From Azolla caroliniana (Eukaryota > Plantae > Polypodiophyta): a DNA stretch of 64,000 bases. Positions 1-64,000 of this stretch are shown here, piece after piece (within the stretch, counting starts at the first letter, position 1; each line of letters begins with the position of its first letter). The position numbers and the translations under genes are program-made. The notes beneath the pieces were generated by a model. The model was not told where the DNA came from and made no database searches. It worked only from the letters and a program-made list of their open reading frames with translations. The stretch covers positions 12,524,001 to 12,588,000 of the forward strand of contig JBHGNT010000010.1 in NCBI GenBank assembly GCA_043228905.1. Direction: 5' to 3'.

Positions 1-3000
1 TTATTTAAACCAAACCACTAGAATATTACATTAACTAACTCATTTACTAAATGAATTCCATTGTAGTCTAGTTGGTTCAGATCCATTATTTTTACCCGAG
101 ACTCCTGGGTACAGCAATTGGCATGGGAGAAACTAGATACATCATAGATCTGGTGTTAATATCGCATCAATGGAAACCCTTGAAATTATTAAATCTTATA
201 ACCGAGAGTGTGTTAGAATAATCCTCTGTTTCTCGTTGATGCTTGCGCAATATATAAATATTATTTATTACTAATCAATGATTGCAATATTGAAAAGTAT
301 ACAAGATATAATCCATTCTAGTCTAGTTGGTTAGGATACTAGGCTCTCACTCGAGAGACCCGGGTTCAACACCCGACAATGGAAACGACAATATCATATA
401 TTAAAATTCCGACGCATATCATGTTTTAATTGTTTGATAACTCAAAAACTCAAGATTATGTTTGAAGCATTGATGACAAACTTTCCTCGATCAAGATTGC
501 AAAAATACGCATAGATTGTAGAGTAATAGTGAATTCTCGATCAACATTGCAACATATTTCTTTATTTGAAGCAAAGCACTAGAATATTACATTTAGTAAT
601 TCATTTACTAAAGTAATTTCATTTTAGTCTCCTTGGTTGGGATCCTTGTTTTTTACATGAGACTCCCGGGTACAACAATAGGCATTGGAAAACTAGAGTT
701 GTGGTTATGGTTGTGGTTATTTGGTTGTGGTTATTCGTCAACATTGGTACGACAAATTAGTACACCAGCAATTACAGTTTGGATAACTCTATACAATTTC
801 AAACAATACGCATAGAATACAAAATAATGTTCAACTGTCGACAAGCATTGCACCATGTTTCTCTATTTGTAGCGAAGCACTAGAATAGTACATTGACTAA
901 TTTATTTTCTAAATGAAGTCCATTGTAATCATGTTGCTTGGAATCGTTAATTTCTACTCGAAACGTGCAGGGACAAGTACAGGCACACGAAAAACTAAAT
1001 ACATTATATATCATGAGTTAATGTGGCATAGATAAAAACCCGTGAAATTAATAAATCTTAAAAACGAGAGTGTGTTAGAATAATCCTTTGTTTCTTGTTG
1101 ATGCTTGCGGAACATAGAAATAATATTTATTACTAATCAATGATTACAATATTTAAAAGTGCACAGGATGTGATACAATGTAGTGTAGTTAGTTAGGATA
1201 CTCGGCTCTCACCCGAGAAACTCGGGTTTAATTCCCGGAAATGGAAACGACAATATCATATATTAAACTTCCGAGGCATATCATGTGTTAATTGTTTGAT
1301 AACTCAAAAACTCAAGACCTAAAGTAGGCATTACAAAAATGTTTTACACCAGACTCCCGGGTAGAACAATTAGCATAGGAAAAACTCGATACATCATAGA
1401 TCATGAGTTAATATGACATCGATAAAAATCGTTGAAATTATTAAATCTTAAAAACCAGAGTGTGTTAGAATAATCCTCAGTTTCTAGTTGATGCTTGCAC
1501 ACTATATAAATATTGTTTATTACTAATCAATTATTGTAATATTAGAAAGTATATGATCCATTGTAGTCAAGTCGGTTAGGATACTCGGCTTTCACCCGAG
1601 AGACCCGGGTTCAACTCCCCCTGCAATCGAAACGACAACATCATATATTAAATTTCCAACGAGATACTATGTTAACTGTTTGATAACTCAAAAACTCTAG
1701 GCCTAAAATAGATGTTACAATTAACAAAATAATCAATATTATGTTTGAAGGATTGATGACGAACTTTACTTTGATTTTTTTCTCCTAACATGAATTTCTA
1801 AACTTACTCCCATTCTTTGATTAATGGTAAATGTTTCAAATGAAATTGGACAAAACATAATGTTGTTCGAGACAACAAAAAGATGTATATTTGGTTGTGG
1901 TTGTTCGTCAACATTGGTAGGGCAAATTAGTACATCAACAATTATAGTTTGGATAACCCGTATTAATCTCCTGGCAATAGAAAGGACAATATCATATATA
2001 AAATTTTGCGACGCATGTCATGTGTTAACTGTTTGATAACTCAAAAACTCAAGATGTAAAGTAGTTACAATAATGTACAATAAATAAAATGAACTCAAAA
2101 ACTCAAGCTCTAAGGTAGTCATTAGAATAATGTACAATTAACAAAATAATCCAAATTATGTTTGAAGGATTGATAATGAACTTTGATTTTATTTTTTTCT
2201 CCTCACATCAATTTCTAAACTTAATACGAATATTCAATTAATAGTAGAAGTTTCTAATGAAATTTGATAAAACATAATGTGGTTCGCGACAAGGAGAAGC
2301 AATATATTTAGTCGTGGTCATTCCTCAACATTGTTACGACAAATTAGTACACCAACATTGTTTCTTGATTTGAAGTAAAACACTAGAATATTATATTAAC
2401 TAATTCATTTACTAAAAGAATTCCAGTATAGTCTAGTTGGTTCGGATCCTTGTTTTTTACACGAGACTCCCGGGTACAACAATTGGCATGGGAAAAACGA
2501 GATGCATCATTGATCATGAGTTAATATAGCATCGATAAAAACACTGGAAATTATTAAATCTTAAAAATGAGAGTGTGTTACAATAATCCTCAGTTTCATG
2601 TTGCTGCTTGCACAACATATAAATATTATTTATTACTAATCCATGATTGCAATATTAAGAAGTACAGAAGATAGGATCCATTGTAGTCTAGTTCGTTAGG
2701 ATACTCGGCTTTCACCCCAGAGACCCGTGTTCAAATACCGCCAATGAAAACGAGTATATCATATATTAAATTTCCGGCTCATAGCATGTGTTAACGGTTT
2801 GATAACTCAACACCTAAAGTAGATGTTACAATAATGTAGAATTAAGAAAATAATCAATATTATGTTTGAAGGATTGATGACGAACTTTGCTTTGATATTT
2901 TTTTGCTAACATCAATTTCTAAAGTTAATCCCATTATTCAATAAATAGTAGAGGTTTCAATGAAATTTGACAAAACATTCTGTTGTTTGGGACGAGAAGA

Positions 3001-5398
3001 AGCAATATATTCAGTCGTGGTTATTTCTCAACATGGTTACGACAAATTAGTACACTGACAATTATAGTTTGGATGACTTGATAGAATTTCCAAAAATACG
3101 CATAGATTGTATCATAATGGTGAACTCTCGATCAACATTGCACCATATTTCTTTATTTGAAGGAAACCAATAGAATATTACATTAACTAATTCATTTACT
3201 AAATGAATTCCATTGTAGTCTAGTTGGTTCGGAACCTTGTTTTTTACACGAGACTCCCAGGTACAACTATAGGCATTGGCAAAACTAGATACATCATAGA
3301 TGATGACGTAATGTTGCATCGATTAAAACCCTTGAAATTATTAAATCTTAAAAACGAGAGTGTGTTAGAATAATCCTCAGTTTCTCGTTGTTGCTTGCAC
3401 AATATATAAATATTATTTACTACTAATCAATGATTGCAATCTTAAAAACTACACAAGATGTGAACCATTGTAGTCTAGTTGGTTTGGATACTCAGTTCTC
3501 ACACGAGAAACCCGGGTTCAACTACTTGCAATGAAAACAACAATATCATATATTAAATTTTCGACGCATATCATTTGTTAACAGTTTGATAACTGAAAAA
3601 CTCAAGACCTAAAGTAGGTGTTACAATTAATAAAATAATCAATATTATGTTTGAAGTATTGATGATGTACATTCCTTTAATTTTTCTCTCCTAACATCAA
3701 TTTCTAAACTTAATCACATTATTCGATTAATGGTATAGATTTCGAATGAAATTGCACCAAACATTATGTTTTTCGGGAGAACAAGAAGCAGTACATTCAG
3801 TTGTGGCTATTCCTAAACATTGTTACGATAAATTAGTACACCAACAATTATAGTTTTAATAATTTGATAGAATTTCAAAAAATACGCATAGATTGCAAAA
3901 TATTGGTCAACTGTCGACAAGCATTGCACCATGTTTCTTTATTTGTAGCAAAGCACTAGAATAGTACATTAACTAATTCATTTACTCAATGAATTCCATT
4001 GTAATCAAGTTGCCTCGACTCGTTGATTTTTGCCCAAGATGCGTGGGTACAAGCACAAGCATAGGAAAAACTAGATACATCATAGATCATGAGTTAATTT
4101 GGCAACGATAAAAACCCATGAAATTATTAAATCTTAAAAACGAGAGTGTGGTAGAATAATCCTCTGTTTCTCATTGATGCTTGCGCAATATATGAATATT
4201 ATTTATTACTAATCAATGATTGCAATATTAAAAAGTGCACAAGATGTGATCCATTGTAGTCTAGTTGGTTAGAATCCTTGGCTCTCACACGAGAGACCCA
4301 GGTTCAACTCCTGCGAATAGATTGCACCAACAATTATAGTTTGGATAACTTGATACAATTTCAAACAAACGCATAGATTGAAAAATAATGGTCAACTATA
4401 GTAAAGCACTAGAATATTACATTAACTAATTCATTTACTAAATAAATTCCACTATAGTTTAGTTGGTTCAGACTCCCGGGTACAACAATTGGCATTGGAA
4501 AAACTAGATACATCATAGATCATGAGTTAATATCGCATCGATAAAAACCCTTGAAATTATTAAATCTTAAAAACGAGAGTGTGTGTGAATAATCCTCAAT
4601 TTCTCGTTCATACTTGCGCAATATATAAATATTATTTATTACTAATCAATGATTGCAATATTAAAAACTACACTAGATATGATCCATTGTATTCTAGTTG
4701 GTTAGGATACTTGGCTTTCACCCGAGAGACCCGGGTTTAACTCCCGGCAATGGAAACGACAATATCTATATAAAATTTCCAATGTATATCATGTGTTAAT
4801 TGTTTGATAACTCAAAAAGTCAAGCTCTAAAGTAGTTGTTATAATAATGTACAGTTAACAAAATAATCAATATTATGTTTGAAGGATTGATGACGAACTT
4901 TGCTTTGATTTTTTTCTCCTAACATCAATTTCTAAACTTAATCTCATTTTTCAATTAATAGTATAGGTTTCAAATGAAATTTGACAAAACATTATGTTGT
5001 TCGCGAAAAGGAGAAGCAGTATATTTAGTTGTGGTTATTCCTCAACATTATTACGACAAACTAGTACACCAAGAATTATAGTTTTGGATAACTTGATACA
5101 ATTTCTAACAATACGCATAGATTGAAAAATAATAGTCAACTGTCGATGATCATTGCACAATGTTTCTTTCTTTGTAACAAAGGACTAGAATGGTACATTA
5201 GCTAATTCAATTACTAAATGAATTCCATTGTAATCAAGTTGCCTCGCATCCTTGCTGTTTTACTTGACACGCTCGGGTACAAGTAGATATATCATATATC
5301 ATGAGTTAATGTGGCATCGATAAAAACCCTTGCAAGTATTAAATCTTAAAAATGATAGTGTGTTAGAATAATTGTCAGTTTTTCGTTGATGGTTGCGC
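1..5398 (+). repeat. tRNA-Glu-derived tandem satellite, block 1 (monomer ~780-800 bp, many internal deletions)
   Basis: Recurring motifs TCCATTGTAGTCTAGTTGGTTAGGATACTCGGCTCTCACCCGAGAGACCCGGGTTCAACTCCCGGCAATGGAA, GAAATTATTAAATCTTAAAAACGAGAGTGTGTTAGAATAATCC and AACATCAATTTCTAAACTTAATCCCATT in fixed order and one orientation. Confidence 0.95.
4683..4755 (+). pseudogene. tRNA-Glu-like copy, TTC anticodon in a CTC-type body
   Basis: TCCATTG/CAATGGA acceptor stem intact; anticodon loop CTTTCAC; T-loop mutated to TTTAACT; one D-stem change. Confidence 0.7.
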
Positions 5399-6104
5399 TG
5401 TCGTAGTGTATTCCACACACTACGTGAAAACCATAAAATAATATATCCGATTTTAGATACATATAAATAAATAAATAATATATCAAAAGAATTTATCACG
5501 TGCATAGGGCAGGATTCGAACCATGCACCTCCGCGTAGGTAAACCCCAACTTTACCATTGCAATAAATTATCTTTAGTGTTATAAATATAGATTTAATAC
5601 ATATAAGACCTTTATTTACACATACCTTTATTAAAAGGTAAAAATCATGTATTCTTTAGAGTGTGAATATTTTATTTACACGTGCCATTAAAAGTGACTC
5701 ATGCACGTCTAGTGTGCATGAGCTCTATATTTAGGAAATGACAAAGCATCACATGCACATTTAGTGTGCATGGACACTTTAGGTGAAAAAGCATGAAGCC
5801 ATGCTTAGCCTCTTCCATCTTTATATAAGGAGGAGAGAAATATGTATAAGGTTGTTGATTAATATAGAAGAATTGATCAATCTAATATATTCGTGGGATT
5901 CACGAATTTTGCCATCTAAATTACTCTTATAATCTAAATATTGTTTTAAAATAAACTAAACTCGTGGGCTTATCGAGATTACTATCTTACTTCTCTTCCT
6001 ATTATTCATAACTAGCCTTAAGTTGTATTCCTCTTCCTCCTAGTCCAAAACCTCGGCGGTTCCCACCCGACTCACGCAACGATCCGAAGCCGAAGGGCTC
6101 GACA
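5399..6104 (+). repeat. 5' LTR of element 1
   Basis: TGTCG...CGACA inverted termini; near-identical to 11765-12469 (about 12 substitutions and 1 indel by eye). Confidence 0.95.
5512..5565 (-). promoter_or_regulatory. tRNA-like Pol III A-box/B-box module in the element 1 LTR, antisense (also at 11878-11930)
   Basis: Minus strand reads TATTGCAATGG(TAAAG)...GGTTCGAATCC; box starts are 43 nt apart, as in tRNA. Confidence 0.55.
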
Positions 6105-6108
6105 CAGT

Positions 6109-6126
6109 TGGTGAACCCGACGTGAA
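6109..6126 (+). promoter_or_regulatory. Primer binding site complementary to tRNA-Trp
   Basis: TGGTGAACCCGACGTGAA is the reverse complement of the plant cytosolic tRNA-Trp 3' end (TTCACGTCGGGTTCACCA), 4 nt after the LTR. Confidence 0.9.
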
Positions 6127-6142
6127 AACGGGTGGCAAGGAG

Positions 6143-8176
6143 ATGGAAAATCAACCGGAGGCTAGCAACATGATGATGATGTTCGAGCGCATGCTACAAG
6201 AACAACGAAACGGGCAATTCAGTGGAGCGGCTCGTGCAACGAAACGGGCAATTCAACGGGAAAGACGTGTCTCGGTATCTTTGGGACTACAAGGCGGAGA
6301 TGCTACGGTGCGGAATATCGGAAGGACTGCAAGTGACGTCCTTCAACCGGGTGGCGACCGACGGGCTTCAAGCAAGCATCCATGGGCTACGACAGCAAAA
6401 TCCGACATGGGAGGCGTTTGAAGTAGAGCTAAACAGGACGTTCGCCATCGAGGATTCGTCCAAGGCGACGCGAAGGGGATTTGAAGATTGGGTGGAGACG
6501 CCGGACAAGGGATTGAAGGTCGTTGATGTGTTTTCGGCATTCGAAAGCCAGTTCGGGAGGTTGTCCGCGAGAGATCAAGCTATCCTCGTACCGGACAAGG
6601 TGATCATGTTCTTGCGAGCGCCGTGGACATCCAGGACCGGAAAGATCTCGGAGTGCTCTTGGAGGACACGACCACGGAGAGAGGCCTCACTGAAACATGG
6701 GAAAGCGTGCGGGATATCGTCGCGTGATACACGAAGAGGGGGCAATGGCTTGCCAACGAGGAAAAGAGGGTTTCGGAACCGATTCCGAAACCGAGAACCG
6801 GATTGGAAGACCATCAACTGAGGGCTCGAGAGAGTACAACTGAGAAGGGGATTGATGCATCTACGGTGGAGCAACTATTGAAGGAGATGGAGAATCTGAA
6901 GATCGCGATGGTGAAGAAGTCGGATGACCGCCCCACAAGCTCCAAGTATACGGACCGACGGTGCATATGGTGCGATAGCGCCGAACACGATCGGAGGGAT
7001 TGCGACGAGCATAAGGAGGCGCTATGGCGGGATCTCATCTACTACGAGGGAAACCGGATTCATTCGATGGACTCTCGGAAGCCTCTCCGACCGAACTTCC
7101 GGAAAGGCGGCATGAAGAAGGTGCTCGAGGAGGAATTGGCGGCAAGAAGCAACTATGCGACAACCGCGGGAATATGTGTCGGGGAGTCATCGAGAGCAAA
7201 GACGTCTTTTTGGCCGGAAGTTCTAGAAAACACCGAGAAAACCGACTCTAACGAGATCCGAAGCACCGCGGAAGGCGTCCGGGAAGCTACGGGATGGGAG
7301 TGCTCTGTCGACAAGAATAGCGTATACGCCCTATGACAATTGCATAAGGTGTATGTGGACGAGAAACGACGACGCACGGAGGATGCGGCCGGGCCATCAA
7401 AGATACCGGAAAGCTGGAACTCCGGAGGTAAGGGAAAAGAAAAGGCGACTCCGGCATTCAAGCTCGCCTCGGACATAGAACAACAAACCGACTTGAAAAG
7501 AGTGTTCGAGGAAAAAATCTTGGATAGCCGAGTAGATTTCTCGCTTCGGGAGCTACTCGGAATAGCAAAGAAGGAGTTCCACGATCTTCTCGTGGATCTC
7601 GTGAAGCGAAAAAGACAAAGTACGGAGGAAAATGCTCCAAGGGTGAATGCGAACACCGTTTTAATGATCGACACCGAAGTGGAGGACGAAATTCCGAACT
7701 CCCACTATACAAGGCCACATTGGGCACGCGCGACTACGGAGACTCCGGTCCGAATCGGCAACATCAAAGAACCCGTGCTAGCATTGATTGATCACGGATC
7801 GGAGATCAACTTGATGTCCAAGGAGTTCTACCGGAAGGGGAAGTGGCCTATTAACACCAACCATGGATGGAAGATTCGGGCGGCCACCAAAGCAACGGAA
7901 GATCTATTTGCGGCTTGTCCGGATGTGACGGTGAAGATCGGGGATGTCGAGATCGACCAAAATTTCTTCGTGCAAGATGAGGTTTCACATTCCGTCATCC
8001 TCGGCCAACCCTTTATTACGGCATCACGGATGGAGACGAAGGTGCTCGATAGCGGTGCGGCTTTTGCGCGAATTCGGAGCCAAAACGGTGGAAAATCCGT
8101 CCAATTCCTAACGGTGCCGGCAAATCACGAAAGGAACAAGAGGGAACTCTTGTCCCAAGTGAGAATGGATTTTTAA
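6143..8176 (+). pseudogene. gag: gag-protease ORF of element 1 (disrupted)
   Basis: ORF pieces 6122/6222/6803/7340; zinc knuckle CIWCDSAEHDRRDC (CX2CX4HX4C); aspartic protease LIDHGSEIN...ILGQPF; frameshifts near 6220 and in 6620-6800; in-frame TGA at 7334. Confidence 0.88.
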
Positions 8177-8230
8177 AGCGGACTGTTGCAGAGTGGGGAA
8201 GTGATAGTCCGAGAAGCCCTGATACCCCAC
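8167..8230 (+). promoter_or_regulatory. Predicted -1 ribosomal frameshift signal (G_GAT_TTT plus pseudoknot)
   Basis: Slippery heptamer directly before the gag-PR stop; -1 frame open downstream; stem 8179-8189/8201-8211; loop GTGGGG pairs with CCCCAC at 8225-8230. Confidence 0.75.
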
Positions 8231-11200
8231 ACAGGAAGAAAACTCTCGGAGCAAAACATGTACGAATCGCTCTGGATGGGGCATCTACGTACACGACCGT
8301 AACCGGAGGATTGAAGAAAGGATACCGACAAGTGGAGGATAAGTTGCGGTCGGCATCAATAATAAAAGAAGATGAAGAAATCGTGGGGATAGTCGAAGAA
8401 GTGTTCTATGGGAGCACACTACAACGACTTGAAGAGCTTGCAGAAGATAAAAGCCAAGGGAACCGGGTAGTCCCGGTGGAATCGGTCGAGATGTACGAGA
8501 TCATTTAGAAAATGGAGCCAGATACGCTCCGCAAAGAAGGAGCAATGGTAAGTACGAAATACAAGACCGTGGAGAAGAAGGTGAAACCGGCTGCGGGACC
8601 ACTACCCGCCGATAGCGAACAAAAGAGGAAAGAAGTCTCGGGAGATCCGACACTTCGGAAGTCCGTGGATATCGGACATGCCTTCACGGATGAGACCCGG
8701 AAGAAACTTCGGATCGGTGGAGGTGGGTTCCTATTACAAAAAGAAGAAGAACGGTTTCGCGAGATGTTGGAGCAATATGGCAAAGCGTTTCCATTTACAT
8801 CAAGGGAGATAGGGTGCGTCGATCCGAGAATAGTGGAGCCGATGGTGATCTTCACGATTGACCATGTACCGTGGAACCTGAAGCCGATTCCGGTGCCACG
8901 AGCGCATATTCCGAAAGTCATTGACTTGCTCAAGGAGAAGGTGGCGATGGGGATTCTAGAGCCATCAACTGCTCCGTACTCAAATCGATGGTTTACGGTT
9001 CCGAAGAAGAATGGGTCACTCCGATTTATCCAAGACTTGCAACCGGTGAATAAGGTCACGATCCGGAACTCGGGAGTCAGTCCGATAGTGGATGAATTTG
9101 CGGAAGCTTTTGCCGGTTGTGCGATATACTCCATCGGAGACCTATACTCGGGTATGACCAATTCCAACTAGCCGTGGAGAGCCGAGACATCACAACCATG
9201 CGAACACCGATAGGATTAGTCCGAATGTGCACACTACCACAAGGAGCGACAAACTCGGTTGCTCATATGATGAACGCGATGAACAAGGTGCTTCGAGACT
9301 GCATTCCGGAGATAACGATGCCGTTCCTCAATGACATTCCGATGAAAGGATGCGCGGTAGAAGAAAAAGATGAAACTATGGATGATCGGGGATGCCGAAA
9401 GTTCGTGGTCGACCATATTCATGATTGCGAGAAAGTGTTGCGAAAGCTAGAAGATGTGCACCTAACACTTTCCGGGGAGAAATCGGCATTTGGGCAAGAA
9501 GAAATATTGGTGGTCGGACATCTATGTGGGCCCTACGGTCGAAGACCGTCACCAACAAAGATCGATGCGATTCAAGCTATGGAGGAAGTATGCGAGTCAA
9601 CATCCGAAGTCCGAAGGTTTCTCAGTGCATGTGCATTCTATCACATATGGATTCCGCACTATGCACATATAGCGGATCCGCTCTACCACTTGTTGCGGAA
9701 AGGTAAGAAATTCGAATGGAAACCGGAACACACCAACGCCATGAAGAAATTGAAGAAGACACTTCGGAGGGCGGAAGCACTTAAGAAGCCGAGCTATGAC
9801 CGACCAATCATAGTAACGGTTGATACAAGTCCAACCGGTATCGGGTGGGTCATCAATCAAGCCGACTCGGATGGTTCGCGGTATCCGATCCGATTCGGAG
9901 CAAAGGTTCTCAACGAAAGGCAACGTGGATATGCGCAAGTCAAAAGAGAACTGTGGGGAGTCATGTCAGCGATAAAATCGGATCGGGATTATTTGATCGG
10001 AGCCGAAGTGGTGATCGAGACGGATTGTCTTCCGATACTCGGGATGATGCGGTGTTGTACGATACCGGATGTAGCTATGCTAAGGTGGGTTGCATATGTC
10101 AAGTTGCTTAATCCGGAGGTTCGACACATCTCGGGGAAGGACAACGCGGTAGCGGATATGTTATCAAGGGCTCGGTTCGGGCACGACATAACCGAATCGG
10201 ATAATGAAGAAGTTTCCGAAGACTACTTCGCGTCGGAGCACATATGCCGAGTAAACGTAATCCGGGAATTCCGGGAAGAAGAATACGAGGGAGAAAGCTT
10301 GATGATCGGGAAGATGTTACAAGAGGCCGAGGATTCAACAAACGATAAAGGAAGAAGAGCCGAGATCCGAAGGAAGAAGAGACAAGTCCAAAAGTTCTTC
10401 TTGGAAAACGGATTAATATGGAGGGCGCCGAAAAGACCGGATGGTATACCACTTCGAGTAGTCGGGACAAAAGAGCAACGAAACCGGATAATGTCCGAGT
10501 TTCACGAATCCGATTGGGCTGGACACCGAGGAACATGGGCAACATTTGTGAAGATCAAGCAAAAATATTGGTGGAAGAAAATGTACAAAGATGTCGCGGA
10601 GTTCACTGAAAGCTGCGAGAAATGTCAAGTCTACTCCAGGGTTCGACATCGAGATGAGTTACATCCGACATTCTCACCGACAATCAACTTCAAGTGGATG
10701 GTTGACATAGTGGCCATGCCGACCGGGATCGGACAAAAGAAATACTTGGTATTAGCTCGGGAAGATCTCACGAATCAAGTAGAAGGTCGAGCGCTTCAGA
10801 GAAAAACGTGTTCCGCGGTATGCCAATTTCTTTTGGAGGAAGTATTTTGCAAGTACGGGTGCGTAGGACAAGTGATTGCGGACCGGGGAGAACTCGACTC
10901 GGACAAAGCTAGGGGATTCTTCGCTAAACACGGAGTTCGGTTATTGCTGACAACGGCATACAATCCGGAGGCCAACGGGAAAATCGAACTAGGACATAGT
11001 CCGATCGTGAAAGCACTTGCGAAGGCATGCGATGGAAAGGTGAAGGACTGGCCGCAGATGCTTCCGTATGCACTATGGGCGGATCGGACGACGCATAGTT
11101 CCATAACCGGTTACATGCCGGCAGAACTCATGACCGGACAAGCACCGGTAATGCCGACGGAAACCGTGATCGCAACATGGACAGTGCTACCGTGGAAGGA

Positions 11201-11807
11201 AGAGATGAGCCGGGAAGAACTACTAGCGGTCCGGATACGACAACTAGAGGGAAGACCGGCAGACATAGTGGAAGCAATACGCCGACAACAAGAAGCACGA
11301 TTAAGGAACAAAAGTCGGTTCGACACAAAGCACCGACTACAACCGAGGAGGATTGAAGAAGGAGATTGGGTGATCGTCTATGACAGTAGTTTGGACCATC
11401 AACATACAACGATGCGGAAATTCGCGAAAAGGTGGTTCGGGCCATACGAGGTTCGGAAAGTCTTCGACAACGGAACGTACCGACTGTCCGAGTTGGATGG
11501 AACAATACTACGAGTGCCTATAGCCGGGAAGCGGGTGAAGATTTTCAAGAAGCGGACCGACGACAAACCCTATGTGATCCGAGCCAAGGCCGACAACGAG
11601 GAGCAATCGGACGAAGACCACGGTGATGCGGGAAGCGAAGAAAGTGAATTACAACTCATAGTCGACATAAGGGGAGAATCGAAGGAAGCTTTGGGTGTAG
11701 ACGGATATGGGGGATCAAGAACTTCGGCACATACCGGAGGATGTGCGGGTTCGGAGGGGGCGAATGTCGTAGTGTATTCCACACACTACGTGAAAAACAT
11801 AAAATAA
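8170..11807 (+). pseudogene. pol: pol (RT-RNase H-integrase) of element 1 (disrupted)
   Basis: RT motifs VPKKNGSLRFIQDLQPVN, DLYSG/YDQF (frameshifted ~9152), LPQGATNS, FLND (catalytic D to N); RNase H TVDTSPTGIG...ADMLSR; integrase H..H..CEKC and D-D-E (DIVAM, IADRG, NGKIE); in-frame TAG at 8506; the ORF runs into the 3' LTR. Confidence 0.93.
11753..11764 (+). promoter_or_regulatory. Polypurine tract of element 1
   Basis: GGAGGGGGCGAA immediately before the TG of the 3' LTR. Confidence 0.85.
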
Positions 11808-12469
11808 TATATCCGATTTTAGATACATATAAATAAATAAATAATATATCAAAAGAATTTATCACGTGCATAGGGCAGGATTCGAACCATGCACCTCCAC
11901 GTAGATAACCCCAACTTTACCATTGCAATAAATTATCTTTAGTGTTATAAATATAGATTTAATACGTATAAGACCTTTATTTACACATACCTTTATTAAA
12001 AGGTAAAAATCATGTATTCTTTAGAGTGTGAATATTTTATTTACACGTGCCATTAAAAGTGACTCATGCACGTCTAGTGTGCATCAGCCCTATATTTAGG
12101 AAATGACAAAGCATCACATGCACATTTAGTGTGCATGGACACTTTAGGTGAAAAAGCATGAAGCCATGCTTAGCCTCTTCCATCTTTATATAAGGAGGAG
12201 AGAAATATGTATAAGGTTGTTGATTAATATAGAAGAATTGATCAATCTAATATATTCATGGGATTCACGAATTTTGCCATCTAAATTACTCTTATAATCT
12301 AAATATTGTTTTAAAATAAACTAAACTCGTGGGATTATCAAGATTTCTATCTTACTTCTCTTCCTATTATTCATAACTAGCCTTAAGTTGTATTCCTCTT
12401 CCTCCTAGTCCAAAACCTCGGCGGTTCCCACCCGACTCACGCAACGATCCGGAGCCGAAGGGCTCAACA
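11765..12469 (+). repeat. 3' LTR of element 1
   Basis: Direct repeat of 5399-6104, TG...CA, followed by TSD GCGC. Confidence 0.95.
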
Positions 12470-14633
12470 GCGCAATATATAAATATTATTTATTTCTAAT
12501 CAATGATTACAATATTAAAAAGCACACAAGATGTGATCCATTGTAGTCTACTTGGTTAGATTACTCAGCTCTCACCCGAGAGACCCGGGTTCCACTCCCG
12601 ATAATGGAAAAGACAATATCATATATCAAATTTTGCAACAATATCATGTGTTAATTGTTTGATAACTCAAAAACTCAAGACCTAAAATAGGTGTTCCAAT
12701 AATGTACAATTAACAAAATAATCAATATTATGTTCGAAGGATTGATGCCGAACTTTACTTTGATTTGTTTCTCCTAACATGAATTTCTAAACTTACTCCC
12801 ATTCTTTGATTAATGGTAAATGTTTCAAATGAAATTGGACAAAACATAATGTTGTTCAAGAAAACAAAAAGATGTATATTTAGTTGTGGTTGTTCGTCAA
12901 CATTGGTAGGACAAATTAGTACATCAACAATTATAGTTTGGATAACTTGATACAATTTCAAACAATACGCATAGATTGCAGAATAATGGTCAACTGTCGA
13001 TAAGCATTGCTAAATGAATTCCATTGTAATCAAGTTGCCTCGAATCGTTGATTCTTACTCGAAACGCGATAGGAAAAACTAGATACATTATATATCATGA
13101 GTAACTGTGGCATCGATAAAAAGCCGTGAAATTATTAAATCTTAAAAACGACAGTGTGTTACAACAATCCTCAGCTTTTCATTGATGCTTAAGGAATGTA
13201 TAAATATTATTTATTACCAATCAATGATTAGAATATTAAAAAGTGCACAAGATGTGATCCATTGAAGTCTAGTTGGTTAGAATACTTGGCTCTCACCCGA
13301 GATACCGATGTTCATCTCCTGGCAATAGAAAGGACAATATCATATATAAAATTTTGTGACGCATGTCATGTGTTAACTGTTTGATAACTCAAAAACTCAA
13401 AACGTAAAGTAGTTACAATAATGTACAATTAATAAAATGAACTCAAAAACTCAAGCTCTAAAGTAGTCGTTAGAATAATGTACAATTAACAAACTAATCC
13501 AAATTATATTTAAAGGATTGATAATGAAGTTTGCTTTGATTTTTTTCTCCTCACATCAATTTCTAAACTTAATACGAATATTCAATTAATCATAGAGGTT
13601 TCAAATGAAATTTGACAAAACATTATGTTGTTCGGGACAAGAAGAAGAAATATATTTTGTCGTGGTGATTTCTCAACATGGTTACGACAAATTAGTACAC
13701 AGACAATTATAGTTTGGATAACTGGATAGAATTTCCAAAAATACGCATAGATTGTAGAATAATGGTGAACTCTCGATCAACATTGCACCAAATTTCTTTA
13801 TTTGAAGCAAACCACTAGAATATTATGTTTGAAGTATTGAAAATGTACTTTAATTTAATTTTTTCCTCCTAACATTAATTTCTAGACTTAATCCCATTAT
13901 TCAATTAATGGTCTAGGTTTCGAATGAAATTGCACCAAACATTATGTTAACAAGAAGCAGTACATCCAGTTGTGGTTATACCTAAACATTGCTACGATAA
14001 ATTAGTAAACCAACAAGTATAGTTTTGATAATTTAATACAATTTCAAAAAATACTCATAGATTGCAAAATACTGGTCAACTGTCGACAAGCATTGCACCA
14101 TGTTTCTTTATTTGTAGCAATGCACTAGAATAGTACATTAACTAATTCATTTACTAAATGAATTCCATTCTATTCAAGTTGCCTCGACTCGTTCATTTCC
14201 CCCCGAGATGCGCAGGTACAACCACATGCATAGGAAAAACTAGATACATCATAGATCATGAGTTAATTTGGCATCGATAAAAACCCGTGAAATTATTAAA
14301 TCTTAAAAACGAGAGTGTGTTAGAAAAATCTTCTGTTTCTTGTTGATGCTTGCGCAATATATGAATATTCTTTATTACTAATCAATGATTGCAATATTAA
14401 AAAGTGCACAAGATGTGATCCATTGTAGTCTAGTTGGTTAGAATGCTTGGCTCTCACACGAGAGACCCGGGTTCAACTCCTAGGAATAGATTGCACCAAC
14501 AATTATAGCTTGGATAACTTGATACAATTTCAAACAATACGCATTGATAGCAGAATAATGGTCAACTGTAGTAAAGCACTCGAATCTTACATTAACTAAT
14601 TCATTTACTAAATGAATTCCACTATAGTCTAGT
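12470..14633 (+). repeat. tRNA-Glu-derived satellite, block 2
   Basis: Resumes in register after element 1 (GCGCAATATATAAAT); tRNA-like copies at ~12537, ~13258, ~14420. Confidence 0.95.
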
Positions 14634-15057
14634 TGTCTGGAATAGTACTAAAGCAGAGATGGAATTAGTGCTAAGAAGAACAGTACTATTAGTACTAAGA
14701 GGACGGGACTGCGTAAGATTCCCGAGAGAGAGGAAGTGAGAAGAGGAGAGAGAGAGATAGGATGATGACAACAGCTCTTATATTATATGAAAGATAAGTA
14801 CAAATTGGCTAAGAGGCTTAAGACTGGTGTTGAACCAATTTGGTTCAAAACAATGCCTTGTGCCTCCTTTTATAGTGTTTTTAGGAATAATCCTGAAGCT
14901 TCTAGAATGTTCCAGAGAGATCTGGAATATACATCAATTTTCTATGATAAAGCATAAATAAAAATAGTATCCTACAAATTACAATTCATAGTCTAATGGT
15001 AAGAGCTCGACCCATGTAGCATAAGGTCATGGGTTCGAGTCTTGCCATATCATGACA
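14634..15057 (-). repeat. 3' LTR of element 2
   Basis: TGTCA...GACA termini; about 8 substitutions and 2 small indels versus 19757-20180 by eye. Confidence 0.95.
14989..15042 (+). promoter_or_regulatory. tRNA-like Pol III A-box/B-box module in the chromovirus LTR, antisense to the element (also ~20113-20165 and 61676-61729 on -)
   Basis: TAGTCTAATGG(TAAGA)...GGTTCGAGTCT; box starts 43 nt apart. Confidence 0.6.
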
Positions 15058-15068
15058 CTATCTCCCCC

Positions 15069-18000
15069 TTAAAGACGACGAGTGGAACGAGTCGGCGCTA
15101 ATTGTGGACCGGGTTTGTCCGGATACTTTCGGTGGAAATTGGCAAGAAGATCTTGTGCATTGGCAACATGCTGGACGGGTTCCCAAGTACGTTTGCTCAG
15201 ACTATAACCGAACCAATCGACCAAGTAATAAAGTTTGTTGCGAACAAGTTTGGAATCGAGGATGGCAGCAACTTCATACTTCGGGCCGGCGTCCAACTCC
15301 AGCGGGGGCGGCGGTGGTGTCACACGATCGGGAATGGTGTTTGCTTTATAAGGTTCAAGAAGAGAACAATGGAAAACCGGATGTATCTGAAGCTACAAAG
15401 GGAGATCAAGGCGGAAGGAGACATCATTAATCTTACCCGTAATACGGAAGGGACTGAGTCGTCGATAATCCAACTTGTCGCACGGTCGAGTAGTCTTGAT
15501 GTGACGACGTAAGAGCCATACTCGATCTCCGATGGCAAAAGAGGAGGGAATCCGATGACGATCCGCATAAGTCTTTTGTGTGTGTTGAGCATGATGAAGG
15601 TGAGTAGAGAGATCCATCTGGATCTTGCGTAGCCTCTCCAAATGATCCTCGGCACGAGGGTTGGTAGGTAGCTCCGGAGTGTCGATCACCGACCAGCGAG
15701 GATGAAAACCGGTATAAGCGAAAAATGGGGAGACCCGAGTCGAGGAGTGAATAGCATTATTATACGCAAACTCTGCAAAGTGGAGAATCTCAGCCCAATC
15801 GTCCTGTTGATAACTCAGCGTTTGGTTTGTTCGTTCCGCCTGCCCGTCGGTCTGAGGATGGTAGCCCGAGGAGAGGTTGCAGGAGACCTTGAGCATCTTG
15901 AAGAGATGCTGCCAAAATTTGGAGACGAATTGCGGGCCTCAGTCACTGATAATACTGTCTGAGAGGCCATGATGCCAAAATACCTCACGCATAACAAGAG
16001 CGGCGGTTTCCTCGCTAGTGATGGCTTTAGTACACGGCACAAAATGTGCCATCTTCGTGTATCGATCGACGACGGTTAGGATAGCATCAAACCCCTTCGA
16101 AACCGGCAGATCTGTGATAAAATCAAGACAAATAGACTGCCACGGCTTACTTGGAATCGGTAAGGGTTCCAAAAAGCCATATGGATGGTGTCGTGGCATC
16201 TTTGCTCGGCAGCAAGCATCACAGGTACGAACGTAGTCGTCAACAAAACGGCGCATGTGGGGCCACCAAAAAGATCGCTGCCCTAGCTCCAACATCTTAG
16301 TACTACCGAAATGTCCCGCGTATGGGTGTCGTGACAATGTTGGACGATTTGAAGGCGACAGGAGCAATCGGGGACATATACGCACTTTTTAAAGAATAAC
16401 AAACCATCATGATATTCGAATTGTCAGTAGTCAATACCTGGTTGTTGAGGCCGAGAACAGGATGCCCGAGAAGTATCAATGTGCACCAGGATGTCTTGAG
16501 CAAAACTATCCGTCTTCAAGGTTGCACGTATGTCATCGGTAATCCGTGAATCCATCGGGGTGTGAAAAATCCGTGTCGTGTGCAATCATGTTGGTCCCAA
16601 GATTACTTGCTTTTGATTATCAAAAGTTGCGTCACCGGGACGAGGTGCAAGATAGTGCATTTGCTTTTCCTTGCTGCTTCTCCGGTCGATATGTGATTTT
16701 GAAGTCGAAACGCGTGAGGAATTGCGCCCACCGAGCTTGCCGTCGATTTAGTACGCAAGCGTTTTGAAAATAAGCAAGATTTTTATGATCGCTAAAGACA
16801 ATGACCTGATGAGGAGAGCCCTCTAAGAGATGCCGCCATTGTACAAATGAATCCACGATGGCTAATAACTCCTTGTCATGTATTTCGTAGTTGATTTCTG
16901 CGACATCGAATTTGCGCGAATGGAAAGCCACCGGATGCAACTCTTCTTTATCGCCTTGTTGAGAAAGGATGCTACCGAGGGCGAAATCTGATGTGTCGGC
17001 CTCCATGATGAATGGTTTGCTTGTATCCACATGAGCTAGAATCGGTGCTGATGTAAAGGCTTTCTTAAGATGCCGAAAAGCCATATCTGCTTCTATGGAC
17101 CAAAGAAATGCTTGGCCCTTCTTCGTAAGTTGTGTGAGAGATAAAATAATCTTCGAGTAATCCTGTATAAACTTACGGTAGAAGTTAGCAAAACCTAGAA
17201 AACATTGTACATCTCGTATCGACTGTGGAATTTGCCACTCTAGTACAGTTTGGATTTTAGCTGGATCCATGGTGATGCCCTTTGAGGAGATGATGTAGCC
17301 TAGAAATTCCACTTGCTTGCAGCCAAAGCTACATTTTTCTAGCTTGGCATAAAGACCATTCTCACGGAGTCGCTTTAGTACTAATAGTACATGAGAATCG
17401 TGCTCTTCCTGGGTCTTCGAATAAATCAATAGATCATCCAGATAAATGATCAAACAGATATCCAAGAGGTCTCTGAATATATCATTTGCCATGTGTTGGA
17501 AGACTGCGGGTGCATTGGTTAGGCCAAACGGCATAACAGTATACTCGAAATGCCCATACCGCGTGCGAAAGGCGGTCTTCCACTCATCTCCCGGTCGGAT
17601 CTGCACGAGGTTATACGCTCCTCATAGGTCGATTTTAGTAAAAAACTTGGCACCATTAAGTCGCTCTAAAAAACTTGATATAAGAGGAAGTGCATACCTA
17701 TTCCGGATGGTGACTTTATTCAATCCGCGGTAATCAACGACAAGACGAAGTGAGCCATCTTTCTTCTTGACAAAGAAGATGGGTGCACCGACCGGAGATT
17801 TCGAATGGCGGATGAACCCTTTTGCGAAGTTCTCCTCTATGTAGGCTCGAAGGACTTCTAACTCGGTGGGTGACAAGTTGTAAATTGGTCCCCATGGTGG
17901 CTCGGTTCCTGGTTGTAAATCGATGGGACAGTCATAGGGACGGTGATGAGGAAGGGTACCGGCTTTTACCTTGTCAAATATATCGGCATAAGGATGATAT

Positions 18001-18537
18001 TTTGCCGGAAGTTGTACTGAGGAGTCCTTCTTGGGGTGAAATGGTCGAAACTTGGTGAGTTGATTCTTGGGGTGGTCGATATCAGACTTCTCTTGTTCTC
18101 CAATCTATGGCTGGATTATGTAATTCAAACCAAGGTAATCCTAGGACAATGGGATGCTCTGGACTACTAATTATATTAAATGATATTACACACACAAAAC
18201 TACCTAGGACAACCTGAATGGGTTCTGATTCTTCTACAATATTCCCGGAAGCAATGGGATGACCATCAATGACTACTACAGATGCAGGACAAGGAAGTTT
18301 TCTTAAGGATATCTGAGAAGCTTGGGCAAAATTTCGATCCATGAAACAGGAATTAGCTCTGGAATCTAAAAGTGCTAGGACGGGTACTGGGGGAGTACTT
18401 GTAGTACTAACAATGACTTGGGCTAGGAACACATTGCTAACTTGCTTGGAAGGAATGGAACCACTAATGGGCTGTACAGATCTAGGGCTGCTCTCCAACC
18501 AAACGGCTCCTATTTTGGCTGGACTCAATCGTTTAAC
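15069..18537 (-). pseudogene. pol: pol of element 2: protease-RT-RNase H-integrase-chromodomain (fragmented)
   Basis: LLDSRANSCF protease; KTAFRTRYGHFEYTVMPFGLTNAPA and IYLDDLLI RT; EADTSDFALG...ELLAIV RNase H; GHFG...CDAC, LDFITDLP, YHPQTDGQAER integrase; chromodomain YEVAAILDS...YYLVDWFGY...TWEP at 15069-15323. Confidence 0.95.
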
Positions 18538-19682
18538 TCTTCATCTAATTGACTAAGGATTTCAAATTTATTTGAGATACTTGGGCTATTAATACTATGA
18601 ATACTATCAAACACTCTATTAGTACTCTTAATACTATCAAACACTCCTGAGGGAAGAATTGACTCGGGTTTAGTACAGGCTACAATTTGATTTACCTGTC
18701 TTCTTGGCTTATGGGGACAATTGATTGCGATATTCCCTGGTCCACTGCAATAAAGACATAATCGATTTGCACGTCGTCGTTGCTTTTCTTCTTCCGATAA
18801 CGGGCCGCGTCGACGCATGGTATCGATCTCCATCGGTGTCGAAGTATTTGCTTGAAGTATGTCTCGTGCAAACGGTCTAGCCGCGACTGCGGCGTAAGTG
18901 GGCTCCGGCCTAGCGTGTGGTATCTGTAATTGACGTTTCGAACGCCGTTCGAAAAGGCGGTTGTCACATCGGACCGCTCGACTGATTGCCTCCGTAAGAT
19001 ACTTTGGTTCTTCGGGGAAGGTTAGAAGTAGATCTTTGACATCATTTCGTAGGCCATAGCGAAACTGCTCCATTAGTGCTTGATCATCCCAGGGTATGTC
19101 GGAAGCGAGTAAGCGGAAATCCGCCGCGTAGGCCGAGGCTGGACGATCGCCTTGACGCAATCGCCGGATCTTGTTGATCGTCGTCCTGATGTTGTCGGTG
19201 TCTCCAAAGCAGGCTTTGAACTCACTAATAAAATCTTCAAAGTTATTAAGCAAGGGCGATTGTTTTTCTAGAAGCGGAGCAAACCATGCTAAGGCTGAGC
19301 CGCTAAGCAACGTGCCTATTAAGCCGACTCGGGATGCATCAGTGGGCTATCGGGAAGGATGCATTTAGAGGACTAATCGTACCTGATTAAGGAATCCCCT
19401 GAATTGCGATCGCGTTCCATCAAATTTCACAGGAAGTCCAATCTTCGGCTCTTTATGAAATCCTTGGGGACTTGATCCTTGTTGTTGCAATGCCACTTCG
19501 AGTTGTTGCACCCGTAACGCTAACTCCCCATGTTGTTACTGCGTTTGTTGCTTTTCTAGAGCGATTTGTTGCAGATCCCCTATCAGCCGTTGGTTTTCTT
19601 GTTCCAGGGCAACAAACTTTTCTTTTAGGCACTGTAACTCGGAGAAAACGGATTGATATTCTTGGGCACTAACAGTAGCCAT
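18525..19682 (-). pseudogene. gag: gag of element 2 (disrupted in the 5' part)
   Basis: Retrotransposon gag (LSGSALAWF...LRQGDRPASAYAADF...FRYGL), PMEID motif, knuckle CLYCSGPGNIAINC (H to N); colinear with 62173-63330. Confidence 0.92.
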
Positions 19683-19756
19683 AGTAGAGGGACAAGGGTA
19701 GGAGGATGAGGGAGAACGACAAGTAGGCTGGAGGAAAGAAAAAAATTGGTTCCATC

Positions 19757-20180
19757 TGTCAGGAATAGTACTAAAGCAGAGATGGAATTAGTACTAAGAA
19801 GAACAGTACAATTAGTACTAAGAGGACGGGACTGCGTAAGATTCCCGAGAGAGAGGAAGTGAGAAGAGGAGAGAGAGAGAGATAAGATGATGACAACAGC
19901 TCTTATATTATATGAAAGATAAGTACAAATCAGCTAAGCGGCTTAAGACTGGTGTTGAACCAATTTGGTTCAAAACAATGCCTTGTGCCTCCTTTTATAG
20001 TGTTTTTAGGAATAATCCTGAAGCTTCTAGAATGTTCCAGAGAGATCTGGAATATACATCAATTTTCTATGATAAAGCATAAATAAAAATAATATCCTAC
20101 AAATTACAATTCAGTCTAATGGTAAGAGCTCGACCCATGTAGCATAAGGTCATGGGTTCGAGTCTTGCCATATCATGACA
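19757..20180 (-). repeat. 5' LTR of element 2
   Basis: Direct repeat of 14634-15057, followed by TSD CTAGT at 20181-20185. Confidence 0.95.
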
Positions 20181-20424
20181 CTAGTTGGTTCAGATACTTG
20201 TTTTTTACACGAGACTCCCGGGTACAACAATTGGCATGGGAAAAACTAAATACATCATAGATCATGAGTTAATATCTCATCGATAAAAACCCTTGAAATT
20301 ATTAAATCTTAAAAACGAGAGTGTGTTAGAATAATCCTCAGTTTCTCGTTAATACTTGCACAATCTATAAATATTATTTATTACTAATCAATGATTGCAA
20401 TATTAAAAAGTACACTAGATATGA

Positions 20425-20497
20425 TCCATTGTAGTCTAGTTGGTTAGGATACTTGGCTTTCACCCGAGAGACCCGGGTTTAACTCCCGGCAATGGAA
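20425..20497 (+). pseudogene. tRNA-Glu-like copy, TTC anticodon
   Basis: All stems can pair (one G-U), but the T-loop is TTTAACT (C56 to T), which damages the B box. Confidence 0.7.
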
Positions 20498-23400
20498 ACG
20501 ACAATATCATATATAAAATTTCCGACGTATATCATGTGTTAATTGTTTGATAACTTCCGGGTACAACAATAGGCATTGGAAAAACTAGAGACATCATAGA
20601 TCATGAGGTAATGTCGCATCGATAAAAACTTTTCAAATTATTAAATCTTAAAAATGACAGCGTGTTAGAATAATCCTCAGTTTCTCGTTGATGCTTGCCC
20701 AATATATCAATATCACTTATTACTAATCTATGATTGCAATATATCTATACACAAGATAGGATCCATTGTACTCTAGTTGGTTGCGCAATAAATAAATATT
20801 ATTTATTACCAATCAATGATTTATCACTAATCAATAATTGCAATATTAAAAAGTGTACCAGATGTTATCCATGGAAGTCTAGTTGGTTAGAATACTCGGC
20901 TCTCACACGAGAGACACGGGTTTAACTCCCGGCAATGAAAACGACAATATCATATATTAAATTTCTGAGGCATATATTGTGTTAACTGTTTGATAACTCA
21001 AATACTCAAGACCTCAAGTAGATGTTACAATAATGTACAATTAACTAAATAATCAATATTATGTTTGAAGGATTGATGACGAACATTGCTTTCCTTTTTT
21101 TCTCCTAACATCAATTTCTAAACTTAATCCCATTATTCAATTAATAGTAGAGGTTTCAAATGAAATTTGACAAAATATTATTATGTTCGGGAAAAGGAGA
21201 ACCAATATATTTAGTCGTGGTTATTTCTCAACATTATTACGACAAACTAGTACACCAAGAATTATAGTTTGGATAACTTGATACAATTTCTAAAAATACG
21301 CATAGATTATCGAGTAATGGTGAATTCTGGCTGACATGGCACCATGTTTCTTTATTTGAAGTAAAGCACTAGAATATTACAATAACTAATATATTTACTA
21401 AATGAATTCCATTGTAGTCTAGTTGGTTTGGATCATTGTGTTTTACACAAGACTCCCAAGTACATCAATTGGCATGAGAAAAACTAGATACATCATAGAT
21501 CATGAGTTAATATCGCATCGATAAAAACCCTTGAAATTATTAAATCTTAAAAACGAGAGTGTGTTCGAATAATCCTCAGTTTCTCGTTGATGCTTGCGCA
21601 ATATATAAATTATATTTATTACTAATCAATGATTGCAATATTAAAAAGTACAGAAGATATGATCCATTGTAGTCTAGTTGGTTAGGATACTCGGATTTCA
21701 CCTGAGAGACCCGTGTTCAAGTCCCGCCAATAGAAACGACAATATCATATATTAAATTTCCGACGCATATGATGTTTTAATTGTTTGATAACTCAAAAAC
21801 TCAAGATTATGTTTGAAGGATTGATGATGAACTTTCCTCGATCAAGATTCCAAAAATACGCATTGATTGTCAAATAATGGTGAATTCTCGATTATCATTG
21901 CACCATGTTTGTTTATTTGAACGAAAGCACTTGAATATTACATTAACCAATTCATTTACTAAATGAATTCCATTGTAGTCTAGTTCGTTCAGATCCTTGT
22001 TTTTTACACAAGACTCCCGGGTACAACAATAGGCATTGGAAAAACTACATAAATTATAGATGATGAGGTAATGTCGCATCGATAAAAACCGTTGAAATTA
22101 TTAAATATTAAAAACGAGAATGTGGTTACGACAAATTAGTACACCAACAATTATAGTTTGGATAACTTGATAGAATTTCCAAAAATATGCATAGATTGTA
22201 CAATAATGGTGAACTCTCGATCAACATTGCACCATATTTCTTTATTTGAAGCAAAACAATAGAATATTACATTAACTAATTCATTTACTAAATAAATTCC
22301 ATTGTGGTCTAGTTGGTTCGGATCCTCGTTTTTTTACGCATAGATTGCAGAATTATGGTCAACTATCGAGAGACCCGGGTTCAACTCCCACCAATAGAAA
22401 AGACAATATCATATATCATATTTTGCGACGCATGTCATGTGTTAAGTGTTCGATAACTGAAAAATTAAAGACCTCAAGTAGTGGTTACAATAATGTACAA
22501 TTAACAAAATAATCAATATTATGTTTGAAGGATTGATAAAGAACTATACTTTGATTTTTTTCTCCTAACATTAATTTCTAAACTTAATCCCATTATTCAA
22601 TTAAAAGGAGAGGTGTCAAATGAAATTTGACATAACATTATGTATTTCGGGACAAGAAAAAGCAATATATTTAGTCGTGGTTATTCCTCAATATCGTTAC
22701 GACAAATTAATACACCGACAATTATAATTTGGGTAGCTTGATACAATTTCCAAAAATACGCATAGATTGTAGAATTATAGTGAACTCTTGATGATCATTG
22801 CACCATGTTTCTTTATTTGAAGCAAGGCACTAGAATATTACATTAACTAATTCATTTACTCAATGAATTCCATTGTAGTCTAGTTGGATCAGATCCTTGT
22901 ATTTTACACGAGACTCCTGGGTACATCAATTGGCATTGGGAAAACTATATACATCATAGATCATGATATACTGTGGCATTGATAAAAACCCTTGAAATTA
23001 TTAAATCTTAACAACGAGAGTGTGTTAGAATAATCCTCTGTTTCTCATTGATGCTTGTGAAATATATAATAATTATTTATTATTACTCAATGATTGCAAT
23101 ATTAAAAAGTGCAAAAGATGTGATCCATTATAGTCTAGTTGTTTAGGATACTCGACTCTCACCCGAGAGACCCGGGTTCAACTTCCGGCAATGGAAACGA
23201 CAATATCATATATTAAATTTCCCATGCATATGATGTGCTAACTATTGGATAATATAGAAACTCAAGATCAAGATCTAAAGTAGTTGTTACAATAATGTAC
23301 AATTAACAAAATAAACAATATTATGTCTGAAGTATTGATGAGTAACTTTACCTTGATTTTTTTCTCGTAACATCAATTTCTAAAGTTAATCCAATTATTC

Positions 23401-26400
23401 AATTAATGGTAGAGGTTTCAAATGAAATTGGACAAAACATTATGTTTTTCAGGACAACAAGAAGCAGTAGATTAAAGTGGGGTTATTCCTTAACATTGTT
23501 ATGTCAAATTACTACAACAACAATTATAGCTTGGATAACTCGATACAATTTGAAACAATACGCAGAATAATGGTCAACTGTCGACAAGCATTGCACATGT
23601 TTCTTTATTTGTAGGAAAGCACTACAATAGTACATTAACTAATTCATTTACTAAATGAATTCCATTGTAATCAAGTTGCCTCGAACCATTCATTTTTACC
23701 CGAGACGTGTGGGTAGAAGAATAGGCATAGGAGAAACTAGATACATCATAGATCATGAGTTAATTTGGCATCGATGAAAACCCGTGAAATTATTAAATTT
23801 TAAAAATAAGAGTGTGTTAGAATAATCCTCTGTTTCCCGTTGATGCTTGCACAATATATAAATATTATTTATTACTAATCAATGATTGCAATATTAAAAA
23901 CTGCACAAGACGTGATCCATTGCAATCTTGTTGGTTAGAATACTCGGCTCTCACACGAGAGACCCCGGTTCAACTCTTGCGAATAGAAAGGACAATATCA
24001 TATATCAAATTTTGCGACGCATGTCATGTCTGAACAATTTGATAATGGAGAAACTCAAGACCTAAAGTAGTTACAATAATGTACGATTAACAAAATAATC
24101 AATATTATGTTTGAAAGATTGATAAAGAACTTTACTTTGATTTTTTTCTCTTAACATCAATTTCTAAACTTAATCACATTATTCAATTAATAGTAGAGGT
24201 TTCAAAAGGAGAGTGTGTTAGAATAATCCTCTGTTTCTCGTTGATGCTTGCGCAATATATAAATATTATTTATTACTCATCAATGATTGCAATATTAAAA
24301 AGTGCACAAGATGTGATCCATTGGAGTATAGTTGGTTAGAATACTCGACTCTCACACGAGAAACCCGGGTTCAACTCCCGGGAATATAAAGGACAATATC
24401 ATATATCAAATTTTGCACCATGTTTCTTTATTTGTAACAAAGGACTAGAATGGTATAACAACTAATTCATTTACTAAATGAATTCCATTGTAATCAAGTT
24501 GCCTTGGATGCACGACTATAAGTAGATATATCATATATTATGAGTTAATGTGGCATCGATAAAAACCCTTGAAATTATTAAATCTTAAAACCGAGAGTGT
24601 GTTAGAATAATCGTCAGTTTTTCATTCATGGTTGCGAAAAATATATATATTATTATTTTCTAATGAATGATTGCAATAATAGAAAGCAGAGAAGATGTAA
24701 TCCATTGTAGTCTAGTTGTTTAGAATACTCCGTTCCTACCCAAGAGAACCGGGTTCAACTCCCGTCAATGGATACATCATAGCTCATGAGTTAATTTGGC
24801 AACGATAGAAACCCGTGAAATTATTAAAACTTAAAAACGAGACCGTGTTAGAATAATCTTATGTTTCTCGTAGATGCTTGCACAATATATAAATTTTTTT
24901 TTTTTTTTTCTTCTAACATGAATTTCTAAACTTAATCCCATTATTCAATTAATGCTACACCTTTCAAATGAAATTTGACAAAACATTACGTTGTTCGAGA
25001 TAACAAGAAGAAGTATATTTAGTTCTGGTTATTCCACAACTTTTTTACAACCAATTATTTCTTTATTTCTAACAAAGGACTAAAATGGTACATTAACTAA
25101 GTCATTTACTAAATGAATACCATTGTAATCAAGTTGCATTAGATCCTTGCTTTTTACCTAAGACGCCTAGGTACAAGTAGATATATCCTATATCATGAGT
25201 TAATATGGCATCGATAAAAACCCTTGAAATTATTAAATCTTAAAAACAGCAGTGTGTTAGAATAATCATTAGTTTTTCGTTGATACCTGTGAAATATATA
25301 AATATTATTAATTTCTAATCAATGATAGCAAGATTAAAAAGCACACAAGATGTGATCCACGATAGTCTAGTTGGTTAGGATACTCGGATTTCACCTGAGA
25401 GACCCGAGTTCAACTCTCGACAATGGAAACGACACTATCATATATTAAATTTCTGACGCATATCAGGTGTTAACTGTTTGATAACTCAAAAACTCAAGTC
25501 GTAAAGTAGGTGTTACAATAATGTACAATTAACAAAATAATCAATATTATGTTTGAACGATTGATGACGAACTTTACGTTGATTTTCTTCTCCTAACATC
25601 AATTTCTAAACTTCATTCCATTATTCGATTAATGGTAGAGGTTTCAAAAGAAATTGGACAAAATATTATGTTGTTCGGGACAACACGAAGAAGAAAATAT
25701 TATGTGGTTATTCCTCAACATTATTACAGTAAATTAGTACACCACCAATTATAGTTTAGATAACTTGATTCAATTTCAAACAATACGCATAGATTGCAGA
25801 ATAATGTTCAACTGTCGACAAGCATGGTACCATTTTTTTATATTTGTGGCATAGCACTGGAATAGTACATTCACTAACTCATTTACTAAATGAATTCCAT
25901 TGTAATCAAGATGCCTCGAATCGTTGATTTTTACCCGAGACGTGTGGGTACAAGTACAGGCATAGGAAAAACTAGATACATCATAGCTCATGAGTTAGTT
26001 TGGCAACGATAAAAACCGGTGAACTTATTAACTCTTAAAAACGAGAGTGTGTTAGAATAATCCTCTGTTTCTCGTTGATGCTTGCGCATTACATAAATAT
26101 TATTTATTACTAATCCATGATCGCAATATTAAAAAGTGGAGCAGATCTGATCGATTGTAGTCTAGTTGGATAGAATACTTGACTCTGACCCGATAGACCC
26201 GTGTTCAACTCTCGGGAATAGAAAGGACCATATCATATATTACATTTCCGACGCATATCATCTGTCATCTGTTTGATAACTGAATAACTCAAGACCTAAA
26301 GTAGGTGTTACAATACTGTACAATTAACAAAATAATCAATATTATGTTTGAAGGATGTATAAGGAACTTTACTTTGAATTTTTTCTCGTAACATCAATTT

Positions 26401-26982
26401 CTAAACTTACTCCCATTACTCGATTAATGATAGAGGATTCAAATGAAATTGGACAAAACATTATGTTGTTCGCGATAACAAGAAGCAGTATATTTAGTTG
26501 TGGTTATTCCTCAACATCGTTACGATAAATTAGTACACCAAACATTATAGTTAGGATAACTTGATACAATTTCAAACAATACGCATAGATTGTAGAATAA
26601 TGGTCAACTGCCGATGTGTATTCCACCATGTTTCTTTATTTGTAAGAAAGGACTAGAATGGTACATTAACTAAATTCCATTGTAATTTAATTGCCTTGGA
26701 TCCTTGCGTTTTACCTGGGACGCCCGGGTACAAGTAGATATATCATATATCATGAGTTAATGTGTTATCAATAAAAACCCTTGAATTTATTAAATCTTAA
26801 AAACGAGAGTGTGTTAGAATAATCCTCAATTTTTCGTTGATGCTTTCACAAAATATAAATAATATTTATTTCTAATCAACGATTGTAATATTACAAAGCA
26901 CACAAAATGTGATCCATTGTACTCTAGTTGGTTATTAAAAACTAATCAATGATTGCAATATTAAAAACTACACAAGATGTGA

Positions 26983-27055
26983 TCCATTATAGTCTAGTTG
27001 GTTAGGATACTCGGCTCTCACCCGAGAGACCCGGGTTCAACTCCCGGCAATGGAA
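26983..27055 (+). tRNA. tRNA-Glu(CTC), near-consensus copy
   Basis: 73 nt, one difference from the array consensus (G7 to A, mismatch at the base of the acceptor stem); A box, B box, anticodon arm CTCGG-CTCTCAC-CCGAG and T arm intact. Confidence 0.7.
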
Positions 27056-30000
27056 ACGATGATATCATATATTTAATTTGCGACTCATATCATGTGTTAA
27101 CCGTTTGATAACCCAAGACCTAAAGTAGGTTTTACAAGAATGTACAATTAACAAAATAATCAATATTATGTTTGAAGGATTGATAACGAAATTTGCTTTG
27201 ATTTTTTTCTCCTAACATCAATTTCTAAACTTAATCCCATTTTTCAATAAATAGTGGAGGTTTCAAATGAAATTCGACTAATCATGATGTTGTTCAGGAC
27301 ACGAAGAAGTAGTATATTTAGTTTTGGTTACTTCTCAACATTGTTACGAGAAATTAGTACAATACGTATAGATTGCAAAATAATGGTCAACTGTCGACAA
27401 GCATTGCACCATGTTTCTTTATTTGTAGCAAAGCACTAGAATACTACATTAACTAATTCATTTACTCAATGAATTCCATTGTAATCAACCTACCTCCAAT
27501 CATTGATTTTTATCCGAGATGCGCGGGTACAAGCACAAGCATAGGAAAAACTAGATACATCATAGATTATGAGTTAATTTGGCATTGATAAAAGCTCGTG
27601 AAATTATTAAATCTTAAAAATGAGAGTGTGTTAGAATAGTCCTCAGTTTCTCGTTGATGCTTGCGTAATATAGAAATAATATTTATTACTAATCAATGAT
27701 TACAATATTAGAAAGTGCACAAGATGTGATCCAATGTAGTGTAGTTCGTTAGGATACTCGGCTCTCACCCAAGAGACTCGGGTTTAATTCCCGGAAATGG
27801 AAACGACAATATCATATATTAAACTTCTGACGCATATCATGTGTTAATTGTTTGATAACTTAAAAACTCAAGAATTAAAGTAGGCGTTACAATAATGTAC
27901 AATTAATAAAATAATCAATATTATGTGTGAAGGACTGAGAAAGAACCTTAGTTTGATTTTTCTCTCCTAACATCAATTTCTAAACTTAATCCCATTATTC
28001 GATTAATTGGAGAGATTTCAAATGAAATTGGACCAAACATTATGTTGTTCGGGACAACAAGAAGCAGTATATTTAGTCGTGGTTAGTCCTCAACATTGTT
28101 ATGACAAATTAGTACACGAACAATTATAGTTTGGATAACTTGATACAATTTCCAAAAATACGCATCGATTGTCGAATAAAGATGAATTCTCGATGAGCAT
28201 TGCACCATATTTCTTTATTTGAAGTAAAGCAGCAGAATATTACATCAGATATCATGAGTTAATGTGGCATCGAGAAAAACCCTTGAAATTATTAAATCTG
28301 AAAAACGAGAGTGTGGTAAAATAATCTTGAGTTTTTCGTTGATGCTTGCGCAAAATATAAATATTATTTATTTCTAATCAATGATTGCAATTTTAAAAAA
28401 CACACAAAATGTTATCCATTGATGTCTAGTTGGTAAGGATACTCGGCTCTCAACCGAGAGACCCGGGTTCAACTCTCGGCAATGGAAACGACAATGTCAT
28501 ATATTAAATTTCCGACGCTTATAATGCGTTATCTGTTTGATAACTTAAAAACTCAAGACCTAAAGTAAATGTTACAATAATGTACAATTAACCAAATAAT
28601 CAATATTATGTTTGAAGGATTGATGACGAATTTTACTTTGAAATTTCTCTCCTAACATCAATTTCTAAACTTAATCCCATTATTCGATTAATGGTGGAGG
28701 TTTCAAATGAAATTGGACAAAACATTATGTTGTTCAAGATAACAAGAAGCAGTATATTTGGTTGTGGTTATTCGTCAACATTGGTACGACAAATTAGTAC
28801 ACCAACAATTATAGTTTGGATAACTCGATACAATTTCAAACAATATGCATAGATTGTAGAATAATGGTCAACTGTCGATGAGCATTGCCAAATGAGTTCC
28901 ATTGTAATCAAGTTGCCTCGAATCGTTGATTCTTACTCGAAACGCGATAGGAAAAACTAGATACATTATATATCAAGAGTTACTGTGGCATCGATAAAAA
29001 GCCGTGAAATTATGAAATCTTAAAAACGATAGTGTGTTACAACAATCCTCGCTTTTTCATTTATGCTTAAGAAATATATAAATAATATTTATTACCAATC
29101 AATGATTGCAATATTAAAAAGTGCACAAGATGTGATCCATTGATGTCTAGTTGGTTAGAATACTCGGCTCTCACACGAGATACCTATGTTCACCTCCTGG
29201 TAATAGAAAAGACAATATCATATATAAAATTTTGCAACGCATGTCATGTGTTAACTGTTTGATAACTCAAAAACTCAAGACGTAAAGTACTTACAATAGT
29301 GTACAATTAACAAAATGAACTGAAAAACTCAAGCTCTAAAGTAGTCGTTAGAATAATGTACAATTAAGAAAAATAATCCAAATTATGTTTAAAGGATTGA
29401 TAATGAACTTTGCTTTGATTTTTTTCTCCTCACATCAATTTCTAACCTTAATACGAATATTCAATTAATAGTAGCGGTTTCTAATGAAATTTGACAAAAC
29501 ATAATGTTGTTCGCGACAAGGAGAAGCAGTATATTTAGTCGTGGTTATTCCTCAACATTGTTACGACAAATTAGTACACCAAGAATTATAGTTTGGATAA
29601 CTTGATATAATTTCCAAAAATACGCACAGATTGTTGAATAATGGTGAATTCTCGATGAGCATTGCACAATGTTTCTTGATTTGAAGTAAAGCACTAGAAT
29701 ATTATATTAACTAATTCATTTACTAAAAGAATTCCTGTAGAGTCTAGTTTTTATATGAGACTCACGGGTACAACAATTGGCATGGGAAAAACTAGAGACA
29801 TCACAGATCATGAGTTAATATCGCATCGATAAAAACACTTGAAATTATTAAATCTTAAAAACGAGAGTGTGTTACAATAATCCTCAGTTCCTCGTTGATG
29901 CTTGTGCAACATATAAATATTATTTATTACTAATCTATGATTGCAATATTAAGAAGTACAGAAGATAGGATCCATTGTAGTCTAGTTGGTTAGGATACTC

Positions 30001-33000
30001 GGCTTTCACCCCAGAGACCCGGGTTCAAGTACCGGCAATGAAAACGAGTATATCATATATTAAATTTCCGACTCATAGCATGTGTTAACGGTTTGGTAAC
30101 TCAAGACCTAAAGTAGATGTTACAATAATGTACAATTAAGAAAATAATCAATATTATGTTTGAAGGATTGATGATGAACTTTGCTTCGATATTTTTCTAC
30201 TGACATCAATTTCTAAAGTTCATCCCATTATTCAATTAATAGTAGAGGTTTCAAATGAGATTTGACAAAACATTATGTTGTTCGGGACAAGAAGAAGCAA
30301 TATATTTAGTCGTGGTTATTTCTCAACATGGTTACGACAAATTAGTACACTAACAATTATAGTTTGGATGACTGGATAGAATTTCCAAAAATACGCATAG
30401 ATTGTAGAATAATGGTGAACTCTCGATCAACATTGCACCACATTTCTTTATTTGAAGGAAACCAATAGAATATTACATTAACTAATTCATTTACTAAATG
30501 AATTCCATTGGAGTCTAGTTGGTTGGGAACCTTGTTTTTTACACGAGACTCCTAGGTACAACTATAGGCATTGCCAAAACTAGATACATCATAGATCATG
30601 AGTTAATTTGGCATCGATAAAAACCCGTGAAATTATTAAATCTTAAAAACGAGAGTGTGTTAGAAGAATCCTCAGTTTCTCGTTGTTGCTTGCGTAATAT
30701 ATAAATATTATTTATTACTAATCAATGATTGCAATCTTAAAAACTACACAAGATGTGAACCATTGTACTCTAGTTGGTTTGGATACTCAGGTCTCACGCG
30801 GGAATCCCGGGTTCAACTCCCTGCAATGGAAACAACAATATCATATGTTAAATTTTCGACGCATATCATTTGTTAACAGTTTGATAACTCAAAAACTGAA
30901 GACCTAAAGTAGGTGTTACAATTAACAAAATAATCAATATTATGTTTGATGGATTGATAAAGAATTTTAGTTTGATTTTTTTTCCTAACGTCAATTTCTA
31001 AACTGATTCCCCTTATTCAATTAATACTAGTGGTTTCAAATGAAATTTGACGAAACATTCTGTTGTTTGGGACAAGGAGAACCAATATATTTAGTTGTGG
31101 TTATTCCTCAACATTGTTATGACAAAAATACGCATAGATTGCAAAATACTGGTCAATTGTCAACAAGCTTTGCACCATGTTTCTTTATTTGTAGCAAAGC
31201 ACTAGAATAATACATTAACTAATTCATTTACTCAATGAATTCCATTGTAATCAAGTTGCCTCGACTCGTTGATTTTTGCCCGAGATGCGCGGGTACAAGC
31301 ACAGGCATAGGAAAAACTAGATACATCATAGATCATGAGTTAATTTGGCATCGATAAAAACCCGTGAAATTATTAAATCTTAAAAACGGGAGCGTGGTCG
31401 AATAATCCTCTGTTTCTCGTTGATGCTTGCACAATATATAAATATTATTTATTACTAATTAATGATTGCAATATAAAAAAGTGCACAAGATGTGATCCAT
31501 TGTAGTCTAGTTGGTTAGAATACTTGGCTCTCACACCAGAGACCCAGCTTCAACTCCAGGGAATAGATTGCAACAACAATTATAGTTTGGATAACTTGAT
31601 ACAATTTCAAACAATACGCATAGATTGCAAAAAAATGGTCAAGTTGTATTCTAGCTGGTTTGGATAATTGTTTTTTACACAAGACTCCCGGGTACAACAA
31701 CTCGCATGGGAAAAACTAGATAGAGCATACATCATGACGTAATGTCGCATCGATAAAAACCATTCAAATTATTTAAATCTTAAGAACGAGAGTGTGTTAG
31801 AATAATTCTCAGTTTCTCGTTGATGCTTGTGCAATATATCAAGATTACTTATTACTAATCTATGATTGCAATATATCTATACACAAGATAGGATCCATTG
31901 TAGTCTAGTTGGTTAAGATAGGATCTAGTTGTAATGGAAAAGACAATATCATATATCAAATTTTGGGACGCATGTCATGTGTGTACTGTTTGATAACTCA
32001 AAAACTCAAGCCCTAAAGTAGTTCTTACAATAATGTACAATTAACAAAATAATTAATATTATGTTTAAAGGATTGACAAAGAACTTTACTTTAATTTCTA
32101 AACTCAATCCCATTATTCGATTAATGGTAGAGGTTTCGAATCAAATTGGACCAAACATTATGTTCTTCGGGAGAACAAGAAGCTGTATATTTAGTTTTTT
32201 GTTGAGTGGGTTATAATAATCTTCAGTTTTTCGTTGATGCTTGCGCAATAAATAAATATTATTTACTACCAATCAATGACTCCAATATTAAAAAGTGCAC
32301 AAGATGTTATCCATTCTAGTCTAGTTGGTTAGAATACTCGGCTCTCACACGAGAGACCTGGGTTCAACTCCCGGGAATAGACAGGACAACATCATATATT
32401 AAATTTGCCAACGCATGTTATGTTATGTGTTAACAATTTCATAACTAAAAAATTCAAGACCTAAAGTAGTTACAATTATGTACAATGAACAAAATAATCA
32501 ATATTATGTTTCATGGATTGATAAAGAATTTTAGTTTGATTTTTTTTCTTAACGTCAATTACTAAACTGAATCCCCTTATTCAATTAATACTAGTGTTTT
32601 CAAATGAAATTTGACGAAACATTATGTTGTTTGGGACCAGAAGAACCAATATATTTAGTTGTGGTTATTCCTCAACATTGTTATGACAAATTACAACACC
32701 AAGAATTATAGTTTGGATAACATTGTTATGGCAAAATAATAGTCACCTGTTGACTAGCATTGTACCATGTTTCTTTCTTTGTAGCAAAGCACTCGAATAG
32801 TACATTAACTAACTCATTTAGTCAATGAATTCCATTGTAATCAAGTTGCCTCGAATCGTTGATTTTTGCCGGAGACGCGTGGGTACAAGCACAGGCATAG
32901 GAAAAACTAGATAAAAACCCGTGAAACTATTAAATCTTAAAAACGAGAGTGTATTAGAATAATCCTCAGATTTTCGTTGATTCTTGCACAAAATATAAAT

Positions 33001-36000
33001 AATATTAATTTCTTATCAATGATTGTAATATTACAAAGCACACAAAATGTGATCCATTGTACTCTAGTTGGTTAGGATACTCAGCTCTCACCCGAGAGAC
33101 CCGGGTTCAATTACCGGCAATGGAAACGACAATATCATATACTAAATTTTCGACGCATATCATGTGTTAACTGTTTGATAGCTCAATAACTCAAGACCTA
33201 AAGTAGGTGTTACAATAATGTACAGTTAACAAAATAATCAATATTATGTTTGAAGGATTGATAAAGAACTTTACTTTGATTTCCTCCTTGTAACACCAAT
33301 TTCTAAACTTAATCCCATTATTCGATTGTAATTAAGTGGCCTCGAATCGTTGATTTTTACCCAAGACGTGCGGTTACAAGCACAGGCATAGGAAAAACTA
33401 GATACATCATGCACGATGAGTTAATTTGGCATCGATAAACACCCGAGAAATTATTAAATCTTAAAAAAGAGAGTGTGTTAGAATAATCTTCTGTTTCTTG
33501 TTGATACTTGCGCAATATATAAATATTATTTATTACTAATCAATGATTGCAATTTTAAAAAGTGTAAAATATGTGATCCATTGAAGTCTAGTTGGTTAGA
33601 ATACTCGGCTCTCACCTGAGAGACCCGGGTTCAACTCCCGGCAATGAAAACGACAATATCATATATTAAATTTCCGAGGTATATCTTGTGTTAACTGTTT
33701 GATAACTCAAAAACTCAAGACCTAAAGTAGATGCTACAATAATGTACAATTAACCAAATAATCAATATTATGTTTGAGGGATTGATGACGAACTTTGCTT
33801 TCATTTTTTTCTCCTAACATCAATTTCTAAACTTAATCCCATTATTCAATTAATAGTAGAGGTTACAAATGAAATTTGACAAAATATTATGTTGTTTGGT
33901 ATAAGAAGAAGCAATATATTTAGTCGTGGTTATTTCTCAACATGGTTACGACAAATTAGTACACCGACAATTATAGTTTGGATAACTGGATAGAATTTCC
34001 AAAAATACGCATAGATTGTAGAATAATGGTTAACTCTCGATCAACATTGCACCATATTTCTTTATTTGAACCAAAGCACTAGAATATTACATTGACTAAT
34101 TGATTTACTAAATAAATTCCATTATAGTCTAGATTGGAGAATAATAGTCAACTATCGAGAAACCCGTCTTCAACTCCCACCAATAGAAAAGACAATATCA
34201 TATATCATATTTTTCGAAGCATGTCATGTGTTAAGTGCTCGATATCTCAAAAACTGAAGACCTAATATTGTGTTGTTCGGGATAACAAGATGCAGTATAT
34301 TTAGTTCTGGTTATTCCACAACTTTGTTACAACAAATTAGTACACCAACAATTATAGTTTGGATAATTCGATAGAATTTCAAACAATATGCATAGATTGC
34401 AGAATAATGGTCAACTGTCGTTGGCTATTGCACCATGTTTCTTTTTTTTCTAACAAAGGACTAAAATGGTACATTAACTAAGTCATTTACTAAATGAACA
34501 CCATTGTAATCAAGTTCCCTCGGATACTTGCTTTTTACCTGAGACGCCCAGGTACAAGTAGATATATCCTATATCATGAGTAAATATGGCATTGATAAAA
34601 ATCCTTGAAATTATTAAATCTTAAAAACGAGAGTGTGTTAGAATAATCCTCAGTTTTTCGTTGATGCTTGCGCAAAATATAAATATTATTTATTTCTAAT
34701 CAATGATTGCAATATTAAAAAACACACAACATGTGATCCATTGTAGTCTAGTTGGTTAGGATACTCGGGTCTCACCCGATAGACCCGGATTCAACTCCGG
34801 GCAATGGAAACGACAATGTCATATATTAAATTTCTGAGGCATATCTTGTGTTAACAGTTTGATAACTCAATAACTCAAGACCTAAAGTAGATGTTACAAT
34901 AATATACAATTAACAAAATAATCAATATTATGTTTGAAGGATTGATGATGAACATTGCTTTCGTTTTATTCTCCTAATATCAATTTCTAAACTTAATCCC
35001 ATTATTCAATTAATAGTAGACGTTTCAAATGAAATTTGAGAAAATATTATGTTGTTCGGGACAAGGAGAACCAATATATTTGGTTGTGGTTATTTCTCAA
35101 CATGGTTTCGACAAATTAGTATACCGACAATTATAGTTTGGATAACTTGATAGAATTTCCGAAAATATGCATAGATTGTAGAGTAATGGTGAACTCTCGA
35201 TGAACATTGCACCATATTTCTTTATTTGAAGGAAAGCACTAGAATATTACATTGACTAATTCATTTACTAAATAAATTCCATTGTGGTCTAGTTGGTTCG
35301 GATCCTTGTTTTTTTACGCAATGGTCAAATATCGAGAGACCCGGGTTCAACTACCACCAATAGAAAAGATAATATCATACATCATATTTTGTGACGCATG
35401 TCATGTGTTAAGTGTTCGATATCTGAAAAACTGAAGAGCTAAAGTAGTTGTTACAATAATGTACAAATAACAAAATAATCAATATTATGTTTGAAGGATT
35501 GATAAAGAACTATACTTTGATTTTTTTCTCCTAACATTAATTTCTAAACTTAATCCCATTATTCAATTAAAAGTAGAGGTGTCAAATGGTACATTAACTA
35601 AGTCATTTACTAAATTAATACCATTGTAATCAAGTTGCCTCGAATCCTTGCTTTTTATCTGAGACGCCTAGGTACAAGTAGATATATCCTATATCATGAG
35701 TTAATATGGCATCGATAAAAACCCTTGAAATTATTAAATCTTAAAAACGAGAGTGTGTTAGAATAATCGTTAGTTTTTCGTTGATGCCTGTGCAATATAT
35801 AAATATTATTAATTTCTAATAAATGATAGGAAGATTAAAAAGCACACAAGATGTGATCCACGATAGTCGAGTAGGTTAGGATACTCGGCCCTCACCTGAG
35901 AGACCCGGGTTCAACTCCCAGCAACGGAAACGACACTATCATATATTAAATTTCCGATGCATATCAGGTGTTAACTATTTGATAACTCAAAAACTGAAGT

Positions 36001-39000
36001 CCTAAAGTAGGTGTTACAATAATGTACAATTAACTAAATAATTAATTTTATGTTTCAACAATTGATGACGAACTTTACTTTGATTTTCTTCTTCTAACAT
36101 TAAATTCTAAACTTAATTCCATTATTCAATTAATGGTAGAGGTTTCGAATGAAATTGGACAAAATATTATGTTCTTCGGGACAACAAGAAGAAGAAAATA
36201 TTATCTGGTTATTCCTCAACATTATTATGATAAATTAGTACACCAACAATTATAGTTTGGATAACTTGATTCAATTTCAAACAATAAACATAGATTGCAG
36301 AATAATGTTCAACTTTCAACAAGCATTGTACCATTTCTCATTATTTGTAGCATAGCACTAGAATAGTACATTCACTAACTCATTTATTAAATGAATTCCA
36401 TTGTAATCAAGATGCCTCGAATCGTTGATTTTTACCCGAGACGCGTGGGTACAAGTATAGGCATAGGAAAAACTAGATACATTGTAGCTCATTATGTAGT
36501 TTGGCATTGATAAAAATCGGTGAACTTATTAAATCTTAAAAACGAGAGTGTGTTAGAATAATCCTCTATTTCTCGTTGATGTTGGCGCAATACATAAATA
36601 TTCTTTATTACTAATCAATGATCGCAATATTAAAAAGTGCAGTAGATCTGATCCATTCTAGTCTAGTTGGTTAGAATACTTGACTCTGACCTGAGAGACC
36701 TGGTTTCAACTCTCGGGAATAGAAAAGACCATATCATATATCAAATTGTGCAACGTATGTCATGTGTTAACTGTTTGATAACTCAAAAATTGAAGACCTA
36801 AATTAGTTACAATAATGTACGATTAACAAAATAATCAATATTATGTTTGAAAGATTGATGACGAAGTTTAGTTTGATTTTTTTCTCCTAACATCAGTTTT
36901 TAAACTTAATCCCATCATTTGTTTAATTGTAGAGGTTTCGAATGAAATTGGACAAAACATTATGTTGTTCGGGACAATAAGAAGCAGTATATTTGGTTGT
37001 GGTTATTCCTCAACATTGTTACGACAAATTAGTCCACCAACAAGTATAGTTTGGATTACTCAATACAATTTCAAACAAATACGCATAGATTGTAGAATAA
37101 TGGTTAATTGTCGATGAGCATTGTACCATATTTATTTAGTTGTAGCACAACACTAGAATAGTACATGAACTAACTCATTTACTAAATGAATTCCATTGTA
37201 ATCAAGTTGCCTCAAATCCTTGCTTTTTACTTGAGATGCCCGGGTACAAGTAGATATATCATATATCATGAGCTAACGTTGCATCGATAAAAACCCTTGG
37301 ATTTATTAAATCTTAAAGACGATAGTGTGTTGGAATAATCCTCGGTTTTTCGGTAATGCTTGCACACAATATAAATATTATTTATTTCTAATGAATGATT
37401 GCAATATTAAAAAGTACACTAGTCTAGTTGGTTAGGATAGTCGCCAATGGAAACGACACTATCATATATTAAACTTCCGACGCATATCATGTGTTAACTG
37501 TTTGATAACTAAATAACTCAAGACCTAAAGTAGGTGTTACAATATTGTACAATTAACAAAATAATCAATATTATGTTTGAAGGATTGATAAAGAACTTTA
37601 CTTTGATTTTTTCCTCCGAACATCAATTTCTAAACTTAATCCCATTATTCGATTAACTGTAGAGGATTCAAATGATATTGGACAACACATTATGTTGTTC
37701 GGGACAACAAGAAGCAGTATATTTATTTGTGGTTATTCCTCAACATTGTTACGATAAATTAGTAGACCAACAATTATAGTTTGGATAACTCGATACAATT
37801 TCAAACAATACGCATAGATTGTAGAATAATGGTCAACTGTCGATGACTATTGCACCATGTTTCTTTATTTGTAATAGAGGACTAGAATATTACAGTAACT
37901 AATTCATGTGCTAAATGACTAGAATGGTACATTAACGAAATGCCATTGTAATTAAATTGCCTTGGATCCTTCCGTTTTACCTGGGACGCCCAGGTACCAG
38001 TAGATATATCAGATATCATGAGTTAATGTGGCATCGATAAAGACCCTTGAAATTATTAAATCTTAAACACGAGAGTGTGTTAGAATAATCCTCAGTTTTT
38101 CGTTGATACTCGCGCAATATATAAATAGTATTTATTTCTAATCAACGATTGTAATATTAAGAAGCACACAAAATGTGATCCATTGTACTCTAGTTGGTTA
38201 GGATACTCAGCTATCACCCGAGAGACCCGAGTTCAACTACCGACAATGGAAACGACAATATCATATATTAAATTTCCGAGGCATAGCATGTGTTAATTAT
38301 TTGATACCTCAAAAACTCAATTTCTCAAGTATTTGTCACAATAATGTACAATTAACAAAATAATTAATATTATGTTTGAAGCATTGATGACGAACCTTGC
38401 TTTGATTTTCTTCTCCTAACATCAATTTCTAAACTTAATCCCATTATTCAATTAATAGTAGAGGTTTCAAATATAATTTGACAAAACATTATGTTGTTCA
38501 GGACAAGAAGAAGGAATATATTTAGTCGTGGTTATTCCTCAACATTATTACGACAAATTAGTACACCAAGAATTATAGTTTCGATAACTTGATACAATTT
38601 CGAAAAATATGCATAGATTGTCGAATAATGGTGAAGTCTCGATGAGCATTGCACCATGTTTCTTTATTTGAAGTAAAGCACTAGAATATTGCATTAACTA
38701 ATTCATTTACTAAATGAATTCAATTGTAGTCTAGTTGGTTCGGATCCATGATTTTTACACGAGACTCCCAGGTACAACAATTGGCATGGGAAAAACGAGA
38801 TCCATCATAGATCATGAGTTAATATCGCATCGATGGAAACCCTTGAAATTATTAAATCTTAAAACCGAGAGTGTGTTAGAATAATCCCATGTTTGTCGTT
38901 GATACTTGCGCAATATTTAAATATTATTTATTACTAATCAATGATTGCAATTTTGAAAAGTACACAACATATAATCCATTGTAGTCTAGTTGGTTAGGAT

Positions 39001-39522
39001 ACTAGGCTCTCACACGAGAGACCCAGGTTCAACACCCGACAATGGAAATGACAATATCATATATTAAATTTCCGACGCATATCATGTTTTAATTGTTTGA
39101 TAACTTAAAAACTCAAGATTATGTTTGAAGGATTGATGACAAACGTTCCTCGATCAACATTGCAAAAATACGCATAGATTGTAGAATAATGGTGAACTCT
39201 AGATCAACATTGCAACATATTTCTTTATTTGACGCTAAGCACTAGAATATTACATTAAGTAATTCATTTACTAAACTATTTTCATTGTAGTCTACTTGTT
39301 TTTTACACGAGACTCCTGGGTACAACAATAGGCATTGGAGAAACTAGATACATCATAGATCATGAGGTAATGTCGCATTGATAAAAACACTTGAAATTAT
39401 TTAATCTTAAAAACAAGAGTGTGTTAGAATAATCCTGAGTTTCTCGTTGATGCTTGCGCAATATATAAATATTATTTATTACTAATCTATGATTGCAATA
39501 TTAAAAAGTACACAAGATATGA

Positions 39523-39595
39523 TCCAATGTAGTCTAGTTGGTTAGGATACTCGGCTCTCATTCGAGAGACCCGGGTTCAACTCCCGGCATTGGAA
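39523..39595 (+). tRNA. tRNA-Glu(CTC) copy with a fully paired cloverleaf
   Basis: Acceptor TCCAATG/CATTGGA (compensatory pair), anticodon arm with one G-U, T arm CCGGG-TTCAACT-CCCGG. Confidence 0.72.
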
Positions 39596-42500
39596 ACGAC
39601 AATAGCATATATTTAATTTCCGACGAATATCATGTGTTAACTGTTTGATAACTCAAAAAATCAACACCTAAGCTAGTTGTTACAATAATGTACAATTAAC
39701 AAGATAATGAATATTATGTTTGAAGGATTGCTGACGAACTTTACTTTAATTTTTTTCTTCTAACATCAATTTCTAAACTTAATCCCATTATTCGATTAAT
39801 GGTAGAGCTTTCAAATGAAATTAGACAAAACATTATGTTGTTCGAGACAACTATCGACGAGCATTGCACCGTGTTTCTTTCTTTGTACATTAACTTGTTC
39901 ATTTACTCAATAATGGTCAACCCGTGAAATGATTAAATCTTAAAAACGAGAGTGTGTTAGAATAATCCTCTGTTTCTCGTTGATGCTTGCGCAATATATA
40001 AATATTATTTATTTCTAAGCAATGATTGTAATATTAAAAAGCACACTAACTGTGATCCATTGTAGTGTAGTTGCTTAGCATACTCGGCTCTCATCCGAGA
40101 GACCCATGTTCAATTCCCGGCAATGGAAACGACAATATCATATATTCAATTTTCTACGCATATCATGTGTTAACTATTTGATAACTCAAAAACTCAAGAC
40201 CTAAAGTAGGTGTTACAATAATTTACAATTAACAAAATAATCAATATTATGTTTGAAGGACTGATAAAGAACTTTACTTTGATTTTTTCCTCCTAACATC
40301 AATTTCTAAACTTAATCCCATTATTCGATTAATGGTAAAGGTTTCCAATGAAACTGGACCAAACATTATGTTGTTTGGGACAACAAGAAGCAGTATATTT
40401 AGTTATGGTTATTCCTCAACATTGTGATTATAAATTAGTACACCAAAAATTATAGTTTGGATAACTTGATAGAATTTCAAGCAATACGCATTGATTGCAA
40501 AATAATGGTCAACTGTCCACAAGCATTGCAGCATGTTTCTTTATTTGTACCAAAGCACTAGAATAGTACATTAACTAATTCATTTATTCAATCAATTCCA
40601 TTGTAATCAAGTTGCCTTGAATCGTTGATTTTTACCTAAGCCGCGCAGTTACAAGCACAGGTATAGGAAAAGCTAGATACGTCATAGATGATGAGTAAAT
40701 TTGGCATCGATAAAAGGTAGTGAAATTATTAAATCTTAAAAGAAATAGTGTGTTAGAATAAAAGTCCTAAAGTAGGTGTTACAATAATGTACAATTAACA
40801 AAACAATCAACTTTATGTTTCAACGATTGATGACAAGCTTTACTTTGTTTTTCTTCTCCTAACATCAATTTCTAAACTTAATTCCATTATTCGATTAATG
40901 GTAGAGGTTTCGAAAGAAATTGGACAAAGTATTATGTTGTTCGGGACAACAAGAAGAAGAAAATATTATCTGGTTATTCCTCAACATTCTACAATAAATT
41001 AGTACACCAACAATTATAGTTTAGATAACTTGATACAATTTCAAACAATACGCATAGATTGTAGAATAATGTTCAACTGTCGACAAGCATTGCACCATTT
41101 TTTTATATTTGGAGCATGGCACTAGAATAGTGCATTAACTAACTCATTTCCTAAATGAATTCCTATGTAATCGAGATGCCTGGAATCGTTGATTTTTACC
41201 CGAGACACATGGGTACTAGTACATGCATAGGAAAAACTAGATACATCATAGCTCATGAGTTAATATGGCATCAATAAAAACCGGTGAACTTATTAAATCT
41301 TAAAAACAAGATTGTGTTAGAATAATCCTCTGTTTCTTGTTTATGCTTGCCCAATATATAAATATTATTTATCACTAATCAATGATTGCAATATTAAAAA
41401 GTGTACAAGATGTGATCCATGGAAGTCTAGTTGGTTAGAATACTCGGCTCTCAAACGAGAGACTCGGGTTTAACTCCGGGCAATGAAAACGACAATATCA
41501 TATATTAAATTTCCGATGCATATCTTGTGTTAACTGTTTGATAACTCAAAAACTCAAGACCTAAAGTAGATGTTACAATAATGTACAATTAATAAAATAA
41601 TCAATATTATGTTTGAAGGATTGATGACGAACATTGCTTTCCTTTTTTTCTCCTAACATCAATTTCTAAACTTAATCCCATTATTCAATTAATAGTAGAG
41701 GTTTCAAACGAAATTTGAGAAAATATTATGTTGTTCGGGACAAGAAGAAGCAATATATTTAGTCGTGGTTATTTCTCAACATGGTTACGAGAAATTAGTA
41801 CACCGACAATTATAGTTTGGATAACTTGATAGAATTTCCAAAAATACACATAGATTGTAGAATAATGGTGAACTCTCGATCAACATTGCACCATATTTCT
41901 TTAGTTGAAGCAAAGCACTAGAATATTACATTAACTAATTCATTTACTAAATGAATTCCATTGTAGTCTAGTTGGTTCGGATCAATGATTTTTACACGAG
42001 ACTCCTGGGTACAGCAATTGGCATGGGAAAAACTAGATACATCATAGATCATGAGTTAATATCGTATCGATAAAAACCCTTGAAATTATTAAATCTTAAA
42101 AACAAGAGTGTCGAATAATGGTGAATTCTCGATTATCATTGGACGACGTTTGTTTATTTGAACGAAAGGACTTGAATATTACATTAACCAATTCATTTAC
42201 TAAATTAATTCCATTGTAGTCTAGTTCGTTCAAATCCTTGTTTTTTACACAAGACTCCCGGGTACAACAATAGGCATTGCAAAAACTAGATACATCATAG
42301 ATGATGAGGTAATGTCGCATCGATAAAAACCGTTAAAATTATTAAATATTAAAAACGAGAGTGTGTTAGAATAATCCTAAGTTTCTCGTTGATGCTTGCG
42401 CAATATATAAATATTATTTATTACTAATCTATGATTGCAAAATTGAAAAGTAGACAAGATATGATCCATTGTAGTCTAGTTGGTTAGGATACTCGTCTCT

Positions 42501-44783
42501 CACCCGAGAAACCCGGGTTCAACTCCCGGCATAGGAAACGACAATATCATATATTGAATTTCCGACTGATGTCATGTGTTAACTGTTTGATAACTCAAAA
42601 ACTTAAGACCTAAACTAGTTGTTACAATAATATACAATTAACAAAATAATCAATATTATGTTTGAAGGCTTGATGACGAACTTTACTTTCATTTTTTTCT
42701 CCTAACATCAATTTGTAAATTTAATCCCATTATTCGATTAATGGTAGAGCTTTCAAATGAAATTAGACAAAACATTATGTTGTTCGAGACAAAAAGAAGA
42801 AGTATATTTGGTTGTGGTTATTCGTCAACGTTGGTACGACAAATTAGTACACCAACAATTACAGTTGGCATAACTCAATACAATTTCAAACAATATGCAT
42901 AGAATACAAAATAATGTTCAAATGTCGAGAAGCATTGCACCATGTTTCTTTATTTGTAGCAAAGCACTAGAATAGTACATTACCTAATTTATTTTCTAAA
43001 TGAGTTCCATTGTAATCAAATTGCCTCGAATCGTTAATTTCAACTCGAAACGTGCGGGGACAAGTATAGCCATACGAAAAACTAAATACATTATATATCA
43101 TGAGTTAATGTGGCCTCGATAAAAACCCGCGAAATTAATAAATCTTAAAAACGAGAGTGTGTTAGAATAATCCTCTGTTTCTTGTTAATTGTTGTGCAAT
43201 ATATAAATATTATTTACTACTAATGAATGATTGCAATATTAAAAAGTGTACAAGATGTGATCCATTAATGTCTAGTTGGTTAGAATACTGGGCTCTCACC
43301 CCGGAGACCCATATTCAACTCCTCGGAATAGTAAGGACAATATCATATATAAAAGTTTGCAACGCATGTCATGTGTTTGATAACTCAAAAACTCAAGACG
43401 TAAAGTAGTTACAATAACATACAATTAACAAAATAATCAATATTATGTTAGAAGTATTGATAAAGAACTTTGGTTTGATTTTTTTCTCCTCACATCAATT
43501 TCTAAACTTCATCCCAATATTCAATTAATAGTAGAGGTTTTTAATGAAATTTTACAAAACATTATGTTGTTCGGGACAAAAGGAAGTAGTATATTTAGTT
43601 GGGGCTATTCCTCAACATTGTTACGACAAATTAGTACACCAAGAATTATAGTTTCGATAACTTGATACAATTTCCAAAAATACGCATACATTGTCGAATA
43701 ATGGTGTATTCTTGATGAGCATTGCACCATTTTTCTTTATCTGATGTAAAGAACTAGAATATTACATTAACTAATTCATTTACTAAATGAATTCCATTGT
43801 AGTCTAGTTGGTTCGGATCCTTGTTTTTTACACGAGACTCCCGGGTACAACAATTGGCATGGCAAAAACTAGATACATCATATATCATGAGTTAATATCG
43901 CATCGATAAAAACCCTTGAAATTATTAAATCTTAAAAATGAGAGTGTGTTAGAATTATCCTCAATTTCTCGTTGATACTTGCACAATATATAAATCTTAA
44001 TTATTACTAATCAATGATTGCAATATTAAAAAGTACACTAGATATGATCCATGGTATTCTAGTTGGTTACGATACTTGGCTCCCGGGTTTAACTCCCAGC
44101 AATGGAAACGACAACATCATATATTAAATTTCCGACGCAGATCTTGTGTTAACTATTTGATAACTCAAAAACTCAATCCCTAAAGTAGATGTTAAAATAA
44201 TGTACAATTAACAAAATAGTCAATATTATGTTTGAAGGATTGATAACGAACTTTACTTTCATTTTTTTCTCCTAACATCAATTTCTAAACTTCATCCCAT
44301 TATTCAATTAATAGTAGAGGTTTCAAATGAAATTTGACAAAACATTATCTTGTTCGTGACAAGAAGAAGCAGTATATTTAGTCGTGGTTATTTCTCAACA
44401 TGGTTATGACAAATTAGTACACCGACAATTATTGTTTGGATAACTGGATAAAATTTTCAAAAATACGCATAGATTGTAGAATAATGATGAACTCTCGATC
44501 CACATTGCACCATATTTTCTTATTTGAAGCAAAGCACTAGAATATTACATTAACTAATTCGTTGACTTATGAATTCCATTCTAGTCTAGTTGGCATTGGA
44601 AAAACTAAACACATCCTAGATCATGAGGTAATGTCGCATCAATAAAAACCCTTGAAATTATTAAATCTTAAAAACGAGAGTGTGTTAGAATAATCCTCAG
44701 TTTCTCGTTGTTGCTTGCGCAATATATGATTATTATTTATTACAAATCTATGATTGCAATATCAAAAACTACACACGATGTGA

Positions 44784-44856
44784 TCCATTCTAGTCTAGTT
44801 GGTTAGGATACTCGGCTCTCACTCGAGAGACCCGGGTTCAACTCCCGGCAATGGAA
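44784..44856 (+). tRNA. tRNA-Glu(CTC), near-consensus copy (possibly pseudogene)
   Basis: Two differences from consensus (G7 to C mismatch; G-U in the anticodon stem); A and B boxes intact. Confidence 0.55.
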
Positions 44857-47277
44857 ACGACGATATCATATATTAAATTTCCGACTCATATCATGTGTTA
44901 ACCGTTTGATAACCCAAGACCTAAAGTAGGTTTTACAGGAATGTACAATTAACAAAATAATCAATATAATGTTTGAAGGATTGATAACGAAATTTGTTTT
45001 GATTTTTTTCTCCTAACATCATATTGTAAACTTAATCCCATTTTTCAATTAATAGTAGAGGTTTCAAATGAAATTCGACCAATCATTATTTTGTTCTGGA
45101 TAGGAAGAAGTACTATATTTAGTTTTGGTTACTTCTCAACATTGTTACGAGAAATTAGTACAATACGCATAGATTGCAAAATAATGGTCAACTATCGACA
45201 AGCATTGCACCATGTTTCTTTATTTGTAGCAAAGCACTAGAATACTACATTAACTAATTCATTTACTCACTGAATTCCATTGTAATCAACCTACCTCGAA
45301 TCATTGATTTTTATCCGAGATGCGCGTGTACAAGCACAAGCATAGGAAAAACTAGATACATCATAAATTATCAGTTAAATTAGCATTGAGAAAAACTCGT
45401 GAAATTATTAAATCTTAAAAAAGAGAGTGTGTTAGAGTAATCCTTAGTTTCTCGTGATGCTTGCGCAATATAGAAATAATATCTATTACTAATCAATGAT
45501 TACAATATTAAAAAGTGCACAAGATATGATCCAATGTAGTGTAGTTGGTTAGGATACTCGGCTCTCACCCAAGAGACTCGGGTTTAATTCCCGGAAATGG
45601 AAACGACAATATCATATATTAAACTTCCGACGCATATTATGTGTTAATTGTTTGATAACTTAAAAACTGAAGACCTAAAGTAGGCGTTACAATAATGTAC
45701 AATTAACAAAATAATCAATATTATGTTTGAAGGACTGAGAAAGAACTTTAGTTTGATTTTTCTCTCCTAATATCAATTTCTAAATTTAATCCAATTATTC
45801 GATTAATGGTAGACATTTTAATTGAAATTGGACAAAACATTATGTTCTTCGGGACAACAAGAATCGGTATATTTAGTTGTGGTTATTCCTCAACATTGTT
45901 ACGATAATTTAGTACACCAAAAATTATAGTTTGGATAACTCGACAGAATTTCAAACAATAGGCATAGATTGCGTAATAATGGTCAACTGTTGATGTGTAT
46001 TGCAACATGTTTCTTTATTTGTAATAAAGGACTAAAATGGTACATTAACTAACTCATTTACTAAATGAATTCCATTGTAATCAAGTTGCCTCGGATACTT
46101 GCTTTTTACTTGAGACGCCCGTGTACAAGTAGATATATCCTATATCATGAGTTAATATGACATCGATAAAAACACTTGAAATTATTAAATCTTAAAAACG
46201 AGAGTTGGTTAAAGTAATCGTCAGTTTCTAATCAATATATAAATATTATTTATTTCTAATCAATGATAGCAAGATTAAATGATCCACGATAGTCTAGTTG
46301 GTTAGGATACTCGGCTCTCACCTGAGAGACCCGGGTTCAACTCTCGGCAATGGAAACGACAATATCATATATTAAATTTCCAATGTATATCAGGTGTTAA
46401 CTGTTTGATAACTCAAAAATTCAAGTCGTAAAGTAGGTGTTACAATAATGTGCAATTAATAAAATAATCAATATTATGTTTCAACGATTGATGACGCGTG
46501 GGTACAAGTACAGGCATAGGAAAAACTAGATACATCATAGCTCATGAGTTAGTGTACCATCGATAAAAACCGGTGAACTTATTAAATCTTAAAAACAAGA
46601 GTGTGTTAGAATAATCCTTTGTTTCTCGTTGATGCGTGCGCAATATATAAATAATATTTATTACTAATCAATGATTACATTATTTAAAAGTGCACAAGAT
46701 GTGATCTAGTGTAGTCTAGTTGGTTAGAATACTCGGCTCTCACCCGAGAGACCTGAGTTCAATTCCCGGCAATGGAAACGACAATATCATATATTAAACT
46801 TCCGACGCATATCATGTGTTAAGTGTTTGATAACTGAATAACTCAAGACCTAAAGTAGGTGTTACAATAATGTACAATTAACAAAATAATCAATATTATG
46901 TTTGAAGGATTGATGATGAACTTTACTTTGATTTTTTTCTCCTAACATCAATTTCTAAACTTAATCCCATTATTCGATTAATTGGAGATATTTCAAATGA
47001 AATTGGCCCAAACATTATGTTGTTCGCGACAACAAGAAGCAGTATATTTAGTTGTGGTTATTACTCAACATTGTTACGATAAATTAGTACACCAATAATT
47101 ATAGTTTGGATAACTTGATACAATTTCAAACAATACGTATAGATTGCAAAATAATGGTCAACTGTCGACAAGCATTGCACATTGTTTCTTTATTTGTAGC
47201 AAAGCACTAGAATAGTACATTAACTAATTCATTTACTCAATGTATTCCATTGTAATCAAGTTGCCTCGAATCGTTTA

Positions 47278-49675
47278 TTTTTTTTTTCCAAAAAAAGAAA
47301 CTATTTCCATTAGTTAAGCAATGTACAAAGGATAATTTACAACTCATATCTTATAAGACATCTTGCATATCGAAGGAAAACAATAGGTGTAGATGAAACA
47401 ACAACAAAAAATAACTCCAAAGCACCACATCATTCGATGTGTATAGCATAACTCGAACGCATATTCTCCACGTGAGCCTCATACAAGCAGAATTTAGAAT
47501 AGATGTCCTCCATTCGCTCCTCAAGGCAGCACCCATCTAGATGTTAGGTACACTTGGAGGGAACAGCCACCGTGGTGGTTGATAATTCCACTTTCACTTT
47601 ACCATCCATTAGCTGTAGCATCAACGAATCGCTCCATTTCAGCAAGAAATGAGCTCTCTCTTCTTCACTTGCGTCAAATGGCCCTTGAAGACTTTCAAAC
47701 TCACCTCGCAACGTACAAATAAGATTGAACCAGATCATCATTAGATTCTCAGCAGGCGGGGTTCGTTTACCGGAAAAGGTCTCCTTGCACCTAGATACCC
47801 ACACTTGCCAGACCGTAAGGCCGACCACTAATACCCATATGTCCACGCAACGTTCCTGTAAGAAGAATAAACCTCCTTGCGTTGGTTGCACAGATCCTTG
47901 TATCACCTTTAAAGAAGGATTGTTTCCATTCCAACCTTGAAACCAAGAGGCCGATTCAATGGCCAACCAAGTGATTGTTGCGCTCGATACATGAACCTCA
48001 ACCCCGAACCGAGCCCAGTTTCTTAATCTCCTCAACCAATTTTTTTGCGCTCGAGGGCAGCACCACAAACAATGAGCGATGTCCTCCAAGCTCGCACTAC
48101 AGGCCTTGCAACCACTCATGCCGCCTCTATTCCCAAGCCACTCTCCCGTTGGAACAGCCCGATGGGTGATTAACCAGAAAAACACTTTGATCCGCTCAGG
48201 AAGGGATGAGTTCCATATCCTGCTCCTAGTTTTATCCACGAAGGCTAAATCGATAGTTGCATGGGACCACTTGTTGGCACACTTCTAACGATTCGAACCT
48301 AACTTTCTCCCCAACCGTGTCGAGTATTCGAAGAAACCTAATGATTTATCTTGTTCTCCCTTCCACGTATATTCAACGGGATCCCATTCTACGCGCTCGA
48401 GAGGCTTGCCTTCAACCACGTACAAGATCCAATCCTCCTCAACCTCTACGACTGGTGGATTCACCTTCCATTTCTTTCTGCCTCTTGCCACAATTCTAAT
48501 CGGGTGCCAGCCTGCACTTTCATCTAATAATCCAATCTGGACTGGCTTCCCATTCTTTCCTACACCCCTGACATTGATAATTTTTCCGGTATCATCACAT
48601 TGTCCGGACCATTCACCCTCTTCCTCATTACCAATAGGAAGCGAGGAGACAGTTGTATTGACTACGTCAAGCATCTTTCTGCCATTTCTGACCTTTCCCA
48701 AGTCTTCATATAGTTGATCACGATTATTGTCAGACAGCCGCATCCAATAAGCCACTGACTGTATCCCTAGACAATACAATGTAGCCCACGGCATGTGCGT
48801 GCTTTGTCCAAGCATCATTCCTTCTGGCGATTGTACGATCTCGTTCCACAGTAGGGGTTGGCGCATCCATTCAGCACTCGTACTTGGACGATTCCGACTT
48901 AGGTTCCCACGGAGCATACTCCACGCCAGCGTCACTGACATACAAGTACGATCAGCCAACCGGTTATATTTCCTCAACTTTAAGGCCATACAAAAAGGCC
49001 ACGCTTTGTGTGACTTCCAATGCCTACCTAGTCTTGGACTCCAGACAATGCTCCTATTATGTATCAATGTTTTCCATAACTCGTTACCAGGTAGCAAGCT
49101 CCTTACCAATACCTTACATAACAATGCTTGACTCTGCAATCTAGGGTCAACCAATCCTAAACCCTGCTTACTCTTGGGAAGAACCAACGTAGACCATGAT
49201 ACTTTGGCTGCCGCGTTGTCTTTCCTCATCCCAGCCCAAAGGAATCCCCTAATACACGCTTTAACATTACGAATAACTTGCTTGTCAAACATCCACACTG
49301 AAACTGCATGCCATAATGTAGACAAGAACACATGGTTAGCTACTATGATCCTGCCAGCCAATGATAAGTTCATCCCTGACCAGTTGTGAATTTTGTCACA
49401 TATTTTGCTTTGAATTTGTTGCAACTGAATTCCTTTGTCGATATCTACCCCAATCCACGTTCCCAGATACCGAGTGGCTTCCCCGTTTGCAATCCATTTG
49501 AATTCAGCATTTGGCTTCCAAACTGTCTCGGACTCCAAGATGATACAAAAACCCTTGGACTTCTTATCGTCCACGAACTCTGAGTCCAGCAGGGACTTCC
49601 TTTAATTAGGGATCGAAAGACCATGAAGATTTTCCCCTTGACTGTTAAAAAGGGCAGACATTGCTTCAGTAATAA
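47278..49675 (-). mobile_element. 5'-truncated L1-clade LINE
   Basis: Poly(T) at 47278-47287 (poly-A tail on -); ORF2 remnants EFVDD (RT FADD-like, ~49570), RYLG, W...LSLAGRIIVANHV, VSWSTLVLPKSKQGLGL, zf-RVT-like CKAC...EDIAHCLWCC; satellite resumes in register at ~49676. Boundaries +/- a few bp. Confidence 0.92.
47544..49675 (-). pseudogene. LINE ORF2 C-terminal part (RT end and cysteine-rich domain), disrupted
   Basis: ORFs 48285-49574 and 47544-48239 are in the same frame and separated by a stop; further stop near 49602. Confidence 0.88.
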
Positions 49676-52600
49676 ACTCAAAACGTGCAGGTACAAGTAC
49701 AGGCATAGGAAAAACTAGATACATTATATGTCATGAGTTAATGTGGCATCGATAAAAACCCGTGAAATTATTAAATCTTAAAAACGTGAGTGTGTTAGAA
49801 TAATGCTCTGTCTCTTGTTGAGGCTTGCACAATATATAAATATTATTTATTACTAATCAATGATTGCAATATTAAAACGTGTACAAGATGTGATCCATTG
49901 AAGTCTATTTGGTTAGAATACTCGGTTCCTTGCTTTTTACCTGAGACGCCCGGATAAAACTAGATATATCAGATATCATGAGTTAATGTGGCATCGAGAA
50001 AAACCCTTGAAATTATTAAATCTTAAGCACGAGAGTGTGGTAGAATAATCCTTAGTTTTTCGTTGATGCTTGTGCAAAATATAAATATTATTTATTTCTA
50101 ATCAATGATTGCAATATCAAAAAGCACACAAAATGTGATCCATTGTAGTCTAGTTGGTTAGGATACTCGGGTCTCACCCGAGAGACCCAGATTCAACTCC
50201 CGGCAATGGAAACGACAATGTCATATATTAAATTTTCGACGCATATCATGCGTTATCTGTTTGATAACTCAAAAACTCAAGACCTAAAGTAAATGTTACA
50301 ATAATGTACAATTAACCAAATAATCAATATTATGTTTAAAGGATTGATGACGAACTTTACTTTGATATTTCTCTCCGAACATCAATTTCTAAACTTAATC
50401 CCATTATTCGATTAAGGGTAGAGGTTTCAAATGAAATTGGACAAAACATTATGTTATTCGAGACAACAAGAAGCAGTATATTTGGTTATGGTTATTCGTG
50501 AACATTGGTACGACAAATTAGTACAACAACAATTATATATCATGAGTTCATGTGGCATCGATAAAAACCCGTGAAATTATTAAATCTTAAAAACGAGAGT
50601 GTGTTGATGCTTGCGCAATCTATAAATATTGTTTATTACTAATCAATGATTGTAATATTAAAAAGTGTACAAGATGTGATCCATTGAAGTCTAGTTGGTT
50701 AGAATACTCGGTTCCTTGCTTTTTACCTGAGACGCCCGGGTACAACTAGATATATCAGATATCATGAGTTAATGTGGCATCGAGAAAAACCCTTGAAATT
50801 ATTCAATCGTAAAAACGAAAGTGTGGTAGAATAGTCCTCTGTTTCTCGTTGATGCTTGCGCAAAATATTTGTAATCAATGATAACAATATTAAAAAGCAC
50901 ACAAAATGTGATCCATTGTAGTCTAGTTGGTTAGGATACTCGGCTCTCACCCGAGAGTTCCGGGTTCAACTACCGGCAATGGAAACAACAATGGCATATA
51001 TTAGATTTCCGACATAGATAATGCGTTATCTGTTTGATAACTCCAAAAGTCAAGACCTAAAGTAAATGTTACAATAATGTACAATTAACAAAATAATCAA
51101 TATTATGTTTGAACAATTGATGACGAACTTTACTTTGATATTTCTCTGCTAACATCAATTTCTAAACTTAATCCCATTATTTGATTAATGGTAGAGGTTT
51201 CAAATGAAATTGGACAAAACATTATGTTGTTCGGGATAACAAGAAGCACTATACTTGGTTGTGGTTATTCATCAACATTGGTACGAGAAATTAGTACACC
51301 AACAATTATAGTTTGCATAACTCGAGACAATTTCGAACAATAGGCATAGATTGCAGAATAATGGTCAACTGTCGATGAGCATTGTACCGTGTTTCTTTAT
51401 TTGTAACAAAGGACTAGAATGGTACATTAACTAATTCATTTACTAAAGGAATTCCATAGTAATCAAATTGCTTTGGATCCTTGCTTTTTACCTGAGACGC
51501 CCTAAAGTAGTTCTTACAATAATGTACAATTAACAAAATAATTAATATTATGTTTGAAGGATTGACAAAGAACTTTACTTTAATTGTTTTCTCCTAACAT
51601 CAATTTCTAAATTTAATCCCATTATTCGATTAATGGTAGAGGTTTCGAATGAAATTGGACCAAACATTATGTTGTTCGGGACAACAAGAAGCAGTATATA
51701 TAGTTGTGGTTATTCCTCAACATTGTTACAATTAATTAGTACACCAAAGATTATAGTTTGTTGTGGATAACTCGATACAACTTCAAACAATACGCATAGA
51801 TTGTGGAATAATGGTCAACTGTTGATGACTATTGTACGATGTTTCTTTATTTGTAACAAAGGACTAGAATGGTACATTAACTAAATTCCATTGTAATTAA
51901 ATTGCCTCGGATCCTTGCGTTTTACCTGTGACGCCAGGGTAAAAGTAGATATGTCATATACCATGAGTTAATGTGACATTTATAAAAACCCTTGAAATTT
52001 GTAAATCTTAAAAACGAGAGTGTGTTAGAATAATCCTCAGTTTTTTGTTGATGCTTCCACAAAATATAAATAGTATTTATTTCTCATCAACGATTGTAAT
52101 ATTACAAAGCACACAAAATGTGATCCATTGTACTTTAGTTGGTTAGGATACTCAGCTCTCACCCGAGAGATCCGGGTTCAACTCCCCGAAATGGAAACGA
52201 CAATATCATATATTAAATTTTCGACGCATATCATGTGTTAACTGTTTGAGAACTCAATAACTCAAGACCTAAAGTAGGTGTTACAATAATGTACAGTTAA
52301 AAAAATAATCAATATTATGTTTGAAGGATTGATAAAGAACTTTACTTTGATTTTTTCCTCCGAACATCAATTTCTAAACTTAATCCCATTATTCGATTAA
52401 TGGTAAAGGTTTCGAATGAAACTGGACCAAACATTATGTTGTTCGGGACAACAAGAAGTAGTATATTTAGTTATGGTTATTCCTCAACATTGTTACGATA
52501 AATTAGTAGACCAACAATTATAGTTTGGATAACTTGATACAATTCCAAGCAATACGCATAGATTGTAAAATAATGGTCAATTGTTGACAAGCATTGCACC

Positions 52601-54089
52601 ATGTTTCTTTCTTTATACCAAAGCACCAGAATAGTACATTAACCAATTCATTTATTCAATCAATTCCATTGAAATCAAGTTGCCTTGAATCGTTGATTTT
52701 TACCCAAGCCGCGCGGTTACAAGCACAGGCATAGGAAAAACTAGATACATCATAGATGATGAGTTAATTTGGCATCGATAAAAACCAGTGAAATTATTTA
52801 ATCTTAAAATTGATGGTGTGTTAGAATAATCCTCTGTTTCTTGTTGATGCTTGCGCAATATGTAAATATTATTTATTACTAATCTATGATTGCAATATTA
52901 AAAACTATACAATATGTGATCCATTGAAGTCTAGTTGGTTAGAATACTCGGCTCTCACCTGATAGACCCGGGTTCAACTCCTGGCAATGAAAACGACAAT
53001 ATCATATATTAAATTTCCGACGCATATCTTGTTTTAACTGTTTGATTATTCAAAAACTCAAGACGTAAAGTAGATGTTACAATAATGTACAATTAATAAA
53101 ATAATCAATATTATGTTTGAAGAATTGATGACGAACTTTCCTTTCATTTTTTTCTAGTAACATCAATTTGTAAACTTAATCCCATTATTCAATAATAGTA
53201 GAGGTTTCAAATGAAATTTTATAAAATATTATGTTGTTCGGGAGAAGAAGAAGCAATATATTTAGTCGTTGTTATTTCTCAACATGGTTACGACAAATTA
53301 GTACACTGACAATTATAGTTTGCATACCTTGATAGAATTTCCAAAGATACGCATAGATTGTGGAATAATGGTGAACTCTCGATCAACATTGCACCATATT
53401 TCTTTATTTGAAGTAAAGTAGTAGAATATAACATTAACTAATTCATTTACTAAATAAATTCCATTGTAGTCTAGTTGGTTCGGATCCTTGTTTTTTTACG
53501 CACAGATTGCAAAATAATGGTCAACTATCGCGAGACCCGGGTTCATCTCCAACCAATAGAAAAGACAATATCATATATCATATTTTGCAACGCATGTCAA
53601 GTGTTAAGTGTTCGATAACTCAAAAACTGAAGACCTAACATTATTTTTGTTCAGGATAACAAGATGCAATATATTTAGTTCTGGTTATTCCACAAATTTG
53701 TTACGCCAAATTAGTACACGAAAAATATAGTCTGGATAACTCGATGGAATTTCAAACAATACGCATAGATTGCAAAATAATGATCAACTATCGATGAGTA
53801 TTGCACCATGTTTCTTTATTTCTAACAAAGGACTAAAATGGTACATTAACTAAGCCATTTACTAAATGAATACCATTGTAATCTAGTTGCCTCGGATCGT
53901 TGCTTTTTACCTGAGCACCTGGGTACAAGTAGATATATCCTATATCATGAGTGAATATGGCATTGATAAAAACCCTTGAAATTATTAAATCTTAAGAACG
54001 AGAGTGTGTTAGAATAATCGTCTGTTTTTTGTTGATGCTTGCGCAATATATAAATATTATTTATTTCTAATCAATGATAGCAAGATTAA
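49676..54089 (+). repeat. tRNA-Glu-derived satellite, block 4
   Basis: Same monomer; near-intact-type copies at ~50139, 50912, 52124, 52920. Confidence 0.95.
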
Positions 54090-54523
54090 TGTTAACTCTT
54101 CGGGCCGGACAATGGCCTAACACAAGGTGTCTACGGGAGACACTTCACCAAAGGGTGTTACGGCTACCGGATTAGACTTCAACGCCTAATCCGATTTAGT
54201 TAAGTTACTTATTAGGATCGTATTTCATAACACGCGTAAGATATAACAATTAAGACAGAACGGCAATTAACACAGAGATATAACAACGCTTAAGCTTTCA
54301 TTAATTAACCGCTAACTATTACATTGTATCCGGGCCTTTAAATAGGTTTCCGGTCTGTATTACAAAACGGTGCCATCCGCACCTGTTCGGGATCGGTCCG
54401 GATCCGAAACGGCATACCGATTCCGGTCCGTCCGTCCACACTCATAACTTAATTACAACCACATTCCTACTAATTAATTAGTTCTCCGTTTCCCACTCTG
54501 GACTCCTTTGCCGGCCGGTAACA
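54090..54523. mobile_element. Solo LTR of a third, unrelated family (434 bp)
   Basis: TGTTA...TAACA termini, 5-bp TSD ATTAA (54085-54089 and 54524-54528), more GC-rich than flanks, no ORF; empty paralogous site at ~25333. Confidence 0.88.
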
Positions 54524-57500
54524 ATTAAAAAGCACACAAGATGTGATCCACGATAGTCTACTTGGTTAGGATACTCGGCCCTCACCTGAGAGACCGGGGT
54601 TCAACTCCTGGCAATGGAAACGACAATATCATATATTAAATTTCGACGCATATCAGGTGTTAACTGTTTGATAACTCAAAAACTCAAGTCCTAAAGTAGG
54701 TGTTACAATAATGTACAATTAACAAAACAATCAACTTTATGTTTCAACGATTGATGACGAGCTTTACTTTGATTTTCTTCTCCTAACATCAACTTCTAAA
54801 CTTAATTCCACTATTCGATTAATGGTAGAGGTTTCGAAAGAAAATGGACAAAATATTATGTTGTTCGGGACAACAAGAAGAAGAAAATATTATCTGGTTA
54901 TTCCTCAACATTATTACGATAAATTAGTACACCAACAATTATAGTTTAGATAACGTGATACAATTTCAAACAATACGCATAGATTGCAAAATAATGTTCA
55001 ACCGTCAACAAGCTTTGCACCATTTTTTTTTATTTGGAGCATGGCACTAGAATAGTACATTAACTAACTCATTTACTAAATGAATTCCTATGTAATCGAG
55101 ATGCCTGGAATTGTTGATTTTTACCCGAGACACGTGGGTACAAGTACAACCATAGGAAAAACTAGATACATGATAGCTCATGAGTTAGTTTGGCATCGAT
55201 AAAAACCAGTGAATTTATTAAATCTTAAAAATGAGAGTGTGTTAGAATAACCCTCTGTTTCTTGTTGATGCTTGCACAATATATAAATATTATTTATCAC
55301 TAATCAATGATTGCAATATTAAAAAGTCTACAAGATGTGATCCATGGAAGCCTCGTTGGTTAGAATCCTCGGCTCTCATACGAGAGACTCGGGTTTAACT
55401 CCCGGCAATGAAAACGACAATATCATATATTAAATTTCCGAGGCATATCTTGTGTTAACTGTTTGAAAACTCAAAAACTCAAGACCTAAAGTAGATGTTA
55501 CAATCATGTACAATTAATAAAATAACCAATATTATCTTTCAAGGATTGATGACGAATATTGCTTTCCTTTTTTTCTCCTAACATCAATTTCTAAACTTAA
55601 TCCCATTATTCAATTAATAGTAGAGGTTTCAAATGAAATTTGACAAAATGTTATGTTGTTCGGGACAAGAAGAAGCAATATATTTAGTCATTTCTCAACA
55701 TGGTTATGACAAATTAGTACACCAACAATTATAGTTTGGATAACTTGATAGAATTTCCAAAAATACGCATGGATTGTAGAATAATGGTGAACTCTCGATC
55801 AACATTGCACCATATTTCTTTATTTGAAGCAAAGCACTAGAATATTACATTAACTAATTCATTTACTAAATGAATTCCATTGTAGTCTAGTTGATTCGGA
55901 TCCATGATTTTTACACGAGACTCCCGGGTACAGTAATTGGCATGGGAAAAACTAGATACATCATAGATCATGAGTTAATATCGCATCGATGGAAACCCTT
56001 GAAATTATTAAATCTTAAAACCGAGACTGTGTTAGAGTAATCCTCTATTTCTCGTTGATGCTTGCACAATATATAAATATTATTTATTACTAATCAATGA
56101 TTGCAATATTGAAAAGTACACAAGATATAATCCATTGTAGTCTTGTTGGTTAGGATACTAGGCACTCACCTGAGAGACCCGGGTTCAACCATAGCAATAT
56201 TATTGATTACTAATCAATCATGGCAATATGAATAAGTACACTAGATATGATCCATTGTAGTCCAGTTGGTTAGGATACTTGGCTCTCACCTTAGAGACCC
56301 GGGTTCAACTCCTAGCAATGGAAACGACAATATCATATATTAAAATTCCGATGCATATCATGTGTTAACTGTTTGATAACTCAAAAACTCAAGACCTAAA
56401 GTAGGTATCAAACAAAAACTCAAGACCTAAAGTAGGTATCAAACAAAAACTCAGGACCTAAAGTAGGTGTTACAATAATGTACAGTTAACAAAATATTCA
56501 ATATTATGTTTGGAGGATTGATAAAGAATTTTACTTTGGTTTTTTTCTCCTAACATCAATTTCTAAACTTAATCCCATTATTCAATTAATACTAGAGGTT
56601 TCAAATGAAATTTGACAAAACATTATGTTGTTCAGGACAAGAAGAAGTAGTATATTTAGTTGTGGTTATTCCTCAACATTGTTACGACAAATTAGTACAC
56701 CAAAATTTATAGTTTGGATAACTTGTTACAATTTCTAACATACGTATAGATTAAAAAATAATAGTCAACTGTTGATGATCATTGCACAATGTTTCTTTCT
56801 TTATAACAAAGGACTAGAATGGTACATTAACTAATTCATTTACTAAATGAATTGCATTGTAATCAAGTTGCCTCGGATCCTTGCATTTTTACCTGACACG
56901 CTCAGGTACAAGTAGACATATCATATATCATGAGTTAAATCTTAAAAACCCTTGAAATTATTAAATCTTAAAAATGACAGTGTGTTAGAATAATTCTCAG
57001 CTTTCGTTGATGCTTGCGCAATATATAAATATTATTTATTTCGAATCAATGATTGCAATATTAAAAAGCACACAAGATGTGATCCATTGTAGTCTAGTTG
57101 GTTAGAATACTCAGCTCTCACCCGAGAGACCCGGGTTCCACTCCCGGTAATGGAAAAGAAAATATCATATATCAAATTTTGCGACACATGTCATGTGTTA
57201 ACTGTTTGATAACTCAAAAACTCAAGCCCTAAAGTAGTTGTTAGAATAATGTACAATTAACAAAATAATCAATATTATGTTTGAAGGATTGAGAAAGAAC
57301 TTTACATTCAGGTTTTTCTCATCAATGGGATTAATCAAAACATCAATTTCTAAACTTAATCCCATTATTCAATTAATAGTAGAGGTTTCAAATGAAATTT
57401 GACAAAACATTAGGTTGCTCGGGACAAGAACAAGCAGTAAATTTAGTCGTGGCTATTTCTCAATATTGTTACGACAAATTGGTACACCGACAATTACAGT

Positions 57501-60500
57501 TTGGATAACTTGATAGAATTTCCAAAAATACGCATAGATTGTAGAGTAATGGTGAACCCTTGATTAACTTTGCACCATAGTTCTTTATTTACTAAATGAA
57601 TTCTATTCTAGACTAGTTGGTTCAGATCCTTGTTTTTGACTCGAGGCTTCTGGGTACAACAATAGGCTTTGGAAAAATTAGATACATCATAGATCATGAG
57701 GTAATGTCATATTGATAAGAACCATTCAAATTATTAAATCTTAAAAACGAGAGTGTGTTAGAATAATCCTCAGTTTCTCGTTGATACTTGCGCAATATAT
57801 AAATATTACTTATTACTATTCTATGATTGCAATATATCTATACATAAGATAGGATCCATTGTAGTCTAGTTAGTTAGGATACTCGGCTTTCACCTGAGAG
57901 ACCCGTGTTCAACTACCCGCAATGGAAACAACAATATCATATATTCAATTTCCGACGCATATCATGTGTTAACTGTTTGATAACTCAAGACCTAAAGTAG
58001 GTTTTACATTAATGTACAATATTATGTTTGACGGATCGATGACGAACTTTACTTTAATTTTATTCTCGTAACATCAATTTGTAAACTTAATCCCATTATT
58101 TGATTAATGGTATAGGTTTCGAATGAAATTGAACCAAACATTATGTTGTTCGGGACAACAAGAAGTAGTATGCTTAGTTGTGATTATTCGTCAACATTGT
58201 TACGATAAATTAGTACACCAACAATTATAGTTTGGATACCTTAATACAATTTCAAACAATAGGCATAGATTGCAGAATAATGCTCAACTGGCGACAAGCA
58301 TTGCACCATGTTTCTCTATTTGTAGCAAAGCACTAGAATAGTAAATTAACTAATTTATTTACTAAATGACTTCTATTGTAATCAAGTTGCCTCGAATCGT
58401 TGATTCTTACTTGAAACGCGATAGGAAAAACTAGATACATTATATATCATGAGTTAATGTGGCATCGATAAAAAGTTGTGAAGTTATTAGATCTTAAAAA
58501 TAAGAGTGTGTTAGAACAATCCTAAGTTTTCATTGATGCTTAAGCAATATATAAATATTATTGATTAGCAATCGGTGATTACAATATTTAAAAGTGTAGA
58601 AGATGTGATCCATTGTAGTCTAGTTGGTTAGAATACTCGGCTCTCACCTGAGAGACCCGGGTTCAACTCTTGGATATAGAAAAGACAATATCATATATAA
58701 AATTTTGCAACGCATGTCATGTCGTAACTGTTTGATAACTCCAAAACTCAAGACGTAAAGTAGTTACAATAATTTACAATTAACAAAGTAATCAATATTA
58801 TGTTTGAAGGATTGATAAAGAACTTTGCTTTGGTTTTTTTCTCCTAACATCAATTTCTAAACTTAATCCCATTATTCAATTAATAGTAGAGGTTTCAAAT
58901 GAAATTTGACAAAATATTATGTTGTACATGACAAGAAGAATCAGTATATTTAGTCGTGGTTAGTCCTCAACATTGTTATGACAAATTAGTACACCAACAA
59001 TTATAGTTTGGATAACTTGATACAATTTCCAAAAATACGCATAGATTGTCGAATAAAGATGAATTCTCGATGAGCATTGCACCATGTTTCTTTATTTGAA
59101 GTAAAGTAGTAGAATATTACATTAACTAATTCATTTACTAAATGAATTCCATTGTAGTCTAGTTCGTTCGGATCCTTGTTTGTTACACTAGACTCCCATC
59201 AGATATCATGAGTTAATGTGGCATCAACAAAAACCCTTGAAATTATTAAATCTTAAAAACGAGAGTGTGGTAGAATAATCCTCAGTTTTTCGTTGATGCT
59301 TGCGCAAAATATAAATATTATTTATTTCTAATCAATGATTGCAATATTAAAAAGCACATAAAATGTTATCCATTCATGTCTAGTTGGTTAGGATACTCGG
59401 CTCTCACCCAAGAGACCCGGGTTCAACTCCCGGCAATGGAAACCACAATGTCATATATTAAATTTCCAACGCATATAATGCGTTATCTGTTTGATAACTT
59501 AAAAACTCAAGACCTAAAGTAAATGTTACAATAATGTACAATTAACCAAATAATCAATATTATGTTTGAAGGATTGATGACGAGCTTTACTTTGATATTT
59601 CTCTCCTAACATCAATTTCTAAACGTAATCCCATTATTCGATTAATGGTGGAGGTTTCAAATGAAATTGGACAAAACATTATGTTGTTCAAGACAACAAG
59701 AAGCAGTATATTTGGATGTAGTTATTCATTAACATTGGTACGAAATTAGTACACCAACAATTATAGTTTGGATAACTCTATACAATTTCAAACAATACGC
59801 ATCGATTGTAGAATAATGGTCAACTATCGATGACTGTTGCACCATGTTTCTTTATTTGTAACAAAGTACTAGAAATGTAAATTAACTAATTCATTTACTA
59901 AATGAATTCCATTGTTATCAAATTGCCTCAGATCTTTGCTTTTTACCTGAGACGCCCGGGTAGAATTAGATATGTCAGGTATTTTATGAGTTAATGTGGA
60001 ATTTATAAAAACCCTTGAAATTATTAAATCTTAAAAATGAGAGTGTGCTAGAATAAACCTCAGTTTTTTGTTGATGCTTGCCCAAAATATAAATATTATT
60101 TATTTCTAATCCATGATTGCAAGATTAAAGAGCACACAAAATGTGATCCATTGTAGTCTAGTTGGTTAGGATACTCGGCTCTCACCCGAGAGACGTGGGA
60201 TATACTCCCGACAATGGAAACAACACTATCATAAATTAAATTTCCGATGCATATCATCTGTTAACTGTTTGATAACTGATAAACTCAAGACCTGAAGTAG
60301 GTGTTACAATAATGTACAATTAACAAAATAATTAATATTATGTTTGAACGATTGATGATGTAATTTACTTTAATTTTTTTCTCCTAACATCAATTTCTAA
60401 ACATAATCCAATTATTTGATTAATGTTAGAGGTTTCGAATGAAATTGGACTAGACATTATGTTGTTCGGCACAACAAGAAGCAGTATGTTTAGTTGGTGT

Positions 60501-61660
60501 TATTCCTCAACATTGTTACGATAAGTTAGTACACCAACAATTATAGTTTGGATACCTTAATACAATTTTAAACAATAGGCATAGATTGCAGAATAATGCT
60601 CAACTGTCCACAAGCATTGCAGCATGTTTCTTTCTTTATACCAAAGCACTAGAATAGTACATTAACCAATTCATTTACTAAATGAATTCCATTGTAATCA
60701 AGTTCCCTAGAATCGTTAATTCTTACTCGAAACGCGATCGGAAAAACTAGATACAATATATATCATGAGTTAATACTCGGCTCTCACCCGAGAGACCCGA
60801 GTTCAACTCTCGGGAATAGAAAGGACAATATCATATATAAATTTTTGCGATGGATGTCATGTCTTAACTGTTTGATAACTGAAAAACTCAAGACGTAAAG
60901 TAGTTACAATAATGTACAATTAACAAAATAATCAATATTATGTTTGAAGGATTAATAAAGAACTTTGCTTTGATTTTTTACTCCTCACATCAATTTCTAA
61001 ACTTAATCCCATTATTCAATTAAAAGTAGAGGTTTCAAATGAAATTTGACAAAATACTATGTTGTACGCGACAAGAAGAAGCAGTATATTTAGTCGTGGT
61101 TATTCCTCAACATTGTTACGACAAATTAGTACACCAACAATTATACTTTGGATAACTTGATACAATTTCCAAAAATATGCATAGATTCTCGAATAATGAT
61201 GAATTCCCGGAGAGCATTGCACCATGTTTCTTTATTTGAAGTAAAGCACTAGAATATTACATTCACTAACTCATTTACTAAATGAATTCCATTGTAGTCT
61301 AGTTGGTTCAGATCCTTGTTTTTTACACGAGACTCCCGGGTAAAACAACTCACATGGGAAAAACTAGATACATCATAGATCATGAGTTAATATCGCATCG
61401 ATAAAAACCCTTGAAATTATTAAATCTTTAAAACGAGAGTGTGTCAGTATAATCCTCAGTTTCTCGTGGATGCTTAAGCCATATATAAATATTATTGATT
61501 ACTAATTAATGATTACAATATTAAAATGTACACTAGATATGATCCATTGTAGTCTAGTTGGTTAGGATACTTAGGTCTCTCACAGCTCTCACCCGAGAGA
61601 CCTGTGGTTAACTCCCGTCAATGGAAACGACAATATCATATCTAAATTTCCGACGCATAT
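54524..61660 (+). repeat. tRNA-Glu-derived satellite, block 5
   Basis: Same monomer; copies at ~54547, 55341, 56251, 57083, 57855, 58609, 59369, 60147, 61543. Confidence 0.95.
56382..56467 (+). repeat. Local 31-bp tandem repeat (~2.8 copies)
   Basis: CAAAAACTCAAGACCTAAAGTAGGTATCAAA starting at 56382, 56413 and 56444. Confidence 0.85.
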
Positions 61661-62103
61661 TGTCATGATATGGCAAGACTCGAACCCATGACTTTATGCT
61701 ACATGGGTCGAGCTCTTACCATTAGACTATGAATTGTATTTTGTAGGATATTATTTTGATTTATACTTTATCATAGAAAATTGATGTATATTCCAGATCT
61801 CTCTAGAACATTCTAGAAGCTTCAGGATTATTCCTAAAAACACTATAAAAGGAGGCACAAAGCATTGTTTTGAACCAAATTGGTTCAACGCCAGTCTTAA
61901 GCCTCTTCGTCGCTTGTACTTATCTTTTCACATAATCTATTAGCTGCTGTCATCATCTCTCTCTCTCTCTCATTCTCGCTATCTCTCTCTCTCCTCTTCT
62001 CACTTCCTCTCTCGGGAATCTTACGCAGTCCCGTCCTCTTAGTACTAATAGTACTACTGTTCTTAGTACTAATTCCATCTCTGTTTTAGTACTATTCCTG
62101 ACA
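61661..62103 (+). repeat. 5' LTR of element 3 (443 bp, expanded CT tract)
   Basis: TGTCA...TGACA termini; TATAAAA at 61844-61850. Confidence 0.93.
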
Positions 62104-62105
62104 GT

Positions 62106-62117
62106 TTGAACCAATTT
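62106..62117 (+). promoter_or_regulatory. Non-tRNA (self-priming type) primer binding site
   Basis: TTGAACCAATTT is complementary to AAATTGGTTCAA at 61877-61888 in the LTR; no TGG start. Confidence 0.75.
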
Positions 62118-62172
62118 TTTCCTCTAGCCTACTTGTCACTTTCCCTCATCCTCCTACCCTTTTCCCTATACT

Positions 62173-63330
62173 ATGGCTACTGTTAGCGCCCAAGAATACC
62201 AATCCGTTTTCTCCGAGCTACAGTGCCTAAAAGAAAAGTTTGTTGCCCTGGAACAAGAAAACCAAAGGCTGATAGGGGATCTGCAACAAATCGCTCTAGA
62301 AAAACAACAAACGCAACAACAACATGGGGAGTTAGCGTTACGGGTACAACAACTCGAAGCAGCGTTGCAACAACAAGGATCTAGTCCCCAAGGATTTCAT
62401 AAAGAGCCCAAGATTGGACTTCCTGTGAAATTTGATGGAACGCGTTCGCAATTCCGGGGATTCCTTAATCATGTACACTTAGTCATCCAGATGCATCCTT
62501 CCCGATATCCCACTGATGCATCTCGAGTTGGCCTAATAGGCACGCTACTTAGCGGCTCAGCCTTGGCATGGTTTGCTCCGCTTCTAGAAAAACAATCGCC
62601 CTTACTTAATAACTTTGAAGATTTTATTGGTGAGTTTAAAGCCTGCTTTGGAGACACCGACAGCATCAGGACGGCGATCAACAAGATCCGGCGATTGCGT
62701 CAAGGCGATCGTCCAGCCTCCGCTTACGCGGCGGATATCCGCCTACTTGCTTCAGATATACCCTGGGATGATCAAGCACTAATGGAGCAGTTTCGCTATG
62801 GCTTGCGAAACGATGTCAAAGATCTACTTCTAACTTTCCCCGAAGAACCAAAGTCTCTTACGGAGGCAATCAGTCGAGCAGTTCGATGTGACAACCGCCT
62901 TTTTGAACGGCGTTCAGAACGTCAACTATAGATACCACGCTCTAGGCCAGAGCCCACTTACGCCTCAGTCGCAGCTAAACCATTTGCACAAGACATACCT
63001 CAAGCAAATACTTCGACACCGATGGAGATCGATACCATGCGTCGACGCGACCCGTTATCAGAAGAAGAAAAGAAACGATGACGTGCCAATCGATTATGTC
63101 TTTATTGCGGTGGACCAGGACATATCACCATCAATTGTCCCCATAGGCCAAGAAGACAGGTAAATCAAATCGTCACCTGTACTAAACCCGAGTCAATTCT
63201 TCCCTTCGGAGTGTCTGATAGTATTAATAGTACTAATAGAGTGTCAGATAGTATTCATAGTACTAATAGCCCAAGTATCTCAAATAAATTTGAAATCCTT
63301 AGTCAATTAGATGAAGAGTTAAACGATTGA
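62173..63330 (+). pseudogene. gag: gag of element 3 with premature stops
   Basis: ORF 62173-62931 continues in frame past TAG (from CAG) and TGA (from CGA) through CLYCGGPGHITINC to EELND*. Confidence 0.9.
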
Positions 63331-64000
63331 GTCTAGCCAAAATAGGAGCCATTTGGTTGGACAGCAGCCCTAGATCTGTACAGCCCATTAGTGGTTCCAT
63401 TCCTTCCAAGCAAGTTAGCAATGTGTTCCTAGCCCAAGTCATTGTTAGTACTAAAAGTACTCCCCCAGTACCCGTCCTAGCACTTTTAGATTCCGGAGCT
63501 AATTCCTGTTTCATGGATCGAAATTTTGCCCAAGCTTCTTAGATATGCCCCAAGCATCTGTAGTGGTCATTGATGGTCGTCCCATTGCTTCCGGGAATAT
63601 TGTAGAAGAATCAGAACCCATTCAAGTTGTCCTAGGTAGTTTTGTGTGTATAATATCATTTAATATAATTAGTAGTCCAGAGCATCCCATTGTCCTAGGA
63701 TTACCTTGGCTTGAATTACATAATCCAGCCATAGATTGGAGAACAAGAGAAGTCCGATATCGACCACCCCAAGAATCAACTCACCGAGTTTCGACCATTT
63801 CACTCCATCAACTACGCAAAGAAGGACCCAAGGAGGCAATGTTCCTATTTGCCATATCAGTACATCCTTCTAGCACTATTAAGAAGGACTCCTCAATACA
63901 ACTTCCGGCAAAATATCATCCTTATGCCGATGTATTTGACAAGGTAAAAGCCGATACCCTTCCTCATCACCGTCCCTATGACTGTCCCATCGATTTACAA
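63318..64000 (+). pseudogene. pol: 5' part of pol (protease) of element 3
   Basis: LLDSGANSCF active-site motif in the -1 frame relative to gag; IVLGLPW; [13 protein letters not shown] at the window end; stop at 63540. Confidence 0.9.

What the first reader, a model, noticed from the sequence alone, without database searches (positions are those of the whole stretch)
1..61660. Very long satellite array built on a tRNA-Glu gene
Seen: outside the five insertions, the whole window (~46 kb) is one head-to-tail repeat with about 60 copies of a 73-nt unit whose consensus folds as a complete tRNA-Glu(CTC): acceptor TCCATTG/CAATGGA, anticodon arm CTCGG/CCGAG, T arm CCGGG/CCCGG, with A and B boxes. 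I found no copy identical to the consensus. Known: the sequence is close to plant cytosolic tRNA-Glu(CTC); tandem tRNA arrays exist in some eukaryotes (e.g. Entamoeba), but plant satellites are usually not tRNA-based. Inference: a tRNA gene has become a major heterochromatic satellite (centromeric, subtelomeric or sex-chromosomal) with dense potential TFIIIC/Pol III sites, which could act in chromatin organisation or as a source of tRNA-like small RNAs.
Basis: partly seen in the sequence, partly recalled or inferred. Interest (0 to 1): 0.85.

Follow-up and report, generated by a model that had tools for sequence, protein, structure and literature searches.

The report
Decaying satellite built from tRNA genes
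A 46-kb stretch, likely from a seedless land plant, holds about 58 head-to-tail copies of a 0.8-kb unit built around a glutamate tRNA gene; almost every copy has mutated out of tRNA shape, so it is likely a silenced relic satellite and not a working tRNA cluster, a kind of repeat described in amphibians that I did not find described for plants.

Summary
The array is real, but its unit is 796 bp, not 73 nt. It spans 46.2 kb, about 58 units, with five retroelement insertions. Each unit has a near-intact tRNA-Glu(CTC) (copy A) and a ruined copy B 255 bp upstream. The A consensus differs at 3 of 73 bases from the commonest dispersed plant gene. The copies decay without regard to structure: 1 of 54 keeps all pairs and invariant bases, there is no covariation, and the consensus has no terminator before +155. 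C>T is raised at CG and CHG. Units are 84% alike, and homogenisation likely stopped before the LTR insertions. Best reading: a methylated relic satellite amplified from a tRNA gene. Runs of two other organisms hold the same rare tRNA variant in many contigs with unrelated flanks, so the tRNA is the shared core of several repeat families. tRNA-derived tandem repeats are known in amphibians, one from tRNA-Glu. Host: seedless plant; Azolla is an unproven candidate, and its genome paper's unread supplement may note this. Centromeric or Pol III function is untested. The scan had not noted this on other DNA.

The parts
1..5398 (+). Satellite array, segment 1 (runs off the left end of the window)
12470..14633 (+). 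Satellite array, segment 2
20181..47282 (+). Satellite array, segment 3 (longest, 27 kb)
49676..54089 (+). Satellite array, segment 4 (left edge approximate)
54524..61660 (+). Satellite array, segment 5; its right end is set by an LTR element, so the true end of the array is not seen
43336..44109 (+). Example of one whole monomer (consensus 796 bp: 466-bp spacer, copy B, 182-bp spacer, copy A)
39523..39595 (+). Copy A with the best tRNA score (63.8 bits); the only one of 54 with all 21 pairs and all 11 invariant bases; first T4 run 155 nt downstream
26983..27055 (+). Copy A closest to the consensus (1 difference, breaks pair 7-66)
44784..44856 (+). Copy A with 2 differences; used to lay runs of other organisms
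43793..43865 (+). Example of degenerate copy B (subtype B1: A box kept, T run in the anticodon arm, B box lost)
5399..12469 (+). Full-length Ty3/Gypsy insertion E1; 706-bp LTRs 1.7% apart, 4-bp target duplication; named relatives in Riccia and Adiantum
14634..20180 (-). Full-length Ty3/Gypsy insertion E2 in the A box of a B copy; LTRs 1.9% apart, 5-bp target duplication
47283..49675 (-). 5'-truncated LINE (zf-RVT end, A tail) inserted in the T run of a B copy; right edge approximate
54090..54523 (.). Solo LTR (TG...CA, 5-bp target duplication), 23 bp upstream of copy A at 54547
61661..64000 (+). Ty3/Gypsy element of the same family as E2 (92% identical, opposite strand), cut by the window end

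Best explanation
This is a tandem satellite with a 796-bp unit that carries one near-complete and one ruined copy of a tRNA-Glu(CTC) gene, and its copies are decaying without regard to tRNA structure, so it is likely a methylated, silent relic of a tRNA-gene amplification in a seedless land plant and not a working tRNA cluster. Likely course: (1) a founder tRNA-Glu variant (A4-U69, C59) with its upstream TATA-like and CAA elements was duplicated locally [inferred]. (2) One copy (B) lost its B box and anticodon arm [shown]; the other (A) stayed intact in the lineage that went on to amplify, through selection on the founder or correction from other copies [inferred]. (3) The two-copy unit amplified, mostly in one burst, by DNA-level recombination that left a patchwork of 0.4-1.2-kb tracts [pattern shown, mechanism inferred]. 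(4) CG and CHG methylation silenced it and drives C>T decay [spectrum shown, methylation inferred]. (5) Homogenisation stopped and retroelements inserted [order inferred from divergences]. Any Pol III transcript from A would run about 155 nt past the tRNA end [predicted].
For: Unit and copy number. Origin: the consensus is 3 of 73 from the commonest dispersed gene, and 35 of 117 genes lie at that distance. Structure-blind decay: 83.5% of cells paired against 83.3% in shuffles, and pairs changed on both sides 6 against 6.1; broken pairs per substitution 0.50 observed against 0.42-0.43 in a neutral simulation, invariant bases hit per substitution 0.129 against 0.129. Widespread subfamily changes break stems: pair 12-24 is unpaired in 24 of 54 copies and pair 7-66 in 21 of 54. 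The anticodon is changed in 11 of 54. Terminator: T4 within 30 nt in 13 of 54 copies against 114 of 117 dispersed genes; the first T run in the consensus is at +155. Methylation signature: C>T changes per site 3.08 at CG, 3.0 at CHG, 1.52 at CHH, against T>C 0.41 (37 copies with both flanks, of 56). Burst: terminal branches are 1.885 of 2.325 total tree length. No local homogenisation: 35 monomers average 84.2% identity with no relation to distance (rho 0.06, p 0.17); 0 of 433 tiles have a partner at 99% or more and 16 of 433 have their best partner within 2 kb. LTR pairs are 1.7% and 1.9% apart; the four close array segment pairs measured are 3.9-8.2% apart. Host: the named relatives of E1 are all Riccia or Adiantum.
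Against: Copy A changes somewhat less than the spacer once base context is matched: mean divergence 0.091 against 0.121 expected (P 0.003, but sites are not independent) and terminal changes 123 against 162. Singletons (54 against 49) and internal-branch changes (53 against 54) show no deficit, so the tests disagree; a 0-25% constraint is not excluded. A has 1 internal deletion against 47 in 650 spacer columns (biased by how fragments were collected). A has 4 of 73 deep polymorphisms against 18 of 73 in B (p 0.002), and B consensuses are 17 and 24 bases from A, so A was preserved at some stage. The same tRNA variant lies in other organisms with unrelated flanks. CpG is not depleted overall (observed/expected 0.94). 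No methylation, expression or location data were available, and only one window of the array was seen.
Confidence: 0.68

Rival explanations
1. The satellite works as a chromatin organiser. The A and B boxes of copy A would bind TFIIIC/Pol III and mark a centromere, pericentromere or boundary, or would promote the unit's own amplification; the tRNA box is then the conserved core of several satellite families, and this window is an old outer layer.
For: Runs of organisms C and D cover only the tRNA part (bins 44772/44781-44861) with 290 and 584 contigs and shared but unrelated flanks; no A>G change and no C>G at base 59 is listed at 2% or more, so they carry the same rare variant. A run of organism A shows a second flank family. 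A is kept while B drifted. 16 of 54 copies keep both boxes, 36 of 54 an upstream CAA and 32 of 54 a TATA-like element. There is a mild deficit of changes in A.
Against: Box positions are hit at the neutral rate; C56 and T8 are changed in whole subfamilies. No deficit on internal branches. Plant tRNA genes are reported as excluded from centromeres (PMC13437025, passages). The array is not homogenised. Tandem layout in organisms C and D is not shown.
Confidence: 0.14
2. The unit comes from a tRNA-derived SINE or retroposed read-through transcript that later formed tandem arrays, as proposed for the newt PolIII/TAN repeat; the high-copy forms in other organisms would be dispersed SINE-like copies.
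For: No terminator close behind A. A LINE lies in the same window. Several flank families share one tRNA head. Precedent: title and passages on PolIII/TAN, and SINE-derived satellites of reptiles (PMC10702118).
Against: No A tail of 7 or more on the tRNA strand, no target duplications between units, no PPT+TG. The tRNA is whole (1-73) and keeps upstream TATA-like and CAA elements, which a retroposed copy would not normally carry (established knowledge). Families differ in the upstream flank too, unlike SINE copies, which share the 3' body only.
Confidence: 0.1
3. It is a reserve tRNA gene cluster like the Arabidopsis Ser-Tyr-Tyr and Pro clusters, silenced by methylation but reactivated in some cells to supply tRNA-Glu or tRNA fragments.
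For: 30 ARAGORN calls. The consensus is a sound tRNA, and 3 of 54 copies have at most one broken pair with all invariant bases. Silenced and reactivated plant clusters exist (PMC7544208 abstract; PMC13437025 passages).
Against: Arabidopsis clustered genes keep short poly(T) terminators (PMC7544208 section 14); here the consensus has none before +155. 51 of 54 copies have at least one broken pair, mean 3.5. No covariation.
Confidence: 0.07
4. The array is an assembly artefact or a chance resemblance to tRNA.
For: None found.
Against: All 54 copies are distinct. Rfam E-values reach 1.6e-11. Contigs of runs from two studies cover all 30 bins of an 8.9-kb piece. The insertions have proper target duplications.
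Confidence: 0.01

Closest known systems
Amphibian tRNA-derived tandem repeats: PolIII/TAN of the newt Cynops pyrrhogaster (from tRNA-Glu, about 360-nt unit), OAX/satellite I of Xenopus, Rana/polIII (about 250 nt) (PMC10702118 and PMC12054243, passages; primary papers not read)
   Same: Head-to-tail repeat whose unit holds a tRNA-derived Pol III promoter plus unrelated spacer; PolIII/TAN derives from the same isotype.
   Different: Here the host is a seedless land plant, the unit is 796 bp with two tRNA copies of unequal preservation, the A consensus is a whole tRNA 3 bases from a plant gene, and transcription is not shown (PolIII/TAN is reported as transcribable in vitro).
Plant tandem tRNA gene clusters: Arabidopsis Ser-Tyr-Tyr (76 genes, 39 kb) and Pro clusters, maize Ile, barley Gln, Ceratodon clusters (PMC13437025, PMC7544208, PMC12652284, PMC11700998, PMC2886086)
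   Same: Tandem amplification of a tRNA gene with its flanks; similar size; likely methylated and silent.
   Different: Those genes are intact and keep terminators. These copies average 6.9 substitutions and 3.5 broken pairs, and the consensus lacks a close terminator. No land-plant Glu homocluster stands in the rows of the cluster table I saw (part 1 of 23).
The tRNA excess of the fern Azolla filiculoides: 7,848 curated genes and over 10,000 tRNA-like sequences (PMC13578239 section 6 and appendix; bioRxiv 10.1101/2021.12.21.473619 main text)
   Same: Seedless plant with very many tRNA-like sequences; arrays like this one would inflate such counts (30-40 calls in 64 kb here).
   Different: That the window is from Azolla is not shown. 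The papers ascribe the excess to genome duplication and repeats, not to a tRNA-Glu satellite, and PMC13437025 (section 6) says the isotype ranking is conserved even there. I recall, unverified, that the supplement of PMC6786969 notes many tRNA-Glu genes in Azolla; that file could not be read.
SINE-derived satellites of squamates (sSat; PMC10702118, passages)
   Same: Satellite formed from a tRNA-related Pol III element.
   Different: Those arise from parts of known SINEs; no SINE body, tail or target duplication is found here.

Membership tests
tRNA-derived tandem satellite (PolIII/TAN, OAX, Rana/polIII type) | Long head-to-tail array of one unit | tested here: met
   About 58 unit equivalents of 796 bp on one strand
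tRNA-derived tandem satellite (PolIII/TAN, OAX, Rana/polIII type) | Unit holds a tRNA-derived segment with A and B boxes | tested here: met
   Rfam RF00005 40 hits; boxes in the consensus, both intact in 16 of 54 copies
tRNA-derived tandem satellite (PolIII/TAN, OAX, Rana/polIII type) | High copy number in the genome | tested here: inconclusive
   Thousands of contigs lie on the stretch, but summed contig depth is no copy number; no genome held
tRNA-derived tandem satellite (PolIII/TAN, OAX, Rana/polIII type) | Transcribed or transcribable by Pol III | not testable with these tools
   No RNA holder listed
Functional plant tRNA gene cluster (SYY, Pro, Ile type) | At least 5 tRNA genes within 5 kb | tested here: met
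   For example 5 ARAGORN calls in 56251-59441
Functional plant tRNA gene cluster (SYY, Pro, Ile type) | Copies keep the cloverleaf and invariant bases | tested here: not met
   1 of 54 fully intact; no covariation
Functional plant tRNA gene cluster (SYY, Pro, Ile type) | Poly(T) terminator close behind the gene | tested here: not met
   13 of 54 copies against 114 of 117 dispersed genes; consensus +155
tRNA-derived SINE | 3' A-rich tail and target-site duplications, dispersed copies | tested here: not met
   No A run of 7 or more on the tRNA strand; constant spacers. Dispersal elsewhere in the genome not testable
Tandem-array TRIM / LTR-derived repeat | PBS behind and PPT before a TG...CA terminal repeat | tested here: not met
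   No PPT+TG on either strand; the CA..TGG hits lie in the tRNA acceptor stems or spacer, read by eye as no PBS
Active centromeric satellite | Recent homogenisation, neighbours more alike than distant units, higher-order repeats | tested here: not met
   Identity unrelated to distance; no tile at 99% or more
Active centromeric satellite | CENH3 binding and centromeric location | not testable with these tools
   No genome or ChIP data

The most novel reading that the evidence does not exclude
In this plant lineage one tRNA-Glu variant is the conserved core of a whole library of satellites: related species keep the same 73-base Pol III module while the spacers turn over beyond recognition, because TFIIIC/Pol III binding drives array amplification or organises heterochromatin. 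Such satellites, not extra translation capacity, would explain extreme fern tRNA counts.
Probability: 0.2. Interest if true: 0.78.

Novelty: new variant of a known kind. Interest (0 to 1): 0.45.

Why it matters
It shows a plant tRNA gene turning into bulk satellite DNA, a route described mainly for amphibians. In practice, 30-40 'tRNA genes' are called in these 64 kb although 1 of 54 copies is intact, so arrays like this can inflate tRNA counts in seedless plants. If the host is Azolla, it would bear directly on the published idea that its more than 7,500 tRNA genes support fast growth. The shared tRNA core with changing flanks across organisms gives a testable case for whether a Pol III promoter can act as the conserved element of satellite evolution.

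Tried and rejected
No genome is held for the window, so extent, location and genome-wide copy number are open. A 73-bp period was rejected: TRF finds none. A three-subunit origin of the monomer (three units of about 250 bp) was tested: the spacer before B and the spacer before A align weakly (z 3.0 in one of five pairings; best profile E 0.014, while reversed controls of other pairings reach 0.09-0.17), and no third tRNA remnant was found; inconclusive. L084 flanks do not match the array spacers (z 0.9). The BLAST of two monomers against 120 metagenome loci hit only the tRNA-like part in the rows shown. TRIM, MITE and SINE hallmarks were not found. Comparing A and spacers between B subtypes was set aside because linkage decays along the unit. 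One search had the tRNA window shifted by one column; corrected. The structure drawn was mis-registered and not used. No RNA holder was listed, and two runs guessed to be RNA laid 0 contigs: no evidence either way. Summed contig depths (up to 2.2e5 against about 10-40 for most of the longer contigs listed) were not turned into copy numbers, since short overlapping contigs inflate them. Protein searches with E2 and the LINE named only fungi and a toad at about 51-62%, or nothing. Three older papers were not held.
Full report
1. Observation. Self-BLAST shows 46,032 bases of repeat and five non-repeat blocks. An HMM from 28 near-full monomers has 796 columns and tiles 45,966 bases in 107 fragments, all on the + strand, equal to 57.6 units. 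The unit is therefore 796 bp, not 73 nt; TRF reports no 73-bp period. A single-copy search finds 100 tRNA-like places, of two kinds. Copy A is near-intact: 56 fragments hold at least 66 of 73 columns. Copy B is degenerate and lies 255 bp upstream of A: 33 near-full and 28 partial. ARAGORN tRNA-Glu and Rfam 40 tRNAs.

2. Origin. The commonest form (33 genes) differs from the A consensus at 3 of 73 positions: 4, 59 and 69. The 4-69 pair is kept as A-U. Only 1 of 117 (L084) has A4 and U69, and none has C59. Both changes at 4 and 69 fall in CpG sites, so they may be methylation-driven changes that happen to pair. B consensuses differ from A at 17 (B1, 15 copies) and 24 (B2, 13 copies) of 73 bases; B1 keeps the A box but has a T run in the anticodon arm and no B box.

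3. State of the A copies. I used the 54 copies without indels; copies with insertions, deletions or truncations were left out. They differ from the consensus by 6.9 bases on average and none equals it. Three have no broken pair, one (39523) also keeps all 11 invariant bases, and 11 have a changed anticodon. Pairing is no better than in shuffles: 83.5% against 83.3%, and 6 against 6.1 pairs changed on both sides. A simulation with the spacer's substitution spectrum gives 0.42-0.43 broken pairs per substitution; observed is 0.50. Invariant bases are hit at 0.129 per substitution in both. A T4 run lies within 30 nt behind 13 of 54 copies, against 114 of 117 dispersed genes; the consensus has its first run at +155. 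Both boxes are intact in 16 of 54, an upstream CAA in 36 and a TATA-like element in 32.

4. Results against pure neutrality. Matched for base context, A diverges less than the spacer: 0.091 against 0.121 expected. On a tree of the 37 copies with both flanks, terminal changes are 123 against 162 expected, but internal changes 53 against 54; singletons are 54 against 49. The tests disagree, sites are not independent, and recombination can inflate spacer counts. A deficit of 0-25% is not excluded. A has 4 deep polymorphisms against 18 in B (p 0.002) but does not differ from the spacer at G/C sites (4 of 39 against 31 of 187, p 0.47). I read this as preservation of A before the last amplification, with little or no constraint since.

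5. History. C>T changes per site are 3.08 at CG, 3.0 at CHG and 1.52 at CHH, against 0.41 for T>C, as expected of plant CG and CHG methylation (established knowledge); overall CpG is not depleted (0.94). The tree is star-like (81% terminal length). The 35 longest monomers are 79-95% identical (mean 84%), unrelated to distance. Best partners form tracts of 0.4-1.2 kb, 2-52 kb apart, at 89-96%; none of 433 tiles has a partner at 99%. The two complete Gypsy elements have LTR pairs 1.7% and 1.9% apart, less than the 3.9-8.2% of four close array segment pairs, so homogenisation likely stopped before they inserted.

6. Host and relatives. No genome is held. The named relatives of element E1 among the 120 listed are all Riccia or Adiantum, which points to a seedless land plant; an unchecked scan note on this genome says 'likely from a fern'. 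Ten runs from five studies hold part of the array. Runs X1 (organism A) and X4 (organism B) cover all 30 bins of an 8.9-kb piece with 3,533 and 2,417 contigs. Runs X11 and X12 (organisms C and D) lie only on the tRNA, with 290 and 584 contigs. Their loose ends are shared by up to 35 and 55 contigs and are unlike the window's flanks; no change back to G4 or G59 is listed at 2% or more (ends of matches may be clipped). Run X5 (organism A) shows a second flank pair in 15-16 contigs. L084 matches the X11 flanks by eye (17 of 19 bases upstream, 16 of 17 downstream) and has a 59-bp direct repeat 247 bp apart. So one rare tRNA-Glu variant sits in at least four multi-copy families across three organisms. 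Whether those families are tandem is not shown.

7. Mechanism. Shown: unit anatomy, decay pattern, missing terminator, patchwork, insertions. Inferred: methylation and silence, burst amplification by DNA recombination, and earlier preservation of A by selection or conversion. That tRNA genes pause replication forks and favour recombination is recalled, not tested. Best reading: relic satellite (0.68). Rivals: promoter-dependent organiser (0.14), SINE origin (0.10), reserve tRNA cluster (0.07), artefact (0.01).

8. What is known. Passages of PMC10702118 and PMC12054243 list tRNA-related tandem repeats of amphibians, among them PolIII/TAN from tRNA-Glu; I did not read the primary papers. Plant clusters: PMC13437025 (abstract, passages, sections 6 and 10, part 1 of 23 of Table S3, supplement searches), PMC7544208 (abstract, section 14), PMC12652284 and PMC11700998 (passages), PMC2886086 (abstract). 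They describe clusters of annotated tRNA genes of Pro, Ser/Tyr, Ile, Gln and others; I saw no land-plant Glu homocluster. Azolla has 7,848 curated genes (PMC13578239 section 6 and appendix) and over 10,000 tRNA-like sequences (PlantRNA 2.0 preprint, main text). PMC6786969 (passages and nine supplements searched) says nothing on nuclear tRNA genes in what I could read; its supplementary discussion was unreadable and, by my recall, mentions many tRNA-Glu genes in Azolla. A 1986 claim that small plant satellites derive from tRNA genes is recalled only. Ten paper searches found no description of a tRNA-Glu satellite in a plant; the library lacks most subscription papers.

9. Verdict. Real, with a corrected unit; a new plant variant of tRNA-derived satellites; likely non-functional in this window. 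Interest 0.45. The cross-organism conservation of the tRNA core is the part worth following.

Noticed in passing
window 54090-54523 and 54547: A solo LTR inserted 23 bp upstream of a tRNA copy, close to where Ty3-like elements target Pol III start sites (recalled). All five insertions lie in or within about 70 bp of an A or B copy; such zones make up about half of the unit, so this is weak (n = 5, noticed after the fact).
   Followed up: partly
runs X11, X12 on window 44784-44856: Two other organisms carry the same A4-U69/C59 tRNA-Glu in hundreds of contigs with their own shared flanks: further high-copy tRNA-Glu repeat families.
   Followed up: partly
runs X1, X5, loose ends at window 38971, 44784 and 44858: Organism A has a second flank family around the same tRNA variant; it does not occur among the flanks of the 100 hits in this window.
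   Followed up: partly
L084 284-356 (-): A metagenome contig with an A4-U69 tRNA-Glu (66.6 bits), no close T run and a 59-bp direct repeat 247 bp apart; its flanks resemble those of run X11.
   Followed up: partly
window 22299-22400, 35278-35365, 53460-53560, 49894-49960, 50680-50747: Chimeras of A and B halves inside single tRNA-like copies, pointing to recombination between the two copies of the unit.
   Followed up: no
window 2677, 4683, 20425, 21663, 25356, 29971, 57855 (and 1557): Copies whose anticodon has changed from CTC to TTC by one C>T; annotation tools count them as tRNA-Glu(TTC) genes.
   Followed up: yes
window 14634-20180 and 61661-64000: Two members of one Gypsy family (92% identical) in opposite orientations; no tRNA-type primer site was obvious behind the 5' LTR by eye, as in self-priming Tcn1-like elements (recalled).
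   Followed up: no
window 7337-8173: Element E1 encodes a DUF4100 match before its protease; a 97% identical pol fragment (P0183) lies in a metagenome assembly.
   Followed up: no

What the first reader, a model, noticed from the sequence alone, without database searches (positions are those of the whole stretch)
14982..15057. Chromovirus LTR carries an antisense tRNA-like Pol III promoter at its U3 tip
Seen: TAGTCTAATGG-TAAGA-27 nt-GGTTCGAGTCT ends 15 nt from the LTR terminus, in all three LTR copies (the 5' LTR of element 2 has a 2-bp deletion at the A box). The A-box region resembles the array's own TAGTCTAGTTGGTTAGGA. The module also forms a hairpin CTCGACCCATG/CATGGG(T)TCGAG. Known: Cassandra TRIMs carry 5S Pol III promoters in their LTRs, and tDNAs/B boxes act as chromatin barriers. 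Inference: a captured tRNA/SINE head that could insulate the LTR promoter in heterochromatin, or drive antisense RNA into the integrase end from the 3' LTR and outward from the 5' LTR.
Basis: partly seen in the sequence, partly recalled or inferred. Interest (0 to 1): 0.7.

Follow-up and report, generated by a model that had tools for sequence, protein, structure and literature searches.

The report
Backward tRNA promoter kept in LTRs
A whole group of full-length jumping genes, probably from mosses or their kin, keeps the control boxes of a tRNA gene back to front at the outer edge of its terminal repeats while the rest of that tRNA has worn away, likely as a protein-binding site that would help keep the element's own promoter open in silenced chromatin.

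Summary
Observation confirmed base for base (A box 14989-14999, B box 15032-15042). It is not a local accident. Of 66 LTR tips of related self-priming Tcn1-like chromoviruses, chosen by chromodomain alone, 53 carry an antisense B-box core (sense 1; shuffles 3.9). Fifty-one carry A plus B at tRNA-gene spacing, covering 19 of 28 sequence clusters. Across those clusters the boxes and the tRNA variable-loop letters AGGTY keep 78-92% identity, against 36-39% for spacer and flanks. The tRNA stems show no covariation. An unrelated Ty3 element in the window (pol 22% identical) carries the same antisense module. Best reading: a selected type-2 Pol III (TFIIIC) promoter, likely acting as a barrier or open-chromatin site for the LTR's Pol II promoter. 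Binding and function are untested, and no RNA data were available. The closest known elements, Helenus/TRIMp3, are non-autonomous and sense-oriented. Ten paper searches found no description of this antisense form. The scan noted similar LTR boxes in two probably fungal genomes.

The parts
14989..14999 (+). A box (tRNA positions 8-19), antisense to element 2, in its 3' LTR U3
15024..15028 (+). AGGTC at tRNA variable-loop positions 44-48; conserved across clusters although not used to call the module
15032..15042 (+). B box (tRNA positions 52-62), 15 nt from the LTR terminus
14996..15048 (+). Family-specific hairpin over the spacer and B box; not conserved clade-wide
14634..15057 (-). 3' LTR of element 2 (424 bp)
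19757..20183 (-). 5' LTR of element 2; 414 of 422 aligned bases identical to the 3' LTR
20112..20165 (+). Module in the 5' LTR of element 2; A box damaged by a 2-bp deletion, B box intact at 20155-20165
61676..61729 (-). Same module in the 5' LTR (about 61661-62103) of element 3
14867..14874 (-). TATA box of the LTR's predicted Pol II promoter (also 19992-19999), 115 bp inside the A box
14830..14840 (-). Predicted self-primer at the start of R (also 19955-19965); covaries with the PBS across relatives
19744..19756 (-). Self-priming PBS of element 2 (element 3 has the perfect match at 62106-62116)
15058..15074 (-). Polypurine tract
15069..15392 (-). Integrase C-terminal frame with chromodomain; homologues carry PF00385
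14629..14633 (.). 5-bp target site duplication CTAGT (copy at 20184-20188); the insertion splits a degenerate array tRNA-Glu A box
5512..5565 (-). Same antisense module (B 5512-5522, A 5555-5565) in the 5' LTR (5399-6104) of element 1, an unrelated Ty3 element without a detected chromodomain
11878..11930 (-). Module in the 3' LTR (11765-12469) of element 1

Best explanation
The U3 tip of these LTRs holds an antisense, tRNA-gene-derived A-box/B-box module whose box letters and spacing are conserved across a whole Tcn1-like clade; it is predicted to bind TFIIIC as a type-2 RNA polymerase III promoter and likely keeps the outer LTR edge open as a barrier, so that the Pol II promoter inside would stay usable after insertion into heterochromatin. 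Shown: the motif, its orientation and spacing, box-specific conservation, loss of tRNA stems, presence throughout one well-supported clade, and a second occurrence in an unrelated Ty3 family. Inferred: one capture of a tRNA gene or SINE/Helenus-like head in the clade's ancestor; TFIIIC binding (about 0.8); Pol III firing outward, ending at the T run in about half of the families (about 0.55); the barrier or anti-silencing purpose (about 0.45). The fixed antisense orientation would place the upstream TFIIIB site on the LTR's own A/T-rich DNA and keep Pol III from running into the Pol II promoter (inference).
For: Relatives were selected by protein only. Antisense GTTCRA lies in the first 120 nt of 53 of 66 tips, sense in 1 of 66, shuffled mean 3.9 with max 10 of 200. 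A free search over gaps 13-47 put G18-to-G53 at 35-36 nt in 53 of 66; the host tRNA-Glu has 35. The strict module is in 51 of 66 tips and 19 of 28 clusters, with 0 sense calls and shuffled mean 0.26. Mean identity among 19 representatives: A core 0.835, B core 0.924; positions not used in calling, 44-48 0.855 and 52/60/61 0.78; spacer 0.381, upstream 0.386, downstream 0.356, position 59 0.392, positions 10-13 0.373. That is the pattern of the A/B consensus (recalled: TRGYNNARYGG, GGTTCRANYC). At the B-box CpG, 19 tips have the box-compatible CA and 4 the box-breaking TG. T4 lies between B box and LTR end in 9 of 19, A4 in 1 of 19, shuffled 4.4, p 0.007. All module rows fall in one 100/100 clade of 26 rows; the 4 outside rows lack it. 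In element 1's family, contigs of 4 runs vary at box positions 10, 12, 13, 49 and 51 and in the spacer, while no variant is listed in the B box or at T8, A9, A14, A15, T16, G18, G19 (40 of 43 rows shown). Analogy: a tDNA barrier needs TFIIIC and Pol III (PMC2040200, abstract). The moss chromovirus RLG1 is transcribed although concentrated in heterochromatic islands (PMC7466625, passages).
Against: No binding, transcript or chromatin data. The fission-yeast barrier works in either orientation, whereas this module has one orientation, which could point to an RNA- or direction-dependent role. Element 1 has the module with no chromodomain detected, so the link to heterochromatin targeting is not exclusive. 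Six rows inside the clade lack a strict call: one with 43-nt spacing, the others decayed or rearranged. Two distant relatives of element 1 lack it. G10 of the A box is not conserved. The window's family has no T4 inside the LTR. No conserved upstream TATA or CAA position stands out from the A/T-rich background. Clusters share descent, and 72 of 77 loci bear record names of one accession series, so the counts are not independent events.
Confidence: 0.45

Rival explanations
1. The selected product is an antisense Pol III RNA that would temper the element's own expression or feed small-RNA silencing.
For: Fixed antisense orientation; both boxes kept at transcription spacing; T4 enrichment. In the window's family the first T4 from the 3' LTR is at 15574, so a transcript would cover the PPT and chromodomain.
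Against: Predicted lengths vary from a stop inside the LTR (9 of 19) to about 900 nt beyond the B box. No conserved RNA structure.
Confidence: 0.2
2. The boxes act in integration: they would serve as a TFIIIC/TFIIIB landing pad steering new copies into old LTRs or tRNA genes, or tether the cDNA end to Pol III loci.
For: All three LTR elements of the window sit in a tRNA-Glu array. Element 1 ends 67 bp upstream of a tRNA-Glu gene. An earlier scan note (e1-10420520, unchecked) proposes this for a fungal chromovirus.
Against: The three insertions have no common register: upstream of a tRNA, inside an A box, and downstream of one. Flanks beyond the LTR terminus are heterogeneous (agreement 0.36-0.37 in 37-67 contigs per run, 4 runs). 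Only 1 of 60 loci holds an ARAGORN tRNA, though many contigs do not reach true flanks.
Confidence: 0.12
3. The sense copy in the genomic RNA would pair with the D, variable and T loops of a packaged tRNA, or with the self-primer, to aid strand transfer, as recalled for the Ty3 3' PBS and HIV-1 U3-R.
For: The conserved letters are also those complementary to tRNA loops, and the CA-over-TG bias fits G-U wobble too. Element 1 has a tRNA-type PBS (match to tRNA-Trp recalled, not tested). The B core resembles the complement of the self-primer.
Against: The Tcn1-like elements self-prime. Positions 10-13, 49-51 and 59 vary freely, unlike pairing with one tRNA. The U3 box does not follow the self-primer/PBS covariation (by inspection). 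Fixed 35-36 spacing is not needed for pairing.
Confidence: 0.1
4. Neutral relic of one old tRNA or SINE insertion.
For: One ancestral origin fits the tree; decayed copies exist.
Against: Spacer and flanks are near saturation (0.36-0.39) while box and variable-loop positions stay at 0.78-0.92; spacing is held; an unrelated family shows the same constraint.
Confidence: 0.05
5. A structured tRNA-like RNA (tRNA mimic) is the functional product.
For: Full tRNA-length layout; strong hairpin in the window's family.
Against: Acceptor, D, anticodon and T stems pair no better than shuffled partners (p 0.13, 0.45, 0.55, 0.54). No Rfam tRNA hit at the module in the window or in 14 loci.
Confidence: 0.03

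Closest known systems
Helenus / TRIMp3 (Kojima 2024, PMC10886601; parts 1-4 of 6, searched passages and 4 supplement passages read)
   Same: [quoted passage not shown]
   Different: Helenus is short, non-coding and, in the sequences seen, sense-oriented, with Pol III proposed to make the element's RNA. Here the element is a full-length gag-pol chromovirus with a TATA promoter, and the module is antisense at the U3 tip. The paper notes that 'not a few LTRs' hold tRNA-like pieces but analyses only TRIMs.
Cassandra TRIM (as described in PMC10886601)
   Same: Pol III internal promoter inside a plant LTR.
   Different: 5S (type 1) promoter, non-autonomous, transcription starts in the 5S part and produces the element's RNA.
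Tcn1 chromovirus clade, Tf1/Sushi group (Neumann 2019, PMC6317226; 12 passages read); moss RLG1 (PMC7466625; passages read)
   Same: Chromodomain integrase, self-priming PBS, known from moss and club-moss.
   Different: No Pol III module is mentioned in the passages seen. RLG1's own LTR was not examined here.
tDNA heterochromatin barrier of S. pombe cen1 (PMC2040200, abstract) and extra-TFIIIC sites of C. elegans (PMC6950938, abstract)
   Same: TFIIIC-bound boxes at heterochromatin edges: the proposed working model.
   Different: Host elements, not carried by a retrotransposon; the cen1 barrier is orientation-independent.
Ty3 bipartite 3' PBS, HIV-1 U3-R tRNA-like sequence, Drosophila mdg1 LTR Pol III promoter (all recalled; no text seen)
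   Same: tRNA-related or Pol III signals in the LTR of an autonomous element.
   Different: The first two pair with one primer tRNA; this clade self-primes and keeps only the generic box letters. The mdg1 promoter is recalled as sense.

Membership tests
Type-2 Pol III promoter (tRNA-gene type) | A box (consensus recalled) | tested here: met
   T8, R9, A14, R15, T16, G18, G19 conserved; G10 relaxed
Type-2 Pol III promoter (tRNA-gene type) | B box GGTTCRANYC (consensus recalled) | tested here: met
   53 of 66 tips with GTTCRA; 52/60/61 identity 0.78; position 59 free
Type-2 Pol III promoter (tRNA-gene type) | A-to-B spacing as in tRNA genes | tested here: met
   35-36 nt in 53 of 66 under a free search; host tRNA-Glu 35
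Type-2 Pol III promoter (tRNA-gene type) | Downstream T-run terminator | tested here: inconclusive
   T4 inside the LTR in 9 of 19 clusters (p 0.007) and in element 1; absent in the window's family
Type-2 Pol III promoter (tRNA-gene type) | TFIIIC binding and Pol III transcript | not testable with these tools
   Only assembled contigs were available
tRNA gene | Cloverleaf stems with covariation | tested here: not met
Helenus / TRIMp3 | Short non-coding element with LTRs, PBS and PPT | tested here: not met
   5.5-kb element with gag, RT, RNase H and integrase pieces
Helenus / TRIMp3 | tRNA-derived boxes A and B in the LTR | tested here: met
Helenus / TRIMp3 | Sense orientation (as seen in the supplement passages) | tested here: not met
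   antisense 53, sense 1 of 66
Tcn1 chromovirus (Tf1/Sushi group) | Chromodomain at the integrase C-terminus | tested here: met
   PF00385 on most of 89 homologues; Atlas neighbours of homologue P0016 are Tf2-like SH3 plus Chromo
Tcn1 chromovirus (Tf1/Sushi group) | Self-priming PBS | tested here: met
   PBS complementary to the R start and covarying across relatives
Tcn1 chromovirus (Tf1/Sushi group) | RT/integrase phylogeny with reference Tcn1 elements | not tested
   No named references were in hand; the tree holds session loci only
Ty3/DGLT-A-type Pol III-targeted integration | Fixed distance upstream of tRNA genes | tested here: not met
   Three insertions in three different registers; heterogeneous flanks

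The most novel reading that the evidence does not exclude
Autonomous bryophyte LTR retrotransposons carry their own portable tDNA insulator. A Tcn1 clade and an unrelated Ty3 family each acquired or exchanged an outward-facing TFIIIC/Pol III module that lets them stay transcribed inside the heterochromatin they insert into, and scatters thousands of TFIIIC sites through the host genome.
Probability: 0.4. Interest if true: 0.82.

Novelty: new variant of a known kind. Interest (0 to 1): 0.63.

Why it matters
How chromoviruses that target heterochromatin stay transcribable is an open question. A clade-wide, selected TFIIIC-type site next to the LTR promoter gives a precise target that can be mutated. 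Pol III promoters in LTRs were described, in the papers seen, for short non-autonomous TRIMs where they drive the element's RNA; an antisense one in coding elements must do something else. The family is highly repeated in at least four coded organisms, so such sites could shape chromatin organisation genome-wide.

Tried and rejected
No whole genome is held. Rfam gave no tRNA or SINE-type hit at the module. Sequencing runs: no RNA holder listed; only contigs could be laid, so nothing can be said on expression or strand. Viral contig scans found no relatives. The genome scan gave 2 distant relatives of element 1, both without the module. Rows dropped before counting: 12 of 77 loci (8 with no LTR start: L018, L035, L040, L042, L043, L058, L065, L068; 1 doubtful PPT: L067; 3 too short: L012, L031, L061). 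L018 does carry a module. The control region 121-240 held GTTCRA on both strands (12 antisense, 14 sense of 58), probably because of the self-primer palindrome, so it is not a clean control. Hairpin registers showed no covariation (best p 0.057). The label shuffle on the tree was not significant (86 of 500), because in-clade losses are scattered. Upstream TATA/CAA was not resolvable. Paper searches returned nothing; two returned Helenus; one returned one review (listing only); others gave classification and RLG1 papers. Three recalled papers were not held. Subscription journals and Repbase notes are not searched, so prior description cannot be excluded.

Full report
Setting. The window is a tandem array of roughly 0.8-kb units holding tRNA-Glu-like genes (30 ARAGORN calls), interrupted by three LTR elements. 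Element 2 (14634-20183, minus strand) has 5-bp TSDs, LTRs identical at 414 of 422 aligned bases, gag, RT and RNase H pieces broken by stops and frameshifts, and a chromodomain frame. Its PBS is complementary to the start of its own R region, and the two covary in relatives. It is therefore a self-priming Tcn1-like chromovirus, a clade reported from moss and club-moss (PMC6317226, passages). Named relatives of element 1 are liverwort proteins (Riccia, up to 62% over most of the query). A bryophyte host is an inference.

Observation. The B-box pattern GGTTCGANYY occurs 6 times in the window, 5 of them in LTRs. The hairpin folds far better than shuffles (z -5.85). Rfam and ARAGORN do not call a tRNA there.

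Conservation test. An alignment of chromodomain homologues retrieved 77 loci, the best of 297 confirmed stretches, with no reference to LTR sequence. Sixty-five gave a 3' LTR tip of at least 120 nt; with the window, 66 tips, median pairwise identity 0.60, in 28 clusters at 80%. An antisense GTTCRA lies in the first 120 nt of 53 of 66, a sense one in 1, against a shuffled mean of 3.9. A free search placed the A box 35-36 nt before the B box in 53 of 66; the host tRNA-Glu has 35. A strict call found 51 of 66 tips and 19 of 28 clusters, none on the sense strand. Among 19 representatives, identity is 0.84 in the A core and 0.92 in the B core, against 0.36-0.39 in spacer and flanks. Positions not used for calling are also held: 44-48 at 0.855 (AGGTY exact in 16 of 19) and 52/60/61 at 0.78, while position 59 and positions 10-13 are free. 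This answers the circularity objection and marks the module as derived from a tRNA gene. Distance to the LTR end varies from about 10 to 62 nt.

What is not conserved. The four tRNA stems pair no better than shuffled partners. The window's hairpin is strong only in its own cluster and shows no covariation. The donor is not the array's tRNA-Glu. A T4 run lies between B box and LTR end in 9 of 19 clusters (A4 in 1; p 0.007), starting at tRNA positions 63-81, but not in the window's family.

Distribution. An integrase tree of 30 rows puts all 20 module rows in one 100/100 clade of 26. The other 6 rows in that clade are decayed, rearranged or have altered spacing; the 4 rows outside lack the module. 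One ancestral gain is the simplest reading, with a midpoint root only. Element 1, whose pol is 22% identical to a Tcn1-like pol and whose LTR has no blastn hit in the loci, carries the same antisense module with AGGT at 44-47 and a T4 at position 86. In contigs of four runs its family varies at free positions and not in the box cores (40 of 43 rows shown). Two distant relatives of element 1 lack it. So two separate lineages hold the module, by independent capture or by transfer. In one search, related subfamilies in four coded organisms diverge just upstream of the A box yet keep an A box.

Mechanism. The conserved letters match the recalled TFIIIC A/B consensus, including its free positions, rather than any one tRNA or any RNA fold, so selection most likely acts on DNA binding. 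An antisense promoter cannot make the element's genomic RNA, which the TATA box 115 bp inward is predicted to drive. I favour a barrier or open-chromatin role at the LTR's outer edge (0.45). It rests on analogy with tDNA barriers (PMC2040200 and PMC6950938, abstracts) and on the report that moss RLG1 is transcribed although concentrated in heterochromatic islands (PMC7466625, passages). Against it: that barrier is orientation-independent, and element 1 has no detected chromodomain. Rivals are regulatory antisense RNA (0.2), integration targeting (0.12; no fixed register, heterogeneous flanks), tRNA or primer pairing at the RNA level (0.1), neutral relic (0.05) and tRNA mimic (0.03). No functional step was tested.

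Novelty. Helenus, Ajax and Cassandra are short non-coding TRIMs; the Helenus LTRs seen in the supplement passages are sense-oriented. That paper mentions that many Repbase LTRs hold tRNA-like pieces but does not analyse them. Ten searches found no account of a conserved antisense A/B module in coding Gypsy LTRs; subscription journals were not covered. The scan's earlier notes report promoter boxes in a probably fungal chromovirus LTR and a decaying backward tRNA relic in another; these are unchecked leads. Verdict: a real, selected feature and a new variant of a known kind, with function untested.

Noticed in passing
window 1-64000: Tandem array of about 0.8-kb units with 30 ARAGORN tRNA-Glu genes (CTC and TTC). 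Of 45 A-box matches only 20 have GTTCRA at +35, and 1 keeps the CG at 56/57, whereas all five LTR modules keep GGTTCGA.
   Followed up: partly
window 5399-12469: Element 1: Ty3 element with a 4-bp TSD (GCGC), tRNA-type PBS (tRNA-Trp match recalled), no chromodomain detected, LTRs about 98% identical; Phygy-like by description only.
   Followed up: partly
L009 about 2950-3010 and L019 about 6330-6390 (minus strand): A second antisense A/B-box pair inside the open protease-RT linker of pol; the B-box pattern GTTCGATYC was found in 2 of 8 related loci checked.
   Followed up: partly
L048 570-670: Another antisense module behind a purine tract and TGTCA start of an unidentified repeat, possibly a third family.
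   Followed up: no
window 14820-14850 and relatives: The self-primer sits in a conserved palindrome whose core GGTTCAA resembles a B-box or T-loop core in most families.
   Followed up: partly
window 47544-49601: Minus-strand frames with a zf-RVT domain, probably a LINE fragment in the array.
   Followed up: no
L011 128-201: A tRNA-Asp(GTC) gene about 1.9 kb upstream of the chromodomain match.
   Followed up: no
L078, L079: Eukaryote-type Ty3 integrase contigs in a cyanobacterial genome assembly, probably contamination.
   Followed up: no

What the first reader, a model, noticed from the sequence alone, without database searches (positions are those of the whole stretch)
46705..47277. The ~795-bp monomer is a cryptic trimer holding three tRNA-Glu copies at three stages of decay
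Seen: besides the near-intact tRNA (e.g. 46705), each monomer has a colinear 73-nt degenerate copy (TCCATTGTAGTCTAGTTGGTTCGGATCCTTGTTTTTTACACGAGACTCCCGGGTACAACAATTGGCATGGGAA, e.g. 43793; a variant at 47246) about 256 bp before the next intact one. A third relic (CCCATTATTCGATTAATGGT...CGGGACAACAAGAAGCA, e.g. 46966) lies 261 bp after it. Spacings 261+280+256 sum to the monomer length. Spacers also align: TAGAATAATCCTCAGTTTCTCGTTGATGCTTGCGC vs TAGAATAATGGTGAATTCTCGATGAGCATTGCAC vs GTTACAATAAT, and TAACTAATTCATTTACTAAATGAATTCCATT vs TAACATCAATTTCTAAACTTAATCCCATT. Inference: a ~260-bp tRNA tandem array became a 3-mer higher-order repeat in which only one of three tRNAs stayed intact at consensus level, which suggests selection on that subunit before or during amplification.
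Basis: partly seen in the sequence, partly recalled or inferred. Interest (0 to 1): 0.8.

Follow-up and report, generated by a model that had tools for sequence, protein, structure and literature searches.

The report
Decaying tRNA satellite with living core
A repeat array spanning over half a million bases of a plant chromosome is built from a 796-base unit holding one glutamate tRNA gene, one clear dead copy and likely a third; most units are decaying at about the neutral rate, while a recently re-amplified variant keeps its tRNA unchanged and is likely still functional.

Summary
Partly confirmed. The window lies in a tRNA-Glu(CTC) tandem array (796-bp unit, about 58 units in the window, 0.57 Mb span on contig C10, broken by retrotransposons). 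The second tRNA copy (C) is real: 52/73 ungapped, z=11, in two subfamily versions. The third (B) is not detectable as a tRNA. A three-part origin rests on spacer and junction register, which gave mixed tests (about 70% likely). The tRNA was constrained before amplification: 3 differences from true genes against 16-20 in relic C. It is not constrained now in the old array: 0 of 291 copies match the consensus, with 6.4 changes per copy against 6.3 expected. New here: a rearranged 1.6-2.0 kb sub-lineage elsewhere on C10 re-amplified recently, with 52 of 60 tRNAs unchanged (0 tRNA against 42 flank changes on amplified branches; single sister units 12 against 53, p=0.003). Two other young blocks carry broken tRNAs. 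Sister Glu arrays lie on C7, and Lys, Arg, Ile and Thr arrays elsewhere. Expression is untested. Verdict: new variant of a plant tRNA gene cluster.

The parts
46705..46777 (+). Subunit A tRNA-Glu(CTC) copy, 6 changes from the array consensus, acceptor stem damaged
46778..46965 (+). Subunit A spacer; holds the shared TTACAATAAT block and the first run of 4 or more T after the tRNA (T7 at 46932-46938, about 155 nt downstream)
   Evidence: homologous to the C7 array's downstream flank
46966..47245 (+). Subunit B (280 bp): likely a third ancestral unit; its tRNA part is not recognisable, its last 100-115 nt match the DNA upstream of tRNA A
47246..47282 (+). Relic C, Y subfamily, cut after 37 nt by an insertion
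47283..49689 (-). LINE-like insertion (zf-RVT domain) interrupting the monomer; the monomer resumes at 49690
43261..44047 (+). Near-full monomer of subfamily X
43793..43865 (+). Relic C, X subfamily, full 73 nt; no cloverleaf signal (folding z 0.18)
42465..43260 (+). Full 796-bp monomer of subfamily Y
26983..27055 (+). tRNA A copy with one change from the consensus (G7A)
1..5398 (+). Array block
5399..12469 (+). Ty3/Gypsy-type insertion (RT, RNase H, integrase)
12470..14638 (+). Array block
14639..20182 (-). Ty3/Gypsy-type insertion (gag, RT, RNase H)
20183..47282 (+). Main array block, head-to-tail monomers with many internal deletions, X and Y types mixed
49690..54089 (+). Array block
54554..61660 (+). 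Array block; 5 ARAGORN tRNAs within 3.2 kb (56251-59441)

Best explanation
This is a nuclear tRNA-Glu(CTC) gene cluster that became a higher-order satellite: its 796-bp unit holds one consensus-intact tRNA, one dead copy and likely the remains of a third, most units now decay at about the neutral rate, and a young re-amplified sub-lineage likely keeps working genes. Steps. (1, inferred) A ~260-bp tRNA unit was tandemly repeated and three neighbouring units diverged; B lost its tRNA first, C later, and A stayed under purifying selection. (2, shown) The unit split into subfamilies X and Y. (3, shown as pattern; unequal crossing-over inferred) The unit spread to at least 344 monomer equivalents, was broken by deletions and retrotransposons, and its tRNAs decayed with a methylated-cytosine pattern, broken alleles spreading by descent. 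(4, shown as pattern; selection inferred) One rearranged 1.6-2.0 kb unit re-amplified recently at several places on C10 with its tRNA unchanged while its flanks changed by 6-8%. This is birth-and-death turnover in which a small, periodically renewed subset likely carries the function.
For: Relic C z=11. Anchored spacer homology p 0.0005-0.01; the predicted B start is among the top 4 of 42-45 peaks in 8 of 9 related scans. The consensus tRNA keeps all 21 stem pairs and differs from dispersed CTC genes at 3 sites, two of which form the A4:U69 pair also used by dispersed Glu(TTC) genes and the C7 array. Old array: mean 6.36 changes per copy against 6.29 expected, stems 1.07 of expectation, 10 of 291 copies structurally whole; 108 closest pairs give a tRNA/flank ratio of 1.39 against 1.36 expected; in most regions CG and CHG sites change about 3-5 times faster than A/T. 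Young lineage, listed by a tRNA-independent junction motif (71 matches): 52 of 60 units with a tRNA are unchanged; 0 tRNA against 42 flank events on amplified branches, 12 against 53 in single units, Fisher p=0.003; still P=0.0055 with the lineage's own mutation spectrum. One 24-25-nt copy of the C10-type tRNA 3' end, read with CCA, sits at a break in a retrotransposon on C4.
Against: B is not tRNA-like on its own. The A/C profile finds it at 54, 83 and 2 of 200 shuffles for X, Y and mixed consensus, and the C7 outgroup does not align to B (p 0.57, 0.75). Site-level tests show a tRNA deficit in the old array (ratio 0.69 and 0.85, p 0.0004 and 0.01), so weak constraint is not excluded. Two other young blocks (7.4 and 3.8 copies, 94-97% alike) carry tRNAs with 5-10 changes, so amplification does not need an intact tRNA. 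The young lineage is one phylogenetic event, first seen through a tRNA search; C191 and C362 may duplicate the C10 arrays. Its flank changes run AT-to-GC 25:9 (p=0.0016), so biased conversion or low methylation may help preserve a GC-rich tRNA. The nearest terminator is about 155 nt away. The C4 capture is one event with one diagnostic base, and the element itself supplies the CCA complement.
Confidence: 0.6

Rival explanations
1. The unit is a two-tRNA dimer (A and C) whose long spacer holds an internal duplication; B never had a tRNA.
For: No tRNA signal in B; profile tests mixed; the C669-718 block ranks only 10th-58th against B; no outgroup support for B.
Against: The same C-spacer block (about 683-715) aligns to both A and B on tRNA-anchored diagonals; the distance from the AATAAT block to the next unit start is 98-103 nt in all three (read); the junction at 262 ranks in the top 4 in 8 of 9 scans.
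Confidence: 0.28
2. The whole family is a neutral satellite; the unchanged tRNA in the young arrays is a by-product of GC-biased conversion, low methylation or luck, and none of it is expressed.
For: Neutral decay in the old array; young blocks with broken tRNAs; AT-to-GC skew on amplified branches; distant terminator; Arabidopsis clusters are methylated and silent (PMC7544208, abstract).
Against: 0 tRNA changes where 5.2 are expected under the lineage's own spectrum; single sister units decay; the C4 captured copy carries the C10-type base at position 59, where 74 of 74 C7 copies have G.
Confidence: 0.3
3. The tRNA subunit is under continuing selection across the whole array.
For: Context-corrected deficit of 15-31% at tRNA sites.
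Against: 0 of 291 copies match the consensus, stems are not protected; closest pairs neutral; G24A in 103 of 336 copies and in 39 of 56 copies that follow a Y-type relic.
Confidence: 0.07
4. The array persists for a structural role (centromere or heterochromatin boundary), with the tRNA boxes acting as TFIIIC sites rather than as genes.
For: Mid-chromosome position (12.4-14.4 of 22.3 Mb) among retrotransposon-rich DNA, with a chromosome-specific young repeat.
Against: Matches found only on C10 and unplaced contigs; the sampled stretches between 13.0 and 14.3 Mb hold none of it; A and B boxes alone would not need the whole 73 nt unchanged.
Confidence: 0.12

Closest known systems
Arabidopsis Ser-Tyr-Tyr tDNA cluster (27 three-gene units, about 40 kb; PMC7544208 abstract and section 13; PMC13437025 passages)
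   Same: Tandem three-part unit of tRNA genes in one orientation; same-position subunits more alike across units than within a unit; reported as methylated, silent, and reactivated in one cell type.
   Different: Here one isotype; two of three positions are dead in the consensus; at least 344 monomer equivalents over 0.57 Mb; most copies pseudogenised; a second level of repeat (1.6-2.0 kb) is built from rearranged pieces.
Plant tDNA homoclusters: Arabidopsis Pro, maize Ile (28 copies), Ceratodon clusters (up to 110 genes per cluster in a 50-species survey; PMC11700998 and PMC12652284, passages)
   Same: Single-isotype tandem amplification.
   Different: Those are described as compact (PMC13437025, section 10); this one is several times larger, satellite-like and mostly decayed; no Glu homocluster is named in the passages read.
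Extreme tRNA gene count of the fern Azolla filiculoides (about 7500 annotated genes; PMC13437025 and PMC13578239, passages)
   Same: This genome also holds many single-isotype tRNA arrays (Glu on C10 and C7; Lys, Arg, Ile, Thr elsewhere).
   Different: The passages give a count and suggest a link to fast growth, without array anatomy. That this host is a fern is an untested lead from an earlier AI note. Here ARAGORN genes in a window where few copies are whole.
Higher-order-repeat satellites such as primate alpha satellite (recalled), and 5S rDNA arrays where a small subset is active (PMC13578239, passage)
   Same: Diverged subunits amplified as a block; old diverged layers beside young homogeneous ones; function in a subset.
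   Different: The subunit is a tRNA gene with its flanks; no centromere role is shown.
tRNA-derived SINEs and SINE-derived satellites (PMC10702118, search listing only)
   Same: tRNA-related sequence in a tandem repeat.
   Different: The head is a full-length tRNA, there is no poly(A) tail in the monomer, and no dispersed spacer copies were found.

Membership tests
Plant tDNA homocluster | At least 5 tRNA genes of one isotype within 5 kb, same orientation | tested here: met
   30 of 30 ARAGORN genes are Glu on +; five lie in 56251-59441
Plant tDNA homocluster | DNA methylation and transcriptional silencing | not testable with these tools
   Indirect only: changes at CG sites 0.14-0.23 and at most CHG sites 0.16-0.37 against 0.04-0.12 at A/T
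Higher-order repeat satellite | Same-position subunits across units more alike than subunits within a unit | tested here: met
   Copies about 88% to consensus; A against C tRNA 73-78%, spacers about 55-63% of aligned columns
Higher-order repeat satellite | Three homologous subunits | tested here: inconclusive
   Anchored tests positive; free, profile and outgroup tests weak
Functional nuclear tRNA gene | Full cloverleaf pairing, invariant bases, Glu anticodon | tested here: met
   Consensus keeps 21 of 21 pairs and 52 of 60 young units equal it; in the old array 10 of 291 copies are whole
Functional nuclear tRNA gene | AT-rich upstream with CAA motif | tested here: met
   AT-rich flank with CAA at -9 to -7 in the consensus; a CAA lies within 12 nt of the start in the four amplified representatives
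Functional nuclear tRNA gene | Run of 4 or more T within about 25 nt downstream | tested here: not met
   First run at consensus 228-234; dispersed CTC genes have one close by
Functional nuclear tRNA gene | Expressed, processed, charged | not testable with these tools
   Needs tRNA sequencing; one captured 3' copy on C4 is a hint only
tRNA-derived SINE | Dispersed copies with tRNA-related head, unrelated body and A-rich tail | tested here: not met
   Monomer matches confined to C10 and unplaced contigs; no tail in the consensus
Centromeric satellite | CENH3 binding | not testable with these tools
   No chromatin data
Centromeric satellite | Present on most chromosomes | tested here: not met
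   C10 and unplaced contigs only (searches give lower bounds); a distant sister array on C7

The most novel reading that the evidence does not exclude
In this lineage tRNA genes evolve as megabase-scale satellites: arrays expand, die by methylation-driven decay, and are reborn when a rare rearranged unit with a perfect gene re-amplifies, so that an array-specific Glu(CTC) isodecoder from about 50-90 young copies outnumbers the 5-6 dispersed genes and sets tRNA dosage, while most of the thousands of annotated tRNA genes in such genomes are satellite relics.
Probability: 0.3. Interest if true: 0.75.

Novelty: new variant of a known kind. Interest (0 to 1): 0.5.

Why it matters
It shows, in one locus, the path from a tRNA gene cluster to a higher-order satellite, with internal neutral controls (relic C, spacers, single sister units). 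It warns that tRNA gene counts in such genomes are inflated by decayed arrays: 10 of 291 old copies are structurally whole, yet ARAGORN genes in this window. Whether plant tRNA clusters are adaptive or by-products is stated as open (PMC13578239, passage). The young arrays make it testable, because their tRNA differs from the dispersed Glu(CTC) genes at three bases and can be told apart in tRNA sequencing.

Tried and rejected
No RNA holder listed for the young repeat; three runs of guessed or unknown RNA kind laid nothing; this is no evidence on expression. Runs of organisms C and D gave no cover on the spacers at 80% likeness; lack of cover is not proof of absence. Rfam at E up to 10 finds neither relic B nor relic C in 41400-47300, so it does not discriminate. 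Ungapped autocorrelation of the consensus peaks at lag 255 but ties with lag 29; the masked lag scan peaks at 254 and 262 but also at 350. Transcription-linked mutation upstream of the young tRNA: 16 of 65 against 57 of 527 (p=0.005) was dropped, because six of the changes form one block that likely came by recombination with the B spacer. The second apparent tRNA capture (C10:1940480, 18 nt) was dropped as a diagnostic: 7 of its last 8 bases are explained by an inverted piece of the element itself. The idea that A4:U69 is CpG decay was dropped: dispersed Glu(TTC) genes carry it. No flank of the six dispersed CTC loci resembles the spacers, and ten-kb samples of other isotype arrays share no spacer. 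No small RNA family in the 155-nt trailer. A recalled statement on tRNA-Glu expansion in water ferns was not found in the main text or the 9 held supplementary files of PMC6786969; supplements not held may bear on it.

Full report
Setting. The window is G000:C10:12524001-12588000 of a 523 Mb genome. ARAGORN tRNA-Glu genes, all on +; Rfam finds 40 tRNA matches and no other family. A repeat covers 45,834 bases of the window, about 58 monomer equivalents, in five blocks. Three of the four gaps and the window's end hold Ty3/Gypsy or LINE-like domains. The host is a land plant by inference from tRNA sequence and elements; that it is a fern is an untested lead from an earlier AI note.

Monomer. Iterative alignment of 31 near-full copies gives a 796-bp majority sequence. 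In 534 kb of continuous DNA the repeat covers 273,679 bases, about 344 monomer equivalents, at about 88% identity to consensus. Samples show it from about 12.42 to 12.99 Mb and again at 14.35-14.44 Mb, with none in ten 10-kb samples between 13.0 and 14.31 Mb. Two subfamilies, X and Y, differ at 25 diagnostic sites and are mixed along the array.

Second tRNA. Positions 542-614 match tRNA A without gaps at 52 of 73 sites, z=11.1, 0 of 1000 shuffles; X and Y versions differ from A at 16 and 20 sites. It is a dead copy: the anticodon loop has several C-to-T changes, and the 43793 copy folds no better than shuffles (z 0.18).

Third part. As a tRNA, B fails: 294 and 143 of 1000 shuffles score as well, and banded tests give 186 and 208 of 300. 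Free local alignments of the spacers are not significant. Tests fixed by the two real tRNAs are positive: upstream 130 nt, 3 of 300; downstream 130 nt, 2 of 300. The 100-115 nt upstream of A find the DNA upstream of C as top peak of 35-37 in 6 of 6 scans, p 0.0005-0.003. The C669-718 block finds A129 as top peak in 3 of 3 scans, though that window was chosen after seeing the data; against B it ranks 10th-58th, and global downstream tests give p 0.07-0.15. Both alignments share the AATAAT block, which implies three spacer copies. The C start junction finds the predicted B start among the top 4 of 42-45 peaks in 8 of 9 related scans. Against this, an A/C profile finds B at 54, 83 and 2 of 200 shuffles, and the C7 sister array aligns to the A spacer (p 0.005, 0.02) but not to B. 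I put the three-part origin at about 70%.

Early selection. The consensus tRNA differs from the dispersed Glu(CTC) genes on C1, C3 and C4 at three sites: A4, C59, T69. It keeps 21 of 21 stem pairs. A4:U69 is also used by dispersed Glu(TTC) genes and by the C7 array, so it is a working pair. X and Y differ at 0 of 73 sites in tRNA A, 2 of 188 in its spacer, 15 of 280 in B, 12 of 73 in relic C and 8 of 182 in the C spacer. A was therefore constrained, or homogenised with its spacer, while C decayed. The first run of four or more T lies about 155 nt downstream, unlike the dispersed genes.

Decay since. Of 291 complete A copies at 12.47-12.86 Mb, none equals the consensus. The mean is 6.36 changes against 6.29 expected from context rates of non-polymorphic flank sites; stems change at 1.07 of expectation; 10 copies keep all pairs, invariant bases and a Glu anticodon. 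In 108 disjoint closest pairs the tRNA/flank ratio is 1.39 against 1.36 expected (choosing pairs by flank distance biases this upward). Like-for-like site tests give ratios of 0.69 (all sites) and 0.85 (polymorphic sites removed), p 0.0004 and 0.01, so a small deficit remains; the first figure is inflated by X/Y differences in B and C. G24A, which breaks the D stem, is in 103 of 336 copies and in 39 of 56 copies after a Y relic: broken genes were amplified. C and G sites change faster than A and T, most at CG and CHG, as expected for methylated DNA (established knowledge).

Young sub-lineage. A tRNA search showed arrays of period 1620, 1618, 1622 and 2005 on C10, C191 and C362, about 99% homogeneous where measured. 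They are one family of rearranged X and Y pieces, about 95% alike between arrays. To limit ascertainment I listed members by a junction motif outside the tRNA: 71 matches, 63 examined, 3 dropped for having no tRNA at that place; 52 of the 60 left equal the consensus tRNA while flanks differ by 34-46 of about 590 sites. On ten representatives, branches to amplified units carry 0 tRNA and 42 flank events, and single units 12 and 53 (Fisher p=0.003; about 15 of the 53 come from a recombinant junction, which works against the contrast). Flank changes on amplified branches run AT-to-GC 25:9, unlike the old array (p=0.0016); with this spectrum 5.2 tRNA changes are still expected (P=0.0055). Against a general rule, two other young blocks (7.4 and 3.8 copies) have tRNAs with 5-10 changes. 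In run X8, another sample of organism A, two single contigs nearly identical to the young unit have depth 1332 and 1547, which argues weakly against an assembly artefact; depth is not copy number.

A possible trace of expression. A pattern for the tRNA end with CCA finds two places (the reversed control also finds two). Both lie in a young chromodomain Ty3/Gypsy family whose coding region holds a 10-12-nt site complementary to the Glu tRNA end. The C10 copy is explained mostly by the element's own sequence. The C4 copy continues for 14 more bases of tRNA found nowhere else in the element and carries the C10-type base at 59; C7 copies have G in 74 of 74 and dispersed TTC genes have A. Mis-priming by a mature array-type tRNA is the simplest reading, but capture from genomic DNA is not excluded. 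It is one event.

Context. C7 holds sister Glu(TTC) arrays with the same tRNA body, a related downstream flank and many whole copies (23 of 171 hits identical to their type). Lys(TTT), Arg(TCT), Ile(TAT) and Thr(TGT) arrays occur on other contigs. Run X10 (organism B) covers the whole monomer; runs X16 and X17 (organisms C, D) lay 395 and 688 contigs on the tRNA part.

Literature. Read: PMC7544208 (abstract, section 13), PMC13437025 (passages, section 10), PMC13578239, PMC12652284 and PMC11700998 (passages), PMC6786969 (passages, and a term search of 9 held supplements). They describe compact plant clusters, the silent Ser-Tyr-Tyr trimer, and about 7500 annotated tRNA genes in Azolla filiculoides without array anatomy. 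Nine searches found no description of a Glu higher-order array with dead subunits; the library lacks most subscription papers. Look-ups of earlier scan notes by sequence and by place returned nothing.

Verdict. Observation partly confirmed; interpretation partly supported. New variant of a known kind, interest 0.5.

Noticed in passing
G000:C7:8.77-8.83 Mb, 9.66-9.81 Mb, 11.47 Mb (L203-L212); C261: Sister tRNA-Glu(TTC) arrays with a hybrid gene (CTC-type body, TTC anticodon, A4:U69), units of 282-680 bp and their own higher-order periods (1134, 1552, 1989); far more whole copies than on C10.
   Followed up: partly
L121-L138 (C2, C3, C4, C5, C11, C16, C22): Other single-isotype tRNA arrays: Lys(TTT) 368-bp and 301-319-bp units, Arg(TCT) about 690 bp, Ile(TAT), Thr(TGT). 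Earlier notes report Gypsy elements in this genome with tRNA-Arg sites; a link to the Arg arrays is untested.
   Followed up: no
G000:C4:6048416-6048440 (L161): 24-25-nt copy of the C10-type tRNA-Glu 3' end at an internal deletion in a chromovirus copy whose LTRs are 96.6% alike.
   Followed up: yes
L163-L202 (553 first-look candidates on many contigs): Young Ty3/Gypsy chromodomain family, about 5.9 kb, 549-bp LTRs, copies 99.3-99.6% alike, with no obvious tRNA primer site after the 5' LTR but a 10-12-nt Glu-tRNA-complementary site about 1.3 kb inside, where two rearranged copies break.
   Followed up: partly
C10:14.35-14.44 Mb, 12.42 Mb; C191; C362: Flank changes on amplified branches of the young repeat are AT-to-GC biased, 25:9, opposite to the old array; biased gene conversion or low methylation.
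   Followed up: partly
consensus 1-220 of the monomer (e.g. window 46705-46924): The tRNA and its trailer up to the T run are poor in common variants (6 in 220 sites against 56 in 576), which fits later homogenisation of the whole A segment.
   Followed up: partly
window 54090-54553: 464-bp non-array insertion, not identified.
   Followed up: no
window 26983-27729 and 44784-45529: Two monomers 94.6% alike over 747 bases, a local duplication 17.8 kb apart.
   Followed up: no
runs X16, X17 laid on L020:973-1645: Very high summed contig depth on the tRNA alone, with run-specific variants and shared loose ends; one X17 loose end resembles the DNA after relic C. Suggests Glu arrays with other spacers in organisms C and D.
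   Followed up: no
L115:1-5780 and L153:5350-8385: Young local expansions (778/1558-bp, inverted; 795-bp) of monomers with broken tRNAs.
   Followed up: yes
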